From a virus (lineage: Duplodnaviria; Caudoviricetes), in IMG/VR virus record IMGVR_UViG_3300030906_000642, positions 1 through 58,056 of that record: DNA of 58,056 nt. One strand, written 5' to 3'. The notes under the pieces were generated by a model. That model searched no databases. It saw only the letters and a program-made list of their open reading frames with translations, and was not told the DNA's origin. Numbering within the stretch: the first letter of the stretch is position 1; each line of letters begins with the position of its first letter. Shown here one piece after another: positions 1 through 58,056 of the stretch. A program made the translations under genes and the position numbers.

Positions 1-975
1 ATGAAGACCAGGATCACGGAACTGTTCGGGATCAAACACCCGATCATCCAGGGCGGCATGCATTTCGTCGGCCTCGCCGAGCTGGCCGCCGCTGTATCCA
101 ACGCCGGCGGCCTGGGCTTGATCACCGCCCTGACCCAGCCGTCGCCGGAGCATCTCGCCGCCGAGATCGAGAAGGCGCGAGGCCTCACGGACAAGCCCTT
201 CGGGGTCAATCTCACCTTTTTACCTTCGGTGAGGTCGCCCGACTATCCCGGCTATGTCGCCGCCATCATCGCTGGCGGCGTGAAGATCGTGGAGACCGCG
301 GGCAACAATCCCGTGCAATGGCTCCCTGGCCTCAAGGCGGCCGGCGTCAAGGTCATCCACAAATGCACCTCGGTCCGGCATGCGCTGAAGGCCGAGGCGA
401 TCGGCGTGGACGCGCTCAGCATCGACGGCTTCGAGTGCGGCGGCCATCCGGGCGAAGACGACGTCCCCAACATGATCCTGCTCCCCCGCGCCGCCGACGA
501 ACTCAAGATCCCCTTCGTCGCGTCCGGTGGAATGGCGGACGGGCGCTCCCTGGTCGCGGCCTTGGCCATGGGCGCCGAGGGCGTCAATATGGGGACGCGC
601 TTCATCGCCACCCAGGAGGCGCCGGTTCACCCCAAGGTCAAAGCCGCCATTGTCGCGGCCAGTGAACTCGACACTCGCCTGGTGATGCGCCCGCTACGCA
701 ATACCGAGCGGGTGCTGACCAACGCCGGCGTGGAGCGCCTGCTCGAAAAGGAGAGGGCGCTGGGCCCGGGCGTCACCTTCCAGGACATCGCTCCGGAAGT
801 CAGCGGCGTCTATCCCCGGGTTATGCGGGACGGTGAGCTGGACGCGGGGGCGTGGAGCTGCGGCATGGTCGCCGGGCTCATTCACGACATCCCCACGGTC
901 CAGGTGCTCATCGATCGGATCATGGCCGAGGCCGAGGTGATCATTCGTCAGCGGCTATATGCCCTTCTCGATTAG
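1..975 (+). CDS. NAD(P)H-dependent flavin oxidoreductase, nitronate monooxygenase / FabK-like family (host)
   Basis: 324 aa; PIIQGGM, SNAGGLG, ECGGHPG, ASGGMADG and GVNMGTRF motifs typical of this FMN TIM-barrel family; lies outside the att repeat. Confidence 0.9.
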   Translation: MKTRITELFGIKHPIIQGGMHFVGLAELAAAVSNAGGLGLITALTQPSPEHLAAEIEKARGLTDKPFGVNLTFLPSVRSPDYPGYVAAIIAGGVKIVETAGNNPVQWLPGLKAAGVKVIHKCTSVRHALKAEAIGVDALSIDGFECGGHPGEDDVPNMILLPRAADELKIPFVASGGMADGRSLVAALAMGAEGVNMGTRFIATQEAPVHPKVKAAIVAASELDTRLVMRPLRNTERVLTNAGVERLLEKERALGPGVTFQDIAPEVSGVYPRVMRDGELDAGAWSCGMVAGLIHDIPTVQVLIDRIMAEAEVIIRQRLYALLD

Positions 976-1206
976 GGCATCGCCCCGAAGAGTCCTTGTT
1001 TAACCTACGTCGGCTGCCTGCTCCCGCGCGGAGTCGAGTCCGGGCCTGCCCCGACAGCGACAAAAATAGAACATCGCGGCGCTGGGCGTTTTTCGGAAAC
1101 GGTAGGACGATCCGGAAATTCTCGCAAAATCAATGGAAACCAAGAATCGGACGCCAAAACGCCAATCCCGCGCAAGAGCGGCGAACTATCCAATCTTTTC
1201 AAAGAT

Positions 1207-1258
1207 TAAGTTTGGAGGCCTGGCCGAGAATCGAACTCGGGTACACGGATTTGCAGTC
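1207..1258. repeat. Left attachment site (52-bp direct repeat containing the duplicated 3' part of tRNA-Cys)
   Basis: taagtttggaggcctggccgagaatcgaactcgggtacacggatttgcagtc is identical to 57254..57305; the two copies diverge immediately on both sides. Confidence 0.97.
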
Positions 1259-1315
1259 GGTGGGGTGGTTAGGGAATTCAAGGGGTTATCCGCGCGCGTC
1301 GCTGTGGCGTCGTTG

Positions 1316-2569
1316 TCAGGTTCCGGAGAGGATCAGGCGTTCACCATCGGCGGCCATCTCCTGGTCGCCGGCTTCGTCGGTCCAGAGGTGGCCGTAAAGG
1401 TCCATGGTCATGGCCAGGGTGGCGTGGCCCAGCTTCTCCTGAAGCTTCTTCGGGGTGACGCCGTTCTTGATCTGGATCGAGGCGTAGACGTGCCGCAGCA
1501 TGTGCGGGGCGAAGTCCACCTTCAGCACCTTCCGCCCGCGCTGGCCCGGTTCGGTGTCGGCCAAGCCGGCCCGCAACATGAGCGGATTCCAGCACTGGCG
1601 GCGGAAGTCGGAGTAGGACCACAGCGGCCCAAAGCGACCGCCGGCCGGCCCCGGAAACAGGCGCGGCGGGATGTTGTGGCCCTGGCCGCCCGACAGGTGA
1701 ACGATGCCGCGGGCGGCGCGCCAGGCGCGCACGGCCTTGGCGGTGGCGGGGCCGAGCGGGACGTCGCGCAGGCCGTCCTCGCTCTTTACGTCGCCCAGGG
1801 TGGTGTGCCGCGAGCAGAGCTTCTCGACGACGTGGAGAATGCCGCCGGCGTTGGAATTCGCGCCGATCGCGCGTTTCAGTTCGGCCGCCTCGTCCGCCGC
1901 GCCGAGCAGCTCGGAAATGCGGAAGCCGCCGAACATCAGCAGATGCACGAGGGCGGTGTCCCGTTCGGGATGGGGGCCTTCGCTGGCGGCTTGGACCAGC
2001 GCGGTCAGCTGCGGCATCGGCGCCACCTCGACCTTCTGGTCGGCGCGCCGGCGACGCTTCTGGACGATCTTGGCCGCCTTGACCGGGTCGCCCTTAAGCC
2101 AGCCGTTGCGGGCGCCGTGGGCGCACCAGGCCGAGAGGCTGCGGCGCACCCGCCGCGCGGTCTCGACCGACCCGGTGCGGGCGATGACCCGATCCAGGAA
2201 GGCCTGTATCCGCGGCGTGTCCAGGTCGCTCAGGACCGTCGTCGGCAGGGCGGAGAATCCATCCTCTTCGGTGGTGGCGTCGATCGCCAGATGACAGCGC
2301 AGATGGGTGTCGTAGCCATCGGCCGTTCGCCGGTCGCGCTCGCCGGCGGCGACGATGGCGTCGAACCAGCGGTTATGGCTCTTGGCGAGGGCGAGCACCG
2401 TCATGTCGGCCGAGCCCGATGCGCCGACGCCATCGTGCTTCTTCACCCAGGCGTCCGCCTCGCGCTTGGTGGGATGGTTCCTGGACTTCCGCTTGCCCGA
2501 CAGCGTCTTGACCGTCGCCTGCCACGCCAGCTTGCCGGAGGAGTGGACGATCTTGCGGACGTTGGCCAT
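1316..2569 (-). CDS. int: Tyrosine recombinase (phage integrase)
   Basis: GFRISE (catalytic R), HMLRHVYAS (HxxR), LGH and DLYGH (catalytic Y); adjacent to the att site. Confidence 0.95.
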   Translation of the reverse strand: MANVRKIVHSSGKLAWQATVKTLSGKRKSRNHPTKREADAWVKKHDGVGASGSADMTVLALAKSHNRWFDAIVAAGERDRRTADGYDTHLRCHLAIDATTEEDGFSALPTTVLSDLDTPRIQAFLDRVIARTGSVETARRVRRSLSAWCAHGARNGWLKGDPVKAAKIVQKRRRRADQKVEVAPMPQLTALVQAASEGPHPERDTALVHLLMFGGFRISELLGAADEAAELKRAIGANSNAGGILHVVEKLCSRHTTLGDVKSEDGLRDVPLGPATAKAVRAWRAARGIVHLSGGQGHNIPPRLFPGPAGGRFGPLWSYSDFRRQCWNPLMLRAGLADTEPGQRGRKVLKVDFAPHMLRHVYASIQIKNGVTPKKLQEKLGHATLAMTMDLYGHLWTDEAGDQEMAADGERLILSGT

Positions 2570-2581
2570 GGGCGCTCCGGA

Positions 2582-2749
2582 TCAGGCAGTCTTCTTTGCC
2601 ATGAGCGCCGCTATCTGGCGATAGACTTCCATGAGGAACGGCGCGGGCGGCCGATCGCTGATCGGACCGTTTCCGATGCTCGGACCCCATAGCGCGGCTA
2701 CACCGCGCTGCGCGGTTTTGAGGTAGCTAGCGACCGCTATATCAGCCAT
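2582..2749 (-). CDS. Small hypothetical phage protein
   Basis: 55-aa ORF (MADIAVASYL...) overlapping the end of the excisionase-like gene and filling the gap to int. Confidence 0.35.
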   Translation of the reverse strand: MADIAVASYLKTAQRGVAALWGPSIGNGPISDRPPAPFLMEVYRQIAALMAKKTA

Positions 2750-2963
2750 AGCGCTGCGCTTCCTTCGCCTGCGGCAGTGTCTCGGGCGCGTGCATCCAGG
2801 CGTCCAGCTCCGACCGGAAGGCATAGACGCCGAGCCCCAGGCGCTTGCGGATCGGGACATCCCAGCCCTCCTCGCGCGCCTGATAGACCCAGCGGACCTT
2901 CTTGCCGAGATAGGTCGCGATGGCGTCCGCGCCGTCAAGGCGATCGTTGGCGAGGTCAGTCAT
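2742..2963 (-). CDS. Excisionase-like winged-helix DNA-binding protein
   Basis: 73 aa, LDGADAIATYLG..VRWVY...RSELDAWM pattern of AlpA/Xis-type HTH; upstream of the integrase. Confidence 0.75.
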   Translation of the reverse strand: MTDLANDRLDGADAIATYLGKKVRWVYQAREEGWDVPIRKRLGLGVYAFRSELDAWMHAPETLPQAKEAQRYG

Positions 2964-3310
2964 GGCGGGCTCAGACCCGCTGCGAGGGCGAGCGCGTCGC
3001 AGAGACGGTTGCGAAGCGTGCGCTGATCCTCGGCGTCCAGATAAACAACCTCAACGCCGAGGATTCCCCCAAACGGCTCGGGGAATACGGCGCCTGCCAG
3101 CGCCGGCGCGTTCGCTGCGTTCAGCGCCCGCAGTCGCGCGACATCGGCCGGGTGGACCAGATACCAATCGACGTCTTCATGGATGACCGGAATGGCGCGG
3201 TCGGGGAGGAAGACGAAGGAGACGCCAAACCGCATCCGGCGAGGCGCGGGCGGGAGCCGCCTGACCATGTCGATGAAGGCTTGGGCGTCCAAGGTGTTTG
3301 CGGCCATCAT
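2960..3310 (-). CDS. Hypothetical phage protein
   Basis: 4-bp start/stop overlaps with both neighbours in the leftward operon. Confidence 0.55.
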   Translation of the reverse strand: MMAANTLDAQAFIDMVRRLPPAPRRMRFGVSFVFLPDRAIPVIHEDVDWYLVHPADVARLRALNAANAPALAGAVFPEPFGGILGVEVVYLDAEDQRTLRNRLCDALALAAGLSPP

Positions 3311-3921
3311 CCGGCCTCGCTGTCGTCGCCCAGGCGACCCAGATGATAGCGTTGTGCGGCCGCCAGCTGCTGCGAGATTCGATCTGGGGTGTAGTCGCCA
3401 GCGCGGACGAGAATGGCCAGGCGACCCTTACCGTCCGTTCGTGTGGCTGCCGGTCCATCTGACGCGTCGAGCGAGGCTGCATTCACCCACATCTCGCCGG
3501 CTTCGATCTCGGCCGGGGACGCGCCCACGCATTGGGCATGGATGTCGCCGCAATCGACATCGGACACCACGGGCTGGCCATCCAGGAGCGGCTTACCGCA
3601 GCTCTCGCAGTATTCGTGATAGTCGCCGGCCAGGGCGTCCCGCAGGGCTGTGGACTGGGGAAGGATGGTCGACACAAGAATTCGCGCCTCCTCGTCTGTG
3701 TCCCCTTTCCGCGCGGCCGCCTCGGCCATCATGACGGCCGTCGAGAGGGTCGCGGCGGCGTTGGCGCGCCAGAAATGGACCTCCTCCCGCAGCTGGGCCA
3801 GTTCGTCTATCAGCGCGGTCCAGTATCTCCGCGCGGCGGCGTGGAAGATGAAGGCGGAGACGTCCTCGAGGGCGCGCAGCTCGTCGATCGGCGGCAGGAT
3901 GGGTGGGGTCTGCGCGCCCAT
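3307..3921 (-). CDS. Hypothetical phage protein with CxxC...CxxxHxxC zinc-binding motif
   Basis: CESCGK...DCGDIHAQC; coupled to both neighbours. Confidence 0.6.
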   Translation of the reverse strand: MGAQTPPILPPIDELRALEDVSAFIFHAAARRYWTALIDELAQLREEVHFWRANAAATLSTAVMMAEAAARKGDTDEEARILVSTILPQSTALRDALAGDYHEYCESCGKPLLDGQPVVSDVDCGDIHAQCVGASPAEIEAGEMWVNAASLDASDGPAATRTDGKGRLAILVRAGDYTPDRISQQLAAAQRYHLGRLGDDSEAG

Positions 3922-4415
3922 CACGCCCACCCGATGTAGCGGCAGGCCGACAGGTGATCGACCACGGGGCCAAGGCGGCTCCCCAGGTCATCCGGCGGCG
4001 TCCAGTTGAAGAGACCCTGGCGACCGGCTGCTGGCACGGGCCTAAGGAGTGGGCGCAGGTTGTCGACGCGCAACGCAAAACGCTCCTCGGCAAAATTGCC
4101 CGCCGCCCTGTCGGCTTGGGTAAGCGAAGAGGACAGGCGTTTTGCACCGACGCATGCGGTGAGTTCGCCGATGGCGAGCACCATGCCGACGGGCACCAGC
4201 CGCCGCCAGTTCTTGCCAAGGGCCGCCGCGCAGAGCGCTTCCGGCGCGCCGACAACGTCGAGGGTGAGGCCGGCATGGATGGCGATGGGGCCGCGATAAG
4301 GTGTCGCCCAATCACGAACGTCGTGGCGCTTGACGCCGGCGGCGAATAGCGAGGCCCAGGGCTGCCAAAGGGTCAGCGCCTTGAAGGTGGTGGTCTGTGC
4401 AAAGAGGTCGGTCAT
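3921..4415 (-). CDS. ASCH-domain (PUA-like) protein
   Basis: KALTLWQPWASLFAAGVKRHDVRDWATPYRGPIAIHAG and GRQGLFNW are ASCH signatures. Confidence 0.85.
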   Translation of the reverse strand: MTDLFAQTTTFKALTLWQPWASLFAAGVKRHDVRDWATPYRGPIAIHAGLTLDVVGAPEALCAAALGKNWRRLVPVGMVLAIGELTACVGAKRLSSSLTQADRAAGNFAEERFALRVDNLRPLLRPVPAAGRQGLFNWTPPDDLGSRLGPVVDHLSACRYIGWA

Positions 4416-4496
4416 GGGTGATCCGAAATGATCTGATGGGGAAGGGCCGCCGGTGAGCGAGGCCGAAGGCCACGAGCCCACCGGCGGCCCTTGGGC

Positions 4497-5324
4497 TCAG
4501 GCGGCAAGTTCGGCGTCGATGACTTCCAGCAGCAGGTCGAACGACCGGGCGTAGCTGGTGCGGCGAGCCACCTCCGCCGCCGCCTCCGCCACCGCCACCT
4601 CCGCCGCCGCCACCGCCTCCGCCGCCGCCGCCACCGCCTCCGCCACCGCCACCACCGCCACCGCCACCGCCTCCGCCGCCTCCGCCTCCGCCGCCACCGC
4701 CACCGCCACCGCCACCGCCGCCGCCTCCGCCGCCACCGCCGCCGCCTCCGCGCGCCGCCGGCGCGCGGCGTAGTAGTTGCTCCAGGCCTGATCTCTCAGA
4801 ACACGCGCCTGGTCGCGGATCGGAACGTAGGCCTTCCAGTGTGTCGAGGGGTCGAGCAGCAGGGTCAGCAACTGGTCGGAAAGGCCCTTCAGTTCGGGCC
4901 AAAAATCGGGCGTATGATCGCCCAGCTTGGCCTGAGCTTCGTCAATCGCGCCGGTGAATACCCGGGTGATGAAGGTGCGCCGCACACGCTCCCAGGCGGC
5001 GGCGTCGAACACCGACCAGCGATGCAGCCGCTGTGCATAAGCCTCGCCATAGTGAAAGATGCGCTCCTCGGGAACGCCGTCGAACAGGCGCACGGTGAGA
5101 CGCGCCAGCCATTCCGGCATCAGCCGCGCGGGGCAGTCGGACGGGCTGTCGATCGACGGATGGATCGAGCCCAGCAAGCAGGCGATCTCGACGCCAACGC
5201 CGTCGTCGCCGCCCCGGCGCCCGTGCCACTGACCCTGGGTCAGGCGGCGTTCGCGCACGTGGGTCATGATGTTCTCGGCCGCCACGTCGTTGGTGATGGC
5301 GTCTAGCGTCAAGGCTTCAGGCAT
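4497..5324 (-). CDS. Hypothetical phage protein with a 61-residue Ala/Glu/Val low-complexity tract
   Basis: Globular N-terminal part (CLLGSIH...MPEWLARL..LFDG); start MPEALT overlaps the upstream gene. Confidence 0.7.
   Translation of the reverse strand: MPEALTLDAITNDVAAENIMTHVRERRLTQGQWHGRRGGDDGVGVEIACLLGSIHPSIDSPSDCPARLMPEWLARLTVRLFDGVPEERIFHYGEAYAQRLHRWSVFDAAAWERVRRTFITRVFTGAIDEAQAKLGDHTPDFWPELKGLSDQLLTLLLDPSTHWKAYVPIRDQARVLRDQAWSNYYAARRRRAEAAAVAAEAAAVAVAVAVAAEAEAAEAVAVAVVAVAEAVAAAAEAVAAAEVAVAEAAAEVARRTSYARSFDLLLEVIDAELAA
4569..4751 (-). repeat. Aperiodic (GNG)61 trinucleotide tract
   Basis: 61 consecutive codons that are only GCG, GAG or GTG on the minus strand. Confidence 0.95.
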
Positions 5325-5556
5325 CTTCAGTCTCCGGTTCTCTGGCCCCCAACGGGCCGGAATGGGTGAATTGGTCGCAGCGCGCGGGTAGGCGCTCGGC
5401 GAGGCAGGCCTCCGCCTGGTCTGCGAAGTAGCGGCTCCGGCCGGGGTTGCCCGGCCGGCCATGGCGGGGCAGCAGAGCTTCTGCTTGCACCGTCCATCGG
5501 CGGGCGCTGTTGAGTTCGGTCTGCGCCCAGGCGAGGTGTTCGTAGCGGGTGCTCAT
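5317..5556 (-). CDS. Small hypothetical phage protein
   Basis: MSTRYEHL...; ATGA overlap with the methyltransferase stop. Confidence 0.5.
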   Translation of the reverse strand: MSTRYEHLAWAQTELNSARRWTVQAEALLPRHGRPGNPGRSRYFADQAEACLAERLPARCDQFTHSGPLGAREPETEDA

Positions 5557-7667
5557 GCGGCCTCCGCGATGGTGATCACGGCCGGCCGGGGCTTGCGGCG
5601 GCGGCGCGGGACGGCATCGGCGAAGATCTCTTTGCACTCGGCCTTGATCATCTCGCCGGCGACGGCGTTGCCGATCTGCTTGACCTGCTCGGTCTTTGTG
5701 CCGGCGAAGATGTAGGGCCGCTCCCGCGTGCCCAGACCCATGGCCGCCGCCAGTTCGTGCGGCTCCAGCATGCGAAACAGGATGTCGTAGCGGACGCCGT
5801 CGACCAGGATGCCCTGGACGAGATCGACGTGGCCGGTGGCGGCGATCACCGGCGTGGGATTGTCGAGGTCGTGGGTGCGCGGCGCCTGTCCTGGCCGCTC
5901 GCCATGCTGGGCGGTGATGAAGGCCAGCTCGCCGCGGTTGGCGCCGGTGATGGTCGGCAGGGGTTGGCCGACATCCTGGACGCGGTCGGAGGCGTCGTGG
6001 TGCGTCACCGGCATGACGATGGCGAACTCGCCGCCCTTGGCCGTGGTCATGGTCGGGAGCGGTTCGGCGACGTCCCGCGCCTGGTTGGCGCCCTGGCTGT
6101 GCGTCACCGGCACCACCATGCCGAAGCGTCCCTTGGTGGTGATCGGCGGCAGGGGCTGTTCGGTCGTGTAGACGGGCGGCGCCGCGCCAGACTGTTCCTG
6201 CCAGCCGTTGCTATAGTAGGGCGTGATCAGGGCGTGGGCGCCGCCCGTGGGAATGGTCGGCAACGGCTCGCCGATCTCACGCGGCGCGCCGCCGGACGCC
6301 TGGGAGAGGATGAAAGGCTCGACAATCCCGAACGCGCCGCCCCCCGCGTGGATCGCGCCCAGCGGATCGTCGATGCTGAAGGTCCGCCGCTGATCAGCCG
6401 TACGGTCGCCCGGGGAATTGCCGTGGGCAAGGTTGGCGATGAACGGCTCGATCAGCATCGGGCGGGCGCAGCCTGGGTGATCGCCCGCGCCCGCACCGCC
6501 GGTCATGATGGTGGGCAGGGGCTCCTCGACCGATCGGGCCGCCCCGCTGCTGTGCTGCGACAGGATGATCGGCTCGGCCACGGCGATCCCGCCATCCGTG
6601 GTGATGGTCATCAAAGGATCCTGCGCGCCACGGGCGCCGGGGGATTTGCGGCCATGCATGTTGGTGCGGACGATCACCGCCTCGGCCGTCGCCAGATGCC
6701 CCGCGTGGGCCGTCTGGGTGGGCAGGGGTTCGTCAGCGCCGGAGGCGGTAGACCGACCCTTCATGTTGACGATCACCGGCTCGGCGAGGCCGATGTGGAA
6801 GCCTTGGGCGGCGATGGTTGGGATCGGCACATCCAGGCCCTGGCTGGCCATGTGGTTGCGCAGGATGACCAGGAAGGGGCGCGGCCAGCCGTGCTTGATC
6901 GCGCCCGCCCAGATGCGCGCCAAGGTCTTGGGGGCGAGGTCCTTCTTGCGGTTGAAGATGGACCGGCCCCGGATGTTCCAGTCGATGATCTCCCGCGCCG
7001 GCCGCCAGGGCTGCAGCGACGGGACAAGCGCCACGCCATCGGCCGGGCGTTTGGCGTGGGTCAGCGGCGCCCAGCCGACCTGGCGGCGGTAGCTGTAGCC
7101 CTTCATGATGAAGCGGGAGCGGGTGGTGGCGTCGCCGTAGTTGGCGGCGTTGAGCTTGCGCCAGTCGAGGTCCTCGAAGCCGATCCGGCGCACCGTGTCG
7201 ATCCAGGCGTTGAAGTACTCGCCCTCGCGGTCCTTGATCGGCTTCATGGTCACCGGATCGACCGGCCCCCATTTGATGAATTCCCAGACGTTCTCGATGA
7301 TGATCCGCTTGACCCTAAGCTCGGTCAGCCAGGTGATGATGTGCCAGGGATCGCTGCGCTGTTGGTCGCTGGTGGGCTTGCCGCCGCGCGCCACCGAATG
7401 GTGGGTGCAGGTGGGCGAGGCCATCAGCAGGTCAAGGTAGCCCTCGGGCACGAGGATGTGCGGCCGGACGGTGGAGATGTCCTGGACGTAGTGGCGCGCC
7501 TTGGGGTGGTTCAGGCTGTGGGTGGCGATCGCCGTGGGCCAGTGATTGACCGCGACCAGCTCCATCTCCAGGCCCAGCTCATCGCAGGCGCGCTGGCAGC
7601 CGGTGGAGGAGCCGCCGGCGCCGCAGAGCAGGTCGGCGACAAGGACTTTGCGGCGCGGGCGGATCAT
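5553..7667 (-). CDS. C5 cytosine DNA methyltransferase with repeat-expanded variable region
   Basis: Motif I DLLCGAGG, motif IV SPTC, motif VI ENV, motif X QIGNAV; repeated PLPTIT units between motifs VIII and IX. Confidence 0.92.
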   Translation of the reverse strand: MIRPRRKVLVADLLCGAGGSSTGCQRACDELGLEMELVAVNHWPTAIATHSLNHPKARHYVQDISTVRPHILVPEGYLDLLMASPTCTHHSVARGGKPTSDQQRSDPWHIITWLTELRVKRIIIENVWEFIKWGPVDPVTMKPIKDREGEYFNAWIDTVRRIGFEDLDWRKLNAANYGDATTRSRFIMKGYSYRRQVGWAPLTHAKRPADGVALVPSLQPWRPAREIIDWNIRGRSIFNRKKDLAPKTLARIWAGAIKHGWPRPFLVILRNHMASQGLDVPIPTIAAQGFHIGLAEPVIVNMKGRSTASGADEPLPTQTAHAGHLATAEAVIVRTNMHGRKSPGARGAQDPLMTITTDGGIAVAEPIILSQHSSGAARSVEEPLPTIMTGGAGAGDHPGCARPMLIEPFIANLAHGNSPGDRTADQRRTFSIDDPLGAIHAGGGAFGIVEPFILSQASGGAPREIGEPLPTIPTGGAHALITPYYSNGWQEQSGAAPPVYTTEQPLPPITTKGRFGMVVPVTHSQGANQARDVAEPLPTMTTAKGGEFAIVMPVTHHDASDRVQDVGQPLPTITGANRGELAFITAQHGERPGQAPRTHDLDNPTPVIAATGHVDLVQGILVDGVRYDILFRMLEPHELAAAMGLGTRERPYIFAGTKTEQVKQIGNAVAGEMIKAECKEIFADAVPRRRRKPRPAVITIAEAA

Positions 7668-7996
7668 GGGTGCGCCGCGAAGTGGTGGGCAAAGGCGGCC
7701 GTCAACAGCGTGATGGTCGGAAGGAGAAAGGATAGGCGGTAGGCAGACCAATAGTCAGAGATCGACCAGCGCTCTTTGTTGTACCCGCGGCCCTTGAAAC
7801 AGCTGATCAGGCACATGATCCCGATCGCCAAAGGGACGGTCAGTCGCAGCGGGGTGACCGGCCATGCAAACCAGTTCCAAATCACCGTCAGCACGTAGCC
7901 ATCCAAGACCGTCCGAACAGGAGCGATGATCAAGCCAGCGAGGATGACCCACCCGTTTGGGGGCGGCTCACGCGAGGCTGTCGAGGCGTCGGTCAT
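7664..7996 (-). CDS. Small multi-pass membrane protein
   Basis: 110 aa with about three hydrophobic segments; ATGA-coupled to the MTase. Confidence 0.6.
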   Translation of the reverse strand: MTDASTASREPPPNGWVILAGLIIAPVRTVLDGYVLTVIWNWFAWPVTPLRLTVPLAIGIMCLISCFKGRGYNKERWSISDYWSAYRLSFLLPTITLLTAAFAHHFAAHP

Positions 7997-8000
7997 GGGT

Positions 8001-9953
8001 TCAATCCTTGAAAGGGTAGGCGCGGATGCGGGCGACGAGGGCCTCGACGGCGTCCAGGCTGCGCCCGGAAACTTCGGCGGCGCGCTTCATGTCGAGGCGG
8101 GTAATCCAGTGCTGGAACAAGGCGTCGAGGATGCCGAGCTCCGGCGCGTCCAGGCCGAAGACGTTCTTGCCCCTGGCCGGTTCGCCGGGGGCGGCGGGCA
8201 AGGCCTCGACCTCATGGCCTTCGCCGCCTTCTTCAGCCTCCATCTCCTCGCGCACCTCCCGCAACTGCTGCGAGAAGGCGTCGCCGGTCAGGCCCGGGAT
8301 GGCCTTCACCGGGGCGTTGAGCCACGCTGTGGCGTAGGGGCCAGAGCCGGCGACCTTGGCGCTCCAGGCGCCGTGGAATTCCGCGAGGTTGATGGGGTGC
8401 GGCAGGTCACCGTCCTCGCGGGCCTGCTTCAGCCAGCCCTCGCCGACGTCGGTGAGGTAGACTGCCCAGTCGGCGCCGCTCGGCTGCATCAGGCCGAGCA
8501 GCTTGAGGTTTCGGATCAGCGCCGACGCGGCGGCGCTGGAGGGCATGCCGTCGACCTTGGCGGCCCAGACACCGCCGCGCGCCGAGAAGCCTTTCTCCGC
8601 CAACTTGTGGCAGACCTCGGCCATGACCAGCATCTGGGGGTTGGAGAGGATCGGGATGTCGATGCGCGGCAGGTTGGGTGTGTCGCCGTGGGCGCCGACC
8701 GGCTCAGCCTGAGGCGATTGGGCGGTCGGCGTTTCGGGGGCAGCGACGCCGCGAACCGGGTTCGCGGGCGTCAGCGGTGTCTCGGTCGCCGCCGTGTTGA
8801 GCCAGTCGGTGAGGTATCGCCCGTCCCTGGCCAGGGCGCCGGCGGTGAGCGGTCCGGCGACGGCGTCGCGGAGGCGGTAGAGACAGTCGGCGCGTTCATC
8901 GACAAAGCCGATCTGGACGAACCAGACGGTCAGGTCCTGGTTGGCCCGCAGGCTGACGGACAGGGCGCCGTCGCGGCCCGACCGGGTGTCGATCATCTGG
9001 CGTTCGCGCAGGGTGGACAGGGCGCCGCCTTCACCCGGCTTTACGGCGATGAAGCCATTGACGTCGCCGGTGCGGTACTGGGCCGCGTCGGCAATCTCGG
9101 CCACCAGCACGGCCAGCTTGGGCGACAGGTCCAGCGCGGGCTTGGGCCTGCTCTCGGTGACATTGTCGCGCACCTCGCGATAGTTCTTTTCGCCGCTCTC
9201 CAAGGCGGCGAGGTCTTCCGGGGAAGCGCGGTTGAGCACCTTCAGCCGATCCTGGACCGTCTTGGCAAGCCGCCCGCTCTGGCGGGCGCATTCGGCGGCG
9301 GTCCAATGCTTGGCGTCACACAGCCGCTTGAAGGCGCGGGCCTCATCCAGTTCGCTCATCGGCGCGCCGGAGTTTTCCAGCAGGCCGATCAGGATCACCT
9401 CCTCCGCGTCGGCCGGGGCTTCCTCGACGGCCGGCATGGGCATGTCCGGGTCATAGCGGCCATCCTCGATCAATCTGCCGACAGCAAGCCAGCGGCGCTG
9501 GCCGGCGAGGATGAAGCGATGGCCGCCCACGCTGGGAGGTGTGACGATCAACGCATCCTTGACTCGGCCGACGGCGTCTATCGCGCCCATCAGCACCAGC
9601 AGCTCCTCCTCGTCGATGGCGTGGCGGGGATTGTCCGGATGGGGCGTCAGGTAGGCGTGCAGGACCTCGATCTCGCGGCCCTGGCGCTCACCGGCAGCCC
9701 CGTCCAGGCTGAGACGCCCCGCGCCGACGTCCATGGCCCGCAGCGCCAGATCCGCGCGGTCGGTAACCGTCAGGCCGTCGGCGCTGATAAGGCCCTCGTC
9801 CCGCAGCCGGCTGATGGTCTTGCTGAAGTTGGACTTGTCGCGCCCCAGTTCCTTGGCCAGGGCGGCTGGCGTGGCGGGGAGGTCGTCTTCCTTCAGGCGG
9901 CGCAGCAGGGGCTCGTTCTCGACGGCCAGGGGCGACAGGGGCGAGGCGTTCAT
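8001..9953 (-). CDS. wHTH + ParB/Spo0J-family DNA-binding protein (orphan, no ParA seen)
   Basis: N-terminal winged HTH (PAALAKELGRDKSNFSKTISRL), ParB box I PHPDNPR, box II ILAGQRRWLA, LLEN..., HTH WTAAECARQSGR..TVQDRLKVL, long C-terminal extension. Confidence 0.88.
   Translation of the reverse strand: MNASPLSPLAVENEPLLRRLKEDDLPATPAALAKELGRDKSNFSKTISRLRDEGLISADGLTVTDRADLALRAMDVGAGRLSLDGAAGERQGREIEVLHAYLTPHPDNPRHAIDEEELLVLMGAIDAVGRVKDALIVTPPSVGGHRFILAGQRRWLAVGRLIEDGRYDPDMPMPAVEEAPADAEEVILIGLLENSGAPMSELDEARAFKRLCDAKHWTAAECARQSGRLAKTVQDRLKVLNRASPEDLAALESGEKNYREVRDNVTESRPKPALDLSPKLAVLVAEIADAAQYRTGDVNGFIAVKPGEGGALSTLRERQMIDTRSGRDGALSVSLRANQDLTVWFVQIGFVDERADCLYRLRDAVAGPLTAGALARDGRYLTDWLNTAATETPLTPANPVRGVAAPETPTAQSPQAEPVGAHGDTPNLPRIDIPILSNPQMLVMAEVCHKLAEKGFSARGGVWAAKVDGMPSSAAASALIRNLKLLGLMQPSGADWAVYLTDVGEGWLKQAREDGDLPHPINLAEFHGAWSAKVAGSGPYATAWLNAPVKAIPGLTGDAFSQQLREVREEMEAEEGGEGHEVEALPAAPGEPARGKNVFGLDAPELGILDALFQHWITRLDMKRAAEVSGRSLDAVEALVARIRAYPFKD
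8751..8765. repeat. 15-bp palindrome copy 1 (GCGAACCGGGTTCGC), inside the parB-like gene
   Basis: Exact match; the inverted repeat extends to 8749..8767; read as ANPVR. Confidence 0.9.
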
Positions 9954-10156
9954 GCGGGGGCTTTCTCAGGCGAAAGGGCGGCTTTGGCCGCGCGCAGGGC
10001 GCGGATGGCGGATTGGGCTTGGCGCACCAGGTGCGGCGGCGCGGGCGTGAGGCCGGCGGGCACGTCGAAGACGACGAAGCCGTTGGCGGCGACGAAGATC
10101 AGGGCGTCGAGCTGGCCAGCGGTAAGCTCGATTGTGGCGGCGACCGGCGGCTTCAT
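9950..10156 (-). CDS. Small hypothetical phage protein
   Basis: ATGA overlaps at both ends. Confidence 0.55.
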   Translation of the reverse strand: MKPPVAATIELTAGQLDALIFVAANGFVVFDVPAGLTPAPPHLVRQAQSAIRALRAAKAALSPEKAPA

Positions 10157-10497
10157 GACTTGGGAAACCAGCCCACCCGCTGCAGATCGCGCAGGGCCGT
10201 GTTGGCGTCTGACGCGGTGATCCCGTCCCAGATCACAGCGAAGATCACGCCGGGGCCGATGGCGCTGTCGATGGCGCGGACCTCGACCTCATCGCGGGCG
10301 GCGCGGCAGGTGATGGCGTCTGGCGCGGCCCCAAGCCGGTCGCAGATCACCCGCATGGTTTCCTCGGGCGCCGGGCCGAACAGGCTGATGGTGTGGGCGC
10401 CCGGCCGGGCATAGCCGGTGAAGCGAATGGTGACGGTGGGTCCCTGGCGAAAGCTGGCGCACATGTGCGAACCGGGTTCGCTGTTGGGATCGGTCAT
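10153..10497 (-). CDS. Hypothetical phage protein
   Basis: MTDPNSEPGSH...; stop overlaps the next start; an alternative GTG start lies at 10554. Confidence 0.5.
   Translation of the reverse strand: MTDPNSEPGSHMCASFRQGPTVTIRFTGYARPGAHTISLFGPAPEETMRVICDRLGAAPDAITCRAARDEVEVRAIDSAIGPGVIFAVIWDGITASDANTALRDLQRVGWFPKS
10467..10481. repeat. 15-bp palindrome copy 2
   Basis: GCGAACCGGGTTCGC, exact; read as EPGS. Confidence 0.9.
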
Positions 10498-10556
10498 GAT
10501 CTGGCCGGCGAAGAAGGCGCCTTCGGCCCGGGCGCGGCGGGCGGAGGGCTGCACGG

Positions 10557-10943
10557 TCAGGCCTCCGCCAGCTGGGCGCGGAGCGTCGCCGTGTCGGGCA
10601 GGCGGATCGCCCCGCGCCGGACCACGATGTCCGTATGCCGGTAGCAGGCCATCCGCCGGGCCTTCAGCAACCGTTCGGCCACGTCGCTGCGGACGGCATA
10701 GAGCGGGTCGCGGCCGATGGCGTCGTTCAGCAGGCCGGCCTCGTCCGCCGTCAGGCGGAACCGATGGACGCCCGCGCGGCCAGCGATGACGATCCGCTGG
10801 CGGGCGCCGTCGACCACGATGAGCGGGACGAAGCGGATGCTGTCCGCGCCGCCTTCACCGGCGCGTTCCATCGCCAACAGCGCGGCGGTGACCACCTGGT
10901 TGCGGCGGTCGGCTTCGACGGAGGAGGGGGCGGCCCAGCTCAT
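10557..10943 (-). CDS. Hypothetical phage protein
   Basis: MSWAAPSS...; 1-bp overlap with the upstream stop. Confidence 0.55.
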   Translation of the reverse strand: MSWAAPSSVEADRRNQVVTAALLAMERAGEGGADSIRFVPLIVVDGARQRIVIAGRAGVHRFRLTADEAGLLNDAIGRDPLYAVRSDVAERLLKARRMACYRHTDIVVRRGAIRLPDTATLRAQLAEA

Positions 10944-11290
10944 CACAGCACCGCCGGATCGCGGCCGGCGTCGGGGTCGGCGATCAGGGGGCGGCGCAGG
11001 GCATAGTCGAGCGCGCCTTGCAGCCGGCCGACGGCGGCGTTCCCCGCGGACCCGTCCAGGAAGGCGTATCCAAGCAGGGCCAGGACGTTGCCGTCCTCGT
11101 CCAGGGCCTGGACCTCGACGACCGGACCGCACCGACGCCGCCCGCCGCGATCGGCCAGCGAACAGGCCTTGAGGCTGATGGTGTGATCCTCGCGCAGGTC
11201 GTGGATGCGCTCGGCGAGGCCGTCGGCGGAGAGGAAGGTCTCGTCCACCGCCAGCAGGGCGCGGGAAAAGGCATAGGGACGGCGTTGCAT
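10943..11290 (-). CDS. Hypothetical phage protein
   Basis: MQRRPYAF...; GGAG RBS upstream; tightly packed with neighbours. Confidence 0.55.
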   Translation of the reverse strand: MQRRPYAFSRALLAVDETFLSADGLAERIHDLREDHTISLKACSLADRGGRRRCGPVVEVQALDEDGNVLALLGYAFLDGSAGNAAVGRLQGALDYALRRPLIADPDAGRDPAVL

Positions 11291-11292
11291 GA

Positions 11293-11568
11293 TTAGCGGC
11301 TCCTGCGAGGGTCGAGGTGTTGCTTGAGGTGTTCGGAGGCCTCGCCCATCAGGTCGGTGAAGTCGCCGATGTGGAGGTGGTGAAGCTCGACGGCCGTGAC
11401 CTGCGAGCCGGAGTTGAAGGTCAGGCGGACATGGGCGTAGCCGAAGGGCGGCGTGACGACCTCGGCCTGGATGACGACGCCATCGCCGTCCATGTCGGCG
11501 CTCCAGTGGATCGTCTCCGCCGACGCGGGAGGGCTTGGCGGCGCCTCGGATCGCTTGGACTTGCCCAT
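11293..11568 (-). CDS. Hypothetical phage protein
   Basis: MGKSKRSE...; tightly packed in the leftward operon. Confidence 0.55.
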   Translation of the reverse strand: MGKSKRSEAPPSPPASAETIHWSADMDGDGVVIQAEVVTPPFGYAHVRLTFNSGSQVTAVELHHLHIGDFTDLMGEASEHLKQHLDPRRSR

Positions 11569-11570
11569 GG

Positions 11571-11768
11571 TCAGAGGCTCCGAAGGATGAGGAGGAAGAC
11601 GAGGACGGCGGCCGATCCGGCCCCGGCGAGCACCCAGTCGATGGTCGGCGCGGCGCGCCGGCGGCGCTGCCAGCGCAGGGTCTGCGGCGCGGGGGCGCTG
11701 GCCGGCGCATTGGGGCGGGCGACGAAGCGGCCGCGAACGGGGTCCCAGACCAGATGGTCGCCGTTCAT
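11571..11768 (-). CDS. Small protein with C-terminal transmembrane helix
   Basis: 65 aa ending WVLAGAGSAAVLVFLLILRSL; ATGA-coupled. Confidence 0.5.
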   Translation of the reverse strand: MNGDHLVWDPVRGRFVARPNAPASAPAPQTLRWQRRRRAAPTIDWVLAGAGSAAVLVFLLILRSL

Positions 11769-11983
11769 GGCAGGCGCTCCAGCGTCCAGGCCGGGGCCGC
11801 GCCACCGCCGCCGGTGACGGGCAGGCGGTGCAGGATGTCGATGGCGATCTGGGTGCGCCGGGGCCAGTTGGCCTCACCGCCGAGGTCGCCTGCGTTGTCG
11901 GCGAAGAAGTCGCCGAGGGTGGTCTCGCTTACGTCGCCCTCCACCGTGAGGCGGCAGCGCAGACTGCGGAAATCGGTCTTCAT
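11765..11983 (-). CDS. First gene of the leftward early operon, hypothetical
   Basis: AGAGGGA RBS upstream; lies directly downstream of the leftward promoter. Confidence 0.55.
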   Translation of the reverse strand: MKTDFRSLRCRLTVEGDVSETTLGDFFADNAGDLGGEANWPRRTQIAIDILHRLPVTGGGGAAPAWTLERLP

Positions 11984-12094
11984 GAAGGTCCCTCTGTTGT
12001 GGCCCCGCGCCGGCGTCGGTGTCGGCGGATGGCCTCACGGGGGATGGGCCAACCGCCAGCGACCGGCGCGGGGTTGGTGGTAGGGAAGAACCAG

Positions 12095-12159
12095 TTTGCA
12101 AAAACTGTCAATCTGCGATTTGCAGAAAAAGCTAATTCACAATTTGCAAAAAGAGCGAA
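12095..12159 (-). promoter_or_regulatory. Leftward promoter PL with three operator sites (OL-like)
   Basis: TTTGCA at 12095, 12119 and 12143 (exact 24-bp period), each followed by N5 and a degenerate TGCAAA; perfect TTGACA on the minus strand at 12111..12106. Confidence 0.8.
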
Positions 12160-12308
12160 TCATTTGTGGCGCCCCGGCCGCTCGTGTTTGTGGCTATTGA
12201 TCCCAAAGGGGAAATTGGACGGCAGCGTTGCAAGTCGGCGGCGCCGTCCCTGAGAATCGACTATGTGTCCGGCAGGTGTAAGCTCACCCGCGCAACTGGG
12301 GGCTGAAC

Positions 12309-12689
12309 ATGCGACGCTTGATGCTCGGACTGATGATCGCCGCGCTGGCGACCTCGGCAATGGCCGACCCCAGCCCGATAGACGTTGCGGCGCAGTTTCA
12401 AATCGGGGTCGCCACGCCTGAAGATGTGATCGCGAAGCTTGGGCCGCCCATGACTGTCCTGAAGAACTCCGACGGCACGGAGATGCTGACCTATGTTAGG
12501 AGCGCCAGCCACGTAAAGGCGGCCAGCTTCATTCCGCTGGTGGGATTGTTCGCCGGTGGCGCCGTCAGCCACTCGTCGTCTTTGGTCTTCATGTTTGACA
12601 CGAAGGGGCTGCTCAAGAGCACCAGCTCAAGCAGCTCCAATCTGGACTGTTCGGCGCTGCTGGTGGGCGCGAACTGCCACACCAACTGA
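12309..12689 (+). CDS. Exported SmpA/OmlA(BamE)-like domain protein; moron in the immunity region
   Basis: Signal peptide ending ..SAMA; IGVATPEDVIAKLGPP..LTY and FIPLVGLFAGG pattern; oriented against the flanking phage operons. Confidence 0.6.
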   Translation: MRRLMLGLMIAALATSAMADPSPIDVAAQFQIGVATPEDVIAKLGPPMTVLKNSDGTEMLTYVRSASHVKAASFIPLVGLFAGGAVSHSSSLVFMFDTKGLLKSTSSSSSNLDCSALLVGANCHTN

Positions 12690-12711
12690 TCAGCGACGCG
12701 AGGGCGGATCC

Positions 12712-12996
12712 ATGCCGACCGACGGGACAAAGATTGCGGAAGCCAGGATCGGCGGGTCGCTGGGATTGTGGCTCGCCGCAGGCGTACTGCTGGCGATCGC
12801 GATCTTCGCAGCGCTAGCGTCGGCGGATGGCGCGTCTCCAAGCGCGGGCGCGGTCGCGGGGCTGGCTGGAACGGCCGGCGTGGCTTGCCTGTTGATCGCC
12901 TTCCTGCGCGGTTTGTTCGCTGCCATCGAGTTGCGCTTGATGGATATCGAACGCGGGGTGAAGACCCGCGCCACCGACTTGGCGGATGGGCGTTAA
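12712..12996 (+). CDS. Two-TM membrane protein (moron partner)
   Basis: 94 aa with two hydrophobic helices; GAGGG RBS; convergent with cI. Confidence 0.55.
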   Translation: MPTDGTKIAEARIGGSLGLWLAAGVLLAIAIFAALASADGASPSAGAVAGLAGTAGVACLLIAFLRGLFAAIELRLMDIERGVKTRATDLADGR

Positions 12997-13005
12997 AACG
13001 CCAGC

Positions 13006-13653
13006 TTAGCCGCGCCCGAAGGACGCGCCGACTACGGCGTCCAGGGCCTCAACGTCGCGAAGCGGGAGCTTTAGCGCCTGCTGATCTTTCGGATTGAGCT
13101 GGGTCAGGAACAGGGTGTTGTCGTCCTGACGATCATAGAACTTCACCAGGGCGTCGCCGTTGTTCATGCGTATGACAGTGAGTTGGCCCTTGATCGGTCG
13201 CTGGTTGCGGTTTGCGTATCCAATCTCGCCGTCGTTCAGGCGCGGCGAGACGCTGTCGCCAAAACAAATGAAGGCATAGGCGTAGCGCGAGCCGATTTGC
13301 GCTGGATGGATCGGCACGACGCCCACCCGCTGATCATCGTTGATACGCAGCGTCGCCCCAGCGGCGTTCGCATAGCCGAATAGGGGGACCGCGTCGCCGG
13401 TTCCGGTCAGGTCGGGCGCCGCCGGTTCGTCCACCGGCGCGGCGACGAGTTCGCGCAGGGCGTCCATCTCGTCCGCCGCAATCTTTTGCGGGCCTGACGC
13501 CCTGCGACTGATGTCGTAGTTCTTGTAGGTCCTGCCGAGCCGCCTGCTCAGATAGTCGGCGATCTGCTGCTGTGTCCGCCCGGTCTGCTCGACCAGCTGG
13601 GCAAATTCGGCGTTTACGCCGGATGAGGCGACTTTGACGGATGCGCGGGCCAT
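13006..13653 (-). CDS. CI-like repressor (HTH + S24 autopeptidase)
   Basis: N-terminal HTH (TQQQIADYLS), AAG cleavage-site region, GDSVSP catalytic Ser motif, LVK Lys; divergent from the cro-like gene. Confidence 0.88.
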   Translation of the reverse strand: MARASVKVASSGVNAEFAQLVEQTGRTQQQIADYLSRRLGRTYKNYDISRRASGPQKIAADEMDALRELVAAPVDEPAAPDLTGTGDAVPLFGYANAAGATLRINDDQRVGVVPIHPAQIGSRYAYAFICFGDSVSPRLNDGEIGYANRNQRPIKGQLTVIRMNNGDALVKFYDRQDDNTLFLTQLNPKDQQALKLPLRDVEALDAVVGASFGRG

Positions 13654-13661
13654 GCGCCGTT

Positions 13662-13738
13662 GTTTTGCAGGAAATGCAAAACTTGGCGATTGACGCGTTT
13701 TGCAAATCACTTCAGCCGTCGTTTGCATCAATTGCAAA
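13662..13738. promoter_or_regulatory. OR-like operators and divergent promoters
   Basis: Perfect TTTGCA-N5-TGCAAA at 13664..13680 and 13722..13738, a half-site at 13699, and TTGACG -35 at 13690..13695. Confidence 0.85.
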
Positions 13739-13753
13739 TGGCAGAGCTGGTCC

Positions 13754-14029
13754 GTGAGCGCAACTCAAAAGATGGACGCCTTCGGCATGAAGGCCCTGGA
13801 GGAGGCGACAGGGAAGAACCTTGTCACTCTATATCGCTGGCGAAAAGCCCTCACCACGGGCGGGTCCATCAGTGATGACAACAAGCGCGCGCTGATCGCC
13901 GCAACCCGCGAGAGTGACCACGCCATCCAGATGGCGGACTTCTTCGCGGAGGAGATCGCCGCGCCTGCCGGCGAACCCGGTTCGCCCACCCCGGATGAAG
14001 TCGTCATCGCGGCCGGGAGGGCGTCATGA
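13754..14029 (+). CDS. Cro-like small regulator
   Basis: First rightward gene; HTH-like GMKALEEATGKNLVTLYRWR; start is GTG 13754 or ATG 13772. Confidence 0.7.
   Translation: MSATQKMDAFGMKALEEATGKNLVTLYRWRKALTTGGSISDDNKRALIAATRESDHAIQMADFFAEEIAAPAGEPGSPTPDEVVIAAGRAS
13971..13985. repeat. 15-bp palindrome copy 3, in the 3' end of the cro-like gene
   Basis: GCGAACCCGGTTCGC, exact; read as EPGS. Confidence 0.9.
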
Positions 14030-14451
14030 GCGCCTCCTCGACCAGCGCCCGCTATGACCGCCTGTGTGCACAGGCGCTGGCCGGCAAAGTCGACGCGATC
14101 AGGGAGCTGGCGCGCCGCGGGCTAGGGCTCCAGCAACCGGACGATGCGGTCGAGCACCCTGGCCATGTCGGCTTCGGTGGCGGACCTCAGCGTCATGGCG
14201 CCGCCGCCCCCGCCCATCCCGACCAGCCGCATCCGGGCCAGGCGTCCTGCGTCGGTCCCGGCCAGGGCGGTGACGAGCAGCTCCAGGCCCAGCAGCCGCT
14301 CCTCCGTCGTTGCGGGAAGCTCGTCGTCGACGCGCTCAAGGTCATCTTCATCCATCGCAATCTCTCCGTTGGTTGTGTTGCAACCGCCAGTGAAGAGCGA
14401 GTCGCGGGAGGCGGGAAATCCGCTTCCCGCGATGAGGGCGCGCGGTCATGA
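14026..14451 (+). CDS. Hypothetical ORF in the coupled rightward chain (contains an antisense gene)
   Basis: GGGAGG RBS and ATGA overlaps at both ends; the central part reads like the shadow of the antisense ORF. Confidence 0.45.
   Translation: MSASSTSARYDRLCAQALAGKVDAIRELARRGLGLQQPDDAVEHPGHVGFGGGPQRHGAAAPAHPDQPHPGQASCVGPGQGGDEQLQAQQPLLRRCGKLVVDALKVIFIHRNLSVGCVATASEERVAGGGKSASRDEGARS
14122..14355 (-). CDS. Small antisense nested protein
   Basis: 77 aa, helical (EERLLGLELLVTALA); GGAGAG RBS a few nt before the ATG. Confidence 0.55.
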   Translation of the reverse strand: MDEDDLERVDDELPATTEERLLGLELLVTALAGTDAGRLARMRLVGMGGGGGAMTLRSATEADMARVLDRIVRLLEP

Positions 14452-15197
14452 GCGTCGGCAGCTTTCTGCTCGGCGTGATGCCGTCGGGCGGCGTCCGGAT
14501 GGCCATACGTTTCGGCGATCAGGCCGTTCTGGTCGACTTTGATCGGCGCACGGCCACGCGCGTCGGACGTGACCTGGACATGCTCGGCGAAATCATCCCT
14601 GACGGCGGCTTGCCGTCAGGGTGGTCCGAAGACGCCCCGGTTAACCGGATCGTCGATGGCTGTGTGGAGGCTTTCGGCCAGGTCCTTGAGCGCCGACCCG
14701 AGGCGCTTGGCGAAGTCGGGGTCAGCGTCCGGCTCACCGTCCTCGGGATCACGTCGGATGTCGAAATAGCCGGTCGCCCGGCGCTCCAGCCCCTCGAACA
14801 GTTCGGTCTCGAAGAAGCTGACCCGGATGTATGGGCTGGTGGCTGGGCTCCGCTCGATCGTTGGCGTGATCTTGCCCGCGATGAGCCGCTTGGCGACCCG
14901 AAGGCCCACGGGCACGACGGCGCGGGCGGCTCTGCGCCGGATGCTGAACTCGTCGCGGAAGATGGACGTGTCCAGGTCGGCGGCGATCTGGACGTCGGGC
15001 AGCCCCCGGCGGCGCCAATGAGTGGGAGAGAGTTTGAAGGCGGCGGTGACGAGGCGCGGGCCGCCCGCGCCGCCGACCTGGGTGCGGATGGGCTTAAGCG
15101 CCTCGATCCGCAAATCTCGGGCGGTGACAATCTCCATGGCTGCGCAGCTTCCATCAGCGGAGTCGACGAGTCCAGAGCCAAGGGAGCGCGCTCATGA
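14448..15197 (+). CDS. Hypothetical ORF in the coupled rightward chain (contains an antisense gene)
   Basis: ATGA overlaps at both ends. Confidence 0.4.
   Translation: MSVGSFLLGVMPSGGVRMAIRFGDQAVLVDFDRRTATRVGRDLDMLGEIIPDGGLPSGWSEDAPVNRIVDGCVEAFGQVLERRPEALGEVGVSVRLTVLGITSDVEIAGRPALQPLEQFGLEEADPDVWAGGWAPLDRWRDLARDEPLGDPKAHGHDGAGGSAPDAELVAEDGRVQVGGDLDVGQPPAAPMSGREFEGGGDEARAARAADLGADGLKRLDPQISGGDNLHGCAASISGVDESRAKGARS
14616..15137 (-). CDS. Antisense nested hypothetical protein
   Basis: 173 aa with ordinary globular composition; GGAAG upstream. Confidence 0.5.
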   Translation of the reverse strand: MEIVTARDLRIEALKPIRTQVGGAGGPRLVTAAFKLSPTHWRRRGLPDVQIAADLDTSIFRDEFSIRRRAARAVVPVGLRVAKRLIAGKITPTIERSPATSPYIRVSFFETELFEGLERRATGYFDIRRDPEDGEPDADPDFAKRLGSALKDLAESLHTAIDDPVNRGVFGPP

Positions 15198-15718
15198 ACA
15201 CCCATCGCCTCAAATGCGTGCCGCCCTTCTTCGCGGCGATCCGGGACGGGTCCAAGCCCTTCGAGGTTCGGCGGAACGATCGCGACTACCAGGTCGGCGA
15301 TGTTCTGGTCCTGGCGGAATGGACCTTCCTGCCCGGGACGGAGAGCTTCGGCTTCACGGGTCAAGAAGAGGCGCGGCGGGTCAGCTATGTGCTGACCGAG
15401 TTTCCGGGGCTGGAGGCCGGGCATGTGGTGCTCGGCTTCGAGCTGGCCATCGCGACCTTCCCCACGCACGACCATCGCGCCTTCATCGCGGCGGTGGCGG
15501 CGGAAACGGCGCGCCGTCACGCGCACCGGACCCTCGACTCGGCGCGGGGCAAGGATCCCGAGGATCGGTTCGCGGCGATTTCCCGTGCGCTCGGCTTCGC
15601 CCTGGTGGCGGCGATGGTCGGGAACGTCAGTCGCATGCGCCAGCAACTGGTGACGGCGGCCGCCTCCATGGCCGACTGGCACGCCTTCGGCGGCGGCGTG
15701 CGGGAGCCTTTCTCATGA
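15194..15718 (+). CDS. DUF3850 / ASCH-PUA-like protein
   Basis: HRLKCVPPFFAAIRDGSKPFEVRRNDRDYQVGDVLVLAEW signature. Confidence 0.85.
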   Translation: MNTHRLKCVPPFFAAIRDGSKPFEVRRNDRDYQVGDVLVLAEWTFLPGTESFGFTGQEEARRVSYVLTEFPGLEAGHVVLGFELAIATFPTHDHRAFIAAVAAETARRHAHRTLDSARGKDPEDRFAAISRALGFALVAAMVGNVSRMRQQLVTAAASMADWHAFGGGVREPFS

Positions 15719-16062
15719 CCGTCGTCGCCTCGCCCGAGGACATCAAGATCTGGACCGGTTTCGTGGACGCCGCCGAGCGGTGCGCGAACCGGCATCTGGC
15801 CTGGCTGGTCGGCGAGACCGAGCCGGTGGCGGACAAGCTGTTCGGCGCCGAGAAGCGGGTGCGCCGGCGCACGATGCCCTGGGGACAGGCCGTGATCGGC
15901 TCGCCCCTCTATCGCCTGCACACCCTGGCCAGGGACTGGCGCGGCTACAGCTTCGAGCGCCGCCGCGAGACCGCCAAGGCCATGGCCGACCTGGTCGCCG
16001 ATGTGCGGCGCGCCTGGGTCCACCGCACAGACAGCCGCCTGCGCAAGGACATCTACGGATGA
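15715..16062 (+). CDS. Hypothetical phage protein
   Basis: MTVVASPEDIKIW...; ATGA coupling. Confidence 0.6.
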   Translation: MTVVASPEDIKIWTGFVDAAERCANRHLAWLVGETEPVADKLFGAEKRVRRRTMPWGQAVIGSPLYRLHTLARDWRGYSFERRRETAKAMADLVADVRRAWVHRTDSRLRKDIYG

Positions 16063-16268
16063 GCCTCGCCGGTCGGAGCGGAAGCCTCGTGCACAGTGGC
16101 CTGCTTGGGGCGTCGAACCGCCGGGCGCGGGGCGACGCCGTCGATGTCTCGATCCTCCGCGTCGAGGTCGCGGCTCTGCGGGCCAAGGCGACGTCGTGGT
16201 CCAACGTCGCCCGGATCACCGGCAAGCCGGAGGCGTGGCTGAAGCGCACGTTCGGAGGCGTCGCATGA
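16059..16268 (+). CDS. Small HTH-like protein
   Basis: SWSNVARITGKPEAWLKR; ATGA coupling. Confidence 0.5.
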   Translation: MSLAGRSGSLVHSGLLGASNRRARGDAVDVSILRVEVAALRAKATSWSNVARITGKPEAWLKRTFGGVA

Positions 16269-16822
16269 GCCTCCCCGATCCACGACCCTGGGTTCCGATT
16301 TCTCGGCCCCTCGACCTGAAGCATCTCGGCAAGCTGTCTGAAGAGCTGAGCGAGTGCATGGAAGCCGCAATGGCCTTCCTGGGCTGCCGCAGCGTCGGCG
16401 ACGACGCGCGGAACGGCAAGACTTTCAAGGTCTGGCTGGAGGATGAAATCGCCGACGTGGTTGCGAACATCAGCTTGGTCGAGCGGCATTTCGGCATGGT
16501 GGTTTCCTCGCATTCGGAAACCTGGGGCCGACCTCTGGCTCACGACGGGATGCTTGTCGGCCTGACCCGCCGGCTGGCGAAGGCCGGTCAGGCGACCGCG
16601 CGCTCGATCATCCAGGGCCTGGATGGCCGCGAGCCAACGACCGGGCTGCTGAACTTCGATTGGTTGGAGCAGCGGCTGCGCCGCTTGCCCGCGCCGATTT
16701 ATGCGGTGACCGAGGCTTACGGGCTGGACCGCGGGCGGATCAAGGTCCGCGCAGCGGCGAAGATGGCCCAGCTGCGCGTCTGGCACGCGATGCTGGCGGA
16801 AACCGATGGGGGGGGGCGGTGA
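16265..16822 (+). CDS. MazG-like (all-alpha NTP pyrophosphatase-like) protein
   Basis: KLSEELSEC...LEDEIADV acidic motif; the second half looks like a degenerate repeat. Confidence 0.55.
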   Translation: MSLPDPRPWVPISRPLDLKHLGKLSEELSECMEAAMAFLGCRSVGDDARNGKTFKVWLEDEIADVVANISLVERHFGMVVSSHSETWGRPLAHDGMLVGLTRRLAKAGQATARSIIQGLDGREPTTGLLNFDWLEQRLRRLPAPIYAVTEAYGLDRGRIKVRAAAKMAQLRVWHAMLAETDGGGR

Positions 16823-17052
16823 CGCTTTCAGCCGGCGGCAAGCCCATCAGCCAGATCGTCAACGAACTGGTGGAGATGGAATTCAAGGGCGACCTGATAG
16901 GCCTCGCCTGCGTGGCGGTCACCAAGGACGGTGACGCCCGCACACTGTTCGCCTTCGACGATGGCGGCAAGTTCGCCGTCTTCGCTGGAGTCGCGATGCT
17001 GCAGTCGTCGGTCATGGACGTTCTGCGCGGCAGCGAAGAGGTCGAGCCGTGA
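16819..17052 (+). CDS. Hypothetical phage protein
   Basis: GTGA coupling at both ends. Confidence 0.55.
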   Translation: MTLSAGGKPISQIVNELVEMEFKGDLIGLACVAVTKDGDARTLFAFDDGGKFAVFAGVAMLQSSVMDVLRGSEEVEP

Positions 17053-19607
17053 CCGCCTCGGACCCCTACACCCAGTTTCTGGAAGCCAAGGTCCGCATGG
17101 CGCCGTCGTCGGGGTTCGAGGTGCCGCTGTCGGAACTGCATCCGTCGCTGCTGGCCAAGGGGCATCAGGCGGCGTCGGTGCAGTGGGCGGCGCGGGGCGG
17201 CCGGCGGGCGATCTTCGCCGCCTTCGGCCTGGGCAAGACGCGCATGCAGATTGCGCTCCTCAACTGCATCAGGTCGCGGGTGGACGGGGCCTCGCTGCAG
17301 GTGATCCCGCTCGGCGTACGCGACGAGTTCATGCAGGAGGCGGAGGCCTTGGGCGTCTCGCTGAACTGGATCAGGTCCACCGACGAGGTGCGGGAGGACA
17401 TGATCAACCTAACCAATTACGAGCCGGTGCGGGACGGTGCGGTCGATCCGCGGCGTTTCAAATCGGCCTCGCTGGACGAGGCGTCGGTGCTGCGCTCGTT
17501 CGGGTCCAAGACCTATCAGACCTTCCTGCCGCTGTTCGCCGAGACGCCGTTTAGGTTCGTGGCCACGGCGACGCCGTCGCCCAACCGCTTCAAGGAGCTG
17601 ATCCACTACGCCGGCTATCTGGGCGTCATGGATACCGGGCAGGCGCTGACGCGGTTCTTTCAGCGCAACCCGAAGAAGGCCGGCGACCTGACCCTCTATC
17701 CGCACAAGGAGGAGGAGTTCTGGCTGTGGGTTTCATCCTGGGCGCTGTTCATCCAGCGGCCGTCCGACCTGGGCTTCTCGGACGAGGGCTATGACATGCC
17801 GCCGCTGGACGTGCGCTGGCACGAGGTTCCCGCCAGCGCGGCGGCGATGGACCATGTGGAGTCGGACGGACAGCGGTCGCTGATCCCGGAAATGGCGCAG
17901 GGGCTGGTCGAGGCGTCGGCGGAGAAGCGGGCGTCGATCCCGGCGCGGGTGGCCAAGGTGGTTGACCTGGTGGCGCGCGAACCCGGTTCGCACCGGATCA
18001 TCTGGCACGACCTGGAGGATGAGCGGAAGGCGCTGGAGGCGGCGTTTCCGGGCGCGGTGAGTGTCTATGGCACGCAAGAGCTTGAGGCGCGGGAAGAGGC
18101 GATCCGGGGCTTTTCACAAGGCTGGTTCGACACCCTGTCGACCAAGCCGGTGCTGTGCGGCTCCGGCTGCAATTTCCAGAAGCATTGCCACTGGGAAATC
18201 TTCGCCGGGGTGGGGTTCAAGTTCAACGACTTCATCCAGGCCATCTATCGGGTGCAGCGGTTTGGCCAAAAGCATCCCGTGCGGATCGACATCATCCATA
18301 CCGAGGCGGAGCGGGAGACGGTCCGCATCCTGAAGGACAAGTGGGCGCGGGACACCGAGCTGCGAGGGCGGATGAGCGCCATCATCCGCCAGTATGGGCT
18401 GAACCAGCTGGCCATGGCCGAGGTGCTGACCCGGTCCATGGGGGTGGAGCGGATGGAGGCCAGCGGCCCCTCTAGCAAAGAATGGGTCTGGAAGGTGGCG
18501 CTAAACGATTGCGTGCTCGAGGCTCAAGGGATGGACGAGGCGAGCATCGACCAGGTGGTCACCTCCATCCCGTTTTCGAACCACTATGAGTACACGCCGA
18601 AGTACGAGGATTTTGGGCACACCGAGAGCGACGATCACTTCTTCGCCCAGATGGATCACCTGACGCCGCAGTTGCTGCGGGTGCTGAAGCCCGGCCGGGT
18701 GGCCTGCATCCACGTCAAGGACAGGATCCTGTTCGGATCGGTGACCGGGCAGGGGGTGCCGACGGTGAACCCCTTCCACGCCAAATGCATCTTTCACTAC
18801 CTCGGCCACGGCTTTCAGTACCTGGGCATGCACGAGGTGCTGACCGACGTCGTGCGGGAGAACAATCAGACCTACCGCCTCGGCTATACCGAGATGTGCA
18901 AGGACGCGACCAAGATGGGCTGCGGCTCGTCGGAGTTCGTGTTGCTGATGCGGAAGCCGCAGTCGGATCGGAGCCGCGGCTATGCCGACATGCCGGTGGA
19001 GCGTCAGAAGGCCGACTACAGCCTGGCGCGCTGGCAGACCGACGCTCATGCGTTTTGGCGCTCCAGCGGCGATCGCCTGATCACGCCGGAGGAGGCGCAG
19101 GCGCTGGTGACCGGCGGCGAGGGCGGCATGGCCCGGCTGATGGCGCTCTGGTCCGAAGCGAGCCTTAGGACCGTCTACAGCTACGAGCACCACATCAAGA
19201 TCGGCGAGGCGCTGGAGCTGCTGGGCAAGCTGCCGGCGACCTTCATGGCGCTGGCGCCCACCAGCTGGTCGGACAGGGTCTGGCATGACGTCAACCGGCT
19301 GAAGACGCTGAATACGGCGCAGGCGTCGGCCGGGAAAGAGAAGCACATCTGCCCGCTGCAGTTCGACATCGTCGACCGGCTGATCCAGCGGTACTCGAAC
19401 CCGGGCGAGCTGGTGTTCGATCCGTTCTGCGGCCTGGGCACGGTGCCGCTGAGGGCCATGAAGCTGGGGCGGCGCGGCTGCGGCTCGGAGCTGAACGGCG
19501 ACTATTGGCGCGACAGCGCGAACTATCTGCGGGCGGCCGAAGACGAGGTCCAGGCGCCGACGCTGTTCGACCTGATAGCGGGCGAAGTGGAAGGGGCGGC
19601 GGCGTGA
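17049..19607 (+). CDS. SF2 helicase-like domain fused to an amino (N4C/N6A) DNA methyltransferase
   Basis: GLGKT, LDEAS, TATPSPN and QAIYRVQRFGQ (SF2); TSIPF motif IV variant precedes DPFCGLGT motif I (beta-class order). Confidence 0.9.
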   Translation: MTASDPYTQFLEAKVRMAPSSGFEVPLSELHPSLLAKGHQAASVQWAARGGRRAIFAAFGLGKTRMQIALLNCIRSRVDGASLQVIPLGVRDEFMQEAEALGVSLNWIRSTDEVREDMINLTNYEPVRDGAVDPRRFKSASLDEASVLRSFGSKTYQTFLPLFAETPFRFVATATPSPNRFKELIHYAGYLGVMDTGQALTRFFQRNPKKAGDLTLYPHKEEEFWLWVSSWALFIQRPSDLGFSDEGYDMPPLDVRWHEVPASAAAMDHVESDGQRSLIPEMAQGLVEASAEKRASIPARVAKVVDLVAREPGSHRIIWHDLEDERKALEAAFPGAVSVYGTQELEAREEAIRGFSQGWFDTLSTKPVLCGSGCNFQKHCHWEIFAGVGFKFNDFIQAIYRVQRFGQKHPVRIDIIHTEAERETVRILKDKWARDTELRGRMSAIIRQYGLNQLAMAEVLTRSMGVERMEASGPSSKEWVWKVALNDCVLEAQGMDEASIDQVVTSIPFSNHYEYTPKYEDFGHTESDDHFFAQMDHLTPQLLRVLKPGRVACIHVKDRILFGSVTGQGVPTVNPFHAKCIFHYLGHGFQYLGMHEVLTDVVRENNQTYRLGYTEMCKDATKMGCGSSEFVLLMRKPQSDRSRGYADMPVERQKADYSLARWQTDAHAFWRSSGDRLITPEEAQALVTGGEGGMARLMALWSEASLRTVYSYEHHIKIGEALELLGKLPATFMALAPTSWSDRVWHDVNRLKTLNTAQASAGKEKHICPLQFDIVDRLIQRYSNPGELVFDPFCGLGTVPLRAMKLGRRGCGSELNGDYWRDSANYLRAAEDEVQAPTLFDLIAGEVEGAAA
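17977..17991. repeat. 15-bp palindrome copy 4, inside the helicase-MTase gene
   Basis: GCGAACCCGGTTCGC, exact; read as EPGS. Confidence 0.9.
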
Positions 19608-19915
19608 TGGATGGAAATCCAGGCGGACCGTGGGTTCCAGCAGCGGCGGCCGCGCCCTTTGAGAGTATGTGGCTGACGCCACTGGTGATGGGCCGAGGGC
19701 GCCGCCTCCACCGCTGGCGCGCAGACGGCGAAGCCTTGCGGTCGGACTGTGGCCGCGTCGGCCTCTTCATCTACCGGGACCCGCTTGGGCTCGTGGCGTT
19801 CTCGCCGAGCGGCTTCGATGTCCCTTGTGCGCACTGTCAGCGACACGCGCCAGACGAGCGGCCGCGCATGCTGCATGGCGCGCGTTTCGCCCTCACTGAG
19901 GCGCACAAATCATGA
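19604..19915 (+). CDS. Hypothetical phage protein (Cys/His-containing)
   Basis: GTGA/ATGA coupling; H..SDCG..CAHC. Confidence 0.5.
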   Translation: MMDGNPGGPWVPAAAAAPFESMWLTPLVMGRGRRLHRWRADGEALRSDCGRVGLFIYRDPLGLVAFSPSGFDVPCAHCQRHAPDERPRMLHGARFALTEAHKS

Positions 19916-20190
19916 GCGCCGCAGGCGATCCCATCGCGCGGGCCAGGGCGCTTGCCTTCGTCGAAGGCCTGACGCTGTCCGCGCCGGTCAAGCGGCTGCT
20001 GACGCCTGGGGACACGCATCGCGCGGATATCGTTGCGGTGCTGGCTGACGCCCTGGAGATCAGCCTTGCTGGCCGGCAGACGCTTGGCATTTCGCCCGAG
20101 GACTGCGAGGGCGCTGCGGCCAAGATCCTGGATAGGCTGCTGGCCTACACCGTCGCCTTGGCCTTCGACATTGAGGCGGGGCGAGCGTGA
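19912..20190 (+). CDS. Hypothetical phage protein
   Basis: Coupled at both ends. Confidence 0.55.
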   Translation: MSAAGDPIARARALAFVEGLTLSAPVKRLLTPGDTHRADIVAVLADALEISLAGRQTLGISPEDCEGAAAKILDRLLAYTVALAFDIEAGRA

Positions 20191-20342
20191 CCGCTGTGCG
20201 TTCCATCCGGGGGGGGCTCGACCAGCTGCGGGCGTGGCTGGAGTTCCTTGCCCAATACGCCATCGACTGGCTCGACGACCTCGACGCCGGCGCGGAAGAC
20301 CGCGAGGACGATGAGGCCGAAGTCGTCTGCGAGGACGACTAG
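20187..20342 (+). CDS. Small acidic protein (51 aa, not in the ORF track)
   Basis: GTG overlapping the previous stop; MTAVRSIRGGLDQLRAWLEFLAQYAIDWLDDLDAGAEDREDDEAEVVCEDD; its stop abuts the primase ATG. Confidence 0.6.
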   Translation: MTAVRSIRGGLDQLRAWLEFLAQYAIDWLDDLDAGAEDREDDEAEVVCEDD

Positions 20343-21503
20343 ATGAGCGACCTGTTCGAGCGGGCCAAACGGGCGGTGAAGATCGAGGATATCGCCGCGC
20401 GCGTGACCAAGCTGCGGGGCGTCGGTAACGATCGCCGGGGCGCCTGCCCCCTGTGCGGCAAGGGCAAGGATTCTGGCGCCTTCAGCGTGCTGGTCGCCAA
20501 GCAGTCCTTCGCCTGCTTCGTCTGCGGCGAGCATGGCGACGTGATCGAGTTGTATCGTCTGCTGAAGCGGCTGACCCCCTATGAGGCGGCGCTGGAGCTG
20601 GCCGGCCCGGACGTCGGCGAGGTCAAGGCGCGGGTTGAGCCGCAGGCGCGTGCGATGGCCGGTCCGGACGCCAGCGTGGCGCGCAAGCTGGCGCGGGCGG
20701 CGGAGACATGGTCGCGGGCAAGGCCGTTCGCCGGGTCGCTCGCGCAGACCTATCTGCTGGCGCGGGGGATCGATCCCGAGGTGGTGGCGGCCGTGGACGG
20801 CCTGCGGTTCCATCCGGATGCGCAGCATTCGTGGCGCGAGGCGGACCGCCGCTGGATTGCGGCGCCGGCGATGGTGGCCCAGGCGATGACGCCGGGGGGT
20901 TGGACCGGCGGCGTGCACGCCACCTTCCTCGCGGCCGACGGCTTGGCCAAGGCGGCATTCGAAAAGCCCAAGCTGATGATCGGCCCGCAGATGATGGAGA
21001 CGCCGCTGGGCGTGGTTCGGGGCGGGGCGATGCTGATCGCCGGCGATGCGGACCTGGACCTGGTTGTGGCCGAGGGGATCGAGACGGCGCTGTCGCTGGC
21101 GTCCTGGCTGAAGGCCTGCGGGCGCTGGCCGCTGAAGGTCTGCGCGGCGCTGTCGCTGAACCGGCTGATGGGCGGGGTGCTGAGGGACAAGGAGGGCCGG
21201 ATCGACGTGTGGAAGCCCGCACCCGATCCGGAGCGCCCGGCCTTTACCTGGCCGGCCTACGGCGAGGGGCGGCGATGCTGGATCGGCATCGACCGCGACA
21301 TGAGTGCGTTGCCGGTCAAGGGCCGCAACGGGCGTGGCAAGCCGGTCGAGATCATCCTCGACGGTGAGGCGAGGGCGCTGCTGAGCGCCAAGATGGCCAA
21401 GGCGGCCTGGAAGTCCGCCGGCTGGGATCGAGTGACGCCGATGTTCCCCTTGGCCGGCGACGACTGGAACGATGCAATCCGTAGGTTGGGGCGAGCGGCG
21501 TAA
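20343..21503 (+). CDS. DNA primase (zinc finger + TOPRIM-like)
   Basis: CPLC...FACFVCGEHGDVI zinc finger; YLLARGI; VAEGIETALS; GIDRD; DDWND. Confidence 0.88.
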   Translation: MSDLFERAKRAVKIEDIAARVTKLRGVGNDRRGACPLCGKGKDSGAFSVLVAKQSFACFVCGEHGDVIELYRLLKRLTPYEAALELAGPDVGEVKARVEPQARAMAGPDASVARKLARAAETWSRARPFAGSLAQTYLLARGIDPEVVAAVDGLRFHPDAQHSWREADRRWIAAPAMVAQAMTPGGWTGGVHATFLAADGLAKAAFEKPKLMIGPQMMETPLGVVRGGAMLIAGDADLDLVVAEGIETALSLASWLKACGRWPLKVCAALSLNRLMGGVLRDKEGRIDVWKPAPDPERPAFTWPAYGEGRRCWIGIDRDMSALPVKGRNGRGKPVEIILDGEARALLSAKMAKAAWKSAGWDRVTPMFPLAGDDWNDAIRRLGRAA

Positions 21504-23345
21504 GTGCAGTTGGAACCGCGTGACATCGACGATGGCGAGGATGTGGACGAGCGCAAGCTCGGCGTGTTCCCGAATCCGCCGCTGGAAGAATGCCCGGTGC
21601 TGCTGCTGGGGTTCGACGGCGCGAAGGTGATCTTCGCCATGCCGGAGGGCGAAATCCGCGAGGAGGCGTCGGCGAAGATCAGCCAGCTGATCAAGGTCGA
21701 TATCTTCAACTGCCAGGCGGGGCAGGCCTTCCTGACTTATTGGCGCGACAGCGACGACAAGTTCGCCCGCGACCTGGCTACGACCTGGTTCATCCGCAAC
21801 TGCCGGACGGCCGGGAAGTGGGATCGCTCGCGCCCGCAACGGGGGTTGGGCGTCTGGCCCGGCGCGCCGGGCGAGGTGGTGCTGCATCGCGGCCACGAGG
21901 TCTGGGTCTATCCGCGCGACACCGGCTTTGGCGCGCCTGCTGGCGAGATCGAGGTCCGTTCGGTGTTCGAGATGCTGCGCGCGGGTCGCGGGCCGATCTA
22001 TCGGCTGTTGGCGTCGGCTCCCGCACCCTCGGATGCAGCGCTGGGCCCGTCCGGCGTGTGGGTGCGCGAGCAGCTGGATTTGTGGCGGTTCGAGGCGATA
22101 GGTGACGACGGATTGACCGGCGCGGACCTGTTGTTCGGCTGGATCATGCTGGCGCTGCTGGGGGGCGTCGCGCCATTCAGGCCGCATTTCCTGATCTATG
22201 GCATGCCGGGATCGGGCAAGACGACGCTGATGATCTTCGTCCACGCCCTGTTGTCGGCCCTGGCCGGCGACCTGATGGACAGTTTCTCGCCCGCCGGCTT
22301 CCGCAACGATCTGGCCGGGCAGGCGAGGCCGCTGGTGCTGGATGAGGCCGAAGGGTCGAGCAACAGCAACGGCCCCGGGATGATCGAACAGGCGCTGGAA
22401 ACGCTGCGGCGGATGACCACCGGCGACGGCGGCATGCGCAAGCAGGGCGATATCGGCGGGGCGACCGTCTCGCAGACCGCCGTCGGGGCGGTGATCATGG
22501 GGGCAGTCAATCCGGTGAAGCTCGGCCCGGCCGACGCCACCCGGTTCGCCGAGGTGCGGATGCTGCCGCTGACCACGCCGTCCGCCAGTGGGCGTATCGC
22601 CACCGACGCGGAGGTGAAGGCGGCGATCGCCGCGGCCAAGGATCTCGCGCCGGCCTTGTTGGGGCGGGCGCTGTCGGGAGTCGGGCGATATCTGGCCGAT
22701 GTGACCCTGATCAAGGCGGCATTGATCAAGACCGGCTCCGATCCGCGCGGGGCGGACCTTCCGGCGGCCCTGGCCGCTGGGCGAAGGCTGATGCTTTACG
22801 ACGCGCCGCTCGATGAAGGCGGCGCGACGGAAGAGGCGGAGTTCTGGCGCGGGATGATGGCCCAGCGCGAAGGCGCGTCCCTGGTGCAGAACCCGGGCGA
22901 GCAGTGTCTGGCCCATCTGTTTTCCTGGCCTTCGGGCCAGCATAGCCATGACCGGGTGCTGTCGATCGGCCAGCTGGTGCAGCGATGCGGCAGGGCGCGG
23001 ATCAATGGCGGCGAGGCCAGCGACTATGATGAGACCCTGGCCGAGCATGGGGTGAAGGTGCTCGGGGTTCCGGCGGCGAACGGCGAGCGCGAGCCGTGGC
23101 TGCTGGTGGCCAACCATCATCCGATGCTGGACCGCGTTTTCGAGCGGACGGCCTGGCGGGACTGGCGGCGGACGCTATCTTACCTCGACGCCCTCGGCGA
23201 GGCCTTCGCGCCACGGCCGTCCCGCAATTCCGAGCGCTTTGGCATGACCAAGCAGCGCGCGACCTGCATCCCCCTGGCCCCCTGGTTGGAACAGAACCGA
23301 TCGGTGCGTTCCGGTGAGCGTTCCGGCGAGGGCTTTGATGATTAA
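21504..23345 (+). CDS. P-loop ATPase, probable replicative helicase/initiator partner of the primase
   Basis: Walker A GMPGSGKTT, Walker B LVLDEAE; directly follows the primase and precedes the iteron array. Confidence 0.75.
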   Translation: MQLEPRDIDDGEDVDERKLGVFPNPPLEECPVLLLGFDGAKVIFAMPEGEIREEASAKISQLIKVDIFNCQAGQAFLTYWRDSDDKFARDLATTWFIRNCRTAGKWDRSRPQRGLGVWPGAPGEVVLHRGHEVWVYPRDTGFGAPAGEIEVRSVFEMLRAGRGPIYRLLASAPAPSDAALGPSGVWVREQLDLWRFEAIGDDGLTGADLLFGWIMLALLGGVAPFRPHFLIYGMPGSGKTTLMIFVHALLSALAGDLMDSFSPAGFRNDLAGQARPLVLDEAEGSSNSNGPGMIEQALETLRRMTTGDGGMRKQGDIGGATVSQTAVGAVIMGAVNPVKLGPADATRFAEVRMLPLTTPSASGRIATDAEVKAAIAAAKDLAPALLGRALSGVGRYLADVTLIKAALIKTGSDPRGADLPAALAAGRRLMLYDAPLDEGGATEEAEFWRGMMAQREGASLVQNPGEQCLAHLFSWPSGQHSHDRVLSIGQLVQRCGRARINGGEASDYDETLAEHGVKVLGVPAANGEREPWLLVANHHPMLDRVFERTAWRDWRRTLSYLDALGEAFAPRPSRNSERFGMTKQRATCIPLAPWLEQNRSVRSGERSGEGFDD

Positions 23346-23540
23346 GCGCTTTTGCCAGTTTGGAACGCTGGAACGCTTGGAACGCGATTTCGGCCTCAGG
23401 TGTGGGTGCGTGCGAGCGTGCGCGTACGAGGGGCGAAATGTGCGTTCCAGCGTTCCAAGCGTTCCACTCTCTATTTTTCTTATAGTTTTCAAAAAGATAA
23501 CTGGAACAAAAAGTGGAACAGGCTGGAACGGTCCGTTCCA
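23286..23540. promoter_or_regulatory. Probable replication origin (iteron array + AT-rich tract)
   Basis: TGGAACGC x3 (23361, 23369, 23378), inverted GCGTTCCA x3 (23442, 23450, 23459), AT-rich tract 23467..23501, further TGGAAC x3 and GTTCCA to 23540. Confidence 0.7.
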
Positions 23541-23569
23541 CGGCCTGGGTCCGGCTCTGGGGGTGGGTG

Positions 23570-24706
23570 ATGGGCAAGGCTAAGGGCAAATCCGGCAAGT
23601 CGGCCACGGCGACGAAGGCCTCTCCGTTCGCCATGGCCAAGGCTCTGGCTGGCGGCGCGCTGGTGGAGCATCTGGCGGCGAACGCCGATGAGCTGGGTCT
23701 GGGGCTGGCCGACAGGACGCGGGTTCGCCAGTGTCTGGCGGTCTGGCGGGTCAGCCATGCCTGCACGGTCTATCAGACCGGCGGCTTTGAGCTGGATCGC
23801 CCGGACATGGACCGGGCCTGCGACGTGAAGCGGGTGGTCGAGCGGGCGGTGTTCATCCGCGATCGCCTTGCCGCGCCGGTGAAGCGCGGCGTCCGCTGCA
23901 AGGTCGCGGCGCCCTATCGGATCGAGATGGACCTGCCGAAGGGCGAGAGCCTGGTGGTGCACATGGCGCTGAACGCCAACGCCATGGGGCTGGACGATGA
24001 TCAGTTCGGTCGGCTGAGCGAGGCCTACCGGCTGTGGGGCGATGACGATGATCGCCGCTCGGTGATGCAGCGCGGTGAGGATCGGGCGGCGGCGATGGGG
24101 ATCGCGCGGGCTGTGCTGGACGCGCTGGGCGGGCAGATCGGCGAGACGATCGCGCTGGAGACGGCGCGGTCCGGCGGCGCGGCGAAGGTCGAGCGGATGT
24201 CGGGAGGGCGCACGCGGCTTGGGTCTCGCGATGGCTTGATGGCGCTGTATGACGCTGGGGTGCTGACCGGGTTGTCCGAGGCGGATCGGGCAGCGGGCGC
24301 GGTGCGGAGCCTGGACGCCTGGACGCGGGCCAAGGTGCGGATGTCGGCGGCCCTGGCCTATCGGGAGCACTACGAGATGCTGGCCGGTGACCTGCGCTCG
24401 AACATGGCCAGCCTGGGGAGCGCTGGCGGCGGCGGTGGCGCGGGTAGTGACCGGGCGGCGAACGCGCACGCGAAGGCGTCGCGGCTGGTGAGTGAGATCG
24501 ACAGCCTGGTGCTGCAATCGGCGCGCTCGCCCAAGGCCTTGCTGGCCTTGCGGGCTGTCGCCGGCGAAGGCCAGACGGTGCGTAGCCTGACGTCGGGCGG
24601 CCGCAATGCGGAGCTGATCACCAAGCAGTTGATCGCCGCGCTGGATGTCGCCGCGCCAGTGTTGAAAATACTTGGTCACGCCGTCTTGACAGGCGTACCC
24701 AAATAA
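23570..24706 (+). CDS. Probable late-gene regulator (Q-position protein)
   Basis: Last early gene before a promoter-terminator unit and HNH/terminase; C-terminal LRAVAGEGQTVRSL HTH-like segment; function is inferred from position. Confidence 0.5.
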   Translation: MGKAKGKSGKSATATKASPFAMAKALAGGALVEHLAANADELGLGLADRTRVRQCLAVWRVSHACTVYQTGGFELDRPDMDRACDVKRVVERAVFIRDRLAAPVKRGVRCKVAAPYRIEMDLPKGESLVVHMALNANAMGLDDDQFGRLSEAYRLWGDDDDRRSVMQRGEDRAAAMGIARAVLDALGGQIGETIALETARSGGAAKVERMSGGRTRLGSRDGLMALYDAGVLTGLSEADRAAGAVRSLDAWTRAKVRMSAALAYREHYEMLAGDLRSNMASLGSAGGGGGAGSDRAANAHAKASRLVSEIDSLVLQSARSPKALLALRAVAGEGQTVRSLTSGGRNAELITKQLIAALDVAAPVLKILGHAVLTGVPK

Positions 24707-24770
24707 CGACATCCAAACGTCATCGCAACAAATGCGACCTGAAGCCGCCGCGGACCCCGCTGGCGGCTTT
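24686..24770 (+). promoter_or_regulatory. Late promoter with immediate downstream terminator-like hairpin (PR'/tR'-like)
   Basis: TTGACA at 24686..24691; hairpin aagccgccgcgg-accc-cgctggcggcttt at 24742..24770. Confidence 0.6.
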
Positions 24771-24791
24771 GTCGTACCCGGACGGTCCCCC

Positions 24792-25118
24792 ATGAAGCTG
24801 GCGACCGTCGGGCTGCGGATCGCCTGCTTCGACGGCCGCCGCGTCAAGCCGCCGCCCAAGACCGCCGCCTCGATCTACCACACGCCCGAATACAGGGCGT
24901 GGCGCGAGACGGTGATCTCCCGCGCCGGCGGTCGCTGTGAAGCCCTCGACAACGGCAAGCGCTGCTGGAAGGGCGCCCGCCATGGCCATCGCGTCTTCGC
25001 CGATCACAAGCAGGAGCTGCGCGACGGCGGCGCGCCCTTCGACCCCGCCAACGGCGAATGCCTCTGCGGCTCGCACCACTCGCTGAAGACCGCCGCCTCC
25101 CGCGCCGAGAGGCGCTGA
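24792..25118 (+). CDS. HNH endonuclease (terminase-associated, HK97 gp74-like)
   Basis: ADHKQELRDGGAPFDPANGECLCGSHHSLKT; lies upstream of terS. Confidence 0.88.
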   Translation: MKLATVGLRIACFDGRRVKPPPKTAASIYHTPEYRAWRETVISRAGGRCEALDNGKRCWKGARHGHRVFADHKQELRDGGAPFDPANGECLCGSHHSLKTAASRAERR

Positions 25119-25215
25119 CCCCACCGTCGAGGCCCTCCGACCCCCAGGGGGTTTCGACTGAACCCCAATCCCGCCCCAGCAACCGCGTTGGTTCCCATTC
25201 AGAGATTTTTTTCTG
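25119..25215. other. Probable cos/packaging-site region
   Basis: Non-coding gap between HNH and terS, the usual cos position in HK97-like phages; contains cccccaggggg and caaccgcgttg symmetry. Confidence 0.5.
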
Positions 25216-25731
25216 ATGACCGAGAATTCCGAACCGACGGATCTCTTCGGCGAACCTATGCGGCAATTGCCGGACAGGCGGGGTCGGCGGAAACTGCGGT
25301 TTCCTCAGGAAGTCTATGAAAGGGTTGAGTTTCTAGCGGCCATTCCGACGTCGCAGGAAGACATCGCCATCATCATCGGCGTCAGCGTCCCGTCTCTGCG
25401 GAAATATTTTCGACCGGAGTTGAGTGGGACCAGATCGCTCTCGACGGAGCGGGCGGGGGCGCTGGTCATGCTCCGCGATGCGGCGGCCAAGGGAAACGTC
25501 TCGGCGATCAAGGCGCTGCTGGCTGAGATCGACAAGCGCGAGGCGTCGGCCAATTTTCGACGTCCGGATCGTCCAGCCGAAACGTCGCGCCCCGAGGCGC
25601 CCGGCAAGAAGGCGGTCGCCCGCGCCGACGCCGCGGCGGTCATCGCCGCCGATGACAAGTTCGCCCCACGAGGCGCCGTCCGACTCGCCACGGCCAACGG
25701 TGAGGCGGTGGCCTCCGCCCCCGCCGACTGA
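25216..25731 (+). CDS. terS: Terminase small subunit
   Basis: HTH (QEDIAIIIGVSVPSLRKYF), AAKGNVSAIK; 1-bp overlap with terL. Confidence 0.8.
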   Translation: MTENSEPTDLFGEPMRQLPDRRGRRKLRFPQEVYERVEFLAAIPTSQEDIAIIIGVSVPSLRKYFRPELSGTRSLSTERAGALVMLRDAAAKGNVSAIKALLAEIDKREASANFRRPDRPAETSRPEAPGKKAVARADAAAVIAADDKFAPRGAVRLATANGEAVASAPAD

Positions 25732-27566
25732 TGCCGACCTGGTCAACCGCCTGCCCCGACTGGCGCGAGCGTATCGTCCAGGGCAAGTCCCTGCTGCCCT
25801 GCCCGCCGCTGTTCCCTGATGAGGCCGCCGCCGCCCTCGACGTCTTCCGCGACCTCACCATCGCCGACGTGCTAGGCAAGCCCACCTTCGGCGAGATCAG
25901 CCGCGACTGGGTGTTCGACCTGCCCTCGGCCGTCTTCGGCGCCTATAACCCGGTCAGCAAGCGCCGGGAGATCAATGAATTCTTCGAGCTGATCGGCAAG
26001 AAGAACGCTAAGTCCACCCGCGCCGCCGGCATCATGATCACCGAGCTCGTGCGCAACGAACGCCAGGGCGCGGAATTCCTGATCCTCGCGCCCACCATCG
26101 AGATCGCCAAGAACGCCGCCGACCCGGCCATGGACATGGTCGCCGAACATCCGGAGCTGCGCCGCTTCCTCAAGCCCGTCGCGCACCAGCGGATGATCGA
26201 GCACCGCATCACCGGCGCCCAGCTCAAGATCATCGCCGCCTCGCCCGAGACCGTCGCCGGCACAAAGGCCACCGGCGTCCTGATCGACGAGCTGTGGCTG
26301 TTCGGCAAGATGGCCAAGGCCAAGAACATGCTGCTGGAAGCCACCGGCGGGCTCTACAGCCGCCCGGAAGGCTTCGTTATCGCTCTTTCGACCCAGAGCG
26401 ACGAGCCGCCCACCGGCGTCTTCCTGGACTGGCTGCGCCGCTATCGCGACATCCGCGATGGCAAGCTTTACGACCCCTACAAGCTGGGCATGCTCTACGA
26501 GTTCCCGGAGGAGATGATCAAGGCCGGCGCCTACAAGCTGCCGGCCAACTTCCACGTCCCCAACCCCAACTACGGCGCGTCGGTGGACCCGCAGCGCCTG
26601 CTGGCCAAGTTCGAGGAAGCCACCCGCGAAGGCCAGAAGGCCCTGGTGGGGTTCTTCGCCAAACATCTCAACGTCGAGCCCGGCATGGGCGGTCGGTCCG
26701 ATGGGTGGCCTGGCGCAGACTTCTGGAAGCGCCGGGCGATCAGGCTCACCCTTGACCGCCTGATCGAGCGCAGCGAGGTTATCGTGGTCGGCATCGACGG
26801 CGGCGGCCTGGACGACCTGTTCGGCCTCACTATCGTCGGCCGCGAGGCCATCGAAATCGAGGTGGTGGCGGATGCCGCGGCGCAAGATGCGCCAGATGCT
26901 TCTGGGACGCCTGTCGCCGGCAAGAAGAAGGTCAAACGCTGGCTATCGTGGAGCCACGCCTGGGCACACCGGATCATCCTCGACCGACGCAAATCGATCG
27001 CCACCAAGCTCGAAGAGTTGGAAGAGGCGGGTGAACTAACCTTCGTCGGCAGCGCTGAGGATGTGGCTTTCACAGCCGACGCGGAGGACGATGACCTCGC
27101 CGGCAACGAAACCCTGATCGCCGATCTAGACCTGGACGAGATCATCGAGATCATCGTCAGGATCCGCGACGCCGGCCTGCTCTACTGCGTCGCGGTCGAC
27201 CCGGCCGGCCTCGGCGAGCTGATCGACGCCCTCGATGCTGTCGATATCAAAGAGCAGAACAAGGAAGACGGCTGCAACTTCGTCGCCGGCGTCAGCCAGG
27301 GCTACGCCCTGATGAACGCCATCAAGACGGCGGAGCGCAAGCTAGCCAACGGAGCCCTCCTCCACGCCAGCCAGGCGCTGATGGATTGGTGCGTCGCCAA
27401 CCTGAAGATCGAGCCGACCGCCACGGCGATCCGCGCCACCAAGCAGAACGCCGGCGACGCCAAGATCGACCCGGCCATGGCGCTGTTCAACGCCGTGACG
27501 GTCATGTCCACCAACCCCGAGGCCCAGCGCTCCGTATACGAGGAGCGCGGCCTGCTGGTGTTCTAG
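25731..27566 (+). CDS. terL: Terminase large subunit
   Basis: Walker A-like GKKNAKST, Walker B LIDELW, STQ, nuclease GIDGGGLDD and KIDPAMA. Confidence 0.93.
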   Translation: MPTWSTACPDWRERIVQGKSLLPCPPLFPDEAAAALDVFRDLTIADVLGKPTFGEISRDWVFDLPSAVFGAYNPVSKRREINEFFELIGKKNAKSTRAAGIMITELVRNERQGAEFLILAPTIEIAKNAADPAMDMVAEHPELRRFLKPVAHQRMIEHRITGAQLKIIAASPETVAGTKATGVLIDELWLFGKMAKAKNMLLEATGGLYSRPEGFVIALSTQSDEPPTGVFLDWLRRYRDIRDGKLYDPYKLGMLYEFPEEMIKAGAYKLPANFHVPNPNYGASVDPQRLLAKFEEATREGQKALVGFFAKHLNVEPGMGGRSDGWPGADFWKRRAIRLTLDRLIERSEVIVVGIDGGGLDDLFGLTIVGREAIEIEVVADAAAQDAPDASGTPVAGKKKVKRWLSWSHAWAHRIILDRRKSIATKLEELEEAGELTFVGSAEDVAFTADAEDDDLAGNETLIADLDLDEIIEIIVRIRDAGLLYCVAVDPAGLGELIDALDAVDIKEQNKEDGCNFVAGVSQGYALMNAIKTAERKLANGALLHASQALMDWCVANLKIEPTATAIRATKQNAGDAKIDPAMALFNAVTVMSTNPEAQRSVYEERGLLVF

Positions 27567-27578
27567 AGGGATCCTCGA

Positions 27579-27887
27579 ATGACCCGTGGCGCCGTCGTTG
27601 TCCTCGACCCCGAACTGTTCGTCTTGGCAGTCGGTCTGATCAAGGACCATGGTCTGCAGATCAAAAACTCGCTCGATGGCCGGGACCGTGGCTTCGGCGG
27701 AAAAGTGGTCCTTGTGATCGCTGGCGACCGACTTCCTGAAGAATGCGAATCCGTCTCACCCCCTCATGTGGTGAAGTTCCTAGTCACGGACGAGCACTAT
27801 GGGTCTCAGCACTTGACCCGCATCACTGATATCTCGGTCGACGTCGCGGCGACTGAACGGTTCATCTCCATGGCTGCCGCCATCTGA
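27579..27887 (+). CDS. Hypothetical protein inserted between terL and portal
   Basis: 102 aa, AGAGGG RBS; visibly less GC-rich codon usage than its neighbours. Confidence 0.55.
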   Translation: MTRGAVVVLDPELFVLAVGLIKDHGLQIKNSLDGRDRGFGGKVVLVIAGDRLPEECESVSPPHVVKFLVTDEHYGSQHLTRITDISVDVAATERFISMAAAI

Positions 27888-28075
27888 TGACCGCCGCCCC
27901 TGCGCGAACCGGGTTCGCTGATCGCATCCTCGGTCTGGCGGTCGATGTCGCCATCCCGGCGGGCGCGTTGCTGATCACCTTCGGCGTCTGGCAGTTGAAC
28001 CATCCGGCGGCCTTCATCGTCGGCGGCGCCTTCCTGCTGGCCGGCGGCTGGATCGCGGCGCGGAAAGGCGCGTAA
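27887..28075 (+). CDS. Small two-TM protein preceding the portal
   Basis: 62 aa, hydrophobic; 1-bp overlaps at both ends. Confidence 0.7.
   Translation: MTAAPARTGFADRILGLAVDVAIPAGALLITFGVWQLNHPAAFIVGGAFLLAGGWIAARKGA
27904..27918. repeat. 15-bp palindrome copy 5
   Basis: GCGAACCGGGTTCGC, exact; read as RTGF. Confidence 0.9.
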
Positions 28076-29451
28076 TGAGCTTCTTCAGCCGCATTGCCGC
28101 GCCGAGCCACGAGCGCGCCAGCGCCGGCGTGCCGTCCTATGGCATGATCCCGCCGCTCGGCTCGGTCCAGTCGGCCTCCGGCGCGATGATCAGCCAGGCC
28201 ACGGCCATGACGGTGTCGTCCGTCTACGGCTGCGTCACTCGCCTCGCCACCGACCTGGCCCGCTGCACGCCCTACCTCTACCGCCGCAACAGCAACGGCA
28301 CCGAAACCCGCGAGGACGACCATCCGCTCTATGAGCTGTTCGAGCGCCCGAACCCGCAGCAGGACTGGTTCGAGTTCGCCTTCCAATACTGGGTCGGCTA
28401 CCTGCTGCGCGGCAACGCCTATGCGCCGATCCAGCGCGACAGCCGTGGCGATCCCACCGCGCTGATCCCGGTCAATCCGGATGCGGCAATGGTGCTGGAA
28501 GCGTCGAACGGCGACGTCTTCGTCAACATGAACCGCATCGGGCTTTGGCAGATGGCCATGCTGCGAGACTTCCCGACCGCGATCCCGTCGGAAGATGTCT
28601 TCCACCTGCGCGGTCTGACCTTCAATTCCCTGGTCGGCGTCTCCACCATCGGCCTGGCCCGCGACGCCATCGGCCTGTCGATGGCGCTCGAACAGCAGGC
28701 CAGCCGCTGGATCGCCAACGGCGCCCGCCCCTCGACCTGGCTGAAGTCCGCCAAGCGCGTCAGCGACGATGCCGCCCGCCGCCTGAAGACCCAGTTCGAC
28801 GACCTGCACGCCGGCTACCAGAACACCGGCAAGACCGTCCTGCTGGAAGACGGCATCGAACCGGTCGCCCTGCAGCTGACCTCGGTCGACCTGCAGTTCA
28901 TCGCCCAGCGCCAATGGCAGCCCGAGGATGTCTGCCGCTTCTTTGGCGTGCCGCCGCACAAGATCGGCCTCTATGCCGACAAGCGCAGCGACCCGCAGCC
29001 GAACGTGGCCCAGGACCAGGACTATGTGAATTCGGCTGTCACCTGGCGCGCCCACGCCCTCGAAAAGCGCTTTGCCTGGACCTTCGGCCTGGACAAGGAC
29101 GCCAAGGGTCGCCGCCTGCCGCGCGATGAGCAGCTGCGCCTCAAGCACGACCTGGGGGAACTCCTGCGCGCCGACCTGATGACCCAGGCCAACGTCGACC
29201 GCATCGACGTTTTGACCGGGATCAGGACCCAGGACGAGGCGCGCGCCGGGCGCGGCCTTGCCCCGAAGGGCGGCGATGCCGACAAGCTGATGCGGCCTAC
29301 CAACATGGCCTCGGAAGGCTCCGCCACCTCGGGCCAAGCGCCCGATGGCGCGGGCCGTCCCATTGACGGCACGGTCGGCGTCGGCGGCGCGGGCACGGGC
29401 GGCACGGCCGCCACCGACCAGACTACGGCCGATGAGCCTTCGCAGAACTGA
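28075..29451 (+). CDS. Portal protein, HK97 family
   Basis: HPLYELFERPNP, LLRGNAY, DVFHLRG, GVSTI, NGARP, CRFFGVPPHKIG. Confidence 0.93.
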   Translation: MSFFSRIAAPSHERASAGVPSYGMIPPLGSVQSASGAMISQATAMTVSSVYGCVTRLATDLARCTPYLYRRNSNGTETREDDHPLYELFERPNPQQDWFEFAFQYWVGYLLRGNAYAPIQRDSRGDPTALIPVNPDAAMVLEASNGDVFVNMNRIGLWQMAMLRDFPTAIPSEDVFHLRGLTFNSLVGVSTIGLARDAIGLSMALEQQASRWIANGARPSTWLKSAKRVSDDAARRLKTQFDDLHAGYQNTGKTVLLEDGIEPVALQLTSVDLQFIAQRQWQPEDVCRFFGVPPHKIGLYADKRSDPQPNVAQDQDYVNSAVTWRAHALEKRFAWTFGLDKDAKGRRLPRDEQLRLKHDLGELLRADLMTQANVDRIDVLTGIRTQDEARAGRGLAPKGGDADKLMRPTNMASEGSATSGQAPDGAGRPIDGTVGVGGAGTGGTAATDQTTADEPSQN

Positions 29452-29461
29452 GGACAACACC

Positions 29462-29836
29462 ATGGCCAGCAAGCCCACGGCCGCCCCGGCCAAAGCCAAG
29501 ACCGCCAAAGCCGCCCCGAAAGCGGCCAAGGCCAACCCCACCGCCGCTCCAGCGCCCGCCGCCGCACAAGCGACCGGCGCTTCGCACCCCGACCCGCTCC
29601 ACGCCGCCTTGGCCATCCTCGCCCCGCTCTGCGACGCGCATGGCGCGCGGTTGGAGCCTCCCAAGACCTTCATGGTGATCGGCGCCCGCATGCTCGGCGG
29701 TTTCGCCCACGCCCATCACCCCGTCTCGGTCGAGCGCTTTGTCGAAGCCGCTCGCGCCACCATGGGCGTCCGGGATGTGCAGGTGATGTCCACCGGCATC
29801 CGCCTCGAAGTCGTCGTTCCGGCGCCCGACGCCTGA
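29462..29836 (+). CDS. Hypothetical protein with Lys/Ala/Pro-rich N-terminus
   Basis: GAGGA RBS; MASKPTAAPAKAKTAKAAPKAAK. Confidence 0.6.
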   Translation: MASKPTAAPAKAKTAKAAPKAAKANPTAAPAPAAAQATGASHPDPLHAALAILAPLCDAHGARLEPPKTFMVIGARMLGGFAHAHHPVSVERFVEAARATMGVRDVQVMSTGIRLEVVVPAPDA

Positions 29837-30061
29837 CCACCAGATTTGCTGCTTTCGCCCCGGCGCAGTCCGGACCTAGGCCGACAAGCAGACCCTCCCG
29901 TCGAGATTGGCGCGCCGGGAGTAGCTGAAGCCAGCCTTGCGGCGAAGTGAGCTACGGCCCGCGTCCTGAGGTAACCCGCGCGATCCCCGACCGGGGGCGG
30001 ACGCAACGCCGAGACCTCCGCTCGGACGGCGCGGGCTGAAATTCTTGAAGAGGGCTGACCG

Positions 30062-31282
30062 ATGACCATGCAGCGCAAGATCGTCCGCGCCCTGATCACC
30101 CCGGTCGGGGACGACGAGGTCGACGTGGTCATGTCCACCGCCGCCCTGGCCCGCGACGGCCACATCCTGCTGCCGCAGGGCTGCGTCCTCGACAACTACC
30201 GCGCCAACCCCATCGTGCTCTGGAGCCACAATCCGGATCATCCGATCGGCAATGCGGAAAACATCGTCGTCAGCGCCGACAACATCACCGCCCGCGCCCG
30301 CTTCGCCCAGCTGGGCATTTCGCGGAAGGCCGACGAAATCCGGGGCTTGGCCAAGACTGGCGTCATCCGCGCCGTCTCCGTCGGGTTCGACGCTCTGGAG
30401 ATGGAGCCGCTTAATCCCAAGAAGCCACACGGTGGCCAGCGGATCACCGCCTGGGAGCTGATGGAGTTCTCCTTCGTCAGCGTCCCCGCCGATCCCGGCG
30501 CCGTGGTGACCGCGCGCCAGCTTGAAGACATCACCGGAGACCTGCCCGTGACCGTGAAGCCAGAAATCGCCGCCTCCACGGCCGCCTCCACGGCCGCCGC
30601 TACCCCGAAGCCCCGCAAGCGCCGCGCGAACCCGGTTCGCAACCAAGGGCCAATCCAGTTCAAGCGCGGCCTCTATCAGGTCGCCAACCTGCTCTATCTG
30701 GTCGAGGAACTCGGCTGGCACGTCGACATGGCCAAGTATGAGGCCGCCATCGAGGGCGACGGCAGCGCCGTCCCCGGCATGCTTGCTGGCGTCCTGCAGG
30801 ACCTGGTCGACGCCCTCATGGCCATGACCACGGAAGAATTATCCGAGTTCATGGCCGGCTACGACGTCGAGGTCGAAGCCGAAGACGAGGTCGACGACAG
30901 TGTCGTGCTCACGGTTGAGGCGCGCGCCCACATCGCCGCCGCCCCCACGCCCGCCGTCCGCGCCTTCCGCCGCGGACTGGCCCACGCCAAGCTCCGCGCC
31001 GGCAAGACCCTGTCGGATGAAACCGTGCGCTGCCTGAAGGAAGCCGCCGCCCTGCACGAAGACGGCATGGCCGAAATCCGCAGCGGCCTGGCCAAGCACA
31101 AAAAGGGCGTCGCCGCCGTCAACGACCTGATGGATCGCGCTGGCGTGGCCGATCAGGAGGACAATGCGGCGGAGGCCAACGAGAACGCCGACCCCAGCGG
31201 CGAGCCCGAGGGTGAAGCCCGCATGAGCGCCGACTTCCGCCGTCGCGAGGCCGAGTTCTTGGGCCTGGCGCATACGCACTGA
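30062..31282 (+). CDS. Prohead protease, HK97 family, with long helical C-terminal extension
   Basis: NPIVLWSHN..PIG, AVSVGF, ELMEFSFVSVPADPGA. Confidence 0.9.
   Translation: MTMQRKIVRALITPVGDDEVDVVMSTAALARDGHILLPQGCVLDNYRANPIVLWSHNPDHPIGNAENIVVSADNITARARFAQLGISRKADEIRGLAKTGVIRAVSVGFDALEMEPLNPKKPHGGQRITAWELMEFSFVSVPADPGAVVTARQLEDITGDLPVTVKPEIAASTAASTAAATPKPRKRRANPVRNQGPIQFKRGLYQVANLLYLVEELGWHVDMAKYEAAIEGDGSAVPGMLAGVLQDLVDALMAMTTEELSEFMAGYDVEVEAEDEVDDSVVLTVEARAHIAAAPTPAVRAFRRGLAHAKLRAGKTLSDETVRCLKEAAALHEDGMAEIRSGLAKHKKGVAAVNDLMDRAGVADQEDNAAEANENADPSGEPEGEARMSADFRRREAEFLGLAHTH
30626..30640. repeat. 15-bp palindrome copy 6, in the protease linker
   Basis: GCGAACCCGGTTCGC, exact; read as ANPVR. 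Confidence 0.9.
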
Positions 31283-31394
31283 CACCGAATTTCGATCCCC
31301 ACGCCCAGGCGCGGGTAGCGAAACGCCCTATCGGCCCTTGGGCAAGGCTGCCGGCCCGCTGTGAAGCGCGCCACTCCCTTTGAAGGATCGCCCC

Positions 31395-32861
31395 ATGCTC
31401 GCCGAGCTGCTGAAGAAGCGTGCGGCCGCCTATGACACGTTCAAGGCGCTCGCTGAAAAACCCACCCTCACCGAAACCGAAACCGCCGACTATGGCGCGC
31501 GCAAAAAGGACGTCGAAGATATCGACGGCCAGATCGTGCGTTTCAAGGAGGCCCAGGCCCTAAGCGCCGAGACCGCCCTCCCGGTCGCGGGACAGGAAAA
31601 CGCCCACGACCCGATCCAGGTCCGCGAACTCGATCCCTACACCAACGAAGCCGACGCCAAGGCCATGGGCTTCGGCACCCACAAGGGCCTCCGCGCCGTC
31701 GCCTGCGCCAAGCTATTCGACGCGGCCGGCAAGAACCCTCAAGCCGCACGAGCCCTGGCCGTCGATATTCACGGTGAGCGCCATTCGATCACACGCGCCT
31801 TCGAGGCCGGTCGCCGCCCGGGATCGCGAGCCCTCGTCGTGTCGGTTGGCGCGTCCGGCGGTTTCGCCGTGCAACCGGACTTCGCTGGCGAGATCATCGA
31901 GCTGCTGCGCCCGAAAGCCGTTGTCCGCAAGGCCGGCCCGCGCAACATGCCGATGCCGCGGGGCAGCATGGTGATGCCGGGCCAGAACACGGCCGCGACC
32001 GCAAACTACGGCGGAGAATCGACCAAGGCGTCGTCCAGCCAGCCGTCGCTGAACCAGAAGACCGCGACCTACAAGAAGTTGACGGCCCTCGTGCCGGTAT
32101 CCAACGACATGATGCGCTATTCCGACCCGGCCGCCGACGCCTTCGTGCGCGACGACTTGGTCAAGGTCATGGCGCTTCGCGAGGACAAAGGCTTCCTGTT
32201 CGACGACGGCACCAGCGACACGGTGGTCGGCATGCTCGCCTGCGCCAATCGCTGGGTTGGCGAAAACGACGGCACGATGGGAGCTTGGTCGACCTCGGCC
32301 AACTCCGTCATGGCCGCGAATGCCGCCGACCCGGCTAACAGCACCGGGGGCAACTTCATCACCTCCAATGCCAGCCCCACCCTGGCCACCGTGCAGGCGG
32401 AACTTGGCGGCGCGGCCAACCGTCTCGATACCGCCAACGTGGACGAGGACAAGCGCGTCTGGTTCGTCCACCCGCGCATCAGGAACTTTCTCTACGACCT
32501 TACGAATAGCTTGGGCGAGTATGTCTTCCGCGACGAGCTGAACGACGGTGTCCTGCGGAACTATCCGCTGATGACCACCACCCAAATCCCGACCAACTAC
32601 TACAACGGCAACGGGTCGGCGACGAACTGCTCCTTCATCTTCCTGGCGGAGATGGACGAGGTCATCATCCTCGACTCGATGCAGCTGGAGTTGGCGGTGT
32701 CCCGCGAGGGCACCTACGTCGATGCCGGCGGCACGACGGTGTCCGCCTTCCAGAGCGACCAGACCATCATCCGCGCGATCGCCGAGCACGACTTCCAAAT
32801 GCGCCACGACCAGTCCGTGGCGATCATCCAGGGCGTCACCTGGTCGCCGGACATCCTCTAA
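31395..32861 (+). CDS. Major capsid protein, HK97 fold
   Basis: N-terminal coiled delta-like domain; GGFAVQ..IIELLR, KKLTALVPVSNDMM, FQSDQTIIRAIAEHDF. Confidence 0.93.
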   Translation: MLAELLKKRAAAYDTFKALAEKPTLTETETADYGARKKDVEDIDGQIVRFKEAQALSAETALPVAGQENAHDPIQVRELDPYTNEADAKAMGFGTHKGLRAVACAKLFDAAGKNPQAARALAVDIHGERHSITRAFEAGRRPGSRALVVSVGASGGFAVQPDFAGEIIELLRPKAVVRKAGPRNMPMPRGSMVMPGQNTAATANYGGESTKASSSQPSLNQKTATYKKLTALVPVSNDMMRYSDPAADAFVRDDLVKVMALREDKGFLFDDGTSDTVVGMLACANRWVGENDGTMGAWSTSANSVMAANAADPANSTGGNFITSNASPTLATVQAELGGAANRLDTANVDEDKRVWFVHPRIRNFLYDLTNSLGEYVFRDELNDGVLRNYPLMTTTQIPTNYYNGNGSATNCSFIFLAEMDEVIILDSMQLELAVSREGTYVDAGGTTVSAFQSDQTIIRAIAEHDFQMRHDQSVAIIQGVTWSPDIL

Positions 32862-32872
32862 GCCCGCGCTAT

Positions 32873-32909
32873 CGCTCGCTTGCGCTCGCGGTTTGAGCGC
32901 GAGCGAGCG
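32873..32909 (+). terminator. Strong hairpin after the capsid gene (terminator or mRNA stabiliser)
   Basis: cgctcgcttgcgctc / gagcgcgagcgagcg 15-bp stem (one G-U pair); no U-tract. Confidence 0.55.
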
Positions 32910-32959
32910 GTTCCATCGCCTGCGCCGGCCTCCCGTTCACCTCCCAAAGGACTCTCCTC

Positions 32960-33400
32960 ATGACCCCCTCGTTCCAGCACAACGTCGGCGCCTATGTCGC
33001 GCCGGTGACCAGCGTCTTCCCGCAAAGCTCCGCCGCCGCGACCATCAATGGCGCATCCGTCAGGCGGTCGGCGCACAACATGCCGCTGTCCTGCCTCCTG
33101 CACCAGGTGGTCGGCGCGGTCGGCGGCGCGCCCTCGGCGTCCAGCGTGCAGACCACCCTGCAGCACTCGCCGGACAACGCCACCTGGACCAACTACATCC
33201 CCGATGGCGCGAGCTCGGTGGCACAGACCCCGGCGATCACGGCGGCCAATCTCGGTTCGGGCGCCGCCGTCGATCTGTCGGGCGCCTTTGACTACATCCG
33301 CGCGGTCACGGTCATCACCTTCACCGGGGGCACGAGCCCCACGGCGCAGGTCTATTCCGACATCATCCTCGGCGGCGAGGCGGTCCTGCCGGCGATCTAA
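32960..33400 (+). CDS. Probable head decoration/cement protein
   Basis: 146 aa, beta-rich (TLQHSPDNATWT..DYIRAVTV), directly after the capsid gene. Confidence 0.65.
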   Translation: MTPSFQHNVGAYVAPVTSVFPQSSAAATINGASVRRSAHNMPLSCLLHQVVGAVGGAPSASSVQTTLQHSPDNATWTNYIPDGASSVAQTPAITAANLGSGAAVDLSGAFDYIRAVTVITFTGGTSPTAQVYSDIILGGEAVLPAI

Positions 33401-33513
33401 CCTGGTCGGGTCTCAGTATCTGATTGGCCGCCACGGGATCGCGACTGACATCGCCGCCCTCGCTCCCGTGGTGGGCGCCATCACCCGAACCGTCACGCGA
33501 AGGATCCGCCCCA

Positions 33514-33717
33514 ATGAAACACATCACCTTCGCGCAGACGACGGGCGAATTCCGCGCCGGCGACAAGCGGGTTGTCCCCGACGAGGTCGCCGCCAAGCTT
33601 CCCAAGGACGCCGTGCTCGCCAGCGAGACCTGGCCCGCGCCGCCGGCGAGGAAGCCGAAACGCGCGGTGCTGAATATCCAGCGCCCCGGCGCCCCGGACC
33701 TGCTGAGCGAGAAATAA
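33514..33717 (+). CDS. Small head-region protein
   Basis: AAGGA RBS; FRAGDKRVVPDEVAAKL. Confidence 0.6.
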   Translation: MKHITFAQTTGEFRAGDKRVVPDEVAAKLPKDAVLASETWPAPPARKPKRAVLNIQRPGAPDLLSEK

Positions 33718-33719
33718 CC

Positions 33720-34553
33720 ATGGCCAACCGCCTCCTCGCCTCGATCTCCGCGCTGGCTCTCCTCACGGCGACCCCGGCGTTGGCCCAGTCCGCCAGCGGC
33801 GGCCCACCCGCCACCTATGCCGACCAATACGGCCATCTTCAGACCGCCAGCGCCGCCCACGGCATCGGCCGCGAGAACGGCACGGGCGCGCAATGCCTGA
33901 TGGGCTATGACGTCACCTGCGCCCAGCCGGTCTATATCGAGGCCGGCGGCTCCCTTGGCGTCTCCAACCTCCCCGCCACGGTCGATACCAACACCGGCCC
34001 AGCGTCAGCGAGCACCTTGCGCACCGCCCCGGCGACCAATACGACCTCCGCGCCGGTCTCCCCCGCCATCACCGGCCCCACCAGCACCCTGACGCTGCCG
34101 TCGACCACCACGGCCTATGCCGCCGGCAACCTGATCGCCAACTCGGCCACGGCCGGGTCTGTCGTGGTTCCCAGCTTCAACGTCTCCAACGCCGCCGGCG
34201 GCGCGGCGATCGCGCGGTTGCGGCTGTCGACGAACGACAACACCTCGACCGCCTGGCCCGGCGTCGGCGTCCAGGTCGATCTCTGGCTTGCCGCCCCCAC
34301 CTTCACCAACGGCGATCGCGGCGCCTTCCTGCCGGCCACCGGCACAGCCAACCACCTCGGGTCCTTCACCTGCACGATGTCGGCGGAATATGGCGACGGG
34401 GCCTATGGGGAATGCTCGCCCTCGGTGGGCTCCTTCGCCCTGCCGAAGCTGGCCAGCGGGACCGCCATCTACTGGACGCTGCAGGCCACGACCGCCAGCG
34501 GCGTCACCGGCGCGTCCAAGGTGTGGACCCTGACCGCCGAGCTGTTGAACTGA
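33720..34553 (+). CDS. Signal-peptide-bearing beta-rich protein in the head module (possible spike base)
   Basis: MANRLLASISALALLTATPALA-Q signal peptide; two Cys pairs; Thr/Ala/Ser-rich. Confidence 0.7.
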   Translation: MANRLLASISALALLTATPALAQSASGGPPATYADQYGHLQTASAAHGIGRENGTGAQCLMGYDVTCAQPVYIEAGGSLGVSNLPATVDTNTGPASASTLRTAPATNTTSAPVSPAITGPTSTLTLPSTTTAYAAGNLIANSATAGSVVVPSFNVSNAAGGAAIARLRLSTNDNTSTAWPGVGVQVDLWLAAPTFTNGDRGAFLPATGTANHLGSFTCTMSAEYGDGAYGECSPSVGSFALPKLASGTAIYWTLQATTASGVTGASKVWTLTAELLN

Positions 34554-35827
34554 TGCGCTTCTTCGCCGCGCTTCTCTGCGTCATCGCCCTCACGCTGGGT
34601 CTGTCGGCCCCGGCGCATGCCGCCCCGCCGGCGGAAACCCTGCTGCTGCTCAGCGGCGGCAAGTGCGCCGGCGTCAGCCTGGATGTCGAGTTCGTCAAGG
34701 GCGGCGCCTGCCTCAACGGTCGCTACTACGGTTCGGCGACCCAGCTCCCCGGCTGGAGCTTCGCCCGCTCCTCGACCAAGACCGCGCTGGACGCCTCCGG
34801 GGTTCTGCACACCTTCACTTCGGGCGTCCCGGCGATCACCAACCTGGGACTGTCGGTCGAGCAGGCCGCCACCAACGGCGTATTGAGAAGCGGCGATCTT
34901 TCCAACGCGGCCTGGACCAGCATTTCCGCCACCGTCACCGGCAATGTCGGCGTCGCGCCGGACCTGACCACCACGGCGGCGCAGATCGTCTCCTCGGCCA
35001 CGAATGGCGGCCAGTACCAGAACGTCGCCAGCTTCGTTGCTTCGGGCAGCGCCTACACCAGCCAGGGCGACCTGAAGACGGTGTCGGGCGGCCCGAACCT
35101 GATCTTCTTCGCGGCCGCCTCCAGCGTCGGCGCCGGCAGCGTCGCCCCGACCGTCACGATCAACGGCTCGACCTGCGCTTTTGTCTCCGCTTCGGCGTCG
35201 GTCTCCTCCGAAACCGTCACCCAGCTGGCCAACGGCTGGTGCCACGTCACCGCGACCTTCACCGCCGCCGCGACAGCCACCACCACGGTCGCCGCTGGCG
35301 CGGTGAACAGCGGGACCACCTTCCAGGCCTGGGGGATGCAGACCGAGGGAGGCCCCTTCGCGACCTCCTACATCCCGACGACGTCAGCGCAAGCGGCGCG
35401 CGCGGCGGATGTGGCCTCCATCGGGACCCCAATCGGCGCGACCGGCTCGTTTTTGGGGTGGGCATATGGGCCGAATGACAGCACTGCGTCAGGCCCCCGC
35501 GTTGCCGGCTATCTAGCCGCGGCGTCGGCCTACGCCACCGCCTCGCCTACCAACGTAGCGATTTTCAACTCGTCTGTCGGAAATCTGAGTTTGACGGTCG
35601 CCACATCGCCAACGGCGTTGATGAAAATTGCCGCGTCGTGGTCCCCAACTGGGCGGTCGCTTTCGGTAAATGGCTTGGCCGCCGTGTCAGACAGCGCGGC
35701 GATGCCCGCATCGACGGGGGTCATCATCGGCAGCCAAAACACCGGCGGCCAGTTCCTCAACAGCTTCGTCCAGAAGCTGGTGTTCTACCCTACGCACCAG
35801 AACCCGCAGGCGCTGAGCAGCAAATGA
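34553..35827 (+). CDS. Head spike/fibre-like protein with signal peptide
   Basis: MRFFAALLCVIALTLGLSAPAHA-A; SFARSS..GLSVEQAATN and QTEGGPFATSYIPTT..RAAD motifs of phage head-fibre proteins; lectin-like C-terminus. Confidence 0.72.
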   Translation: MRFFAALLCVIALTLGLSAPAHAAPPAETLLLLSGGKCAGVSLDVEFVKGGACLNGRYYGSATQLPGWSFARSSTKTALDASGVLHTFTSGVPAITNLGLSVEQAATNGVLRSGDLSNAAWTSISATVTGNVGVAPDLTTTAAQIVSSATNGGQYQNVASFVASGSAYTSQGDLKTVSGGPNLIFFAAASSVGAGSVAPTVTINGSTCAFVSASASVSSETVTQLANGWCHVTATFTAAATATTTVAAGAVNSGTTFQAWGMQTEGGPFATSYIPTTSAQAARAADVASIGTPIGATGSFLGWAYGPNDSTASGPRVAGYLAAASAYATASPTNVAIFNSSVGNLSLTVATSPTALMKIAASWSPTGRSLSVNGLAAVSDSAAMPASTGVIIGSQNTGGQFLNSFVQKLVFYPTHQNPQALSSK

Positions 35828-36120
35828 TCCGCACCCTCGCCATCCTGTCCGCCCTCGCGCTACTCGCCGCCACGCCGGCCCAGGCCCAGACCATCAGCTG
35901 GTCCCCCGGCGTCGACTGCCAGGCCAACGCCCTGGGTGAAGACTGCATCATCACCCCAAGCCTGATGCAGCCAGCCTTCGCCGCCTATCAGGTCGCCCCG
36001 CCGCTCAACCGGGTCTGGTCCGGAGACGATCCCACGTCCCCCACCCTGACCGTCGAACTCCAGTTCCCCGACCTCGCCACCGCACAGAGCGTGCTGGCGG
36101 GGCTGTGGACGGCGAGCTGA
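35824..36120 (+). CDS. Small signal-peptide-bearing protein (fibre tip or partner)
   Basis: MIRTLAILSALALLAATPAQA-Q; one Cys pair; ATGA-coupled to the fibre gene. Confidence 0.68.
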   Translation: MIRTLAILSALALLAATPAQAQTISWSPGVDCQANALGEDCIITPSLMQPAFAAYQVAPPLNRVWSGDDPTSPTLTVELQFPDLATAQSVLAGLWTAS

Positions 36121-36138
36121 TCCGCCTAGGAGACCCTG

Positions 36139-37056
36139 ATGGGCTATTCCGTCGTCACCACGGTGCTCCAGGCCGCCGTCAGCACCCTGCTGACCGATCT
36201 GCCGACGGTGAAGGACGAACTGTCGATCAAGGCCGCCGACACCTCGAACGACGCATGGCTGACACGGGCGATCACCCAGGCGTCGCGGGCGATCGCCGTC
36301 TACACCAAGCGCAAGTTCGCCCCGGAGTATGTGCAGGACCTGTTCGACGTCGAGCAAGATCCCTATCCCTACCAGACCCCCGGCGGCTTCCCCCAGCTGG
36401 AGTTGACCCGCTGGCCCGTCCTGGCCGTGGTTGCCGTGGTCCAGACGCTGGCCCCGGCCAGCAGCCAGCGCCCCGCGACCACCCAGGCCCTTGTCCAGGA
36501 CCTGGACTTCCGGCTCGAGCCCGTCACCGGCCGCCTGCTGCGCCTGAACGCCTTCACCGGCGTGGCGACCCTTTGGGAGGCCATGCCGGTCACCGTTACC
36601 TACACCGCCGGGTTTGGGGCGCTAATCGAGGATACGGACACGGTTCCGGCCTCATCACCCTATCAGGTCACGGTGGCGGAAGCCGGCGCATTCTCCTGCG
36701 GCCAGTCGGTCAGCTACGCCTCCGGCGCGGCCCTGGCCCTGGTTGCCGCCAATCCTGATCAGGGCCAGTACAGCCTGGAGGCGGGCGCCTATAGCTTCAA
36801 CCCGGCGGACGCGGGCCAGCCGCTCGCCTTCGCCTACGCCACCTTCATCATCCCCGCCGACCTGACCGAAATCTGCCTGCGGCTGATCACCATGCGTTTC
36901 CGGGCGAGGGGGCGTGATCCGCTCCTGATGCAGCGGGAAAGCCAGCAGATCGGCGTCGAGCGTTTCTGGGTCGGCGGCTCGCCGGGCCAGACCGGGCAGT
37001 TCCCCGCCGATATCGAGGGCGCCCTGAACGAGTACCGGACGCCCACGCTGGCCTAG
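36139..37056 (+). CDS. Head-tail adaptor (gp6-like) with inserted beta domain
   Basis: LTDLPTVKDEL..ITQASRAIAVYTKRKF, VTYTAGF, IPADLTEICLRLI, LNEYR. Confidence 0.8.
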   Translation: MGYSVVTTVLQAAVSTLLTDLPTVKDELSIKAADTSNDAWLTRAITQASRAIAVYTKRKFAPEYVQDLFDVEQDPYPYQTPGGFPQLELTRWPVLAVVAVVQTLAPASSQRPATTQALVQDLDFRLEPVTGRLLRLNAFTGVATLWEAMPVTVTYTAGFGALIEDTDTVPASSPYQVTVAEAGAFSCGQSVSYASGAALALVAANPDQGQYSLEAGAYSFNPADAGQPLAFAYATFIIPADLTEICLRLITMRFRARGRDPLLMQRESQQIGVERFWVGGSPGQTGQFPADIEGALNEYRTPTLA

Positions 37057-37066
37057 GGGCAGACCT

Positions 37067-37573
37067 ATGGATTTCGTTCATTTTGACATCACCGGCGTGC
37101 GCCAGACCGGCATTCGTTTCGATGAGTTCCCGGACGCGCTTTACGAAGACCTGCGCGTCGAGGTCAACGCCCTGGCGATCGAGCTGTTCGGTCGGGTCGA
37201 GGCGGCGACCCCTGATCGCACCGGCCTGTTGCGCAGCCAGGAGCGGGTGCGGCTGTTCACCGATCCCAATCGGATCACCGGCTATGTCGATGTCGAGGGC
37301 GGCAAGGTTTCGGGCGGCCCCTACGCCAAGGCCGCCTCGCTGGAATACGGCGCCCACGCGTCGACCCAGGTCAAGGCCCACGCCATGGGCCTGGATCACC
37401 ACTGGGCGCTGAAACTGGCGTCGCCGGAGAGGGTGCTGGTCGAGGCCTACAACCGGACGCCAAACATCGCGGAAGTGGCGTTCGAACGCGGCCCGCTGGC
37501 GGTGATGCAGCCCGAAATCGCATCCCGCCTGAACGCCGTCGTCGCCAAGTCGACGGCGGAAGCCAACAGCTAG
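37067..37573 (+). CDS. HK97 gp10-like neck/tail-completion protein
   Basis: TPDRTGLLRS..LEYG motif; position after the adaptor. Confidence 0.7.
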   Translation: MDFVHFDITGVRQTGIRFDEFPDALYEDLRVEVNALAIELFGRVEAATPDRTGLLRSQERVRLFTDPNRITGYVDVEGGKVSGGPYAKAASLEYGAHASTQVKAHAMGLDHHWALKLASPERVLVEAYNRTPNIAEVAFERGPLAVMQPEIASRLNAVVAKSTAEANS

Positions 37574-37604
37574 AACGCTCAAGTCGCGCGGAGAGGAATG
37601 CTCT

Positions 37605-38243
37605 GTGAACAACGATTTCGAGCCGGTGATGGCCGCCCTGTTCGCCCATCTGCAAGGCGCGGTGGTCATCCCCTTCACCGCCAATGCGACAGCGGCGGAT
37701 GCGACCTTGATGGGCATCACTGACCCCGCCGTGGCGCTTCTGTTCCCGGGCCTTCCGGTTTTCGGGCCAGGTGTGGTGCGCGGGGCGACCATCGCCTCGC
37801 TCGATCTGGATGCCGGCACGGTCACCCTGTCCGACCCGCTCGACCAGGGTGGGGACGGCGTCGCGTTTACGACCGGCTTCTTGAGCGCGTCACGGCGCAC
37901 CCAGCACTGGAACCAGGTCGATGAACAGCCGGCCCTGTTCCTGCGGCGCATCGGCGTCACCGACGAACCCGACGAGCTGTTCATGCGCACGACGCTGGAG
38001 TGCGAGGCCTGGATTTACTGCAACGCCGGCGAGGATCCTGCGCTACCGCCGGACAGCGCCCTGACCAGCCTGGAACAGCTGGTTCGCCAGAGCTTCGCCG
38101 CCGATGGTGACTACGGCGACCCTCGCTTCACCCTCGGCGGCATGGTCGATTGGTGCCGCATCGAAGGTCGAGGAACCAGTTCGCCCGGCGACCAGGGCGG
38201 CCAAGCCATCAGCCTTATCCCCATTCGCATCACGCTGCCCTGA
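37605..38243 (+). CDS. Tail terminator-like protein with N-terminal insertion
   Basis: SRRTQHWNQV.EQPALFL, TLGGMVDWCRIEG, IPIRITLP; precedes the tail tube gene. Confidence 0.65.
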   Translation: MNNDFEPVMAALFAHLQGAVVIPFTANATAADATLMGITDPAVALLFPGLPVFGPGVVRGATIASLDLDAGTVTLSDPLDQGGDGVAFTTGFLSASRRTQHWNQVDEQPALFLRRIGVTDEPDELFMRTTLECEAWIYCNAGEDPALPPDSALTSLEQLVRQSFAADGDYGDPRFTLGGMVDWCRIEGRGTSSPGDQGGQAISLIPIRITLP

Positions 38244-38255
38244 GGAGCGCCTCCC

Positions 38256-38510
38256 ATGTCCCACGCCGACACCGTCAACAACTGGTTCCGCGAGCGCCTG
38301 TCGGGCGGCCCGATCGCGCAGCACACCCCGGCCTATAACCAGCTGGTCGAGGCGCTGCCGGACCTGATCACCCGCCTTGAGGTCAAGCTTGCCGCCGCTG
38401 CCGATGATGCGAACCCGGTTCGCGCCGCGCCGGCCAAGGCCGCTAAGGCGCCCCCGGCGGGTGCGCCGGCCGCCCCGCTCGCCGGCGCCAAGCCCGACGC
38501 AGCCGCTTAA
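38256..38510 (+). CDS. Small hypothetical tail-region protein
   Basis: GAGGAG RBS; 84 aa. Confidence 0.6.
   Translation: MSHADTVNNWFRERLSGGPIAQHTPAYNQLVEALPDLITRLEVKLAAAADDANPVRAAPAKAAKAPPAGAPAAPLAGAKPDAAA
38409..38423. repeat. 15-bp palindrome copy 7
   Basis: GCGAACCCGGTTCGC, exact; read as ANPVR. Confidence 0.9.
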
Positions 38511-38558
38511 TCCCAATCTTCGCCCCACCCTCCCGCGCCAACAGGAAAGCCTTCTCCC

Positions 38559-39320
38559 ATGACCGTAGCCCTCAACGGCAAGCCGACCTTCGGCGCTGGC
38601 CGCGTCTTCGCCACCGCTAACCTGACCAACCCCACCCCGGCCCGGGCGATGGTGCCGCAGAGCCAGTCCATCGACTTCAAGCGTAAGACCGAAAGCCTGT
38701 TCGGCGAGAACCAGCTAGCCGTCGCCGTCGGCGCCGGCGAAATGGATGTCACCGGAAAGGTGGAATACGCCAAGATCAACGCCCGGATGTTCGCCGACAA
38801 TCTGTTCGGCGTCGCCAGCACGACCGGCTCCTACGCCGAGGCGGATGGCGAACTGGGCACCGTCGCCGCCAGCACGCCCTTCATCGTCACCGTGGCCAAT
38901 GTGGCCACCTTCCTGTTCGATCTGGGCGTCATCAATGTGCTGACGGGGGCGATCTTGAGCTGCGTCGCGACGGGTTCGGAGGTGGCGGGCAAGTCCTACT
39001 CCGTCGCCAACGGCGTCTACAAGTTCGCCGCCGCCGACGACGGCGCGAACGTCAAGATTTCCTACGCCTATTCGGTGCCGACGGCGGGCGAGACCGTGTC
39101 CCTGACCAACCAGCCCCAGGGTCTGACCGGCAACTTCCAGGCCACCCACGTTCTGCCCTGGGGGACCGAGCAGGACATGTTCGTGTTCGGCAACTGCCTC
39201 TCCGGCGGCGGCGGCTTGTCGATGAAGAAGAGCGGCTTCGCCAGCAACACCCTCGACTACACCGCCGCCTGCAACAGCAACGGGGTGCTCGGCACCGCCA
39301 GCTTCGCCGAAGCGGCTTAA
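38559..39320 (+). CDS. Major tail tube protein with inserted beta domain
   Basis: FGAG..., QSQSIDF..LFGENQLAVAVGAG..TGKV; position before the chaperones and tape measure. Confidence 0.75.
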   Translation: MTVALNGKPTFGAGRVFATANLTNPTPARAMVPQSQSIDFKRKTESLFGENQLAVAVGAGEMDVTGKVEYAKINARMFADNLFGVASTTGSYAEADGELGTVAASTPFIVTVANVATFLFDLGVINVLTGAILSCVATGSEVAGKSYSVANGVYKFAAADDGANVKISYAYSVPTAGETVSLTNQPQGLTGNFQATHVLPWGTEQDMFVFGNCLSGGGGLSMKKSGFASNTLDYTAACNSNGVLGTASFAEAA

Positions 39321-39326
39321 GGCGCC

Positions 39327-39731
39327 ATGACCGAAGAAGAGCGCCGGGCGCTGGGCCAGACCCGGCGCCTGGTGTTTCAAAATCTGGCCAACGGCGTCCC
39401 GGCCGAACAGATTGGCGCGGACATGAAGCTGTCGCAGCTGGAGGTCGACCAGGCGCGCAGGTTTGTCGCCCGCAAGATCGGCGAACACCTGTTCCTGCGC
39501 CGCGCGGCCCCGATCGACTGCCATGATGTCCGCACCATCCGATACAACCGCCGTCCGCTGCTGAGCGTGCTGCGCAAGATCGGCAACCTCGACCTTTCCA
39601 CCGACCTGCTCCTCACCAAGCTCACCGTGCAGGCCATCGACCACCCCGAGATGGTCGAAGGCGCCAAGCACCGCATGGCCGACCATGCGAAGGCCAAGAC
39701 CAAGGATTATGAGAATGACCGGCCAGACTGA
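39327..39731 (+). CDS. Hypothetical protein (possible HTH)
   Basis: 134 aa; GVPAEQIGADMKLSQLEV. Confidence 0.55.
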   Translation: MTEEERRALGQTRRLVFQNLANGVPAEQIGADMKLSQLEVDQARRFVARKIGEHLFLRRAAPIDCHDVRTIRYNRRPLLSVLRKIGNLDLSTDLLLTKLTVQAIDHPEMVEGAKHRMADHAKAKTKDYENDRPD

Positions 39732-40179
39732 ACCTGTGGCGATCGAGCCCGGCACGCCCGCCGTGCGCCTGGCCGGCAAGCTCTGGCCCATCCCGGAACT
39801 GGCCTGGCGCGATCTGAAGAAGTGTCGCTCGGCCTTGCTTGCGCTGACCGACCAGATCAATGACGTCATCGCCGCCGCGAAAGACACCTCCGGCGAAGAC
39901 GACGACGTCCGCGCCCAACGCAATCTGGCCGCCGTGTCGCTGGTGTTCCAGGCCCTCGCTGACGATGATTTCGACCGCCTGGTGGTCGGCCCGATCCATG
40001 CCGGCTTGCAGGCCGCCCACCCGACCCTGTCCCGCGAGGAGTTTGACGGCTGGTCGTTCAGCGAGGCCGAGCTGCAGCTGGCGTGGCTCACCGTGCGCGG
40101 CCAGTCCGGCCTGTTTGTGCTCCGCGCCCCCGGCTCTGATGGCAACGCCTTGTCGGGGGAAGTGGCCGGGGTAGCCTAG
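39715..40179 (+). CDS. Tail assembly chaperone (lambda G-like)
   Basis: Lies before the tape measure gene; ends in slippery GGGGGAA at 40155..40161. Confidence 0.75.
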   Translation: MTGQTEPVAIEPGTPAVRLAGKLWPIPELAWRDLKKCRSALLALTDQINDVIAAAKDTSGEDDDVRAQRNLAAVSLVFQALADDDFDRLVVGPIHAGLQAAHPTLSREEFDGWSFSEAELQLAWLTVRGQSGLFVLRAPGSDGNALSGEVAGVA

Positions 40180-40457
40180 TCCCCGATCCAAACTGGGAGG
40201 GCGTGGTTCTCAACGCCTGCCGCTACTTCGGCCACACGCGGGATTATTGGTGGGGAAACCTCACCTGGGCCATCTACGAAGAGATGGAGTGGCAGCTGGC
40301 GGAAAATCCGCCGGCGGACCGCCTGGCCGCCATCTACTTCATCGGCAACCAATGGTGGGAGCCGCCGACCCGCACAGGCTCCGGCGCGCACATTTCCGCC
40401 GCCAGCGAAGACGCCGATGAAGTCTGGGAAAGCCCGTTCCCCGACGTGACGGACTGA
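40155..40457 (+). CDS. Tail chaperone G-T extension reached by a -1 frameshift
   Basis: The -1 frame is open from GGGGGAA to the stop at 40457 (GSGRGSLVPDPNWEGVVLNAC...). Confidence 0.7.
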   Translation, partial: GGSGRGSLVPDPNWEGVVLNACRYFGHTRDYWWGNLTWAIYEEMEWQLAENPPADRLAAIYFIGNQWWEPPTRTGSGAHISAASEDADEVWESPFPDVTD

Positions 40458-40529
40458 CGCGCTCACCCCGCGCCTGGAGCCCCGCGCCCAAGCAGCGCGC
40501 GGCGCGATAGCGCCCTCAAGGATCATCCG

Positions 40530-43436
40530 ATGACCAACAATATCGCGGTCTCGATCACCGCCGACGTCGCCGATCTGACCGCCAAGCGGGCCATCGCCTC
40601 CACCGAACTGAAGGCGCTGCAGAAGGATCTGAACGACCTCGCCAAGACCGCCAGGGATGGCGGCATGACCGACGAGCTGAAGGCCAGGATGTTGGCCCTT
40701 GGCGACGGGGTGGCCAAGGCCAAGAGCCAGGTCAGCCAGATCGATACGCAGCTGAAGACCTTCGGCCGGACCGCCAATGAGACCGGGGCAGCGGTGGGCG
40801 GCCTGCACGCCGGCACGGCCGGCGTCACCCGTGAACTGCTGGTGATGGGCCGCGAGGCCAGCCGGGGCAACCTCAACCGCCTGGCCGGCTCGGCGACCAT
40901 TCTCGCCGGGCGGCTGGGCCTGCTGACCCCGCAGATCCTGATGGTGGTTGGCGGGGTTCTGGCCCTGGCCGCGCCGGTCGTCTTGGTCGCCGCCGCGATG
41001 GAGTCCGCCGCCAACGACGCCGCCAAATACCAGGGCGCCCTGTCGGCCACCGCCAACTACGCCGGCCTCACCGCCGCCAGCTATCGTGACATGACCAGCG
41101 CGCTGGCCGTCTCCTCGCATATCGGCTTGGGGGAGGCCCGCAAGGAGCTGCTGGACCTAATCAACACCGGCAAGTTCAGCGGCGCGGAGATGCTGCTGAT
41201 CGGCAAAGACTCCAACGCCATGTCGGAGATGACCGGCGAGTCCGCGGACAAGATGTTGTCCGAGTTCGAGAAGATGGGCGACGATGTCGCCAAGTTCGCC
41301 CGGGAGTATCAGGACCACTATCACCAGCTGACCACGGCCCAGTTCGAACACATCGAGGCCTTGCAGAAGGCCGGTGATGTCGAAGGCGCGCAGATGGCCT
41401 TCCTGCAGGCGGTCTACGGCTACCTCGGCAATCAGGCGCCGCGCCAGGTCGGGGCGCTGAAGAGCGCCTGGGACGATCTGACCATCGCGATTGGCGGGGC
41501 CGTGGACGCCGAGAAAAACTATGTTGCCGGTCAGGGCGACACGGCCGCCACACAGATCGCCAAGTCCAAGGCGGCCCTGTCCGAACTCTATGGCGAGAAG
41601 CTGCGTCAGCAGCACGGGGATGACGTCGGCATCTCGCCGGGGCTGCTGGATGAGCGCATCGCCGGCGGCGAGAAAATGCTGGCCTCGCAGCAGGCCTTGG
41701 CCGCCGCCACGGCCAAGACGGCCCAGGACGAGCGCGACAAGGCCAAGGCCCAGACCGAGGGCGTCGATGCGGCGGCCAAGCTGAACGAACAGTTCGAGGC
41801 GTCCAAGACCTCCGGCGAAAAGCTGAAGAAGACCCTGGCGGACATCAACCTGGAGCTGGCGCGCGCAACCGCGGCCGATCCGGGGAACAAGGCCCTCTAC
41901 GAGCAGGAAGCCGCCGCCGCGCGGTCTCAGGCGGTCAAGTCCGATACGCCCCATGCGGCCAAACCGAAGAATGACGAGGTGCAGGTCTGGCAGGAGGAGC
42001 TGCAAACCAAACTCGAGGACGAAAAGGCCTATTTCGGAGACTCCAAGGCGGAGGAACAGAAGTTCTGGACTGACAAGCTGGCCCTGACCACGGCCGGCTC
42101 GTCCCAGCAGCGGGCGGTGAAGACCAAGCTCTATGACCTCGATCGCGACCTGGCGCGGCAGGCCTATGCCGACCAGCTCGCCAGCCTGAACGATCGACTT
42201 GAGGCCGACCGGGGCAACTGGTCGAAACAGCAGGCCGAGTGGGCGACCAAGCTGGCCTTCATCAAGGCCAGTTACGGCGCGCAGAGCAGCGAATACACGA
42301 ACGCCCAGCGCGAGGAGGAGGCCGCCGAGCGCGAGCATCGCTCGACCATGGCGCAGATCCAGCGCGACGCTGAGGCGACCAGCGTGGAGCAGCTGAAAAG
42401 CACGCTTGCCGCCAACAAGACCATCCGCGATGAGGACGCCAGGACCCAGGAGGCTGTAACCCGCGCCAAGGGTTCCGGTTCACCGGTCGGGGAAATCCAG
42501 GCGGCTGTCCAGATCGCCGCCCAAGCGAGGGCGGCCCGCGCCGCCGACCTTGCCGACACCGCGACCACCTACCAAGCCGAGAATGCGCTGCTTCAAGCGG
42601 CGGTGGCCAGGGCCACGGTCAGCTACGGCACGGACTCCAAACAGTACGCCGACGCCCTGAAGGCCAAGCAGGAGGCGGATCAGGCCTATTACGACAAGCG
42701 CCGGGTCATGGAGGATCAGGCGACCCAGCAGTCGATCCGCGACGCGCAGGACATCCAGCAGAAATGGATGGGGATCACCCAGCCGATCGGTTCGGCCATG
42801 AGCGGGATGTTCCAGGGCATGGCCCTGCACCAGCAGACCTTCTCCCAGGCCGCTCTGAAGGCCGGCGACCAGCTGCTGTTCAAGTTCATCGACGTTGAGG
42901 TCCAGGACCTGGAGAAATGGACCGCGACCCAGCTGGCCAAGACGGGCCTGATCAAGACCCAGTCCACCATGCAGGGCCTGGCCCAGGCGGCGGCGGCCAG
43001 CAATACGGCGGTCACCCAGAAGGCGGCCGACCTTGCGGCGGTCACCGGTTACGCCGGTGTCGCCGCCGCCGCGACTTTCGCGGCCTATTCACCCGAGGCC
43101 GCCGCTGATCCGGCGCTGCCCGGCGAAATGGCGGCGGCGGCCTACGGCCAAGCCATGTCGATGGGTTCGTTTGCCAAGGGCATCGACGTCGTCCCGCGGA
43201 ACATGATCGCCCAAATTCACGCTGGCGAACGGATCATGCCGGCGGCCGACAACAGCGCCATCATGGACGCGGTCGGCGCTGGCAAGGGCGGCGGAAGGGG
43301 TGGCGCATCGGTTAACAACACCTTCAACAACAACTTTCACGGCGTCTCCCACGATCCGCATGAGTTGGTCAGCGCGATGATGCCGCTGATCATGGAACGG
43401 TTCGAGAAGATGAAGCGGCGGGGCATGCTCGGATGA
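40530..43436 (+). CDS. Tape measure protein
   Basis: 968 aa, Ala-rich helical; C-terminal FAKG..VPRNMIAQIHAGERIMPA motif. Confidence 0.92.
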   Translation: MTNNIAVSITADVADLTAKRAIASTELKALQKDLNDLAKTARDGGMTDELKARMLALGDGVAKAKSQVSQIDTQLKTFGRTANETGAAVGGLHAGTAGVTRELLVMGREASRGNLNRLAGSATILAGRLGLLTPQILMVVGGVLALAAPVVLVAAAMESAANDAAKYQGALSATANYAGLTAASYRDMTSALAVSSHIGLGEARKELLDLINTGKFSGAEMLLIGKDSNAMSEMTGESADKMLSEFEKMGDDVAKFAREYQDHYHQLTTAQFEHIEALQKAGDVEGAQMAFLQAVYGYLGNQAPRQVGALKSAWDDLTIAIGGAVDAEKNYVAGQGDTAATQIAKSKAALSELYGEKLRQQHGDDVGISPGLLDERIAGGEKMLASQQALAAATAKTAQDERDKAKAQTEGVDAAAKLNEQFEASKTSGEKLKKTLADINLELARATAADPGNKALYEQEAAAARSQAVKSDTPHAAKPKNDEVQVWQEELQTKLEDEKAYFGDSKAEEQKFWTDKLALTTAGSSQQRAVKTKLYDLDRDLARQAYADQLASLNDRLEADRGNWSKQQAEWATKLAFIKASYGAQSSEYTNAQREEEAAEREHRSTMAQIQRDAEATSVEQLKSTLAANKTIRDEDARTQEAVTRAKGSGSPVGEIQAAVQIAAQARAARAADLADTATTYQAENALLQAAVARATVSYGTDSKQYADALKAKQEADQAYYDKRRVMEDQATQQSIRDAQDIQQKWMGITQPIGSAMSGMFQGMALHQQTFSQAALKAGDQLLFKFIDVEVQDLEKWTATQLAKTGLIKTQSTMQGLAQAAAASNTAVTQKAADLAAVTGYAGVAAAATFAAYSPEAAADPALPGEMAAAAYGQAMSMGSFAKGIDVVPRNMIAQIHAGERIMPAADNSAIMDAVGAGKGGGRGGASVNNTFNNNFHGVSHDPHELVSAMMPLIMERFEKMKRRGMLG

Positions 43437-44107
43437 CGCTGCCGGTCTATCCGGGTCGGGACCTGCTGCCGGGCATCACCTATGGCTCTACCTGGTCGCC
43501 CAGCTTCATGAACCTGCCCACGGCCACCACGGCGTCCGGCGCGGACATCGACCTGGCGGTCGCCCAGTATCCGCTGCACGATTTCGAACTGACCTATGAG
43601 TTCCTGCGGGATGGCGTCGGCCCCGGCGTCTGGCGCGACGGCGAGGGGCGGGAATTCCGCACCATGATGGGCTTCCTGCTGGAGACGGCGGGGACGGTGG
43701 GGCGGTTCCTCTACAAGAACCCGGACGACTTCCGGGTCTGGCGCAATCTGATCGGCGTGGGGGATGGCGCGACCACGGTCTTCCCCCTGACCCGCTTCTT
43801 CGGCGCCAACGGCTATGGCGCGAGCGAGCCGGTGGGCCAGGTCAATCTGGGCGAGGCGTTCAACGTCTATCTGAACGGCTCGGCCACACCGGTGAACCCG
43901 GACCTCTACACCGTCAGCACGGCCAGCCCGGTGGCCAATACGATCACCTTCGACACGGCTCCGCCGGCGACCCAGGCCATCGCGGTGGACATGTCCTATT
44001 TCTACTACTGCAAGCTTTCGGCCAACAACAACACGGTCAAGAAGTTCATGAACAGCCTGTGGTCGATGGACAAGGTGGCGCTGCACAGCTGCCGGCCGGG
44101 GGCCTGA
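43433..44107 (+). CDS. Distal tail protein, DUF2460-like (GTA g12-type)
   Basis: TASG..YPLHDFELTYEFL, IGVGDGATTVF, ITFDTAP. Confidence 0.8.
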   Translation: MTLPVYPGRDLLPGITYGSTWSPSFMNLPTATTASGADIDLAVAQYPLHDFELTYEFLRDGVGPGVWRDGEGREFRTMMGFLLETAGTVGRFLYKNPDDFRVWRNLIGVGDGATTVFPLTRFFGANGYGASEPVGQVNLGEAFNVYLNGSATPVNPDLYTVSTASPVANTITFDTAPPATQAIAVDMSYFYYCKLSANNNTVKKFMNSLWSMDKVALHSCRPGA

Positions 44108-44110
44108 GCC

Positions 44111-45019
44111 ATGGCCGCCCTGCTGCGCGCCACCGCCAACGGCCTGCTCGCGGACGCCCTGGCGGCGGGGACGGTTCGTGCCCGCGCCGACCTGTTCACC
44201 TTCACCCTGCTCGACGGGACCATCCTCAACTGGACCAGCTGGGACCAGCCGGTGGTGTTCGCGGGCGTCACCTATTCCCCAGGCGCGCCGGCCGACGGGT
44301 CGCAGACGCCGTGGATCGAACGGACCACTTGGAACGTCTCCAACACCATGGAGATACCGGAGATGACGGTGCTTCTCCGGGCCCTGAACGCCGGCTTCAA
44401 CGGCGGCGCCAATATCAAGACCCAGGTCCATAACGGCCTGTTCGACGGCGCGACCTTCCTGCTGTCTGAAGCCTATATGGTCGCCCCGCCGGTTATCCTC
44501 GACACCGTCCCCCTGTTCGGCGGCAAGATCGCCGGGATCGACCTGACCGCCACCACGGCCACCATCGACGTGCGCGGCAAGATCAACGACCTGGACCAGT
44601 ACGCCCCGCACAACCTCTATCAGATCGGCTGCAACCACGGCTTCTGCGATCCCGGCTGCACCCTCAGCAGCGCGGCGTTCACGGCGGATTTCACGGTCGG
44701 CTCATCCGGCCTGACCTCGTCCTTCCTGCCCTGGCCGGCCACGCCGCCGACGAACGCCAGCACCTACCAGAACGGCCAGATCACCATGTCCAGCGGCGCG
44801 GCCTCGGGCCAGACCCGCACCGTCGGCTTGGCCAACAGTGCTGGCCTCACATTGACCTATCCGCTGTATCAGACCCCCGCGCCGGGGGATGGTTTCTCCG
44901 CTTTCCGGGGTTGCAGCAAAGCGAAGATGGACGACTCCGGCCAGGGCTGCACCGACTACGACAACGTCCAGCACTATAAGGGCTATCCCGACGTGCCGCC
45001 GCCGAACGCGGCCTACTGA
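44111..45019 (+). CDS. Baseplate hub, DUF2163-like (GTA g13-type)
   Basis: ADLFTFTLLDG, GLFDGA, CNHGFCDPGC, GCSK..C..YKGYPDVP. Confidence 0.85.
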   Translation: MAALLRATANGLLADALAAGTVRARADLFTFTLLDGTILNWTSWDQPVVFAGVTYSPGAPADGSQTPWIERTTWNVSNTMEIPEMTVLLRALNAGFNGGANIKTQVHNGLFDGATFLLSEAYMVAPPVILDTVPLFGGKIAGIDLTATTATIDVRGKINDLDQYAPHNLYQIGCNHGFCDPGCTLSSAAFTADFTVGSSGLTSSFLPWPATPPTNASTYQNGQITMSSGAASGQTRTVGLANSAGLTLTYPLYQTPAPGDGFSAFRGCSKAKMDDSGQGCTDYDNVQHYKGYPDVPPPNAAY

Positions 45020-45071
45020 TCGCGCCCTGCTCAAGCGGGCCGAAGGCCGCCAGCACCACGAAAGGTTTTCC

Positions 45072-45608
45072 ATGGTTCGCGTCGAGGGCTGCGACATGCT
45101 GGCCGATGCGGCGGGCGGGGAGGAGCGGCACGTTTTCGCCACGACGGCGGAGGCCGAGGGCCGGGCGGCCTTCATCAACGAGGCCCTGTCCTGGCGCGGC
45201 ACGCCCTTCCGCAACTGCGGCGACGTCAAGGGACCGAACGGCGCGGTCGACTGCGCCATGCTGCTGGTGCGGTCCGCCGTCGACACCGGCAGGATACCCG
45301 CCTTCGATCCGCGGCCCTATTCCCCGACCTGGATGCTGCACCGGCGCGAGGAGAAGTTCGTCGACTGGATGGTCAAGCTCGGCGCCCATGAGGTCGAGCG
45401 GCCCCGGGTGGGCGATATCCTGCTCTGGCAGTTCGGCCGCACCTATGCCCACGGCGCGATCCTGATCAATTCGCGCCAGGTCATCCATGCCTACACCGCC
45501 GCCGGGGCGGTGATCATCTCCGACCTGGACGAGCCGCTGCTGCGGTTCCTGCCGGTCAGCTTCGCCCAGGTCCCTCGGCCGGTTCGCTACTTCGATCTGT
45601 GGGGCTAG
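45072..45608 (+). CDS. NlpC/P60-family tail peptidase (GTA g14-type)
   Basis: ALSWRGTPF, VDCAMLL, GDILLW, HGAI, VIHAY. Confidence 0.88.
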   Translation: MVRVEGCDMLADAAGGEERHVFATTAEAEGRAAFINEALSWRGTPFRNCGDVKGPNGAVDCAMLLVRSAVDTGRIPAFDPRPYSPTWMLHRREEKFVDWMVKLGAHEVERPRVGDILLWQFGRTYAHGAILINSRQVIHAYTAAGAVIISDLDEPLLRFLPVSFAQVPRPVRYFDLWG

Positions 45609-45611
45609 CCC

Positions 45612-48284
45612 TTGTCCCTGTTCGCCGGCAACCAGAGCCCCACCAACGCGCCGATCAACTACACCGGGCTGAACGTCGGCTCGTCGCAGTGGAACGCGCC
45701 TGTCCCGATCTTCTGGGGCATGCGGCGGCTGTCCACCAACGCCGCCTGGTTCGGCAACTTCTCCGCCAAGTCGGAAGGCGGCAAGGGCAAGGGCGGCGGC
45801 GGCAAGGGCGACCAGCAAAAGACCTACACCGCCTCGGTGGTGCTGGGCCTGTGCGAGGGGCCCCTCGACGCCACCGATCCGGTCGGCAACATCTGGGCCA
45901 ACGGCTCGACCACCACCACCACCACCCTGTCGGCCATGAATATGGTCCTGGCCCTCGGTACGACCGAACAGGCGCCCTGGAACTATCTGGTCGACAATTA
46001 CCCCGACGCGGCCCTGGCCTATTCCCAGCTGGCCTACCTGGGCGCCATCAACCTCGGCCTGGGGGAAAGCGCGACGATCCCGGACAACGGGTTCGAGTGC
46101 AAGCGAACCCTGGACTTCGCCTTTGTGAACTCCACCCACGCCAGCGGCTGGATCAACCCCAACTCGCACACCCAGTCGCTGGGCGTCGACTGCCTGATGA
46201 GCGACATCATCCCCGACCTGCTGACCAATGTTCAGTACGGGATGAGCTTCAACGCCGGCGACCTGGGCGACATGACCCAGTACGCCACCTATCAGCGGGC
46301 GCAGGGGATATTCTTCTCGCCGCTACTGAACAGCCAGGAGAAGTGTACCGAGATCCTCGATCGCTGGGCCATGCTGTCCAATGCATGGATCTATTGGGCC
46401 GGGACCGCGATCAATTTCGTGCCCCTGGGCGACAGTGTCGTCACCGGCAATGGCGTCACCTATACCCCCGATGTCGATGTCGCCTATGACCTGGACTACG
46501 ACGACTTCCTGCCCGGCAGCGGCAAGGACGACGGCCCGGTCAAGGTCACCCGCATCGACCCGGCGGACGCCCACAACCGCACCGCCCTGGATTTCACCGA
46601 CCGCACCCTGGCCTACATCGATAACCCGGTCGAATGGAAGGATGACGGCCTTGTCGATCAGTATGGGCTGAGGGACAATTCCAGCACCGAGGCGGACGAA
46701 ATCTGCGACCCGGCGGTGGCCAAGGTCGTGGTGCAGTTGCTGGGCAAGCGCAACGCCTACATCCGCAACACCTACACCTTCAAGACCAGCTGGCGCTTCA
46801 TCCTCTGCGTGCCCGGCACAATCCTAACGCTGACCGAGCCGAATATCGGTCTCGATCATGTCCGGGTGCGGGTTCAGAAGGTTAGCGGCGACGAAAAGGG
46901 CCAGCTCAGCTTCATCTGCGAGGAATTCCCCGGCAACGTCGGCACCTATTATCCGGCGGTGGCGGCCGCGGCGATCACCGCCCCGACCACGCCGATCCTC
47001 AACATCCCGCCCGGCAATGTGAACACGCCGGCGATCATCGAGCCGGACTCATCCTTCACCGCCGGCACCCCCCAGATCATCATCGCCGCATCCGGCGGCG
47101 TCGCCTGGGGCGGCTGCACGGTCAACATCAGCTTCGACGGGGTCAACTACAGTCAGATCGGCGTGATCAACGCCTCAGCCAAACAGGGCCTGCTGACATC
47201 CGCCCTGGCGGCCTATGGCGGGGACAATCCGGACACGGCCGACACCCTGGCCGTGGACTGCACCGAAAGCCTGACCCTGCCAACGCCGGTCAGCAACGAC
47301 GACGCCACGGCCCTGCGGACCCTGTCTCTGGTGGCGGCCCAGCCGACCCTGGTGGGCGACGCCTACGAGGTTCCGAACAATGGCGAGCTGCTGGCGTTCG
47401 GATCGGTCACCTCCACGGCCACCTATGCCGCCAACCTGACCTATCTGCAGCGCGGCGCCTACGGCACCGCGCCGGGCGCGCACGGCGTCGGCGACCAGTT
47501 CACCCTGCTGGACGTCACCGGCACGGACGGGACCTCGGTGGCTTACGATCTGCCGGCCCAGTACATCGGCCAAGTCCTGTATCTGAAACTGGCCTCGTTC
47601 AACGTCTTCGGCCAGGCGTCGCAGGATCTCTCCACCGTCGCGGAATACCAGTACACGCCGACGGGCGCGGGCTTTGGCGGCGGCACGGTCGGCGCGCCGC
47701 TGGAGCCTACCGGATTCGGGCTGCTGGGATCGCCGGGCGCCACCAGCGTGCCGCTGGCCTGGACCGCCAACCAGAGCAGCGACAATGTCACCCGCTACAC
47801 GGTGTGGCGGGCGCCCGGCGCCAGCGCGGCCTTCAGCTCGGCCTCGGAGATCTGGTCGGGGCTGGCCCTGGCCTATACCGACGGCGCGGTGGCGGCCAAC
47901 ACCGCCTATACCTACTTCCTGACCGCCAACAATTCGGTCGGTGGCTCGCCCAACACCGCCGGGGTGAACGCCACCACGAGCGCGTCCATGACCGGCTCGA
48001 CGACTCTCGTCACGGCCGCCTCGTCTCCGCTCAGCCTGGGCGTCGCCCCGGGCCTGACCTGGTACGTCGATGTCAACAACACCGCCGGCGCGCCGTTGCA
48101 GATCAACCTGCCGACCGGAGCCCCGGTGGTCGGCCAGCGGATCGTCATCACCGACGCTGGCGGGAACGCCACCACCAACGCCTTCACTATCAAGGCGGGG
48201 GCCACGACGATCGACACCGTCAATATCAGCAACGGCTGGTCCGTGGTGCGCTGGAACGGGTCGGCCTGGCTGAGGAGCGCGTGA
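45612..48284 (+). CDS. Central tail-tip / host-specificity protein with FN3-like domain
   Basis: TTG start; PVPIFWG, GKGGGGK, GLCEGP, LQRGAYGT, LYLKLASFN, FN3-like LAWTA..YTVWR..YTYFLTA. Confidence 0.85.
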   Translation: MSLFAGNQSPTNAPINYTGLNVGSSQWNAPVPIFWGMRRLSTNAAWFGNFSAKSEGGKGKGGGGKGDQQKTYTASVVLGLCEGPLDATDPVGNIWANGSTTTTTTLSAMNMVLALGTTEQAPWNYLVDNYPDAALAYSQLAYLGAINLGLGESATIPDNGFECKRTLDFAFVNSTHASGWINPNSHTQSLGVDCLMSDIIPDLLTNVQYGMSFNAGDLGDMTQYATYQRAQGIFFSPLLNSQEKCTEILDRWAMLSNAWIYWAGTAINFVPLGDSVVTGNGVTYTPDVDVAYDLDYDDFLPGSGKDDGPVKVTRIDPADAHNRTALDFTDRTLAYIDNPVEWKDDGLVDQYGLRDNSSTEADEICDPAVAKVVVQLLGKRNAYIRNTYTFKTSWRFILCVPGTILTLTEPNIGLDHVRVRVQKVSGDEKGQLSFICEEFPGNVGTYYPAVAAAAITAPTTPILNIPPGNVNTPAIIEPDSSFTAGTPQIIIAASGGVAWGGCTVNISFDGVNYSQIGVINASAKQGLLTSALAAYGGDNPDTADTLAVDCTESLTLPTPVSNDDATALRTLSLVAAQPTLVGDAYEVPNNGELLAFGSVTSTATYAANLTYLQRGAYGTAPGAHGVGDQFTLLDVTGTDGTSVAYDLPAQYIGQVLYLKLASFNVFGQASQDLSTVAEYQYTPTGAGFGGGTVGAPLEPTGFGLLGSPGATSVPLAWTANQSSDNVTRYTVWRAPGASAAFSSASEIWSGLALAYTDGAVAANTAYTYFLTANNSVGGSPNTAGVNATTSASMTGSTTLVTAASSPLSLGVAPGLTWYVDVNNTAGAPLQINLPTGAPVVGQRIVITDAGGNATTNAFTIKAGATTIDTVNISNGWSVVRWNGSAWLRSA

Positions 48285-48289
48285 CGCGC

Positions 48290-49186
48290 ATGGAACACCC
48301 GATGATGCGAACCCGGTTCGTTTTGGCGGTGCTGCTGTGCGCCGCCTCATGCCACACCGTGCCCGCTTACGCCGGCCAGGTCCCGACCCCGGTCAATGCA
48401 CCAGCTTCCGTAACCGCCGGCGACGCGCTAAGCGCCACGTCCAATCCGCAGCAGGCGGCGGACAGCGGTGTCAGCCTGAGCGCTGCGGGGCAGAACAAGG
48501 TCCTTGCCGGCCCATCTTCCGGCGGCGCGGGCGCGGCAGCCTTCCGCGCCCTGACCAACGCGGACATGCCGTCCACCGGCCCCGGCGCCGGCTCGGTCAG
48601 CAGCGTGGGTCTGACCGCGCCGGTGGAGTTCACCGTCAGCGGCGCCCCGGTCACCGCCGCCGGCACCCTGGCGATCGCCAAGGCCACCCAGTCCGCCAAC
48701 AGCATCTGGGCTGGCCCATCTTCCGGCTCCGCCGCGCAACCCGGGTTCCGGGCGCTGGTCTCCGCCGACATGCCGGCCACGGGCGCCGGCAGCGGGACGG
48801 TCATGAATGTCGGCCTGACCAGCTCGTCGACCGCTTTCAGCATCACCGGCTCGCCGGTCACCAGTTCGGGAACCATCACCCTGGGGGTAGCGACCCAGAG
48901 CTCAAACCAGGTGTGGGCGGGTCCGACCTCCGGCTCGCCACTGCGGCCGGCCTTTCGCGCGCTGGTGGCGGCCGATATCCCGTCGCTGGCGACGCTCTAT
49001 GCACCCAGCGCCGTCACCACGGCGACCACGGTCGCGGGGTTGCCCGCGCCTTCCTTGGCGGCCCGTGGCTTCGTCACAGATTCGACCCTGCCGCTCACCG
49101 GAACCAATCTCGGCGCCGCGGTCGTGGGTGGCGGCGCGAACAAGGTCCCCGTCTATTCCGACGCGACCGCCTGGTACATCGGCTGA
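48290..49186 (+). CDS. Fibre-repeat protein with signal peptide
   Basis: MMRTRFVLAVLLCAASCHTVPAYA; three AGP(S/T)SG..FRAL..AD(M/I)P repeats; C-terminal GGGANKVPVYSD..W.IG; exact start uncertain (48281/48290/48302). Confidence 0.72.
   Translation: MEHPMMRTRFVLAVLLCAASCHTVPAYAGQVPTPVNAPASVTAGDALSATSNPQQAADSGVSLSAAGQNKVLAGPSSGGAGAAAFRALTNADMPSTGPGAGSVSSVGLTAPVEFTVSGAPVTAAGTLAIAKATQSANSIWAGPSSGSAAQPGFRALVSADMPATGAGSGTVMNVGLTSSSTAFSITGSPVTSSGTITLGVATQSSNQVWAGPTSGSPLRPAFRALVAADIPSLATLYAPSAVTTATTVAGLPAPSLAARGFVTDSTLPLTGTNLGAAVVGGGANKVPVYSDATAWYIG
48307..48321. repeat. 15-bp palindrome copy 8 (one mismatch: GCGAACCCGGTTCGT)
   Basis: 14/15 match at the start of the fibre gene; read as RTRF. Confidence 0.8.
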
Positions 49187-49196
49187 GGACACTGCC

Positions 49197-50021
49197 ATGA
49201 TCCTGATGATCGCTCCCGCCTCGGGGATGACGTTCGGCGCCATGCCCTCAGGCGCCAGCTACGTCTCCGACCCCTTCGCCCTGGTGCGAATTTTCAACGA
49301 CTCCAGCGCCGACCAGACCGCCCTTGAGGGCGCGGGGTGTTTCACCCTGACGCCCTTCGGCAACTGGGGGAACGCCGGCTTCGTCACCCTGGCGGACCTG
49401 TACGCCGCCGACACCGGGTCGATTCTGCCGGGGATCACCGGCTATCCGATCCACACCGTCGCCACGGTCTTCACCGACCCGACCCTGGCCAACTGCGGCA
49501 CCTGGGCCAAGACCACGACGGGCAATGGCTCCGGCGCCTGGACCCAGGTTTCCACCGAAACCCTGGCCTCGATCGCCACGACCGCAGGCGCCGCCGCGAC
49601 CAGCGCCGCGACCGCCGCGACGACGGCCTCCGCCGCCGCGGCCGCGGCTGGAACATCGGCCGCCACGGCGTCAGGGGCCGCCACCACGGCGACCACGGAA
49701 GCTGGCATAGCGACGACCGCCGCCGGCTCAGCCTCGGCGTCAGCAACCGCGGCCGCCAACGCCGCCGCCGCCGGAACCGGCGGCCAGGTGTTCACGACCC
49801 ACGCCGCCTTTGCCGCCGCGCTGAGTGGTCTCGGGAACGCCAATTATCAGGTGATCGCGGACGAAACCCACGGCGGCGACTGGACCATCTATTCGGTCGC
49901 CAGCCATGCCGCGACCTTCCTGATCGACCTGTCGCCCGGCGGCATGTCGGAGCCCCAGCTGACCTCGCTGTTCAACGCCATGCAGGCCGCCGGCCTGTTC
50001 GCGAACTTCCAAGGGATCTAG
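49197..50021 (+). CDS. Tail-fibre-like protein with Ala/Thr/Ser-rich stalk
   Basis: GAGGA RBS; long AATSAATAATTASAAA region; no clear signal peptide. Confidence 0.65.
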   Translation: MILMIAPASGMTFGAMPSGASYVSDPFALVRIFNDSSADQTALEGAGCFTLTPFGNWGNAGFVTLADLYAADTGSILPGITGYPIHTVATVFTDPTLANCGTWAKTTTGNGSGAWTQVSTETLASIATTAGAAATSAATAATTASAAAAAAGTSAATASGAATTATTEAGIATTAAGSASASATAAANAAAAGTGGQVFTTHAAFAAALSGLGNANYQVIADETHGGDWTIYSVASHAATFLIDLSPGGMSEPQLTSLFNAMQAAGLFANFQGI

Positions 50022-50026
50022 CCCCC

Positions 50027-52279
50027 ATGACCTTTAAGACCGCGCTGGCGGCTTCGGCCGCCCTGATGGTGCTTGCCTGCGCGTCCGCGTCGATGGCGCA
50101 GACAACCACCAACGCCCTGCCGGCCAACGCCGCGCCGCTGCCCACCGACGTGGTTTCCTGTCAGCCGGCGGCGGCGGGGACCACGCCCGGCACCGCCAAA
50201 AAATGCACCCTGGCCCAGGTCGTCTCCGCGACCCCGCCGAGCGCGATGGCCACGGCTTTGCGTCCGCAGAACACCCCGTGGAACGCCAACAATGGCATGA
50301 CCAATTTCGGCGACAGCGTCACGGCCGGTTTCGGCACGACCGTTTTTCCCACCAACGGCTATGCCAACCTGATGGCCGTCGACTTCGTCAATGGGGTCGG
50401 TAAATTCAACAACCTGGGCGTCTCCGGTGACGACGCCGCCGACGTCGCAACCTCGATGTTCACCAACCTGAACCCGACAGATTCCGGCAATCCGATCGTC
50501 ACCGTCATGGACGGGATCAACGACCGGACCAATGACCCGAACAAGCAGGTGGTTTTCCAGCAAATCCTTGGCTCAGGCATCGTCCGCGCGGCGATCTCCA
50601 ACACCAACACCGTGGCGGCGGCCGCGGCCCTGGTGACGGCGGCGGGGGCTTGGTCATCCGACACGACCTTCGCAAATCTGACCGGCGAGACGTCGACCAC
50701 GAACGGTTCGACGCTCACGCTGACGAGCGCTAACTTTCCGGGAGGCGTCTTCTACCTCTACTACCGGATCAACAACAGAGGCGGCACGACCACAGGCGGC
50801 AGTTTCACGGTGTCGGTGGACGGGACTGTCGTCGCCGACACCGTCTCCGGCGCCTCGCCGATCACGACGTTGCCTTTCGGCGGCGCGACCTACCCAAGCA
50901 TTGCGGCGCTTCCAACGGCTCCGGCGCTCGCGCGATTTCCGGTTGCCAGCGGTATCCATACGGTCGTGGTGACGGTGACGTCTCCAACCCTATCAACCAA
51001 CCCGGTCCAAATTCTAGGGTTCGCCATCCCCAACGGCCAGATCGGCGGCCAGAGCGCCCCTCGCGTCGCCGTCGGCGGCACCATCTTTCAGCAGAATGGC
51101 GCCCAGGAGAATTTGCAGGCGCCGATGAACGTCCTGAACCAACAGATGGCGGCCCAATTCGCCGCCGACGGCCTGGACGTTCGCTTCGCCAATGTAAGAG
51201 CCTACATCAATTCCACGACCGACATGGCGTCGGTGGCGACCCAGAATTGCCCCGCCAGCACCGCGCCAGGACTGCACCCCAACGACTGCGGCCATCGGCA
51301 CCTGGCCCAGGCCTTCGAGGACACGATCGCCGCCACCAGCGCTCCGCTCACCCAGCCGCTCAACCTGTCTGGCCTTCCCGTGCCGGCGACGCAAGACTTG
51401 GCGAATGGTCAGACCGTGGACGATGGCACCCACCTGGCTGCCGGCGGCCACTGCGTTTCGACTTTCCTCGGCTATTGCTGGGGCGAGACGATGCTCTTGG
51501 CGGGCGGGCGCTACACCAATATCCTAATGGCCGGCAACACCAGCTCGATGGGCTTCGGCTTCAGCTTTGCCCCTGCGCATCCGACGACGGCTCAGGTCCT
51601 TGCCGGGCTCGCCTACAAGTTCAGCGAGGACAACAGCATGCAGTGGGGCACGGCGGGAGCCGGCGTCACGGCTAATGAGCAATTGCAGCTGGCGCTTGCC
51701 GCCCCCCCGACGTCCCTGTCCGGCTATCATGAGGTGCGCGGTAGCGGCACAAGTTCTTCGGGCCTGATCGGTGGCCTGGATATCGGCGACAGCGGCGTCT
51801 TTGGCGGCATTCACTGGCTGTTCGATACAACCCACAGCGCCTTCGCCTTTGGCGTCTACGCGCCGAACAATGAGAATATCTGCAGCTTTTTCTACCCGTC
51901 CGGAACGACGCCCACCGCCGCGTCGAACTTCACCTGCCCGGACTACGTGACGCCGACGGGGGATCGTGACAGCAATTCATTCACGGCCGCGACGGCTTTC
52001 ATCGCTGGCGGCAGCGCGCCGGCCGGATCAGGATCCTGCTCGATTGGGACCCAGACCGGCGGCAACACCGTGGGCTTCTTCAAGACGCCCAGCGCCTGTT
52101 CGGCGACCACGGCGACCCTGACCTTCAGCAAGACGGCGCCCACCGGCTATGTCTGTCACGTCACCGACATGACCTCGGCCGCCATCGCCCCGCAAACGTC
52201 TTCGTCCCTAACATCCTGCACCGTGAAAATCACCAGCGGCGCGAACGACAATTTCGCCTTCAGCGCGATGGCCGGTTGA
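50027..52279 (+). CDS. Signal-peptide-bearing SGNH/GDSL esterase with Cys-rich beta C-terminus
   Basis: MTFKTALAASAALMVLACASASMA-Q; blocks FGDSVT, NLGVSG, GIND and GLHPND.GH; 12 Cys in the mature part. Confidence 0.82.
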   Translation: MTFKTALAASAALMVLACASASMAQTTTNALPANAAPLPTDVVSCQPAAAGTTPGTAKKCTLAQVVSATPPSAMATALRPQNTPWNANNGMTNFGDSVTAGFGTTVFPTNGYANLMAVDFVNGVGKFNNLGVSGDDAADVATSMFTNLNPTDSGNPIVTVMDGINDRTNDPNKQVVFQQILGSGIVRAAISNTNTVAAAAALVTAAGAWSSDTTFANLTGETSTTNGSTLTLTSANFPGGVFYLYYRINNRGGTTTGGSFTVSVDGTVVADTVSGASPITTLPFGGATYPSIAALPTAPALARFPVASGIHTVVVTVTSPTLSTNPVQILGFAIPNGQIGGQSAPRVAVGGTIFQQNGAQENLQAPMNVLNQQMAAQFAADGLDVRFANVRAYINSTTDMASVATQNCPASTAPGLHPNDCGHRHLAQAFEDTIAATSAPLTQPLNLSGLPVPATQDLANGQTVDDGTHLAAGGHCVSTFLGYCWGETMLLAGGRYTNILMAGNTSSMGFGFSFAPAHPTTAQVLAGLAYKFSEDNSMQWGTAGAGVTANEQLQLALAAPPTSLSGYHEVRGSGTSSSGLIGGLDIGDSGVFGGIHWLFDTTHSAFAFGVYAPNNENICSFFYPSGTTPTAASNFTCPDYVTPTGDRDSNSFTAATAFIAGGSAPAGSGSCSIGTQTGGNTVGFFKTPSACSATTATLTFSKTAPTGYVCHVTDMTSAAIAPQTSSSLTSCTVKITSGANDNFAFSAMAG

Positions 52280-52339
52280 GGCTTTCAGCGTCCTGGATCA
52301 GCGCGCTTACCCGCCGCCCGTGAGCCATTGGAGCCCAGC

Positions 52340-52558
52340 ATGCCCGTCCCCACGCCTCCCGAGGCGCCCGTCGTCGTGTCCTCTGCGCCGCGCCGCTCGG
52401 TGGACACCTATTTGGTGGTGCAGGCTATTGTCGTCCTGATGCTGGGCGCGCTCGCCCTGGCTTTGGTGCTCAAGGGCGACACTAGTCATGCAGCGGAGAT
52501 CGGCGCCGGCCTGATCGGCGCCCTGGCGCTGAACCGCAAGCGGAGCGGCGAGCAATGA
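52340..52558 (+). CDS. Holin candidate (2 TM)
   Basis: Two hydrophobic helices, basic C-terminus, ATGA overlap with the endolysin. Confidence 0.65.
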   Translation: MPVPTPPEAPVVVSSAPRRSVDTYLVVQAIVVLMLGALALALVLKGDTSHAAEIGAGLIGALALNRKRSGEQ

Positions 52559-53007
52559 CCCCGTCCACCGCCTGCGCATCGCTCATCAAGCAGTTCGAGA
52601 CCTGCGGCAAGCCGCTGGGCGACGGCCGCTTCATCGCCTACCTGCCGACGCCACAGGATCGCCCGACCATAGGTTGGGGCACGACCGGACCCGACATCAA
52701 GCTCGGATTGGTCTGGGCCAGGGCCGAGTGCGATGTCCGCTTCGCCGCCGATCTCAAGACCTTCGGGGAGGGGGTGGCTAAGCTGATCACCGGCCCCACC
52801 ACTCAGGCCCAGTACGACGCCATGGTCTGCCTGACCTACAACATCGGCCCGGGCAGCTTCCGCGTCTCGACCCTGCTGCGGATGCATAACGCCGGTGACC
52901 ACGAGGGCGCAGGCGCCCAGTTCGCCGACTGGAACAAGCAGGCCGGCAAGGTCCTAGCTGGACTGACCACCCGCCGCGCCGCAGAGGCCGCGCTGTACCG
53001 CTCCTAA
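52555..53007 (+). CDS. Endolysin, GH24 lysozyme
   Basis: IKQFE..AY..PTIGWGTT, QYDAMVCLTYNIG, STLLR, GLTTRRAAEAALY. Confidence 0.92.
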   Translation: MTPSTACASLIKQFETCGKPLGDGRFIAYLPTPQDRPTIGWGTTGPDIKLGLVWARAECDVRFAADLKTFGEGVAKLITGPTTQAQYDAMVCLTYNIGPGSFRVSTLLRMHNAGDHEGAGAQFADWNKQAGKVLAGLTTRRAAEAALYRS

Positions 53008-53093
53008 CCATCACGCAATCTGGGGACAAAAGCGCCCCTGATCTGACCGGCCAGAAGCCGAGTGGGCCAGAGCGCCCAATCGAAAGCCTACAC

Positions 53094-53321
53094 ATGCCCG
53101 AAGTGAACAGCGCGTCCGACGAGCGGACCGTCAACAACACCATGCGCCACGCCTATCGCGTCCTGAGTGACGACGAGAAGGCCAAGATGCAGGCCATCAA
53201 GGACCAGGGCCTCGCGTTCCACGACTTCATCGCCAGCCTTGGCTCCAGCCGCGAAATCTCGCTGGCCAAGACCAAGGTCGAGGAAGCGGTGATGTGGGCC
53301 GTCAAGCACCTCACGGCCTGA
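53094..53321 (+). CDS. Acb2/Tad1-like cyclic-nucleotide sponge candidate
   Basis: YRVLSDDEKAKMQAIKDQG resembles the Acb2 N-terminal helix; SREISLAKTKVEEAVMWA resembles the Tad1/Acb2 hairpin helix. Confidence 0.7.
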   Translation: MPEVNSASDERTVNNTMRHAYRVLSDDEKAKMQAIKDQGLAFHDFIASLGSSREISLAKTKVEEAVMWAVKHLTA

Positions 53322-53433
53322 GCCCGTCATGTCCCCGGCGGCGACCCTGCCGGGGACCAACCCATCCGCCCCGCTCGTGGGCCGATCCGTGCTGGCCGGA
53401 TGCCGGATAGCAGAAGAACTAGGAGAACCAACC

Positions 53434-53664
53434 ATGCTGACCGCAGGTCCGCTGACCGTGAAACATATCGAGTCGAACGGCTTCGAATCGATCGTGCAGT
53501 CCACCCATGTGAACTTCATTCCGGGCGATACCCAAAACCCGACCGAGCTGATCGCTTTCGGCGTCGCGCAGCCGGTTTCTGATGGCTGCAATCGCTACCG
53601 GAATGGCATCGTCTATGTGATGAACGAGGCCGGCGCGACTGTCGCCAAATACGAGATCGACTGA
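53434..53664 (+). CDS. Small hypothetical phage protein
   Basis: AGGAG RBS; GIVYVMNEAGATVAKY. Confidence 0.65.
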   Translation: MLTAGPLTVKHIESNGFESIVQSTHVNFIPGDTQNPTELIAFGVAQPVSDGCNRYRNGIVYVMNEAGATVAKYEID

Positions 53665-53822
53665 AACGCCGAAGCTGCGCCGGCTGATAGGCGCGGAAGC
53701 TGGGCTCGCCCAGCCGAGCGGGTGGAAGGCCCGCACCTCATCAATCTCCGACCACACCCATCCCGGCGCACCCCGCGCCGAGACGAGGGCCATTGCGCCC
53801 ACAACCTGAAGAGAACCGCACC

Positions 53823-54176
53823 ATGTCCACTACCGAAAACCCCCTGCAGGAAGTCGAAGGCGCCGCCGTGGCGACCTGGGACACCATCAAGAGCAAGCTC
53901 GGCGCGACCTTCGGCGCGCTTGCCACGGTCGGCGCGACCGACGCCGCCTCGGCGATCGGCGCGCTGGGCTCCGCCGCCGTCACCTTCGGCCCGACCCTGC
54001 TGATCCAGGCGGCCGACCTGGTGCAGACCGTCGTCTCCGAAGCCGAGCAGGGCGCGAGCTATGCCGACATCGAGACCGCCGTCCTGAACAAGGCGGAGGC
54101 CGATGGCAAGGCCGACCTGACGGCCATCGAAACCGACGTCTGGCAGGTCCTGATCGGCCTGTTCGCCAAGGCCTGA
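53823..54176 (+). CDS. Acidic Ala-rich helical hypothetical protein
   Basis: 117 aa with phage-like codon usage; followed by a terminator. Confidence 0.65.
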   Translation: MSTTENPLQEVEGAAVATWDTIKSKLGATFGALATVGATDAASAIGALGSAAVTFGPTLLIQAADLVQTVVSEAEQGASYADIETAVLNKAEADGKADLTAIETDVWQVLIGLFAKA

Positions 54177-54239
54177 CCCCTCGGGCGCTCGCGCCCGTCT
54201 CGATGCGGCTGCGCCGGTGGCGGTGCTGGCCGCAGTCGC

Positions 54240-54285
54240 GCGCCCCGGCCTTTCCCTCCCCTGTGAGGCCGGGGCGCAGTTTTTT
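54240..54285 (+). terminator. Intrinsic terminator inside the lysis region
   Basis: gcgccccggcct / aggccggggcgc 12-bp stem followed by agtttttt. Confidence 0.7.
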
Positions 54286-54298
54286 CGAAAGATCACCG

Positions 54299-54961
54299 AT
54301 GACCGACATCCTTGCGCCGGCGGTCTCGCCGTCCAACGCCATCAACGACCCGTCGAAGACCCTGCGGGATTTCGCGCTGGCGGACCTGGCTCAATACACG
54401 CCCGAGCGGACGCCTGACCCCAACGCCAGCAAGGACGTGCAGCTGTTCCTGGTCGGCAAGGATGACGTGCACGATGTGCTAAAGCACCTGCTCAGCCGCG
54501 CCTCGATCTGCATCCACCTCAATATGTTCGGCTATGACGATGAAGAGCTGAACACGATCCTCATGGCCAAGGCCATGGACCCGAACGTCTATGTGTTCAT
54601 CACCCTGGACCTGAGCCAGGCCGGCGGAAAGCACGAGGCGGCGCTGATCGCCCTCGATCGCCAGATGAACCTCGCCGCGTTCAACACCCACTTCGCGATC
54701 GGTCAGTCCGCGACACATTCCATCAGCCACACCAAAGGCGCCGTGCTTGACAACCGCGTCGTGTTCCAGGGCTCGGTCAACTGGTCCAGGGACGGGGAGG
54801 GGACCTTCGTCACCCGGGGCCAGCCCGGCGGCGTTGGCTACAAGGCCCAGAACAATACCCTGGACGTCATCCTCGACCTGGGTATTGCCGCGCGCTTCCA
54901 GGCCAGGCTGAGCGACGAACACCTGATCGCCGTCAAACAGCAACTGGCGAAGGCGGCCTGA
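54299..54961 (+). CDS. Phospholipase D superfamily protein (single HKD; Nuc/MitoPLD-like)
   Basis: SHTKGAVLDNRVVFQGSVNWS = HxKxxxxD..GSxN; QNN; no signal peptide. Confidence 0.85.
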   Translation: MTDILAPAVSPSNAINDPSKTLRDFALADLAQYTPERTPDPNASKDVQLFLVGKDDVHDVLKHLLSRASICIHLNMFGYDDEELNTILMAKAMDPNVYVFITLDLSQAGGKHEAALIALDRQMNLAAFNTHFAIGQSATHSISHTKGAVLDNRVVFQGSVNWSRDGEGTFVTRGQPGGVGYKAQNNTLDVILDLGIAARFQARLSDEHLIAVKQQLAKAA

Positions 54962-54968
54962 TCGCGCC

Positions 54969-54983
54969 GCGAACCCGGTTCGC
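54969..54983. repeat. 15-bp palindrome copy 9 (intergenic)
   Basis: GCGAACCCGGTTCGC, exact, in the 30-bp gap after the PLD gene. Confidence 0.9.
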
Positions 54984-54991
54984 TTCCCGCC

Positions 54992-55171
54992 ATGACTGAT
55001 CTCCAGCGCGACCAACTGGTCGCCGCCGTCTTCGCCACCCCGGCCGGCAAGCGGCTGATCGAGGATGTCCAGGCGCGCGGCGCGACCTGCCTCACCCTCG
55101 CCGATATCGCTGCCGCCATCGCCCGCGCTCGGCGGACGTGGTCGACCGCCAATCCGGAAACCCACGAATGA
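54992..55171 (+). CDS. Small hypothetical protein (59 aa, not in the ORF track)
   Basis: MTDLQRDQLVAAVFATPAGKRLIEDV...; ATGA overlap with the desaturase start. Confidence 0.6.
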   Translation: MTDLQRDQLVAAVFATPAGKRLIEDVQARGATCLTLADIAAAIARARRTWSTANPETHE

Positions 55172-55707
55172 TCGCCACCGTCCTGGGCCAGCTGCTGATC
55201 GGCTGGCTGATCACCGATTTTCTGAGCGGCGTCGCCCACTGGTGGGAGGACCGCGTCGGCCGCCGAGACTGGCCGGTGATCGGCCGCATCGTCGTGGTTC
55301 CCAATCGCGAGCATCACCGCGTGCCGCTGGCCTTCCTGCGCGCCCGGCTGTGGAAGCGGAACCGCGCGGTCTGGCTGGTCGCCGGCCTGATCTCGATCAC
55401 GTGGCTGCTCTTGTTGGGGCCGTCCTGGACCTGGGCGTCGGCGACGATCGGCGGCCTGGTGGTGGGCGAGGTCCACGGCCTGGCGCATCGGCCGCCCCGG
55501 CCGGGATCCTGGCCGGGGATTCTGCAGCAGATCGGCCTGATCCAGTCGCCACCCCACCACGCCGGCCATCACCGGGCGCCCTCCGACCGTCGCTACTGCA
55601 TCCTGACCGACTGGCTCAACCCGGTGCTCGACAGGGTTGGCTTCTGGGTCGCCCTCGAGACCGCTCTGACCTGCATCGGCCTTGAACCCAACAGGGGAAC
55701 AGCATGA
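55168..55707 (+). CDS. CarF / TMEM189(PEDS1) / FAD4-family lipid desaturase
   Basis: DFLSGVAHWWED, REHH, VHGLAH, HHAGHH and YCILTDWLNPVLD: the histidine boxes of this family, plus TM helices. Confidence 0.85.
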   Translation: MIATVLGQLLIGWLITDFLSGVAHWWEDRVGRRDWPVIGRIVVVPNREHHRVPLAFLRARLWKRNRAVWLVAGLISITWLLLLGPSWTWASATIGGLVVGEVHGLAHRPPRPGSWPGILQQIGLIQSPPHHAGHHRAPSDRRYCILTDWLNPVLDRVGFWVALETALTCIGLEPNRGTA

Positions 55708-56321
55708 TCCTCAACACCGTCCGCTTCATCATCGGCGTCTTCTGCACGACAGCCCTGTTCTGGGCCGGGATGCTGTTCGAGCACCGGCCGGCCGGTTGGC
55801 CCAACCTCAACGTGCCGCTGCCCTTTGGCGCCCACTGGACATTCCAGCTGCCCGACGGGCCATACGTCAAACTCACCGTCCTGCAAGCCCGGGAGGCGCA
55901 AGCCGGCCGCCAGGTCGTGGCGCTCCAGGCCAGGCAGTTGGCGATCGCCACGAGGGCGAATGCGGCTCAGGCCGCCGTCCAACTCAGAATTCAGACTGTC
56001 ACCAAAACCCTCATCAAGGAGGTTCCCGTCTATGTCGATCGCCAAGCTGTCGCTGCTTGTACTGTCAACACTGGCTTTGTGCGCCTGTACAACGCCGCCG
56101 TCGTCGGCGAGCCCCTCCCAGGCGGGGATGCCAACACCGCCAGCGGCGCTAATGACGCCCCCTCCGGTGTTGGACTCGATACCGTTGCCCGCGTCTCCAT
56201 TACCAACCTCGGAAAAGCCCACTCGGCCATAGAGCAGGTGAGAGGCTGGCAGACCTGGTATCAGTCTGAATATCAGGCGTGGCTCGCCACCCGCGCCAAG
56301 CTCGCCAACCCAGCCAAATAG
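55704..56321 (+). CDS. i-spanin (Rz-like)
   Basis: N-terminal TM and coiled region, TKTLIKEVPVYV..C..GFVRLYNAA; hosts an embedded lipoprotein gene. Confidence 0.8.
   Translation: MILNTVRFIIGVFCTTALFWAGMLFEHRPAGWPNLNVPLPFGAHWTFQLPDGPYVKLTVLQAREAQAGRQVVALQARQLAIATRANAAQAAVQLRIQTVTKTLIKEVPVYVDRQAVAACTVNTGFVRLYNAAVVGEPLPGGDANTASGANDAPSGVGLDTVARVSITNLGKAHSAIEQVRGWQTWYQSEYQAWLATRAKLANPAK
56032..56232 (+). CDS. o-spanin (Rz1-like lipoprotein) embedded in the +1 frame
   Basis: AAGGAGG RBS; MSIAKLSLLVLSTLALCA-C lipobox; Pro-rich mature part. Confidence 0.82.
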   Translation: MSIAKLSLLVLSTLALCACTTPPSSASPSQAGMPTPPAALMTPPPVLDSIPLPASPLPTSEKPTRP

Positions 56322-56358
56322 CCACCGTCCCCGACCCGCGTAGAAGGATCGCCGAACG

Positions 56359-56664
56359 ATGCCCCCCGAATCGACCCTTACGACCCGCCTGCTGGACGCT
56401 GGCGCCCCGGCATGGGCGATCATGATGGCCGAGGAGGTGGGCGGCCTGAAGCAAACCATCGGCGTCCCCAGCGACGACGGCAAGAGCGGCTCCGGCTTGG
56501 TCGGAAAGGTCAACGACATGGGGGCCAAGATGGACGGGCTGATGAGTCTGAAAACCCTCGGCATCGGCGCCCTCGGCGGCATCGCCCTGGTGCTGGCCAT
56601 CGTCGTGTTCGGCCTCAAAGGGACCTTCGCCGCGGTCCTCGGGATATTCGGGGTCAAGGTTTAG
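56359..56664 (+). CDS. Membrane protein, last late gene
   Basis: AAGGA RBS; long C-terminal hydrophobic segment. Confidence 0.65.
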   Translation: MPPESTLTTRLLDAGAPAWAIMMAEEVGGLKQTIGVPSDDGKSGSGLVGKVNDMGAKMDGLMSLKTLGIGALGGIALVLAIVVFGLKGTFAAVLGIFGVKV

Positions 56665-56709
56665 GCCCCTGCCGCCGGCCGCCCGCGACTCGCCATATCG
56701 ACCGGCCCC

Positions 56710-57045
56710 TTAAGCGCCGCGGTCCCCGGAAGGGGCCGCGGCGCTTTTTGCGTTTTCGCAAGCGGCCTTCTCGGCCATCGTCGGCGCCTCATCACCCGGC
56801 GACCCAGGGTGCCATCCGCCGCCCATGCCGATGACGAAGGCCGATACCTGCGCGGACCCGCACTGGGGGCACCGCAACCGAGGCCCCACGACGCCCAGCG
56901 TCCCGTCCGGGGTGAAGCGCTCCACCAGCTGACGCCCGGACCAGGTCCTCTCCGCCTTGCAGTCAAGGCAGGTGAACCGGACGCCATTGCCCACCGCCGC
57001 GATGTGCCCGAATCGCCAGTCGTGATGGGAAGAAACTTGCGTCAC
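56710..57045 (-). CDS. Small zinc-ribbon protein (CxxC...CxxC), probably SOS-regulated
   Basis: FTCLDC...LRCPQCG; GTG start at 57045 directly downstream of a LexA box; the start is inferred. Confidence 0.65.
   Translation of the reverse strand: MTQVSSHHDWRFGHIAAVGNGVRFTCLDCKAERTWSGRQLVERFTPDGTLGVVGPRLRCPQCGSAQVSAFVIGMGGGWHPGSPGDEAPTMAEKAACENAKSAAAPSGDRGA
56712..56749 (+). terminator. Intrinsic terminator ending the late operon
   Basis: aagcgccgcggtcccc-ggaa-ggggccgcggcgcttttt. Confidence 0.85.
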
Positions 57046-57051
57046 GCGGCC

Positions 57052-57066
57052 GTTCTGCGTCCGTTC
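57052..57066. promoter_or_regulatory. Alphaproteobacterial LexA (SOS) box
   Basis: GTTC-tgcgtcc-GTTC = GTTC-N7-GTTC, ending 6 bp from the zinc-ribbon start codon. Confidence 0.65.
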
Positions 57067-57253
57067 ACGGCCGGAGTCCAGGGACGAAAGAGGAACGCCG
57101 CGTCGCTCGCGCGTCGCTCGGAGTTTTCCGGAACAGCTCGGAAAATCCGGAAAAGGACGTAAATTCAATGATGAGAGAGGGTGGTGCGAAGTCGTCCCCG
57201 GAGCGCCAAAAAGGAGCGCCGGTTTGGATAATTAGCCAATAATTTCAGCAACG

Positions 57254-57305
57254 TAAGTTTGGAGGCCTGGCCGAGAATCGAACTCGGGTACACGGATTTG
57301 CAGTC
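57254..57305. repeat. Right attachment site (52-bp direct repeat)
   Basis: Identical to 1207..1258; overlaps the intact tRNA. Confidence 0.97.
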
Positions 57306-57333
57306 CGTTGCGTAACCACTCCGCCACCAGGCC
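57260..57333 (-). tRNA. tRNA-Cys (GCA)
   Basis: GGCCTGGTGGCGGAGTGGTTACGCAACGGACTGCAAATCCGTGTACCCGAGTTCGATTCTCGGCCAGGCCTCCA: 74 nt, cloverleaf, GCA anticodon, encoded CCA. Confidence 0.97.
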
Positions 57334-57483
57334 GCGCCGCATTTCTGGCCTTCCGGCCTCGCGCGAGGGGCGATGGCTAACAGAAGGGCCGCCGGGGAGC
57401 AATCCTATGCGTCCAGGCCAATTGCGCTCTCGTTAAGAGCGGCCCTATAAGCGGATCAATTCCATCCTTAGGGCTCCCGGCCA

Positions 57484-58056
57484 ATGACGTTCGATTTCGC
57501 CGCCGCGCGGCAGACCATGGTCGAGACCCAGGTCCGCGTGAATGACGTGACCGACCTGACCATCCAGACTGCCATGCGGCAGGTTCCGCGCGAGCGGCAC
57601 TGCCCCGAGGGCCGCGCCCACATGGCCTACGCCGACGCCGAGGTGGAATACGCCCCCGGCCGCTGGCTGCTGCGCCCGCGCGACGTGGCCAAGCTGGTGC
57701 AGTCGGTGCGGCCCCGCGCCGGCGAGCGCGCCCTCTGCATCGCCGCCCCCTACCTGGCCGACCTGCTGGACGACATGGGCCTGCTGGTCACCCGCCTGAA
57801 TGACGGCGACCTGACGGCGGCGCCGGCCGGCGCGTTCGACCTGGTGGTCTGCGAAGGCGCGGTGGCCGAGGTTCCGGCCTCCTGGATCGCGGCCCTGGGT
57901 GACGGCGGCCGTCTGGGCGTGATCGTGCGCAAGGGGCCGGTGGGCAAGGTGCGGGTCTATCTGAACACCGCCGCCGACATCGGCTGGCGCGAAGTCTTCG
58001 ACGCCACCCCGCCGATGATGGCCGGGTTCGAACCCGTGGCTGGCTTCGCGTTCTAG
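57484..58056 (+). CDS. pcm: Protein-L-isoaspartate O-methyltransferase family protein (host)
   Basis: ARQTMVETQVR..DVTD, VPRE..AYAD, FDLVVCEGAV..VP, LGDGGRL; the SAM-binding loop looks degenerate. Confidence 0.8.
   Translation: MTFDFAAARQTMVETQVRVNDVTDLTIQTAMRQVPRERHCPEGRAHMAYADAEVEYAPGRWLLRPRDVAKLVQSVRPRAGERALCIAAPYLADLLDDMGLLVTRLNDGDLTAAPAGAFDLVVCEGAVAEVPASWIAALGDGGRLGVIVRKGPVGKVRVYLNTAADIGWREVFDATPPMMAGFEPVAGFAF

Follow-up and report, generated by a model that had tools for sequence, protein, structure and literature searches.

A dispersed 15-bp palindrome as a candidate parS-like site of a partner-less ParB-family protein in a temperate phage

The prophage described here carries a dispersed palindrome, GCGAACC(C/G)GGTTCGC, together with a gene for a ParB-family protein that has no ParA partner. 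A comparison of sequences across phages and host genomes suggests that the palindrome is probably a parS-like recognition site of this prophage-encoded protein. The pairing of such a gene with dispersed sites recurs, with four variants of the site, in many otherwise unrelated phages. The analysis was performed on a 58,056-nucleotide stretch of viral DNA (IMGVR_UViG_3300030906_000642), referred to here as the window, and the features discussed below are listed in Table 1.

Table 1. Positions of the ParB-family gene, the palindromes, the attachment sites and the operator-like repeats in the window
Feature	Position	Strand, match or type	Remarks
Orphan ParB-family gene	8001..9953	-	650 aa; Pfam, PHROG, profile, phmmer and fold
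Site 1	8751..8765	exact	Within the ParB gene, ANPVR, low-confidence linker (residues 397-401), part of a longer inverted repeat
Site 2	10467..10481	exact	Close to the 5' end of ORF 10153-10554(-), EPGS
Site 3	13971..13985	exact	Close to the 3' end of ORF 13700-14029(+), rightward early side of the CI/cro-type switch
Site 4	17977..17991	exact	Within the helicase/N6-N4 methyltransferase fusion gene 17049-19607(+)
Site 5	27904..27918	exact	At the beginning of a 62-aa ORF flanked by the terminase large subunit gene (25731-27566) and 28075-29451
Site 6	30626..30640	exact	Within ORF 30062-31282(+), ANPVR
Site 7	38409..38423	exact	Within ORF 38256-38510(+), ANPVR
Site 8	48307..48321	14/15, last C = T	Intergenic, 23 bp past the stop of 45612-48284(+)
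Site 9	54969..54983	exact	Intergenic, 8 bp past the stop of 54203-54961(+)
attL	1207..1258	left prophage boundary	52-bp exact direct repeat with 57254-57305; integrase gene 1316-2569(-) adjoins
attR	57254..57305	52-bp exact repeat	Overlaps the 3' part of tRNA-Cys (57260-57333, -)
CI-operator-like repeats	12095..12159	three, imperfect, 24 bp apart	Head of the leftward early operon holding the ParB gene

A scan of the window found eight exact copies of the palindrome, at the positions given by the first-pass annotation, and allowing up to two mismatches added only the 14/15 copy already listed there. As had been claimed, this number is not due to chance: 0.01 exact copies were expected in shuffles, none of 100 dinucleotide shuffles reached eight, and 0.49 copies were expected at up to two mismatches, against the nine found. 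All nine lie between attL and attR of the 56-kb prophage, at a mean density of one per 5.8 kb (n = 9), and no base outside the 15 bp was conserved across the window copies. GC3-based gene calls placed seven copies inside ORFs and two (48307 and 54969) between genes, replacing the earlier count of eight and one. The embedded copies were read as ANPVR three times, EPGS three times and RTGF once, so the use of all three frames was reproduced. A central C on the coding or transcribed strand, also pointed out before, was found in 8 of the 9 window copies, but over 75 CDS-embedded sites from 16 records the central base was C in 36, G in 33, T in 4 and A in 2. The preference for C in the window copies therefore does not characterize the system as a whole.

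The ParB-family protein has a MarR-like winged helix (about residues 10 to 80), a nucleotide-binding N domain with the motif GQRRWLA, a helix-turn-helix (HTH) domain (about residues 200 to 250) and a long C-terminal region of about 350 aa that belongs to no known family. It had been called a wHTH-ParB. The winged helix was clear in Pfam, while the matches to ParB_N (E = 0.005) and HTH_ParB (E = 0.0016) were both below the Pfam cut-offs; the ParB part of the name was borne out by PHROGs, a family profile and the fold, on which the ParB identity rests. A six-frame search of the window with PF02195 gave no match. Since this profile misses even the window's own ParB, its blanks in this family are uninformative. 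PHROG 1033, "ParB-like partition protein," matched at 4e-11. The family profile searched against the PDB matched Spo0J (1e-53), Caulobacter crescentus ParB (2e-48), Noc (7e-48) and KorB (2.5e-18), and the matches to solved ParB and Noc chains covered query residues 90 to 280, i.e., the nucleotide-binding and HTH domains. A phmmer comparison with C. crescentus ParB gave 3.5e-8. The AF2 model (pLDDT, 79) retrieved Noc, a ParB-parS complex and KorB in Foldseek at 4e-9 to 1e-7, with an rmsd of 3.9 over 174 columns for the ParB-parS complex 6t1f.

The nucleotide-binding region aligned to those of the C. crescentus and Myxococcus xanthus ParB proteins. The box II GxxRxxA patch and the box III Asn that mark the ParB/Spo0J superfamily were both present, with the HTH following the N domain, and G151, R154, W155, A157 and N194 (GxRRWxA plus the box III Asn) were invariant in 27 family members. 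According to the alignment, the equivalents of the phosphate-binding residues, R110, R154 and N194, are kept. Q52 and E93 of M. xanthus ParB are described as CTP-hydrolysis residues (PMC13229309); the corresponding positions here are N108 and Q152, and most relatives keep GERR. The window protein is a divergent member of the family.

As had been stated, this ParB has no ParA partner in the window: PF13614 and PF01656 gave no match at E values up to 0.1 in six frames across its whole length, and both profiles hit 14 of 14 control genomes. The adjacent ParA of a ParABS system was thus not found, and the element is not an extrachromosomal replicon either, since its tyrosine integrase, together with the 52-bp att repeat located in tRNA-Cys, marks it as an integrated prophage. 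Neither a conserved neighbour family nor a conserved small partner gene was found beside ParB across 41 loci.

The palindrome and the ParB gene were found together in other phages. Among the first 5 multi-copy IMG/VR records from the motif scan, 5 had a ParB homologue, at 30 to 36% identity. In the next 50 records, a homologue was present in 7 of 11 with at least three copies, in none of 3 with two copies and in 2 of 36 with a single copy. Overall, 12 of the 16 records with at least three copies carried the ParB family, and the other 4 were fragments. Persistence of the motif in the absence of ParB had been named as evidence against the pairing; the multi-copy records without ParB were all fragments missing the arm that carries the gene, and ParB was present in 8 of 8 records intact at the left arm. 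With blastp at E = 1e-5, ParB had a homologue in each of the first 5 records, whereas no other window gene was common to more than 2 of them. Under lenient clustering of 17 records (E = 1e-4, single linkage), the tape measure protein was found in 16 and a replication protein, a CI-like repressor and ParB in 15 each. The description of ParB as the only shared gene is therefore limited to the stricter threshold, since three broad families are about as widespread under the lenient one. The phages hosting ParB and the sites are otherwise mosaic.

Four half-sites, GCGAACC, GCGAACG, GCGAGCG and GCGCACG, were found among the ParB relatives. Exact palindromes of these half-sites were repeated in 24 of the 37 best ParB loci and, by whole-record counts, in 3 more, with one dominant class of site per phage; the highest number was 12 exact copies and 15 core copies, in a genome of 50.5 kb. 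In a control, a repeated exact 7-N-7 palindrome was seen in only 1 of 80 host loci (1.25 Mb). The first-pass annotation had asked whether a dispersed palindrome covaries with the ParB HTH. Relatives do carry one of four related palindromes, but the covariation is loose: classes A and B, the two commonest, occur in both deep ParB clades, and each required 7 changes over 9 rows on the ParB tree, with 64 to 65 of 500 label shuffles performing as well. Site class thus does not track the ParB tree for these two classes.

These data bear on the possibility that the palindromes are bound by another phage protein or by a host nucleoid protein, ParB merely travelling with the same lineages, a reading that we consider unlikely. 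The distant ParB clades that share class A or B sites have dissimilar recognition helices, the predicted helix not being conserved even among class A proteins. Three phages of the ParB family (G432, 100% complete, G433 and G443) lacked a dispersed palindrome in a scan of whole or nearly whole records for exact palindromes, in which G415 and G436 were ambiguous. The CI-like repressors and the replication protein, as widespread as ParB under lenient clustering, would be candidate binders. However, no other gene was common to the motif-bearing phages at E = 1e-5, and the genes next to ParB differ between loci: the most frequent adjacent family occurs at 11 of 41 loci and is absent from the window. 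CI has distinct operators of its own at the switch, and a CI-like gene is missing from the site-bearing G408 and G469. A host factor would leave unexplained both the site-poor host chromosomes and the different site classes within the phages of one host family.

The leftward genes lie in the order CI (13006-13737, -), leftward ORFs, ParB and int. The CI-type operators at the switch region differ in sequence from the 15-bp palindrome, in agreement with the earlier view. Because the ParB gene sits behind three CI-operator-like repeats in the leftward early operon, its synthesis is more likely to follow induction or infection than to occur in the lysogen. This placement does not support the former suggestion that the palindromes are a second control layer of lysogeny.

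Two genes after ParB in this region lies a gene for a 732-aa C5-methyltransferase, and a helicase/N6-N4 methyltransferase fusion is encoded further right (Table 1). Phage ParB-like proteins have also been proposed to direct DNA-modifying enzymes (PMC6536676, PMC13229309). The palindromes might then be targets of DNA modification or restriction, by these methyltransferases or by an apparatus directed by ParB. We regard this as very unlikely: neither methyltransferase had a homologue in 5 other class A records, and an exact 15-bp palindrome at a spacing of roughly 5 kb is unlike a methyltransferase target. The ParB proteins associated with 5mYOX are reported to lack a DNA-binding domain (PMC13229309), whereas this family has one. 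Still less probable is that the motif works as an RNA or DNA hairpin, for instance in transcription termination or RNA stability. The palindrome could fold into a stem of 6 bp and a loop of 3 nt, the copy at 8751 is part of a longer inverted repeat with a fold z-score of -3.9, and TTTT follows the copy at 48307; however, 3 of the 4 sites folded were no more stable than shuffles (z, -0.4 to -0.5), 8 of the 9 sites had no T-run, and the sites lie within genes in all three frames with no strand bias of the central base.

The motif was absent from all 5 proteobacterial genomes searched, and in a phylum-wide sample a single copy was found in 4 of 401 genomes, compared with 7 of 401 for a reversed control. 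The likely host family was taken to be that of G004, the genome that matched the right host flank best; 34 of the 301 genomes in this family had a match to the motif. In all 8 of its genomes with at least three copies, the copies lay in one cluster of 15 to 35 kb, e.g., 6 of 6 in 35 kb in G582 and 5 of 5 in 24 kb in G777. When three lysogens (11.7 Mb) were scanned with up to one mismatch, 27 of 34 sites fell inside the clusters and 7 outside, compared with 5 matches of the reversed control. The best ParB-family match lay at the edge of the cluster or within about 10 kb of it in 5 of 5 lysogen clusters tested, and in 3 of the 5 a palindrome was inside the ParB-family gene itself. The idea that the prophage merely shares a repeat present throughout the host genome (REP-like or an uptake sequence) can be practically dismissed, being refuted for the genomes searched: 0 to 1 copies lay outside prophage clusters in the host-family genomes, and nothing was found in favour. 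In the host-chromosome check proposed beforehand, the motif thus occurred at about the low frequency of the reversed control.

The layout of the sites was also examined. In 14 of 15 records the sites were spaced more evenly than random placement would give (Fisher p, 8.6e-11), and 45% of 109 sites lay no more than 50 bp from a called gene boundary, compared with 16% of random positions. A site was located inside the ParB ORF in 15 of 28 loci, where 8 were expected, and most other ParB loci had one within 1.5 kb upstream of that ORF.

We found no published description of an orphan phage ParB paired with dispersed palindromes, but several known systems are similar in part. The protein belongs to the same family as chromosomal ParB/Spo0J and Noc by sequence and fold, with an N domain containing GxxRxxA and an HTH. 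Like parS and the NBS, its putative site is a palindrome of 15 to 16 bp, with several sites within genes and in or beside parB; the parS of Bacillus subtilis lies in spo0J. Noc, too, lacks a ParA partner, and its sites are numerous and dispersed. Unlike these proteins, the phage ParB is encoded by an integrating temperate phage without ParA, most phage members carry the extra N-terminal winged helix and the C-terminal region of about 350 aa, and the sites differ in sequence, exist in four variants and are spread evenly over the whole element rather than clustered near an origin.

The OB sites of KorB on the IncP plasmid RK2 are also dispersed palindromes with a central G/C, present roughly once per 5 kb over about 60 kb, and many lie far from promoters; the density and the size of the mobile element are thus similar. 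KorB works with a ParA partner, IncC, and with KorA, which locks the clamp, whereas the phage ParB has no ParA match in the window and no conserved small partner gene, and its element is a phage instead of a plasmid. The kinship to KorB that had been suggested proved weak, with the family profile matching KorB far less well than chromosomal ParB and Noc. The Pfam KorB domain was not found in the window ParB, which thus shows neither the domain, nor the closest kinship, nor the conserved partner of a KorB-type protein. The KorB clamp is reported to act at long range (PMC11790492, PMC13768133). BisD of ICEclc is described as an orphan ParB-like CTP clamp with parS-like bisS palindromes, with a central "n," within genes, which spreads over tens of kilobases and acts on transcription at ICEclc activation (PMC12409273). 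It resembles the phage ParB as an orphan ParB-like protein with in-gene palindromes on an integrated mobile element, but, according to the same source, BisD has only two sites, separated by 2 kb, carries a C-terminal activator domain and works with a partner, BisC, whereas in the phages here 5 to 15 sites are evenly spaced and no partner gene is conserved.

Among phages, N15 is a temperate, linear plasmid-prophage whose ParB-type protein SopB has four dispersed centromere sites, IR1 to IR4, separate palindromes instead of one array; it does not integrate, has the partner SopA and uses its sites for partition (PMC7205306), whereas the phage studied here integrates and has no ParA. Cluster O mycobacteriophages (Corndog) contain more than 30 invariant 17-bp palindromes (7-N3-7) genome-wide, mostly off promoters and unoriented, and encode a protein with a ParB-like domain; the authors did not settle which protein binds the sites and drew no link from the sites to the ParB-like gene (PMC4351075). 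A GTTCG core is common to that half-site and the one here, but those phages appear lytic and their sites are denser. No sequence similarity to the window ParB (P0001) was detectable in cultured phages. Stoperators are not palindromic; they follow the direction of transcription and are the targets of the immunity repressor. In Cluster A mycobacteriophages, they are reported as many copies of one short site, dispersed and also within genes (PMC4351075). The dispersal through a temperate phage genome is therefore similar, but the sites here are palindromes with no orientation bias (central C, 36; G, 33), and CI has separate operators of another sequence.

The proposal that the palindromes are sites of the prophage's own orphan ParB thus agreed with the host-frequency and ParB-absence results, while the covariation was loose. 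For binding, clamp loading, spreading, expression timing and biological outcome, we propose the following. ParB dimers would recognize the palindrome via their HTH domain, and the protein may then close on the DNA as a nucleotide-dependent clamp and slide outward. With loading sites close together and evenly spaced, ParB could cover the entire phage chromosome. Such coating would take place after induction or infection, since CI-type operators precede the leftward early operon that holds the ParB gene. A plasmid-type segregation role is unlikely, since ParA is absent and the phage integrates. By analogy, the most likely outcome would be a genome-wide control or organization of phage DNA, through long-range control of transcription as for KorB and BisD or through the marking or compaction of replicating DNA.

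The dispersed palindrome was confirmed in the window, a stand-alone provirus record in IMG/VR (58,056 b). A motif search of the window recovered GCGAACC(S)GGTTCGC at all eight positions where the first-pass annotation had placed exact copies, against a mean of 0.01 in dinucleotide shuffles. A tolerance of two mismatches added one further site only, matching at 14 of 15 positions. The 15 bp were the full extent of conservation and the flanks of the copies were unrelated; thus, the repeat is a bare site rather than a mobile mini-element. A direct repeat of 52 bp overlapping the 3' part of tRNA-Cys, together with an integrase gene, defined an integrated prophage of 56 kb, and nine of nine copies fell within it. 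Of these, seven lay in open reading frames (ORFs), all three frames being represented (three copies encode ANPVR, three EPGS and one RTGF), and the remaining two lay a few bases past stop codons. Reading in three frames, as claimed initially, therefore held, but the initial count of eight copies in coding sequences and one intergenic copy did not. A hairpin or terminator reading of the motif was rejected after folding: around the site inside the ParB gene, the inverted repeat is longer (about 13 pairs) and its RNA fold has a z of -3.9 versus shuffles, but three other tested sites were unlike it. A second dispersed palindrome, TCCAGG-N-CCTGGA, was found four times in the window against 0.01 expected, and two copies of its core were present in a distant ParB locus (L290); it may be the site for another DNA-binding protein. 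Within a helicase/N6-N4 methyltransferase fusion gene, one stretch of DNA was 76-78% identical to Arthrobacter and Mycobacterium phage genes, which is unexpectedly high given that those phages belong to a different phylum.

Coordinates of features in the window and of ParB-family genes elsewhere
Feature	Record	Position	Strand
52-bp direct repeat, left copy	Window	1207-1258	
Integrase gene	Window	1316-2569	
C5 cytosine methyltransferase gene	Window	5553-7751	-
ParB gene	Window	8001-9953	-
Inverted repeat around the site in the ParB gene	Window	8741-8775	
TCCAGG-N-CCTGGA	Window	11100-11112	
Three imperfect CI-type operators	Window	12095-12159	
CI gene	Window	13006-13737	-
TCCAGG-N-CCTGGA	Window	16611-16623	
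Helicase/N6-N4 methyltransferase fusion gene	Window	17049-19607	
Stretch similar to Arthrobacter and Mycobacterium phage genes	Window	17468-17832	
TCCAGG-N-CCTGGA	Window	36494-36506	
TCCAGG-N-CCTGGA	Window	42901-42913	
Site matching at 14 of 15 positions	Window	48307	
52-bp direct repeat, right copy	Window	57254-57305	
ParB member with histone-H1-like N terminus	G469 (L300)	1981-4095	-
ParB member with histone-H1-like N terminus	L291	9662-11797	
Second winged-helix ParB member	G582:C7	208671-209540	
Second winged-helix ParB member	G650:C25	8140-9165	

Whether the motif is a host repeat was examined in related genomes, which did not include the window's exact host genome. Genome G004 gave the best match to the right host flank (70% identity) and shares its tRNA-Cys synteny. 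The NMO gene in the left flank had about 80% identity in Alpha-, Beta- and Gammaproteobacteria alike. The motif had 0 copies in five proteobacterial genomes. Among 401 genomes across the phylum, it occurred once each in 4, and the reversed pattern, used as the control, matched 7. In the 301 genomes of the G004 family, 34 contained the motif and 7 contained the reversed control. There was one copy in 24 of the positive genomes, two copies on different contigs in 2, and 3 to 8 copies in 8. Each of the last eight had a single cluster of 15 to 35 kb, which held 5/5 copies in G777, 6/6 in G582 and G763, 3/3 in G600 and G617, 5/6 in G631, 6/7 in G677, and 7/8 in G650. When up to one mismatch was allowed in three lysogens (11.7 Mb), 27 of 34 sites were in clusters of about 40 kb, and the 7 sites outside compared with 5 reversed-control matches. 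The host-repeat reading was therefore rejected for the genomes searched, since the copies were clustered in prophages and the frequency across the phylum was about that of the reversed control. The host-chromosome count proposed by the first-pass annotation thus came out, in the genomes of relatives, at about the control level outside the clusters. None of these conclusions draws on G388, an unpublished genome among those sampled.

A motif scan of IMG/VR gave at least 116 stretches with the motif. The five contigs with the highest copy number among the matches listed had 6 to 9 copies each at up to one mismatch (4 to 6 exact) and 0 matches to the control pattern. All five encoded a homologue of the window's ParB protein, with 30-36% identity over about 300 residues. 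By blastp at 1e-5 against the five whole records, ParB alone among the window's genes had a homologue in every one, other window genes being common to at most two. In a lenient single-linkage clustering of 17 records, tape measure, replication protein and CI-like repressors were about as widespread as ParB. Fifty further records were drawn from the same listed matches, chosen blind to ParB. The ParB gene was found in 7 of 11 records with at least three exact copies and in 0 of 3 with two copies, and 2 of 36 single-copy records gave a ParB match, one a weak generic ParB and the other a strong match that probably belongs to another site class. The four multi-copy records lacking a ParB gene were fragments (G470, 18.9 kb; G472, 23.4 kb; G477; and G503) from which the arm holding ParB in the window was missing. 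G477 and G503, which represent one phage type, begin 0.8 kb beyond a CI-like repressor; their leftward ORF is open-ended, and they have no integrase. Persistence of the motif without ParB, which had been suggested as a check, was thus confined, among records with at least three copies, to fragments without that arm. PF02195 had no match in the ParB-less records, an uninformative result because the model fails to detect even the window's own ParB gene in six-frame translation. In four of five lysogen genomes, the best family match lay inside the cluster or at its edge, and in the fifth, G777, it was about 10 kb away; a site was present within the ParB-family gene in three of the five. A second full-length winged-helix ParB member (E about 1e-45) was found elsewhere in G582 and G650, presumably in second prophages and possibly of another site class. 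The link between ParB and the sites is well supported by this comparative evidence, and we consider it probable.

The window's ParB is a protein of 650 aa. Pfam gave a clear N-terminal winged helix and sub-threshold matches to ParB_N (E of 0.005) and HTH_ParB (E of 0.0016), and PHROGs gave "ParB-like partition protein" (4e-11). A family profile built from 27 members was compared with solved structures and matched Spo0J (1e-53), Caulobacter crescentus ParB (2e-48), Noc (7e-48) and KorB (2.5e-18) over the nucleotide-binding and DNA-binding domains, and its N-terminal 100 residues resembled SlyA/MarR (3e-5). Foldseek matches of an AF2 model (pLDDT of 79) were Noc, a ParB-parS complex and KorB. 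GxRRWxA and the box III Asn were invariant across the family. N108 and Q152 of the window's protein align with Q52 and E93 of Myxococcus xanthus ParB, named as CTP-hydrolysis residues (PMC13229309), and the phosphate-binding equivalents are retained. The sequence suggests nucleotide binding without efficient hydrolysis. GQRRW in place of GERRW was shared with the closest relative, P0002; with an additional N for the Gln aligned with Q52, the window's protein is a natural "hydrolysis-site" variant, and most of the rest of the family keeps GERR. In the poorly conserved C-terminal half, a Y-x-T-[PDA]-W-L-N motif occurs at about residues 385 to 392 and 541 to 548 and is kept in several relatives. 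A single-protein pattern search found no relatives in genome contigs or viral contigs, tblastn found nothing in cultured phages and only four weak ParB matches in plasmids, and the Protein Atlas clusters were generic ParB-like only, every score being below 0.9.

An alignment-based scan yielded 80 loci with ParB relatives, and the exact window motif was present in 3 of 50 records of those relatives. We searched 10 kb on each side of ParB for repeated palindromes of the 7-N-7 form. A fuzzy search with up to two mismatches was abandoned because GC-rich noise gave 125 matches in control loci, so only exact palindromes were used. Closer ParB relatives had repeated exact palindromes of four related half-sites, GCGAACC (class A, that of the window), GCGAACG (B), GCGAGCG (C) and GCGCACG (D), with B one position away from each of the others. 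Among the 37 best loci, counts within the locus placed 24 in a class (4 in A, 9 in B, 3 in C and 8 in D), and whole-record counts placed three more. Each whole record had one dominant class, for example, 12 exact and 15 core C sites in G411 (a 50.5-kb genome with terminal repeats), 8 D sites in G423, 4 exact and 9 core B sites in G419, and 6 exact and 9 core A sites in G425. Only 1 of 80 control host loci (1.25 Mb) had a repeated exact 7-N-7 palindrome. Distant matches to the ParB core only, mostly of lower GC, had no repeated palindrome except at L276, L291 and L295, and no dispersed palindrome was found in three relatives with whole or near-whole records (G432, 100% complete; G433, 57%; G443, 55%). 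G415 and G436 were ambiguous: the four copies of GCGCGCG-N-CGCGCGC in the former (L336-L337) and the 14 copies of a shorter CGAGC-N-GCTCG in the latter (L338-L339) may represent additional classes of site or simply noise from high GC content.

The proposal that site and ParB co-vary was borne out insofar as relatives have variant classes, one per phage, but classes A and B do not follow the tree. In a tree built from 42 N-terminal regions, the class D members formed a cluster, C lay beside D, and A and B were interspersed. All class labels required 18 changes versus 24.5 when shuffled, a count that 1 of 200 shuffles equaled or bettered; A and B required 7 changes each, no better than 64 to 65 of 500 shuffles. 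A class A protein, L231, was the well-supported sister to two class B proteins. The predicted recognition helix differed widely among class A proteins, that of the winged helix was conserved in all classes, and no residue separating A from B held in the HTH or the winged helix. In some members (for example, L300 of G469, and L291), a Lys/Ala/Pro-rich, histone-H1-like N terminus replaces the winged helix and class A sites are kept; therefore, the winged helix is not needed for the association. Site conservation across deeply diverged ParBs is normal in chromosomal ParB-parS systems, so the wide spread of class A may be ancestral.

The layout of 124 core sites was analyzed in 16 whole records. 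Spacing was more even than random: in 14 of 15 records, the gaps had a smaller coefficient of variation than the simulated mean (Fisher p of 8.6e-11; G503, a near-copy of G477, left out). Nine sites in G407 had gaps of 3.6 to 6.5 kb, and the p value for evenness in the window alone was 0.059. With G469, G449 and G503 excluded and crude GC3-based gene calls, 45% of 109 sites lay within 50 bp of a called gene boundary versus 16% of random positions, and 40 sites lay outside called genes versus 15 expected. The 75 sites in called genes used all three codon phases (43, 17 and 15), and the central base on the coding strand was C in 36, G in 33, T in 4 and A in 2, so the strand bias toward C noted initially is not a general feature and the sites have no orientation. 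Of 28 loci, 15 (versus 8 expected) had a site within the ParB ORF itself, most often among its first 150 codons; in most other loci, one lay at most 1.5 kb upstream.

Two perfect CI-type operators lie between the CI gene and a rightward ORF, and three imperfect copies, with 24-bp spacing, stand at the head of a leftward series of ORFs that includes ParB and extends to the integrase. In relatives, too, an integrase-sized gene follows ParB a few genes downstream, and no neighbor is conserved. From the operators and the leftward gene order, we infer that ParB expression is early and CI repressed. The 19 sequencing runs listed for the early region were all peat metagenomes of DNA type, with no RNA run among them. 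The methyltransferase encoded two genes downstream of ParB is, at 732 aa, unusually long or split: its Pfam C5 cytosine methyltransferase domain covers only about residues 38 to 221, and PHROG matches reach residue 712. No homologue of it was found in the five other class A records. The most likely role of ParB would be to coat the phage chromosome after induction or infection, and the process downstream of coating may be long-range transcription control, organization or protection. Of the other roles offered by the first-pass annotation, silencing in the lysogen is unlikely from the gene's position, and segregation is unlikely because the window encodes no ParA-type ATPase and the phage integrates.

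Judged from sequence, the system is probably a clamp with its sites of the ParB-parS, KorB-OB or BisD-bisS type, genome-wide in integrating temperate phages and in four natural classes, with a predicted function. Its closest mechanistic analogues are KorB-OB of RK2, BisD-bisS of ICEclc, Noc-NBS and the dispersed SopB sites of N15. Orphan ParB-fold proteins are common and enriched on prophages according to a 2025 survey, whose accessible text names no DNA sites (10.1101/2025.10.10.680097). Cluster O mycobacteriophages have unexplained dispersed palindromes and a protein with a ParB-like domain, which the authors did not link (PMC4351075); those palindromes have a GTTCG core similar to the window site. 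Our literature search, which covered papers but not supplements, found none that connects an orphan ParB with palindromes spread across the genomes of integrating phages.

A bolder and rather doubtful reading is a self-marking "phage chromatin," in which the orphan ParB clamp would load immediately after induction or infection at sites every 3 to 6 kb and coat the phage chromosome only, classes A to D being specificity or incompatibility groups. If so, the coat would distinguish phage from host DNA and serve protection, compaction or the control of transcription across the genome, and the one-step variants would allow relatives, whether co-infecting or resident, to avoid one another or to interfere. 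With both hydrolysis residues replaced, the clamps of the window's ParB might then be unusually long-lived. The findings now assign a concrete candidate DNA target and an evenly spaced genome-wide layout to one orphan ParB family of integrating temperate phages. The four natural variants, differing at single half-site positions, offer a system for how ParB-type clamps change DNA specificity, and a second question is opened, namely, the role of a segregation-type clamp on a phage that has no need for segregation. The same pairing may also explain unexplained dispersed palindromes of other phages, such as those of the Cluster O mycobacteriophages.

What the first reader, a model, noticed from the sequence alone, without database searches (positions are those of the whole stretch)
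33720..52279. Five structural-module proteins carry Sec signal peptides, four with paired cysteines: virion fibres that may mature in the periplasm
Seen: SPase I-type signals (basic N-region, hydrophobic core, AxA-like end) on 33720 (..PALA-Q), 34553 (..PAHA-A), 35824 (..PAQA-Q), 48290 (..PAYA-G) and 50027 (..ASMA-Q). Mature cysteines are even-numbered and locally paired (4, 4, 2, 0 and 12). The genes sit where head spikes and tail fibres belong, are tightly packed in the late operon, and carry fibre-type motifs. Known: tailed-phage virions assemble in the reducing cytoplasm, and disulfides form in the periplasm via DsbA. Inference: these adhesins or enzymes are exported, oxidatively folded and attached to particles only at lysis. 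Alternatively, they are released as soluble helpers or act on the infected cell surface. I do not know of a characterised example in a lambdoid siphophage.
Basis: partly seen in the sequence, partly recalled or inferred. Interest (0 to 1): 0.82.

Follow-up and report, generated by a model that had tools for sequence, protein, structure and literature searches.

The report
Phage appendage proteins with export signals
A prophage from a peat bacterium puts classic bacterial secretion signals and paired cysteines on five proteins that look like head spikes, tail fibres and a sugar esterase, so parts that normally join the virus inside the cell seem to fold outside the cytoplasm.

Summary
Five late-operon genes (starts 33720, 34553, 35824, 48290, 50027) begin with canonical Sec-type signals. 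Mature cysteines number 4, 4, 2, 0 and 12, and all lie in neighbouring pairs. My crude caller flags 5 of 5 of these proteins and 0 of 23 other late proteins.

The signals are family traits:
- Protein 1 (C-terminal jelly-roll knob, virus-only family): 101 of 120 homologues carry a signal.
- Protein 5 (SGNH esterase): 7 of 10 homologues, plus 3 of 3 viral loci.
- Protein 4 (fibre repeats): the signal and cleavage site are kept in all 4 syntenic prophages.
- Protein 2 is a homologue of the RcGTA head-spike fibre Rcc01080 (NF048003; PDB 6TB9). Its signal and its cysteines are its own gains.

In 8 of 15 viral contigs the protein-1 gene is followed directly by another signal-bearing gene, so this is a mobile "exported" cassette inside structural modules.

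Export and oxidative folding are well supported. Whether the proteins then join particles once the holin opens the membrane (my best reading, about 0.4) or act free in the envelope or medium (about 0.33) is open. Five earlier notes of this scan describe the same thing on other DNA. I found no paper describing it.

The parts
33720..34553 (+). SP1, 277 aa: 22-aa Sec-type signal, low-complexity stalk with one Cys pair (59/67), and a C-terminal jelly-roll knob (aa ~115-277) with a conserved Cys pair (218/232). Founder of a virus-only family with no Pfam entry.
   Evidence: 101 of 120 listed homologues are signal-positive by my caller. The domain is 60-80% identical across homologues.
34553..35827 (+). 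SP2, 424 aa: 23-aa signal, then a tandem beta-sandwich lectin-like body homologous to the RcGTA head-spike fibre Rcc01080. Two Cys pairs (38/53, 208/230) are unique to it.
   Evidence: phrog_5939; NF048003, 101.3 bits against a cut-off of 36; 6tb9_F3, E 1.1e-69 with the family profile.
35824..36120 (+). SP3, 98 aa: 21-aa signal and a 77-aa mature protein with one Cys pair (32/41). No relatives found.
48290..49186 (+). SP4, 298 aa: 28-aa signal (a public gene call starts at GTG 48281), a conserved mature N-terminus GQVP.P(V/I)NAPAS, three tail-fibre repeats and a C-terminal knob. No mature Cys.
   Evidence: (phrog_9625).
49197..50021 (+). Signal-less fibre-like protein (274 aa, starts MILM...). 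The N-terminal ~120 aa are conserved after the tail-tip gene in relatives, and the C-terminus varies.
50027..52279 (+). SP5, 750 aa: 24-aa signal, an SGNH/GDSL esterase domain (aa ~90-430) and a Cys-rich C-terminal part. Six neighbouring Cys pairs.
   Evidence: (PF13472, 37.8 bits against a cut-off of 32.9).
45612..48284 (+). Tail-tip protein (Phage-tail_3 / Rcc01698-like, 890 aa). Its last ~100 aa are conserved only in the prophages that also carry an SP4-like gene.
31380..33717 (+). Head-module context: major capsid protein 31380-32861, a 146-aa conserved protein 32960-33400, and a 97-aa conserved protein 33424-33717. These lie directly upstream of SP1.
36139..37056 (+). Head-tail adaptor (phrog_442). 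It starts 18 nt after SP3. In the closest relatives it follows the 97-aa gene after only a small signal-less ORF.
52328..53007 (+). Lysis genes next to SP5: a 76-aa one-TM protein (holin candidate) and a T4-type lysozyme without a hydrophobic N-terminus.
55704..56321 (+). Rz-like inner-membrane spanin candidate, with an embedded lipoprotein ORF (in the frame of 55825-56232, lipobox LALC|A).
   Evidence: read by eye. No family match.

Best explanation
The five genes encode appendage-type proteins: a knobbed short fibre, a head-spike-fibre lectin, a small partner, a repeat fibre and a fibre-like sugar esterase. They are made from the late operon together with the virion proteins but are sent through the Sec translocon.

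Proposed sequence of events:
1. Signal peptidase I removes the leader.
2. The host's periplasmic oxidase closes the neighbouring cysteine pairs, giving disulfide-stabilised proteins of extracellular type.
3. The particles assemble in the cytoplasm as usual.
4. When the holin opens the inner membrane, the cytoplasm and periplasm become one compartment still enclosed by the outer membrane, and the mature proteins dock there. SP1 and SP2 (with SP3) dock on the head as spikes. SP4 and SP5 dock at the tail tip as side fibres.
5. The spanins then release everything.

My odds for each step: export 0.85, oxidative folding 0.7, docking on particles 0.45. Only sequence-level support for export and oxidative folding is shown here. 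Docking is inference.
For: Export:
- All five have the canonical three-part signal, against 0 of 23 other late proteins.
- Starts are fixed by GC3 frame switches and by public gene calls.
- Signals are kept without sequence conservation in 101 of 120 SP1 homologues and in 16 of the 23 SP1-like viral loci whose N-terminus is readable (24 loci in all).
- They are also kept in 7 of 10 SP5 homologues, 3 of 3 SP5-like viral loci, and 4 of 4 syntenic SP4-like genes. In the SP4-like genes the cleavage region A-x-A|G-x-V-P-x-P-x-N-A is the most conserved stretch.

Oxidative folding:
- Cysteines are neighbour-paired.
- Cys218 is invariant and Cys232 nearly invariant in signal-bearing SP1 relatives. Both are absent from 5 of 5 signal-less relatives.
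- SP2's Cys occur in 1 of 35 relatives at each column.
- 8 of 9 signal-bearing cassette partners have even Cys counts. The one with a twin-arginine-like leader has a single Cys.

Appendage nature and docking:
- SP2 matches NF048003, the Rcc01080 fibre of PDB 6TB9, and baseplate proteins of phages Pa193 and E217. It sits between the capsid and adaptor genes.
- The N-terminal part of SP1 is shared with the signal-bearing protein in the same slot of the closest relative L007 (38% over 66 aa, E 0.007), while the knob differs. A lineage-specific front with a swappable end is the usual build of attached fibres.
- SP4-like genes keep the front and vary the end, and they co-occur with the last ~100 aa of the tail-tip protein. 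That segment aligns to the end in L057, L058 and L065, the three loci that carry an SP4-like gene, and stops at about residue 800 or earlier in the five genomes G001-G005, which lack one.
- There are no promoter- or terminator-like sites around either cluster, and the stop/start codons overlap.
- The lysozyme lacks a hydrophobic N-terminus, so a hole-forming holin is needed (inference).
- RcGTA spikes and the GTA tailspike are accessory, add-on parts (passages of PMC7296036 and PMC10218006; abstract and outline of preprint 10.64898/2026.07.19.739414).
Against: - No tailed phage is known (from my recall and from the searches) to add exported proteins to its particles.
- The closest relatives (L001, L003) have intact head modules without SP1-SP3. 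G001-G005 have tail modules without SP4 or SP5.
- The SP1 knob is 60-80% identical in phages with unrelated capsid, portal and baseplate genes. Many family members are a signal plus the knob alone, which leaves little to dock with.
- 80 of 86 SP2 relatives have no signal by my caller. By eye only one (P0035) has a canonical signal.
- In RcGTA the fibre is anchored by its extreme N-terminus, which in SP2 is the leader.
- SP1 shows no detectable likeness to the RcGTA spike base.
- No SignalP run, no expression data and no proteomics.
Confidence: 0.4

Rival explanations
1. The proteins are exported but never attached to particles. They are soluble periplasmic or released lectins and an esterase, derived from appendage genes, that act on the envelope or on surface polysaccharide. 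They could mask or destroy the phage's own receptor on the dying cell and its debris, loosen capsule or biofilm for the progeny, or block superinfection. The signal serves to give them disulfides and/or early access to the envelope.
For: All the export evidence above applies here too. In addition:
- The genes are accessory and absent from the closest relatives.
- The SP1+partner cassette moves between sipho-, myo- and podovirus-type modules and sits at module edges, next to terminase, endolysin or tail-fibre genes.
- The SP1 knob is highly conserved regardless of the capsid type, as expected for a host target.
- SP2 has lost the N-terminal anchor position of its virion homologue.
- Precedents exist for signal-bearing proteins encoded among tail genes. 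Lom is one (passage in PMC12309495). Llp of T5 is another (title and start of abstract of PMC9586334 in the listing, plus my recall). Porphyromonas phage genes with signals have been read this way (passages of PMC10367356).
- An earlier scan note (e1-3273041) reached this reading for a Sphingomonas phage spike copy.
Against: - There is no sign of separate transcription, whereas Lom- and Llp-type genes are expressed apart from the late operon (recall).
- Any cytoplasmic protein is released at lysis anyway, so the signal needs a further reason.
- The fronts are lineage-specific and the ends swappable (SP1 against L007; the SP4 family), and SP4 co-occurs with the tail-tip C-terminus. Both look like docking architecture.
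- No PADLOC family matched.
Confidence: 0.33
2. Lysogenic-conversion or surface proteins. The genes are also expressed from the prophage, and the products are placed on or in the envelope of the lysogen as adhesins, receptor modifiers or exclusion factors, like classical morons.
For: - The element is an integrated prophage with an integrase and a tRNA-Cys at its end.
- The genes are insertions relative to the closest kin.
- SP5-like genes lie next to an integrase in L056.
- Giant signal-bearing proteins with the SP4 repeat exist outside phage-sized proteins, up to 5474 aa.
Against: - Overlapping stop/start codons with structural genes, and no promoter- or terminator-like sites. The scan covers only sigma-70-type sites.
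- None of the five has a beta-barrel, a lipobox shared with its homologues, or an anchor for the outer membrane.
- No RNA data could be found.
Confidence: 0.12
3. The hydrophobic N-termini are not cleaved signals but structural anchors or membrane tethers. The model is the leucine-rich N-terminal peptide of the RcGTA fibre, which plugs into the spike base, or a SAR-type tether released at lysis. On this reading the proteins stay on the cytoplasmic side.
For: Residues 2-10 of the RcGTA fibre are hydrophobic (I-A-L-G-L-G-L-G-L) and bind the base pentamer (passage of PMC7296036). SP2's leader contains A-L-T-L-G-L.
Against: - All five have a basic n-region, a 10-13-residue core and A-x-A ends.
- Across families these properties are kept while the sequence is not.
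- Signals co-vary with cysteine pairs.
- The cores are too short and too hydrophobic for SAR domains (recall).
Confidence: 0.07

Closest known systems
RcGTA head spike: base Rcc01079 plus fibre Rcc01080 (PDB 6TB9/6TBA; Bardy et al. 2020, PMC7296036, passages read; Alim et al. 2023, PMC10218006, passages read)
   Same: SP2 carries the GTA_spike_fiber domain above the curated cut-off, and its family profile matches Rcc01080 at E 1.1e-69. Both are two-domain beta-sandwich, lectin-like proteins. In both systems the gene lies with head genes and directly after a jelly-roll protein gene. In both the spike is an accessory add-on.
   Different: As described in the passages, the RcGTA proteins have no secretion signal, and the fibre is held by its first ten residues. 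SP2 starts with a Sec-type leader and has two Cys pairs found in no other aligned relative. SP1 has no detectable sequence likeness to Rcc01079. Rcc01079 does not appear among the 50 structural matches listed for SP1, which does not exclude likeness. SP1's nearest predicted folds are knobs of collagen-like viral fibres.
Signal-bearing proteins encoded among tail genes: lambda Lom (passage in PMC12309495), T5 Llp (PMC9586334, seen in a search listing only), phi80/N15 Cor (recalled)
   Same: They are phage genes with export signals placed beside receptor-binding tail genes, and their products work in the envelope.
   Different: Those are an outer-membrane barrel and small lipoproteins, unrelated to fibres, and they are expressed apart from the late operon (recall). 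The proteins here are fibre, lectin or esterase homologues that are translationally coupled to structural genes.
Tailspike/fibre esterases and depolymerases of the SGNH type, and prophage carbohydrate esterases (vb_24B_21 of phage phi24B, PDB 6yp6, seen as a weak row; others recalled)
   Same: SP5 has an SGNH domain with the GDS block. It sits after the tail fibre genes. Relatives carry collagen repeats and a fibre-type C-terminal chaperone-like end.
   Different: SP5 and most relatives carry a signal and six Cys pairs. No virion-attachment domain was recognised.
Signal-peptide genes of Porphyromonas gingivalis phages obeying the Q rule (Matrishin et al. 2023, PMC10367356, passages read)
   Same: These are phage genes of unknown function with SPase I signals that expose Gln at +1. 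SP1, SP3 and SP5 also expose Gln.
   Different: That paper reads them as host-envelope modifiers and reports no homology to appendages. The hosts are Bacteroidota, whereas the host here is an alphaproteobacterium.
Decoration proteins and fibres that bind finished particles in vitro (T4 Hoc/Soc, phage L Dec, T4 fibres: recalled) and the detachable RcGTA tailspike TspA (preprint 10.64898/2026.07.19.739414, abstract and outline read)
   Same: They show that appendages can be added after capsid and tail assembly, which the proposed route needs.
   Different: All of those are cytoplasmic proteins. None carries a signal: the terms 'signal peptide', 'secret' and 'periplasm' occur 0 times in the TspA preprint.

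Membership tests
Sec / signal peptidase I signal peptides | Basic n-region, an uncharged hydrophobic core of about 10-15 residues, and small residues at -3 and -1 | tested here: met
   5 of 5 by my own caller, against 0 of 23 other late proteins.
Sec / signal peptidase I signal peptides | Call by a trained predictor (SignalP or similar), and cleavage shown experimentally | not testable with these tools
Sec / signal peptidase I signal peptides | Not a lipoprotein (no lipobox Cys at +1) and not twin-arginine | tested here: inconclusive
   There is no RR motif in any of the five. SP5 fits a lipobox at VLA|C18, but 0 of the 7 signal-bearing homologues has a Cys there. SP4's Cys17 and Cys21 do not fit a lipobox and are absent from relatives.
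GTA_spike_fiber (NCBIfam NF048003) / Rcc01080 family, for SP2 | HMM score above the curated cut-off over the whole domain | tested here: met
   101.3 bits against a cut-off of 36, profile positions 2-182 of 182, residues 102-285. The profile of 35 relatives matches 6tb9_F3 at E 1.1e-69.
GTA_spike_fiber (NCBIfam NF048003) / Rcc01080 family, for SP2 | A free hydrophobic N-terminal peptide that plugs a pentameric jelly-roll base (defined in PMC7296036) | tested here: inconclusive
   The N-terminus of SP2 is a leader. After the predicted cut the chain begins APPAETLLLLSGG, a Leu run also seen in L042, but only in 2 of 8 signal-bearing partners.
RcGTA spike base Rcc01079, for SP1 | Sequence or fold likeness to the base protein | tested here: inconclusive
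   No sequence match. Rcc01079 is not among the 50 listed structural rows. The best Z of 6.7 is unspecific.
SGNH/GDSL hydrolases, for SP5 | Pfam score above the gathering threshold, and block I Gly-Asp-Ser | tested here: met
   PF13472 scores 37.8 bits against 32.9. FGDSVTAG is present. G95, D96 and S97 are nearly invariant in 11 relatives.
SGNH/GDSL hydrolases, for SP5 | Block V Asp-x-x-His | tested here: inconclusive
   Invariant H417, P418, G422 and H423 lie in HPNDCGH. Which His is catalytic was not resolved.
Morons (autonomous insertions in late operons) | Absent from the closest relatives at the same place | tested here: met
   L001 and L003 lack SP1-SP3. G001-G005 lack SP4 and SP5.
Morons (autonomous insertions in late operons) | Own promoter and terminator | tested here: not met
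   There are 0 promoter-like sites and no + strand terminator-like site at the borders, and the stop/start codons overlap. The scan covers sigma-70-type consensus only.
Known anti-phage defence or exclusion proteins | Match to a PADLOC model | tested here: not met
   0 families for 6 proteins at E up to 0.01.

The most novel reading that the evidence does not exclude
A two-compartment assembly line for tailed phages. Heads and tails are built in the cytoplasm. A mobile set of head-spike, fibre and esterase proteins is exported by Sec, disulfide-bonded in the periplasm, and snapped onto the finished particles in the short interval between holin lesion and outer-membrane rupture. The SP1-plus-partner cassette would be a portable 'periplasm-matured spike' module used by sipho-, myo- and podoviruses of soil and peat bacteria.
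Probability: 0.35. Interest if true: 0.9.

Novelty: new variant of a known kind. Interest (0 to 1): 0.72.

Why it matters
Textbook tailed-phage assembly is wholly cytoplasmic, and exported phage proteins are thought of as lysis or exclusion factors. Here a homologue of a solved virion part (the RcGTA head-spike fibre) and fibre-type proteins carry conserved secretion signals and disulfide signatures. A previously unnamed, virus-only protein family (SP1) does so in most of its members.

If the proteins join particles, this is a new assembly route, and a way for phages to use disulfide-stabilised adhesins of extracellular type. It would matter for host-range prediction, virion proteomics and phage engineering.

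If they stay free, it is a widespread class of appendage-derived secreted lectins and enzymes that phages release with their progeny. Either way, annotation pipelines that label such genes 'tail protein' miss the signal.

Tried and rejected
- Docking test (complex prediction): tail-tip residues 780-890 x3 with SP4 residues 29-110 x3 gave no verdict (score 0.02 against a mark of 0.32). It counts neither way.
- Expression: 18 runs hold the DNA, all peat metagenomes, and no RNA holder is listed.
- Single-protein scans of viral contigs with SP2 and SP5 found no relatives.
- tblastn of 50,697 phage records: no match for SP1 or SP5, and one weak match for SP2.
- SP1 was not found in the 401 genomes sampled from the class of G001, an alphaproteobacterial MAG. 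One match, at E 8.9e-4.
- SP1 fold. PDB matches are unspecific jelly rolls (best Foldseek E 2.3e-3, best Z 6.7). BFVD gives knobs of collagen-like fibres and minor tail proteins (best E 1.5e-7). I do not name a family.
- The only PDB sequence hit of the SP1 profile (8f6q_A, E 9e-4) covers 50 residues, and I ignored it.
- SP3: no family, and the best Atlas score is 0.78.
- The 146-aa post-capsid protein has no meaningful PDB sequence match.
- I considered that SP1-SP3 replace a spanin or lysis function. I rejected this because an Rz-like gene with an embedded lipoprotein ORF exists at 55704-56321.
- I considered SP5 as a peptidoglycan de-O-acetylase helping the lysozyme. This is not excluded, but its relatives look like fibres.
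- Paper searches that found no description of signal-bearing fibre or spike proteins of tailed phages. Supplementary files could not be read. The SignalP tables of Hynes et al. 2016 (PMC5026251) may bear on whether Rcc01079 and Rcc01080 were scored.
- A lookup of earlier scan notes by the SP1 sequence found nothing.

Full report
**What the window is.** The window has about 67% G+C and holds an integrated prophage. A host nitronate monooxygenase gene lies at 1-975 and an integrase at 1316-2581 on the minus strand. Two DNA methylases and a primase follow. A long late operon runs on the plus strand, and the element ends with tRNA-Cys at 57260-57333 and a host PCMT gene from 57484.

The late operon reads as follows:
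- large terminase 25704-27566
- portal 27922-29451
- S78 protease 30062-31282
- HK97-type capsid protein 31380-32861
- two small conserved genes
- SP1, SP2, SP3
- head-tail adaptor 36139-37056
- tail genes and tape measure 40530-43436
- an RcGTA-type tail tip: DUF2460, gp84-N/BR0599, NlpC/P60, and Phage-tail_3/Rcc01698-like 45612-48284
- SP4, a signal-less fibre-like gene 49197-50021, and SP5
- a one-TM protein and a T4-type lysozyme 52555-53007

An Rz-like gene with an embedded lipoprotein ORF lies further on, at 55704-56321 (read by eye). The DNA occurs in peat metagenomes.

**The observation.** In this GC-rich DNA the third-codon-position G+C switches into each gene's frame at the proposed starts. 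SP1 starts 2 nt after the upstream stop, and SP1/SP2 and SP2/SP3 overlap stop and start.

Public gene calls agree. SP2 is called as 424 aa and SP5 as 750 aa. SP4 is called as 301 aa from a GTG three codons upstream. The ESM Atlas holds SP1 and SP3 letter for letter.

I had no SignalP. A crude caller of my own flags 5 of 5 of these proteins and 0 of 23 other late proteins. Applied very permissively to relatives, testing any start codon in the first half of each ORF, it flagged 12 of 160 ORFs. By eye only four of those are real-looking N-terminal signals, and one of the four is a spanin-type lipoprotein.

Mature cysteine counts are 4, 4, 2, 0 and 12. Every consecutive pair lies 8-22 residues apart. 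Random placement reaches this with P = 0.033, 0.033, 0.22 and 0.0002.

**Are the signals kept in relatives?**

*SP1.* There are 251 homologues at E up to 1e-3, and the 120 listed share a C-terminal domain of about 165 aa at 60-80% identity. My caller flags 101 of these 120, and several of the remainder are fragments. An alignment of 31 shows Cys218 invariant and Cys232 nearly invariant. The Atlas places the nearest clusters at 86-100% viral with no Pfam family. The domain was not found in 50,697 phage records. It was not found in the 401 genomes sampled from the class of G001, an alphaproteobacterial MAG, apart from one match at E 8.9e-4.

A profile scan of viral contigs gave 24 loci. Some are near-duplicates from different contigs: L032/L033, L042/L043, L050/L051 and L052/L053. 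One locus is cut by a contig end. By eye, 16 start with a signal. Seven have none, and these are the distant ones at 35-41% identity. I translated five of those seven and examined the neighbours of four. The ones examined lie after the capsid gene of podovirus-like modules, and 5 of 5 lack the cysteine pair.

*SP5.* By eye, 7 of 10 homologues carry signals. One looks truncated and two have none. All 3 viral loci found with the family profile carry signals, on proteins of 758 to 1920 aa.

*SP4.* The repeat is very common, with 8252 hits. It occurs in annotated tail fibres of phiRSL1, Motura and cyanophages. Only 21 of the 150 best hits are flagged by my caller. The near full-length relatives, however, all keep both the signal and the mature N-terminus: P0350, P0353 and P0291, plus the genes in L058 and L065.

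*SP2.* 80 of 86 homologues are unflagged, and by eye only one has a canonical signal. SP2's four mature cysteines occur in 1 of 35 aligned relatives at each column. The signal and the disulfide signature therefore arrived together in this lineage.

**What the proteins are.**

SP2 matches NCBIfam NF048003, 'phage head spike fiber domain', at 101.3 bits against a cut-off of 36. The profile of its family matches the RcGTA head-spike fibre Rcc01080 of PDB 6TB9 at E 1.1e-69. It also matches baseplate proteins of Pseudomonas phages Pa193 and E217 and a gp17 tail fibre. Its model (mean pLDDT 76) is a tandem beta-sandwich. It is closest to those baseplate proteins, to laminin LG pairs and to carbohydrate-binding modules.

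In RcGTA each spike is a pentamer of a jelly-roll base (Rcc01079) with one fibre. The fibre is held by its residues 2-10, I-A-L-G-L-G-L-G-L, and it binds the capsule (passages of PMC7296036 and PMC10218006).

The knob of SP1 is a confidently modelled jelly roll, with pLDDT 80-90 over residues 115-277. PDB matches are unspecific, with best Z 6.7. Among predicted viral structures it resembles the end knobs of collagen-like fibres, Gordonia minor tail proteins and a Caulobacter phage protein (best E 1.5e-7).

SP5 has an SGNH esterase domain. Some of its relatives carry collagen repeats (Pfam PF01391 in two). One ends, by my reading of its sequence, in the kind of self-cleaving chaperone domain known from tailspikes (the name is recalled, not scanned).

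SP3 has no relatives.

**Context and mobility.** Twelve related prophages were found through the capsid protein, in MAGs named as Caulobacteraceae, Rhizomicrobium, Sphingomonadales, Rhodopila, Rhodospirillales and unclassified (Alpha)proteobacteria, and in Acetobacter oeni.

In L001 and L003 the 97-aa gene is followed by one small signal-less ORF and then the adaptor. SP1-SP3 are therefore a 2.4-kb insertion in a variable slot. In L002, L004 and L027/L032 that slot holds glycosyltransferase-like genes instead.

In L007, the locus with the most similar capsid protein (71% identity), the slot holds another signal-bearing protein. Its first 66 residues resemble SP1's (38% identity, E 0.007), but its end differs.

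At the tail end, none of five related genomes has SP4 or SP5. There the fibre is fused to the tail-tip protein (2155 aa in G001) or is a separate signal-less protein.

Three viral contigs (L057, L058, L065) show the same order as the window: tail-tip gene, then a signal-bearing fibre with the GQVPNP... N-terminus, then the 'MILM' fibre. The other 12 loci matched repeats only, or only a short piece, and I did not examine them. The last ~100 residues of the tail-tip protein align to the end only in these loci. In G001-G005 the alignment stops at about residue 800 or earlier.

The strongest pattern concerns the gene next to SP1. In 8 of 15 viral loci examined, the gene directly after the SP1-like gene also starts with a signal, usually with overlapping stop and start codons. 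In one of them, L034, that gene is an SP2 relative (phrog_5939). L030, L034 and L036 have three or four signal genes in a row.

These loci sit in very different modules:
- after capsid genes
- between portal and protease
- among baseplate wedge genes
- after tail fibres
- beside terminase or endolysin genes

Eight of nine such partners have even cysteine counts. The exception has a twin-arginine-like leader and a single cysteine.

**How it most likely works.** Export through Sec with cleavage by signal peptidase I, followed by oxidative folding, is the part I hold with confidence (0.85 and 0.7).

Transcription with the late operon is inferred from three things: the overlapping stop and start codons, 0 promoter-like sites, and no plus-strand terminator-like sites at the borders. 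The scan knows only sigma-70-type sites.

What happens next is open. I favour attachment to particles after the holin lesion (overall confidence 0.4), for four reasons:
1. One protein is a homologue of a solved virion spike fibre and lies in the head module.
2. SP1 and SP4 show the conserved-front, swappable-end build of attached fibres.
3. SP4 co-occurs with a tail-tip end domain.
4. The lysozyme has no signal or SAR-like N-terminus, so a hole-forming holin should merge the two compartments before the spanins act. This step is inference, and the size of holin holes is recalled.

Against this reading:
- the lack of any precedent
- the accessory nature of all five genes
- the near-constant SP1 knob in phages with unrelated capsids
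- the many family members that are a signal plus the knob alone

The main rival (0.33) is that these are appendage-derived secreted lectins and an esterase that act free. They could mask or strip the receptor polysaccharide, or loosen the capsule, in the manner of known envelope-directed phage proteins. Weaker rivals are prophage-expressed surface proteins (0.12) and uncleaved structural anchors (0.07).

**Comparison with what is known and with earlier notes.** I found no paper describing Sec signals on head-spike or tail-fibre homologues of tailed phages. The nearest statement is that Porphyromonas phages encode signal-bearing genes of unknown function (passages of PMC10367356).

Five earlier notes of this scan, on other genomes, describe signal-bearing head-module, tailspike and fibre proteins. 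One of them names the same RcGTA fibre family. I had reached that family independently. These notes are unchecked leads and not independent evidence.

**Limits.** The signal calls rest on a home-made rule and on reading by eye. Contexts come from short metagenomic contigs with my own rough gene calls. The docking job gave no verdict. No expression or proteomic data exist for this uncultured prophage.

Noticed in passing
window 1316-2581 (-), 57260-57333 (-), 1-975 and 57484-58056: The element is an integrated prophage. An integrase lies at one end and tRNA-Cys at the other, flanked by host genes for nitronate monooxygenase and a PCMT-type methyltransferase. The attachment repeats were not sought.
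   Followed up: partly
window 54203-54961 and 55138-55707: A PLD-like protein (below the Pfam cut-off) and a lipid-desaturase-domain membrane protein (114.8 bits) sit between the lysozyme and the spanin candidate. They look like cargo genes and might alter host membrane lipids.
   Followed up: no
window 55704-56321, with an embedded ORF in the frame of 55825-56232, and 56359-56664: An Rz-like protein with an N-terminal TM segment, an embedded proline-rich lipoprotein ORF (an Rz1-like, embedded spanin architecture), and then a 101-aa protein with a C-terminal TM segment. These lysis genes are split from the lysozyme by about 2.7 kb of other genes.
   Followed up: partly
L002 10194-11033, L004 8211-9689, L027 4841-6322 (= L032 3841-5322) and L032 2361-3863: Related phages carry glycosyltransferase-like genes (phrog_14945) in the same capsid-to-adaptor slot. 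In L032 there is also a radical-SAM-like gene. This hints at glycosylation of head proteins or of a host polymer.
   Followed up: no
L022 190-6657 (G001): In a Caulobacteraceae MAG the tail-tip protein is fused to a long repetitive fibre, giving a 2155-aa open frame. The window's tail-tip protein ends at 890 aa and is followed by separate fibre genes.
   Followed up: partly
L001 13519-13899; L025 3810-6668 and 7348-8208: Other signal-bearing genes occur in related prophages. One is a 126-aa protein between the tail chaperone genes and the tape measure. Two are larger proteins after the fibres of the Rhizomicrobium prophage. None is related to SP1-SP5 by BLAST.
   Followed up: no
window 44111-45019: The gp84-N/BR0599 hub protein has a Cys cluster at residues 174, 179 and 183, plus Cys268 and Cys280. 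This may be a metal or iron-sulfur site.
   Followed up: no
window 5553-7754 (-) and 16935-19607 (+): Two large DNA methyltransferase-domain proteins (C5 and N6/N4 type) lie in the early region. The second is fused to about 530 aa of unknown N-terminal sequence.
   Followed up: no
window 39327-39731 and 39685-40179: Overlapping ORFs upstream of the tape measure, in the position of tail assembly chaperones. This is a possible programmed frameshift pair. No slippery site was sought.
   Followed up: no
L035 3371-4090: The partner gene after one SP1-like gene has a twin-arginine-like leader (LRRRFIGG) and a single cysteine. Some cassette partners may use Tat instead of Sec.
   Followed up: partly

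Follow-up and report, generated by a model that had tools for sequence, protein, structure and literature searches.

A late FAD4-like desaturase and a Nuc-like PLD-fold enzyme as probable independent cargo of a split prophage lysis cassette

Phage lysis is described in terms of a holin, an endolysin and a spanin or disruptin; to our knowledge, this standard picture leaves no place for lipid-modifying or phosphodiester-cleaving enzymes. Lysis cassettes are also known hot spots for unrelated cargo. Among the membrane lipid desaturases, FAD4 is the delta-3-trans 16:1 desaturase of phosphatidylglycerol in plant and algal chloroplasts, and CarF (Myxococcus xanthus) and PEDS1 (TMEM189 of animals) are plasmanylethanolamine delta-1' desaturases. 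Nuc (Salmonella pKM101, 1byr), NucT (Helicobacter pylori, 6ehi) and Zucchini/PLD6 (4ggj) are single-HKD nucleases, that is, they have one motif per chain, and Nuc-type dimers have been solved as structures. Cyanophages carry membrane lipid desaturases of their own, the vFADs, which we take to fall outside PF10520, the family of FAD4, CarF and PEDS1. The vFADs are delta-9 fatty-acid desaturases and are thought to change host membranes in infection, according to the available part of the report by Roitman et al. (PMC5776448).

We analyzed a stretch of 58,056 nucleotides (the window; positions 1 to 58,056 of IMG/VR virus record IMGVR_UViG_3300030906_000642) in which a 56-kb prophage at a tRNA-Cys gene, delimited by a 60-nt direct repeat (1207-1266 and 57254-57313, 95% identical), is the home of all of the genes described here; from the holin-like gene to the terminator that closes the late operon, they follow one another on the + strand in the order of Table 1. 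Every element named in an earlier, sequence-only reading was found where it had been placed, including both ATGA overlaps (55168-55171 between orf59 and the desaturase gene, and 55704-55707 between the desaturase and i-spanin genes); its list of the genes between endolysin and spanins (a PLD gene, a 59-aa ORF and a desaturase) was right in what it contained but omitted the Acb2/Tad1-type gene, orf111 and orf127. We hold it to be probable, with a good deal of reserve, that this region is a split lysis cassette with independent cargo, that is, a late FAD4-like desaturase and a Nuc-like PLD-fold enzyme that were acquired separately. The region would then be the distal half of the prophage's lysis cassette, interrupted by some 2.7 kb of cargo in independent pieces: the Acb2-like gene with two ORFs, ending at a hairpin terminator; the PLD-fold gene; and orf59 with the desaturase gene, the last two probably coupled translationally to the i/o-spanin pair.

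Table 1. Features of the lysis region and of the right prophage boundary (positions in the window).
Feature	Position	Strand	Evidence
Holin-like membrane protein, 76 aa	52328..52558	+	One hydrophobic stretch, residues 24-53; GC3 0.84
Endolysin (phage lysozyme)	52555..53007	+	PF00959 E 2.9e-33; phrog_7 endolysin E 2.5e-42
Acb2/Tad1 hairpin-domain protein	53094..53321	+	PF24729 E 2.6e-19, 69.6 bits vs cut-off 27
orf111	53329..53664	+	phrog_3909 (unknown-function family) E 2.3e-7; GC3 0.73
orf127	53793..54176	+	GC3 0.89-0.92; alternative start perhaps ATG at 53823
Terminator-like hairpin, 13-bp GC-rich stem + U6	54240..54285	+	RNA fold -34.1 kcal/mol, z -2.79
Single-HKD PLD-superfamily protein, 220 aa	54299..54961	+	HKD motif; PLDc_2 26.1 bits; NucT/Zucchini/Nuc fold
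15-bp palindrome GCGAACCCGGTTCGC	54969..54983	.	In 30-bp PLD-orf59 gap
orf59, small conserved soluble protein	54992..55171	+	GC3 0.82; seven homologues of 57-64 aa
PF10520 lipid desaturase, 179 aa	55168..55707	+	115.1 bits; three predicted transmembrane helices
i-Spanin (Rz-like)	55704..56321	+	phrog_4952 E 3.1e-24; phrog_8821 E 8.1e-8; N-terminal hydrophobic helix
o-Spanin lipoprotein, lipobox LALCAC	56032..56232	+	ORF embedded in i-spanin gene, other frame
orf101, tail-anchored membrane protein, last operon gene	56359..56664	+	Hydrophobic C-terminus 61-101; GC3 0.89
Strong intrinsic terminator closing late operon	56712..56746	+	15-bp stem, 12 GC pairs, T-rich tail
attR + tRNA-Cys, right prophage boundary	57254..57333	-	tRNA-Cys at 57260-57333; direct repeat

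The 76-aa protein has no family match in Pfam or PHROGs, and we infer its holin-like character from the position of its gene, the stop of which overlaps the start of the endolysin gene by 4 nt. The Acb2/Tad1-hairpin protein, encoded after a gap of 86 bp, is by its domain match a candidate anti-defence sponge for signalling nucleotides. orf127 matches no family in Pfam, PHROGs, NCBIfam or the defence-system models, and orf101 none in Pfam or PHROGs. The hairpin, part of which was detected by a terminator scan, lies directly 5' of the PLD gene and could uncouple transcription of that gene from transcription of the endolysin gene.

The spanins are an embedded two-component pair like lambda Rz/Rz1: the i-spanin has an N-terminal membrane helix (residues 1-26) and Rz-like matches (phrog_8821, phrog_1403), and the o-spanin lipoprotein is encoded inside its gene. 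Unlike pairs of the lambda type, however, the window pair is parted from the endolysin by six cargo genes. An embedded o-spanin homologue was found for 12 of the 36 relatives of the i-spanin in IMG/VR, and none of these 36 loci has a PLD or desaturase match. In all 11 loci examined, the related i-spanin gene begins at the end of the upstream gene and is followed by genes of tail-completion size; in one of them (L052; one upstream gene scanned), the gene 5' of the spanin encodes a muramidase endolysin. Because the relatives' spanins directly follow the upstream gene, with neither PLD nor desaturase, we regard the insert between endolysin and spanins as cargo.

As had been proposed from the sequence, the desaturase belongs to the TMEM189/CarF/FAD4 family: it matches PF10520 with 115.1 bits (vs 26.4; E 4.8e-33; 114.5 bits by six-frame search) over profile positions 1-172 of 175, and it contains the histidine boxes that had been read from it, HWWED (24-28), EHH (48-50), HGLAH (103-107) and HHAGHH (130-135). 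The available text of PMC9131029 describes eight His that are conserved across all homologues in this family and an Asp after the first His; in our alignment H24, H49, H50, H103, H107, H131, H134 and H135, as well as D28, are invariant (34/34 sequences). The AF2 model (pLDDT 93; membrane helices 2-29, 61-83 and 87-105) and a hydropathy scan agree on three membrane helices, and the N-terminus coincides with the start of the Pfam domain. With one helix fewer than CarF, the topology of which is established as four transmembrane helices (PMC9131029, available part), the window protein is a minimal 3-helix variant, still compatible with family membership. VIA-align superposed the model on the hydroxylase Scs7p (4zr0; Z 8.0, rmsd 3.7, 146 residues aligned), with the next unrelated row at Z 4.8 and SCD1 (4ymk) at Z 4.0; in this comparison the predicted structure has the fold of the membrane di-iron hydroxylases and desaturases. 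Foldseek with the same model retrieved nothing from the PDB at E<=0.001.

The sequence-only reading had also pointed to the plasmalogen chemistry of CarF/TMEM189, which now appears unlikely. The NCBIfam equivalog model for CarF (NF045946) gives the window desaturase 86.6 bits, far below the cut-off of 500, and aligns over profile positions 58-229 of 269. CarF has a ninth essential His (H113) between the HH box and the HxxxH box, and this His is needed for PEDS1 activity and is missing in the plant and alphaproteobacterial branch, as stated in the available part of PMC9131029; in the window protein, residues 51-102 contain no His, nor does the alignment show a conserved one in this part. Alphaproteobacterial homologues are reported not to complement carF (PMC9131029, PMC13012113; available parts of both). 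On the CarF-model score, the missing ninth His and the published non-complementation, we rejected a PEDS1 (plasmalogen) function. CarF and PEDS1 thus share with the window desaturase the family, the eight His and the Asp four residues past the first (D28 in the window), whereas the window protein scores far below the equivalog cut-off, has no His between H50 and H103 and has one helix fewer. FAD4 and the alphaproteobacterial homologues are like it both in the eight His of PF10520 and in the missing ninth (PMC9131029, available part); in contrast to FAD4, which we compared by description, it has 179 aa and three predicted helices, consists of the bare domain and is encoded in a phage late operon. 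We would expect FAD4-like chemistry rather than vinyl-ether formation. Made late together with the spanins and located in the inner membrane, the enzyme would take electrons from a host redox partner, use oxygen and desaturate a host membrane lipid close to its head-group end; the outcome would be altered inner-membrane properties around assembly and lysis. In the window, no electron donor is encoded beside the desaturase.

Among 1.84 billion representatives, orf59 has seven homologues of its own size (57-64 aa, 40-51% identity), and the remaining matches besides its own cluster are four long proteins; none of its relatives was found in IMG/VR. Two roles considered for orf59, electron carrier and obligate partner of the desaturase, were rejected: it has a single Cys and matches no family in Pfam, PHROGs, NCBIfam or the defence models, and in 25 other loci no homologue accompanies the desaturase.

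The mini-desaturase is found in late operons of Sphingomonadales and Caulobacterales phages, and all annotated viral or prophage contexts are same-strand late operons; in the window the gene is, as had been claimed, co-oriented with the late genes and overlaps the start of the spanins. The expected recurrence of the linkage to spanins held in four P2-like prophages (L002, L043, L044 and L046) but not in most desaturase contexts, where a spanin is absent nearby. In the four prophages the start of the desaturase gene overlaps the stop of a gene for an o-spanin-like LPGC/LAGC lipoprotein, and upstream come genes for a holin (phrog_2359), for an endolysin that within the group is of three types (Phage_lysozyme, Amidase_2 and Tlde1/YkuD) and for a membrane-anchored i-spanin-like protein. 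Their desaturases form a clade of their own, apart from the window copy, whose nearest relative (60% identity) is located between terS and terL; because of this separation, desaturase and spanin genes seem to have become neighbours on two occasions. In about six further kinds of context there is no nearby spanin (e.g., neck-sheath, terS-terL, protease-capsid and phoH-portal), and most context types have neither spanin nor endolysin within about 3 kb; a role specific to lysis is therefore not the rule. The idea, suggested by host names, that phages with the desaturase infect exclusively hosts that make sphingolipids was dropped as unsupported.

In four host genomes, the sole desaturase match of at least 110 bits is the copy that retrieved the locus; three of these four loci were annotated here (L043 was left out), all with phage genes. 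A desaturase gene is also present in Erythrobacter phage vB_EliS-L02, a lytic, CbK-like phage (PMC9127768, available part); the word "desaturase" is absent from the available text of the paper on this phage. The 11 genome loci with a desaturase were found via two peptide patterns and are not a census; the desaturase counts exclude L014 (a 34-residue fragment), and genes in the fetched loci were called with our own ORF and GC3 filter, by which small genes may have been missed or misdrawn.

The PLD-fold protein has the motif HTKGAVLDNRVVFQGSVNWS, that is, HxKx4Dx6GSxN, in which H144, K146, D151, G158, S159 and N161 are invariant in 30/30 aligned relatives, as is E167. Its PLDc_2 score (26.1 bits, E 8.2e-6) lies just below the gathering score of 27; two relatives are above it (L015, 30.7; L030, 28.7). 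The sequence-only reading had kept a Nuc-type nuclease in reserve for this protein, and the fold agrees: in a Foldseek search of the PDB with the AlphaFold model, the best match is NucT (E 8.6e-7), then Zucchini and Nuc (E up to 4.1e-6 for these closest structures), 54 chains fall at E<=0.001, and the 34 rows listed are all PLD-fold or PLD-like-domain proteins. The matches by sequence are NucT (E 0.035) and, weakly, DrmC (E 0.002-0.004, defence-system models). A symmetric homodimer whose interface (including 137-147, 157-161 and 181-187) contains the HKD motifs is predicted with an ipSAE of 0.63 (0.00 for the best control), a mark reached by 20/30 pair-solved proteins and 1/23 single-chain-solved proteins; the runs share at least 98% of their contacts, with a partner pLDDT of 79 or more. 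This prediction may simply reflect likeness to the solved Nuc dimers.

In contrast to Nuc, NucT and Zucchini, with which it shares 16-18% identity, the window protein has about 45 extra conserved N-terminal residues, an invariant GEGxF...GGxGYKAQNNT loop, an acidic core, no signal peptide and a phage late/lysis location. The conserved core is acidic in 30/30 members (pI 5.0-5.9, net charge -5 to -11); acidic cores are unusual in non-specific DNA binders, and this composition would argue against bulk DNA binding. The protein is predicted to be a soluble, acidic, single-HKD phosphodiesterase that pairs as a homodimer, and it is most likely a Nuc-like nuclease/phosphodiesterase that is produced alongside the lysis proteins or set free by them; that it acts on a phospholipid is conceivable but less probable. 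Domain fusions were tried as a clue to the substrate and set aside: there are two longer proteins, one of which looks frameshifted and the other of which has a low-complexity Lys/Ala/Pro-rich tail of histone-H1 type.

The PLD family comprises 2,327 clusters at E<=1e-3, with about 60% identity across phyla, and is carried mainly by uncultured phages, often adjoining the endolysin. In 6 of the 16 non-redundant IMG/VR contexts (L015, L016, L020, L023, L032 and L033) the endolysin gene is adjacent or one small ORF away, two further loci (L024 and L028) have it within about 2.3 kb, and the other half (8/16) have no endolysin nearby; the G+C content of the loci with a close endolysin is 36-70%. These counts exclude near-identical loci (L017-L019, = L016; L022, = L023; L031, = L030; L037, = L036), L029 (close to L028) and L038 (partial). 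The family is missing from 50,697 sequenced phage records and from PHROGs, and an alignment query run without a positive control gave 0 matches at 1e-10 in 401 alphaproteobacterial genomes. Because lysis cassettes are hot spots for cargo, the adjacency of PLD and endolysin may mirror tolerance of insertion, not function.

The sequence-only reading had joined the two enzymes in one late lipid-remodelling module that might prime membranes for spanin fusion or counter a membrane-based defence. Spelled out for fusion, the PLD protein would trim head groups and the desaturase would alter chains so that membranes are more easily fused by the spanins. Both genes do lie between endolysin and spanins, with orf59, the desaturase and the i-spanin chained by ATGA overlaps; an overlap of desaturase and spanin genes recurs in a second lineage, and the PLD family frequently adjoins endolysins. 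Elsewhere, however, the two never meet: no PLD relative was found in 25 other desaturase loci (14 viral/phage and 11 genome loci), and none of the 24 PLD loci yielded a desaturase; because of this a joint module is not supported and separate acquisition is the better description. In addition, the PLD gene lies beside LysM/GH25 endolysins in loci of 36-46% G+C in which no spanin-like gene was identified and the hosts of which presumably lack an outer membrane, its predicted fold is closest to nucleases, and related spanins manage without either enzyme in 36/36 loci; we consider the module very unlikely. A further reading strikes us as quite improbable: envelope remodelling would be an accessory lysis step not recognized until now, in which the desaturase, co-translated with the spanins, unsaturates an inner-membrane lipid near the head group and this lipid tunes fusion or the action of holin or spanin, and in which the HKD enzyme next to endolysins represents a new lysis-cassette class that cuts an envelope or nucleic-acid phosphodiester when the cell lyses.

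The Acb2/Tad1-hairpin gene close behind the endolysin raises the alternative of an anti-defence or accessory island, in which the PLD protein destroys a phosphodiester immune signal or a nucleic-acid effector and the desaturase shields lipids from phospholipase or pore-forming abortive-infection effectors. The identity of the PLD family across phyla suggests a universal small target, its acidic core would suit a small-molecule substrate better than bulk DNA, and the only sequence similarities of the PLD protein, both weak, are to DrmC and NucT. As a rule, anti-defence genes are early, yet both enzymes belong to late operons in which stop and start codons overlap; no known anti-defence family in Pfam, PHROGs or the defence models matched either protein, and the terminator-like hairpin separates the Acb2 unit from the PLD gene, so that we regard such an island as unlikely. 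Conversion genes typically lie where these do, at the end of a prophage next to attR, and since just 2 of the 301 sampled genomes of one host's order have a strong desaturase match, the enzyme would be an added host trait where it occurs; expression from the resting prophage might thus alter the host envelope (cold or acid adaptation in peat, or superinfection exclusion) and have no part in lysis. This reading is hard to credit: the desaturase also occurs in the lytic CbK-like phage (PMC9127768, available part), translational coupling to the spanins would endanger the lysogen, and a sigma-70 promoter scan of 52000-57400, the model of which does not extend to alphaproteobacterial promoters, found 0 sites (0.6 expected).

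We found no paper on either family (CarF-type desaturase, HKD PLD) in phages in a literature search; both families, phage-borne and for the most part undescribed, tend to be located among lysis or late genes. If either acts in lysis, a new functional class would be added, and in the case of the desaturase this would give a handle on the non-plasmalogen branch of bacterial CarF/FAD4 proteins; if both are only cargo, the locus is a clear case of a lysis cassette as an insertion hot spot, also with an Acb2-type anti-defence gene. Contigs with the same sequence occur in four peat-metagenome runs, in which the only joints have short sides (20-36 letters) and are not trusted. No RNA run is listed as containing the stretch. 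The palindrome GCGAACCCGGTTCGC between the PLD gene and orf59 is one of 9 copies in the window, where 0.07 would be expected.

The window's PLD-fold protein (220 aa, single HKD motif) and its desaturase (179 aa) do not travel together. We found no PLD relative in the 25 desaturase loci that we compared (14 viral or phage loci and 11 genome loci), and no desaturase in any of the 24 PLD loci from IMG/VR (G+C 36% to 70%); the sequence-only reading had joined the two enzymes in one lipid-remodelling module, and this lack of co-occurrence speaks against it. The scans of the collections used a few peptide patterns each, and the resulting locus counts are not censuses.

The window is an IMG/VR provirus record (G+C ~67%). 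The copies of a 60-nt direct repeat, 95% identical, are attL and attR of a prophage; the repeat duplicates the 3' part of tRNA-Cys, and the prophage is therefore ~56 kb long, with the desaturase/PLD stretch at its right end (see the table). The gene arrangement described earlier between the endolysin and the spanins is confirmed, and both of the ATGA overlaps claimed for it are present; three genes between the endolysin and PLD genes were missing from that account. All of the ORFs, including the 59-aa ORF (orf59), have the high GC3 and low GC2 that are the pattern of real genes in this genome. The Acb2/Tad1-hairpin gene starts 86 bp past the endolysin, that is, inside the lysis cassette, and the protein it encodes could serve as a sponge for immune signalling nucleotides. 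A strong hairpin ahead of the PLD gene interrupts what otherwise resembles one late operon; transcription of a separate Acb2 unit may stop there, or antitermination may let the polymerase pass.

Table. Features of the prophage ends and of the lysis region in the window
Feature	Position	Strand	Details
attL (60-nt repeat)	1207-1266		
GDSL/SGNH esterase-domain protein, 753 aa	50018-52279	+	PF13472, 37.8 bits; directly before holin-like gene
Holin-like gene, 76 aa	from 52328	+	first in series ending at 56746
Endolysin		+	after holin-like gene; PF00959, E 2.9e-33
Acb2/Tad1-hairpin gene, 75 aa	53094-53321	+	PF24729, E 2.6e-19, 69.6 bits vs cut-off 27
orf111		+	after Acb2/Tad1-hairpin gene; phrog_3909
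orf127		+	after orf111, before hairpin
Hairpin, 13-bp GC-rich stem + U6	54240-54285	+	-34 kcal/mol, z -2.8; orf127/PLD gap
PLD-like gene	54299-54961	+	
15-bp palindrome	54969		fills gap between PLD gene and orf59
orf59	54992-55171	+	GC3 0.82
Desaturase	55168-55707	+	
i-spanin	55704-56321	+	
Lipoprotein ORF	56032-56232	+	embedded in i-spanin gene
orf101		+	after i-spanin; C-terminus hydrophobic
Terminator, 15-bp stem	56712-56746	+	
attR (60-nt repeat)	57254-57313		
tRNA-Cys	57260-57333	-	

The desaturase matches the PF10520 profile over the whole domain (115 bits), which bears out its proposed membership of the CarF/TMEM189/FAD4-type lipid desaturase family. In an alignment of 34 relatives, eight histidines (H24, H49, H50, H103, H107, H131, H134 and H135) are invariant, as is D28, four residues past the first of them. 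A review of the family gives eight histidines as essential and common to all CarF homologues; the ninth, CarF H113, is confined to the animal, myxobacterial and Leptospira branch and is required for plasmalogen synthesis (PMC9131029). Plant and alphaproteobacterial homologues do not complement carF, as that review and a second paper state (PMC9131029; PMC13012113). The window desaturase has no histidine between residues 50 and 103 and scores 86.6 bits against the NCBIfam CarF model, for which the cut-off is 500; together these rule out a CarF/PEDS1 equivalog (PEDS1 is the animal TMEM189). Judged by its sequence, then, the protein is assigned to the PF10520 family and not to the CarF/PEDS1 equivalogs. 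Its AlphaFold model (pLDDT 93) has three predicted membrane helices, whereas four are established for CarF; the best structural match is the membrane hydroxylase Scs7p (Z 8.0, rmsd 3.7 over 146 residues); the next unrelated structure has Z 4.8, and SCD1 has Z 4.0.

A word-indexed protein search identified 88 desaturase relatives (157-231 aa, E<=1e-3), and the few that are named come from Sphingorhabdus and Blastomonas. Only 2 of 50,697 phage records hold a relative. One is that of Erythrobacter phage vB_EliS-L02, which is lytic and CbK-like; its copy, annotated as hypothetical, has phoH on one side and the portal gene on the other, and the word 'desaturase' is absent from the paper on that phage. 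Scans located 13 desaturase loci in IMG/VR and, with two patterns, 11 in species-representative genomes: Brevundimonas, Allosphingosinicella, Sphingomonas, Sphingorhabdus, a Sphingomonadales MAG, a MAG labelled Fibrobacteria and five Bacteroidota loci (the last at 36-37% identity). We called ORFs in the fetched loci ourselves and then scanned them against PHROG and Pfam. Besides the window (context a), the gene occurs in four P2-like prophages (context b; L002, L043, L044, L046); in six Mu-like loci in the order head, adaptor, Neck1, desaturase, sheath (c; L003-L005, L007-L009), with a 67-aa membrane protein between Neck1 and the desaturase where drawn; between terS and terL (d; L010, L041); between a membrane protein gene and terS-terL (e; L045); in the order terL, portal, protease, desaturase, major capsid (f; L011-L013); in a capsid and adaptor region (g; L006); and between phoH and portal (h; L001). 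In every one of these contexts it is part of a same-strand late operon.

Each of four host genomes contains one match of at least 110 bits, namely the copy through which its locus had been picked up; phage genes are present in the three loci that we annotated for this comparison (L041, L045, L046; the fourth is L043). Among 301 genomes sampled from the order of one host, nine exceed the Pfam cut-off and only two are strong; one of these encodes a longer PF10520 homologue (L093, on genome contig G069:C103; 137.6 bits) next to a uvrB-like gene. It is apparently chromosomal and is a possible cellular relative of the phage desaturase clade.

A recurring linkage of the desaturase to spanins had been proposed; it holds for the window and the four P2-like prophages but not for the neck-sheath, terS-terL, protease-capsid and phoH-portal contexts. 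The P2-like prophages have, in this order, a holin gene (phrog_2359), an endolysin gene (Phage_lysozyme twice, Amidase_2 and Tlde1/YkuD-like once each), an i-spanin-like gene (~190-260 aa, N-terminal membrane helix), an overlapping lipoprotein gene (LPGC/LAGC), the desaturase gene, and tail completion or tail terminator; the lipoprotein stop and the desaturase start share 1-4 nt. The L044 lipoprotein is the only one with a spanin PHROG match (phrog_456, E 9.3e-6) and the i-spanin-like genes had no match in the PHROG and Pfam scans, so these genes are classed as spanins by position and architecture. A maximum-likelihood tree groups the four P2-like desaturases (support 82/94) and leaves the window copy outside the group, with an unresolved backbone; the nearest relative of the window copy is a terS-terL copy from Brevundimonas (60% identity). 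Because the window copy falls outside the P2-like cluster, the desaturase precedes the spanins in the window and follows them in the P2-like prophages, and sequence comparison detects no relatedness between their spanins, the adjacency probably arose twice. This double origin is suggestive, but lysis cassettes are common sites of cargo insertion.

Relatives of the window i-spanin occupy 36 IMG/VR loci (34-59% identity), 12 with a detectable embedded o-spanin, and none of the 36 has a match to the window PLD, orf59, desaturase or endolysin. In all 11 loci inspected the spanin gene starts at the end of the upstream gene, which encodes 266 aa in 10 and was drawn as a 335-aa ORF in L062, and tail-completion-sized genes come after the spanin. 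The upstream gene of L052, the only one scanned, is a muramidase with a PG_binding_1 domain (PF11860, E 2.5e-65); thus, the usual layout is an endolysin followed directly by spanins. The endolysin and spanin genes of the window stand 2.7 kb apart, and the six intervening genes are cargo that splits the lysis cassette. From the Acb2-type gene and the hairpin ahead of the PLD gene, it seems that this cargo piled up as three or more separate units. The orf59 family is tiny (seq. homologues of the same size number seven among 1.84 billion representatives), and no orf59 homologue was found beside the desaturase at the other desaturase loci.

Removal of near-identical and partial loci left 16 PLD contexts. 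In six, an endolysin gene adjoins the PLD gene or lies one small ORF away: L015 (ORF 4510-5013; tblastn to the window endolysin, E 1e-7), L016 and L020 (both phrog_181), L023 (phrog_90), L032 (LysM plus an Rv2525c-like hydrolase domain) and L033 (GH25). Two more (L024, L028) have an endolysin within ~2.3 kb, and around the PLD gene of the other eight lie terminase, portal, DNA polymerase, glycosyltransferase, homing endonuclease or unknown genes. L032 (G+C 46%) and L033 (36%) have small membrane-protein genes beside the PLD gene, and no spanin-like gene was identified at either; if, as we assume, these are phages of hosts without an outer membrane, the action of the PLD cannot be spanin-specific. 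Some 700 bases downstream of the L020 PLD gene come a patatin-like phospholipase gene (3282-4391; PF01734, E 3e-25) and then an SRAP gene; the former puts another lipid-active enzyme close to a lysis region. In L034 the ORF immediately before the PLD gene, drawn as 1,087 aa (1541-4804), has portal, NUDIX and Mu-F domains. This may be a genuine fusion, or our ORF calling may have joined several genes.

With 2,327 clusters at E<=1e-3 the PLD family is large, and its conservation is unusually high; the 119 relatives listed are 59-79% identical to the query, under names that include Acidobacteriota, Bacteroidota, Alphaproteobacteria and Dormibacteraeota. Almost all are unannotated. We obtained no match in 50,697 phage records, in PHROGs or, in a search run without a positive control, in 401 alphaproteobacterial genomes; in one Atlas cluster, which has 505 members, the labels are mostly Uroviricota. 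The HKD motif has the canonical form. Residues H144, K146, D151, G158, S159, N161 and E167, and likewise a long loop (GEGxF...GGxGYKAQNNT), do not vary in any of 30 relatives. All 30 have an acidic conserved core (pI 5.0-5.9); no domain fusions were found in the family, and one 402-aa member bears a Lys/Ala/Pro-rich tail.

That the PLD might be Nuc-type had been raised as an alternative to a lipid enzyme, and the fold fits it: the model (pLDDT 79) is closest to the single-HKD nucleases NucT (E 8.6e-7), Zucchini (3.2e-6) and Nuc (4.1e-6), and the sequence matches NucT at E 0.035. Prediction of two copies gave an ipSAE of 0.63 versus 0.00 for the best control; among proteins of solved structure, 20 of 30 known as pairs and 1 of 23 known as single chains attain that mark. 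Contacts agree by at least 98% between runs (pLDDT at least 79). Residues 137-147, 157-161 and 181-187 are part of the predicted interface, which would bring the two HKD motifs together as in Nuc; because Nuc-type dimers have already been solved, this pass may only reflect likeness to them.

As the best reading of the two functions, we infer that the desaturase would be a late-expressed, oxygen-dependent modifier of host membrane lipid, more like FAD4, the plant phosphatidylglycerol desaturase, than like PEDS1; being coupled to spanins more than once, it may have a part to play around lysis. The PLD would be a dimeric, Nuc-like phosphodiesterase of a phage-borne family often co-located with endolysins.

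Elsewhere in the prophage, the 753-aa GDSL/SGNH protein is a possible tail fibre or tail spike whose esterase would modify the receptor. The palindrome GCGAACC(N)GGTTCGC, a possible hairpin or protein-binding site, has nine copies in the window versus 0.07 expected (8751, 10467, 13971, 17977, 27904, 30626, 38409, 48307 and 54969). The window stretch recurs in peat-metagenome DNA runs only. A long triplet-repeat run of the type CCGCCACCGCC (repeat families D1-D6) at 4546-4779 would encode a Gly-rich or a Pro/Ala-rich stretch, depending on strand and frame.
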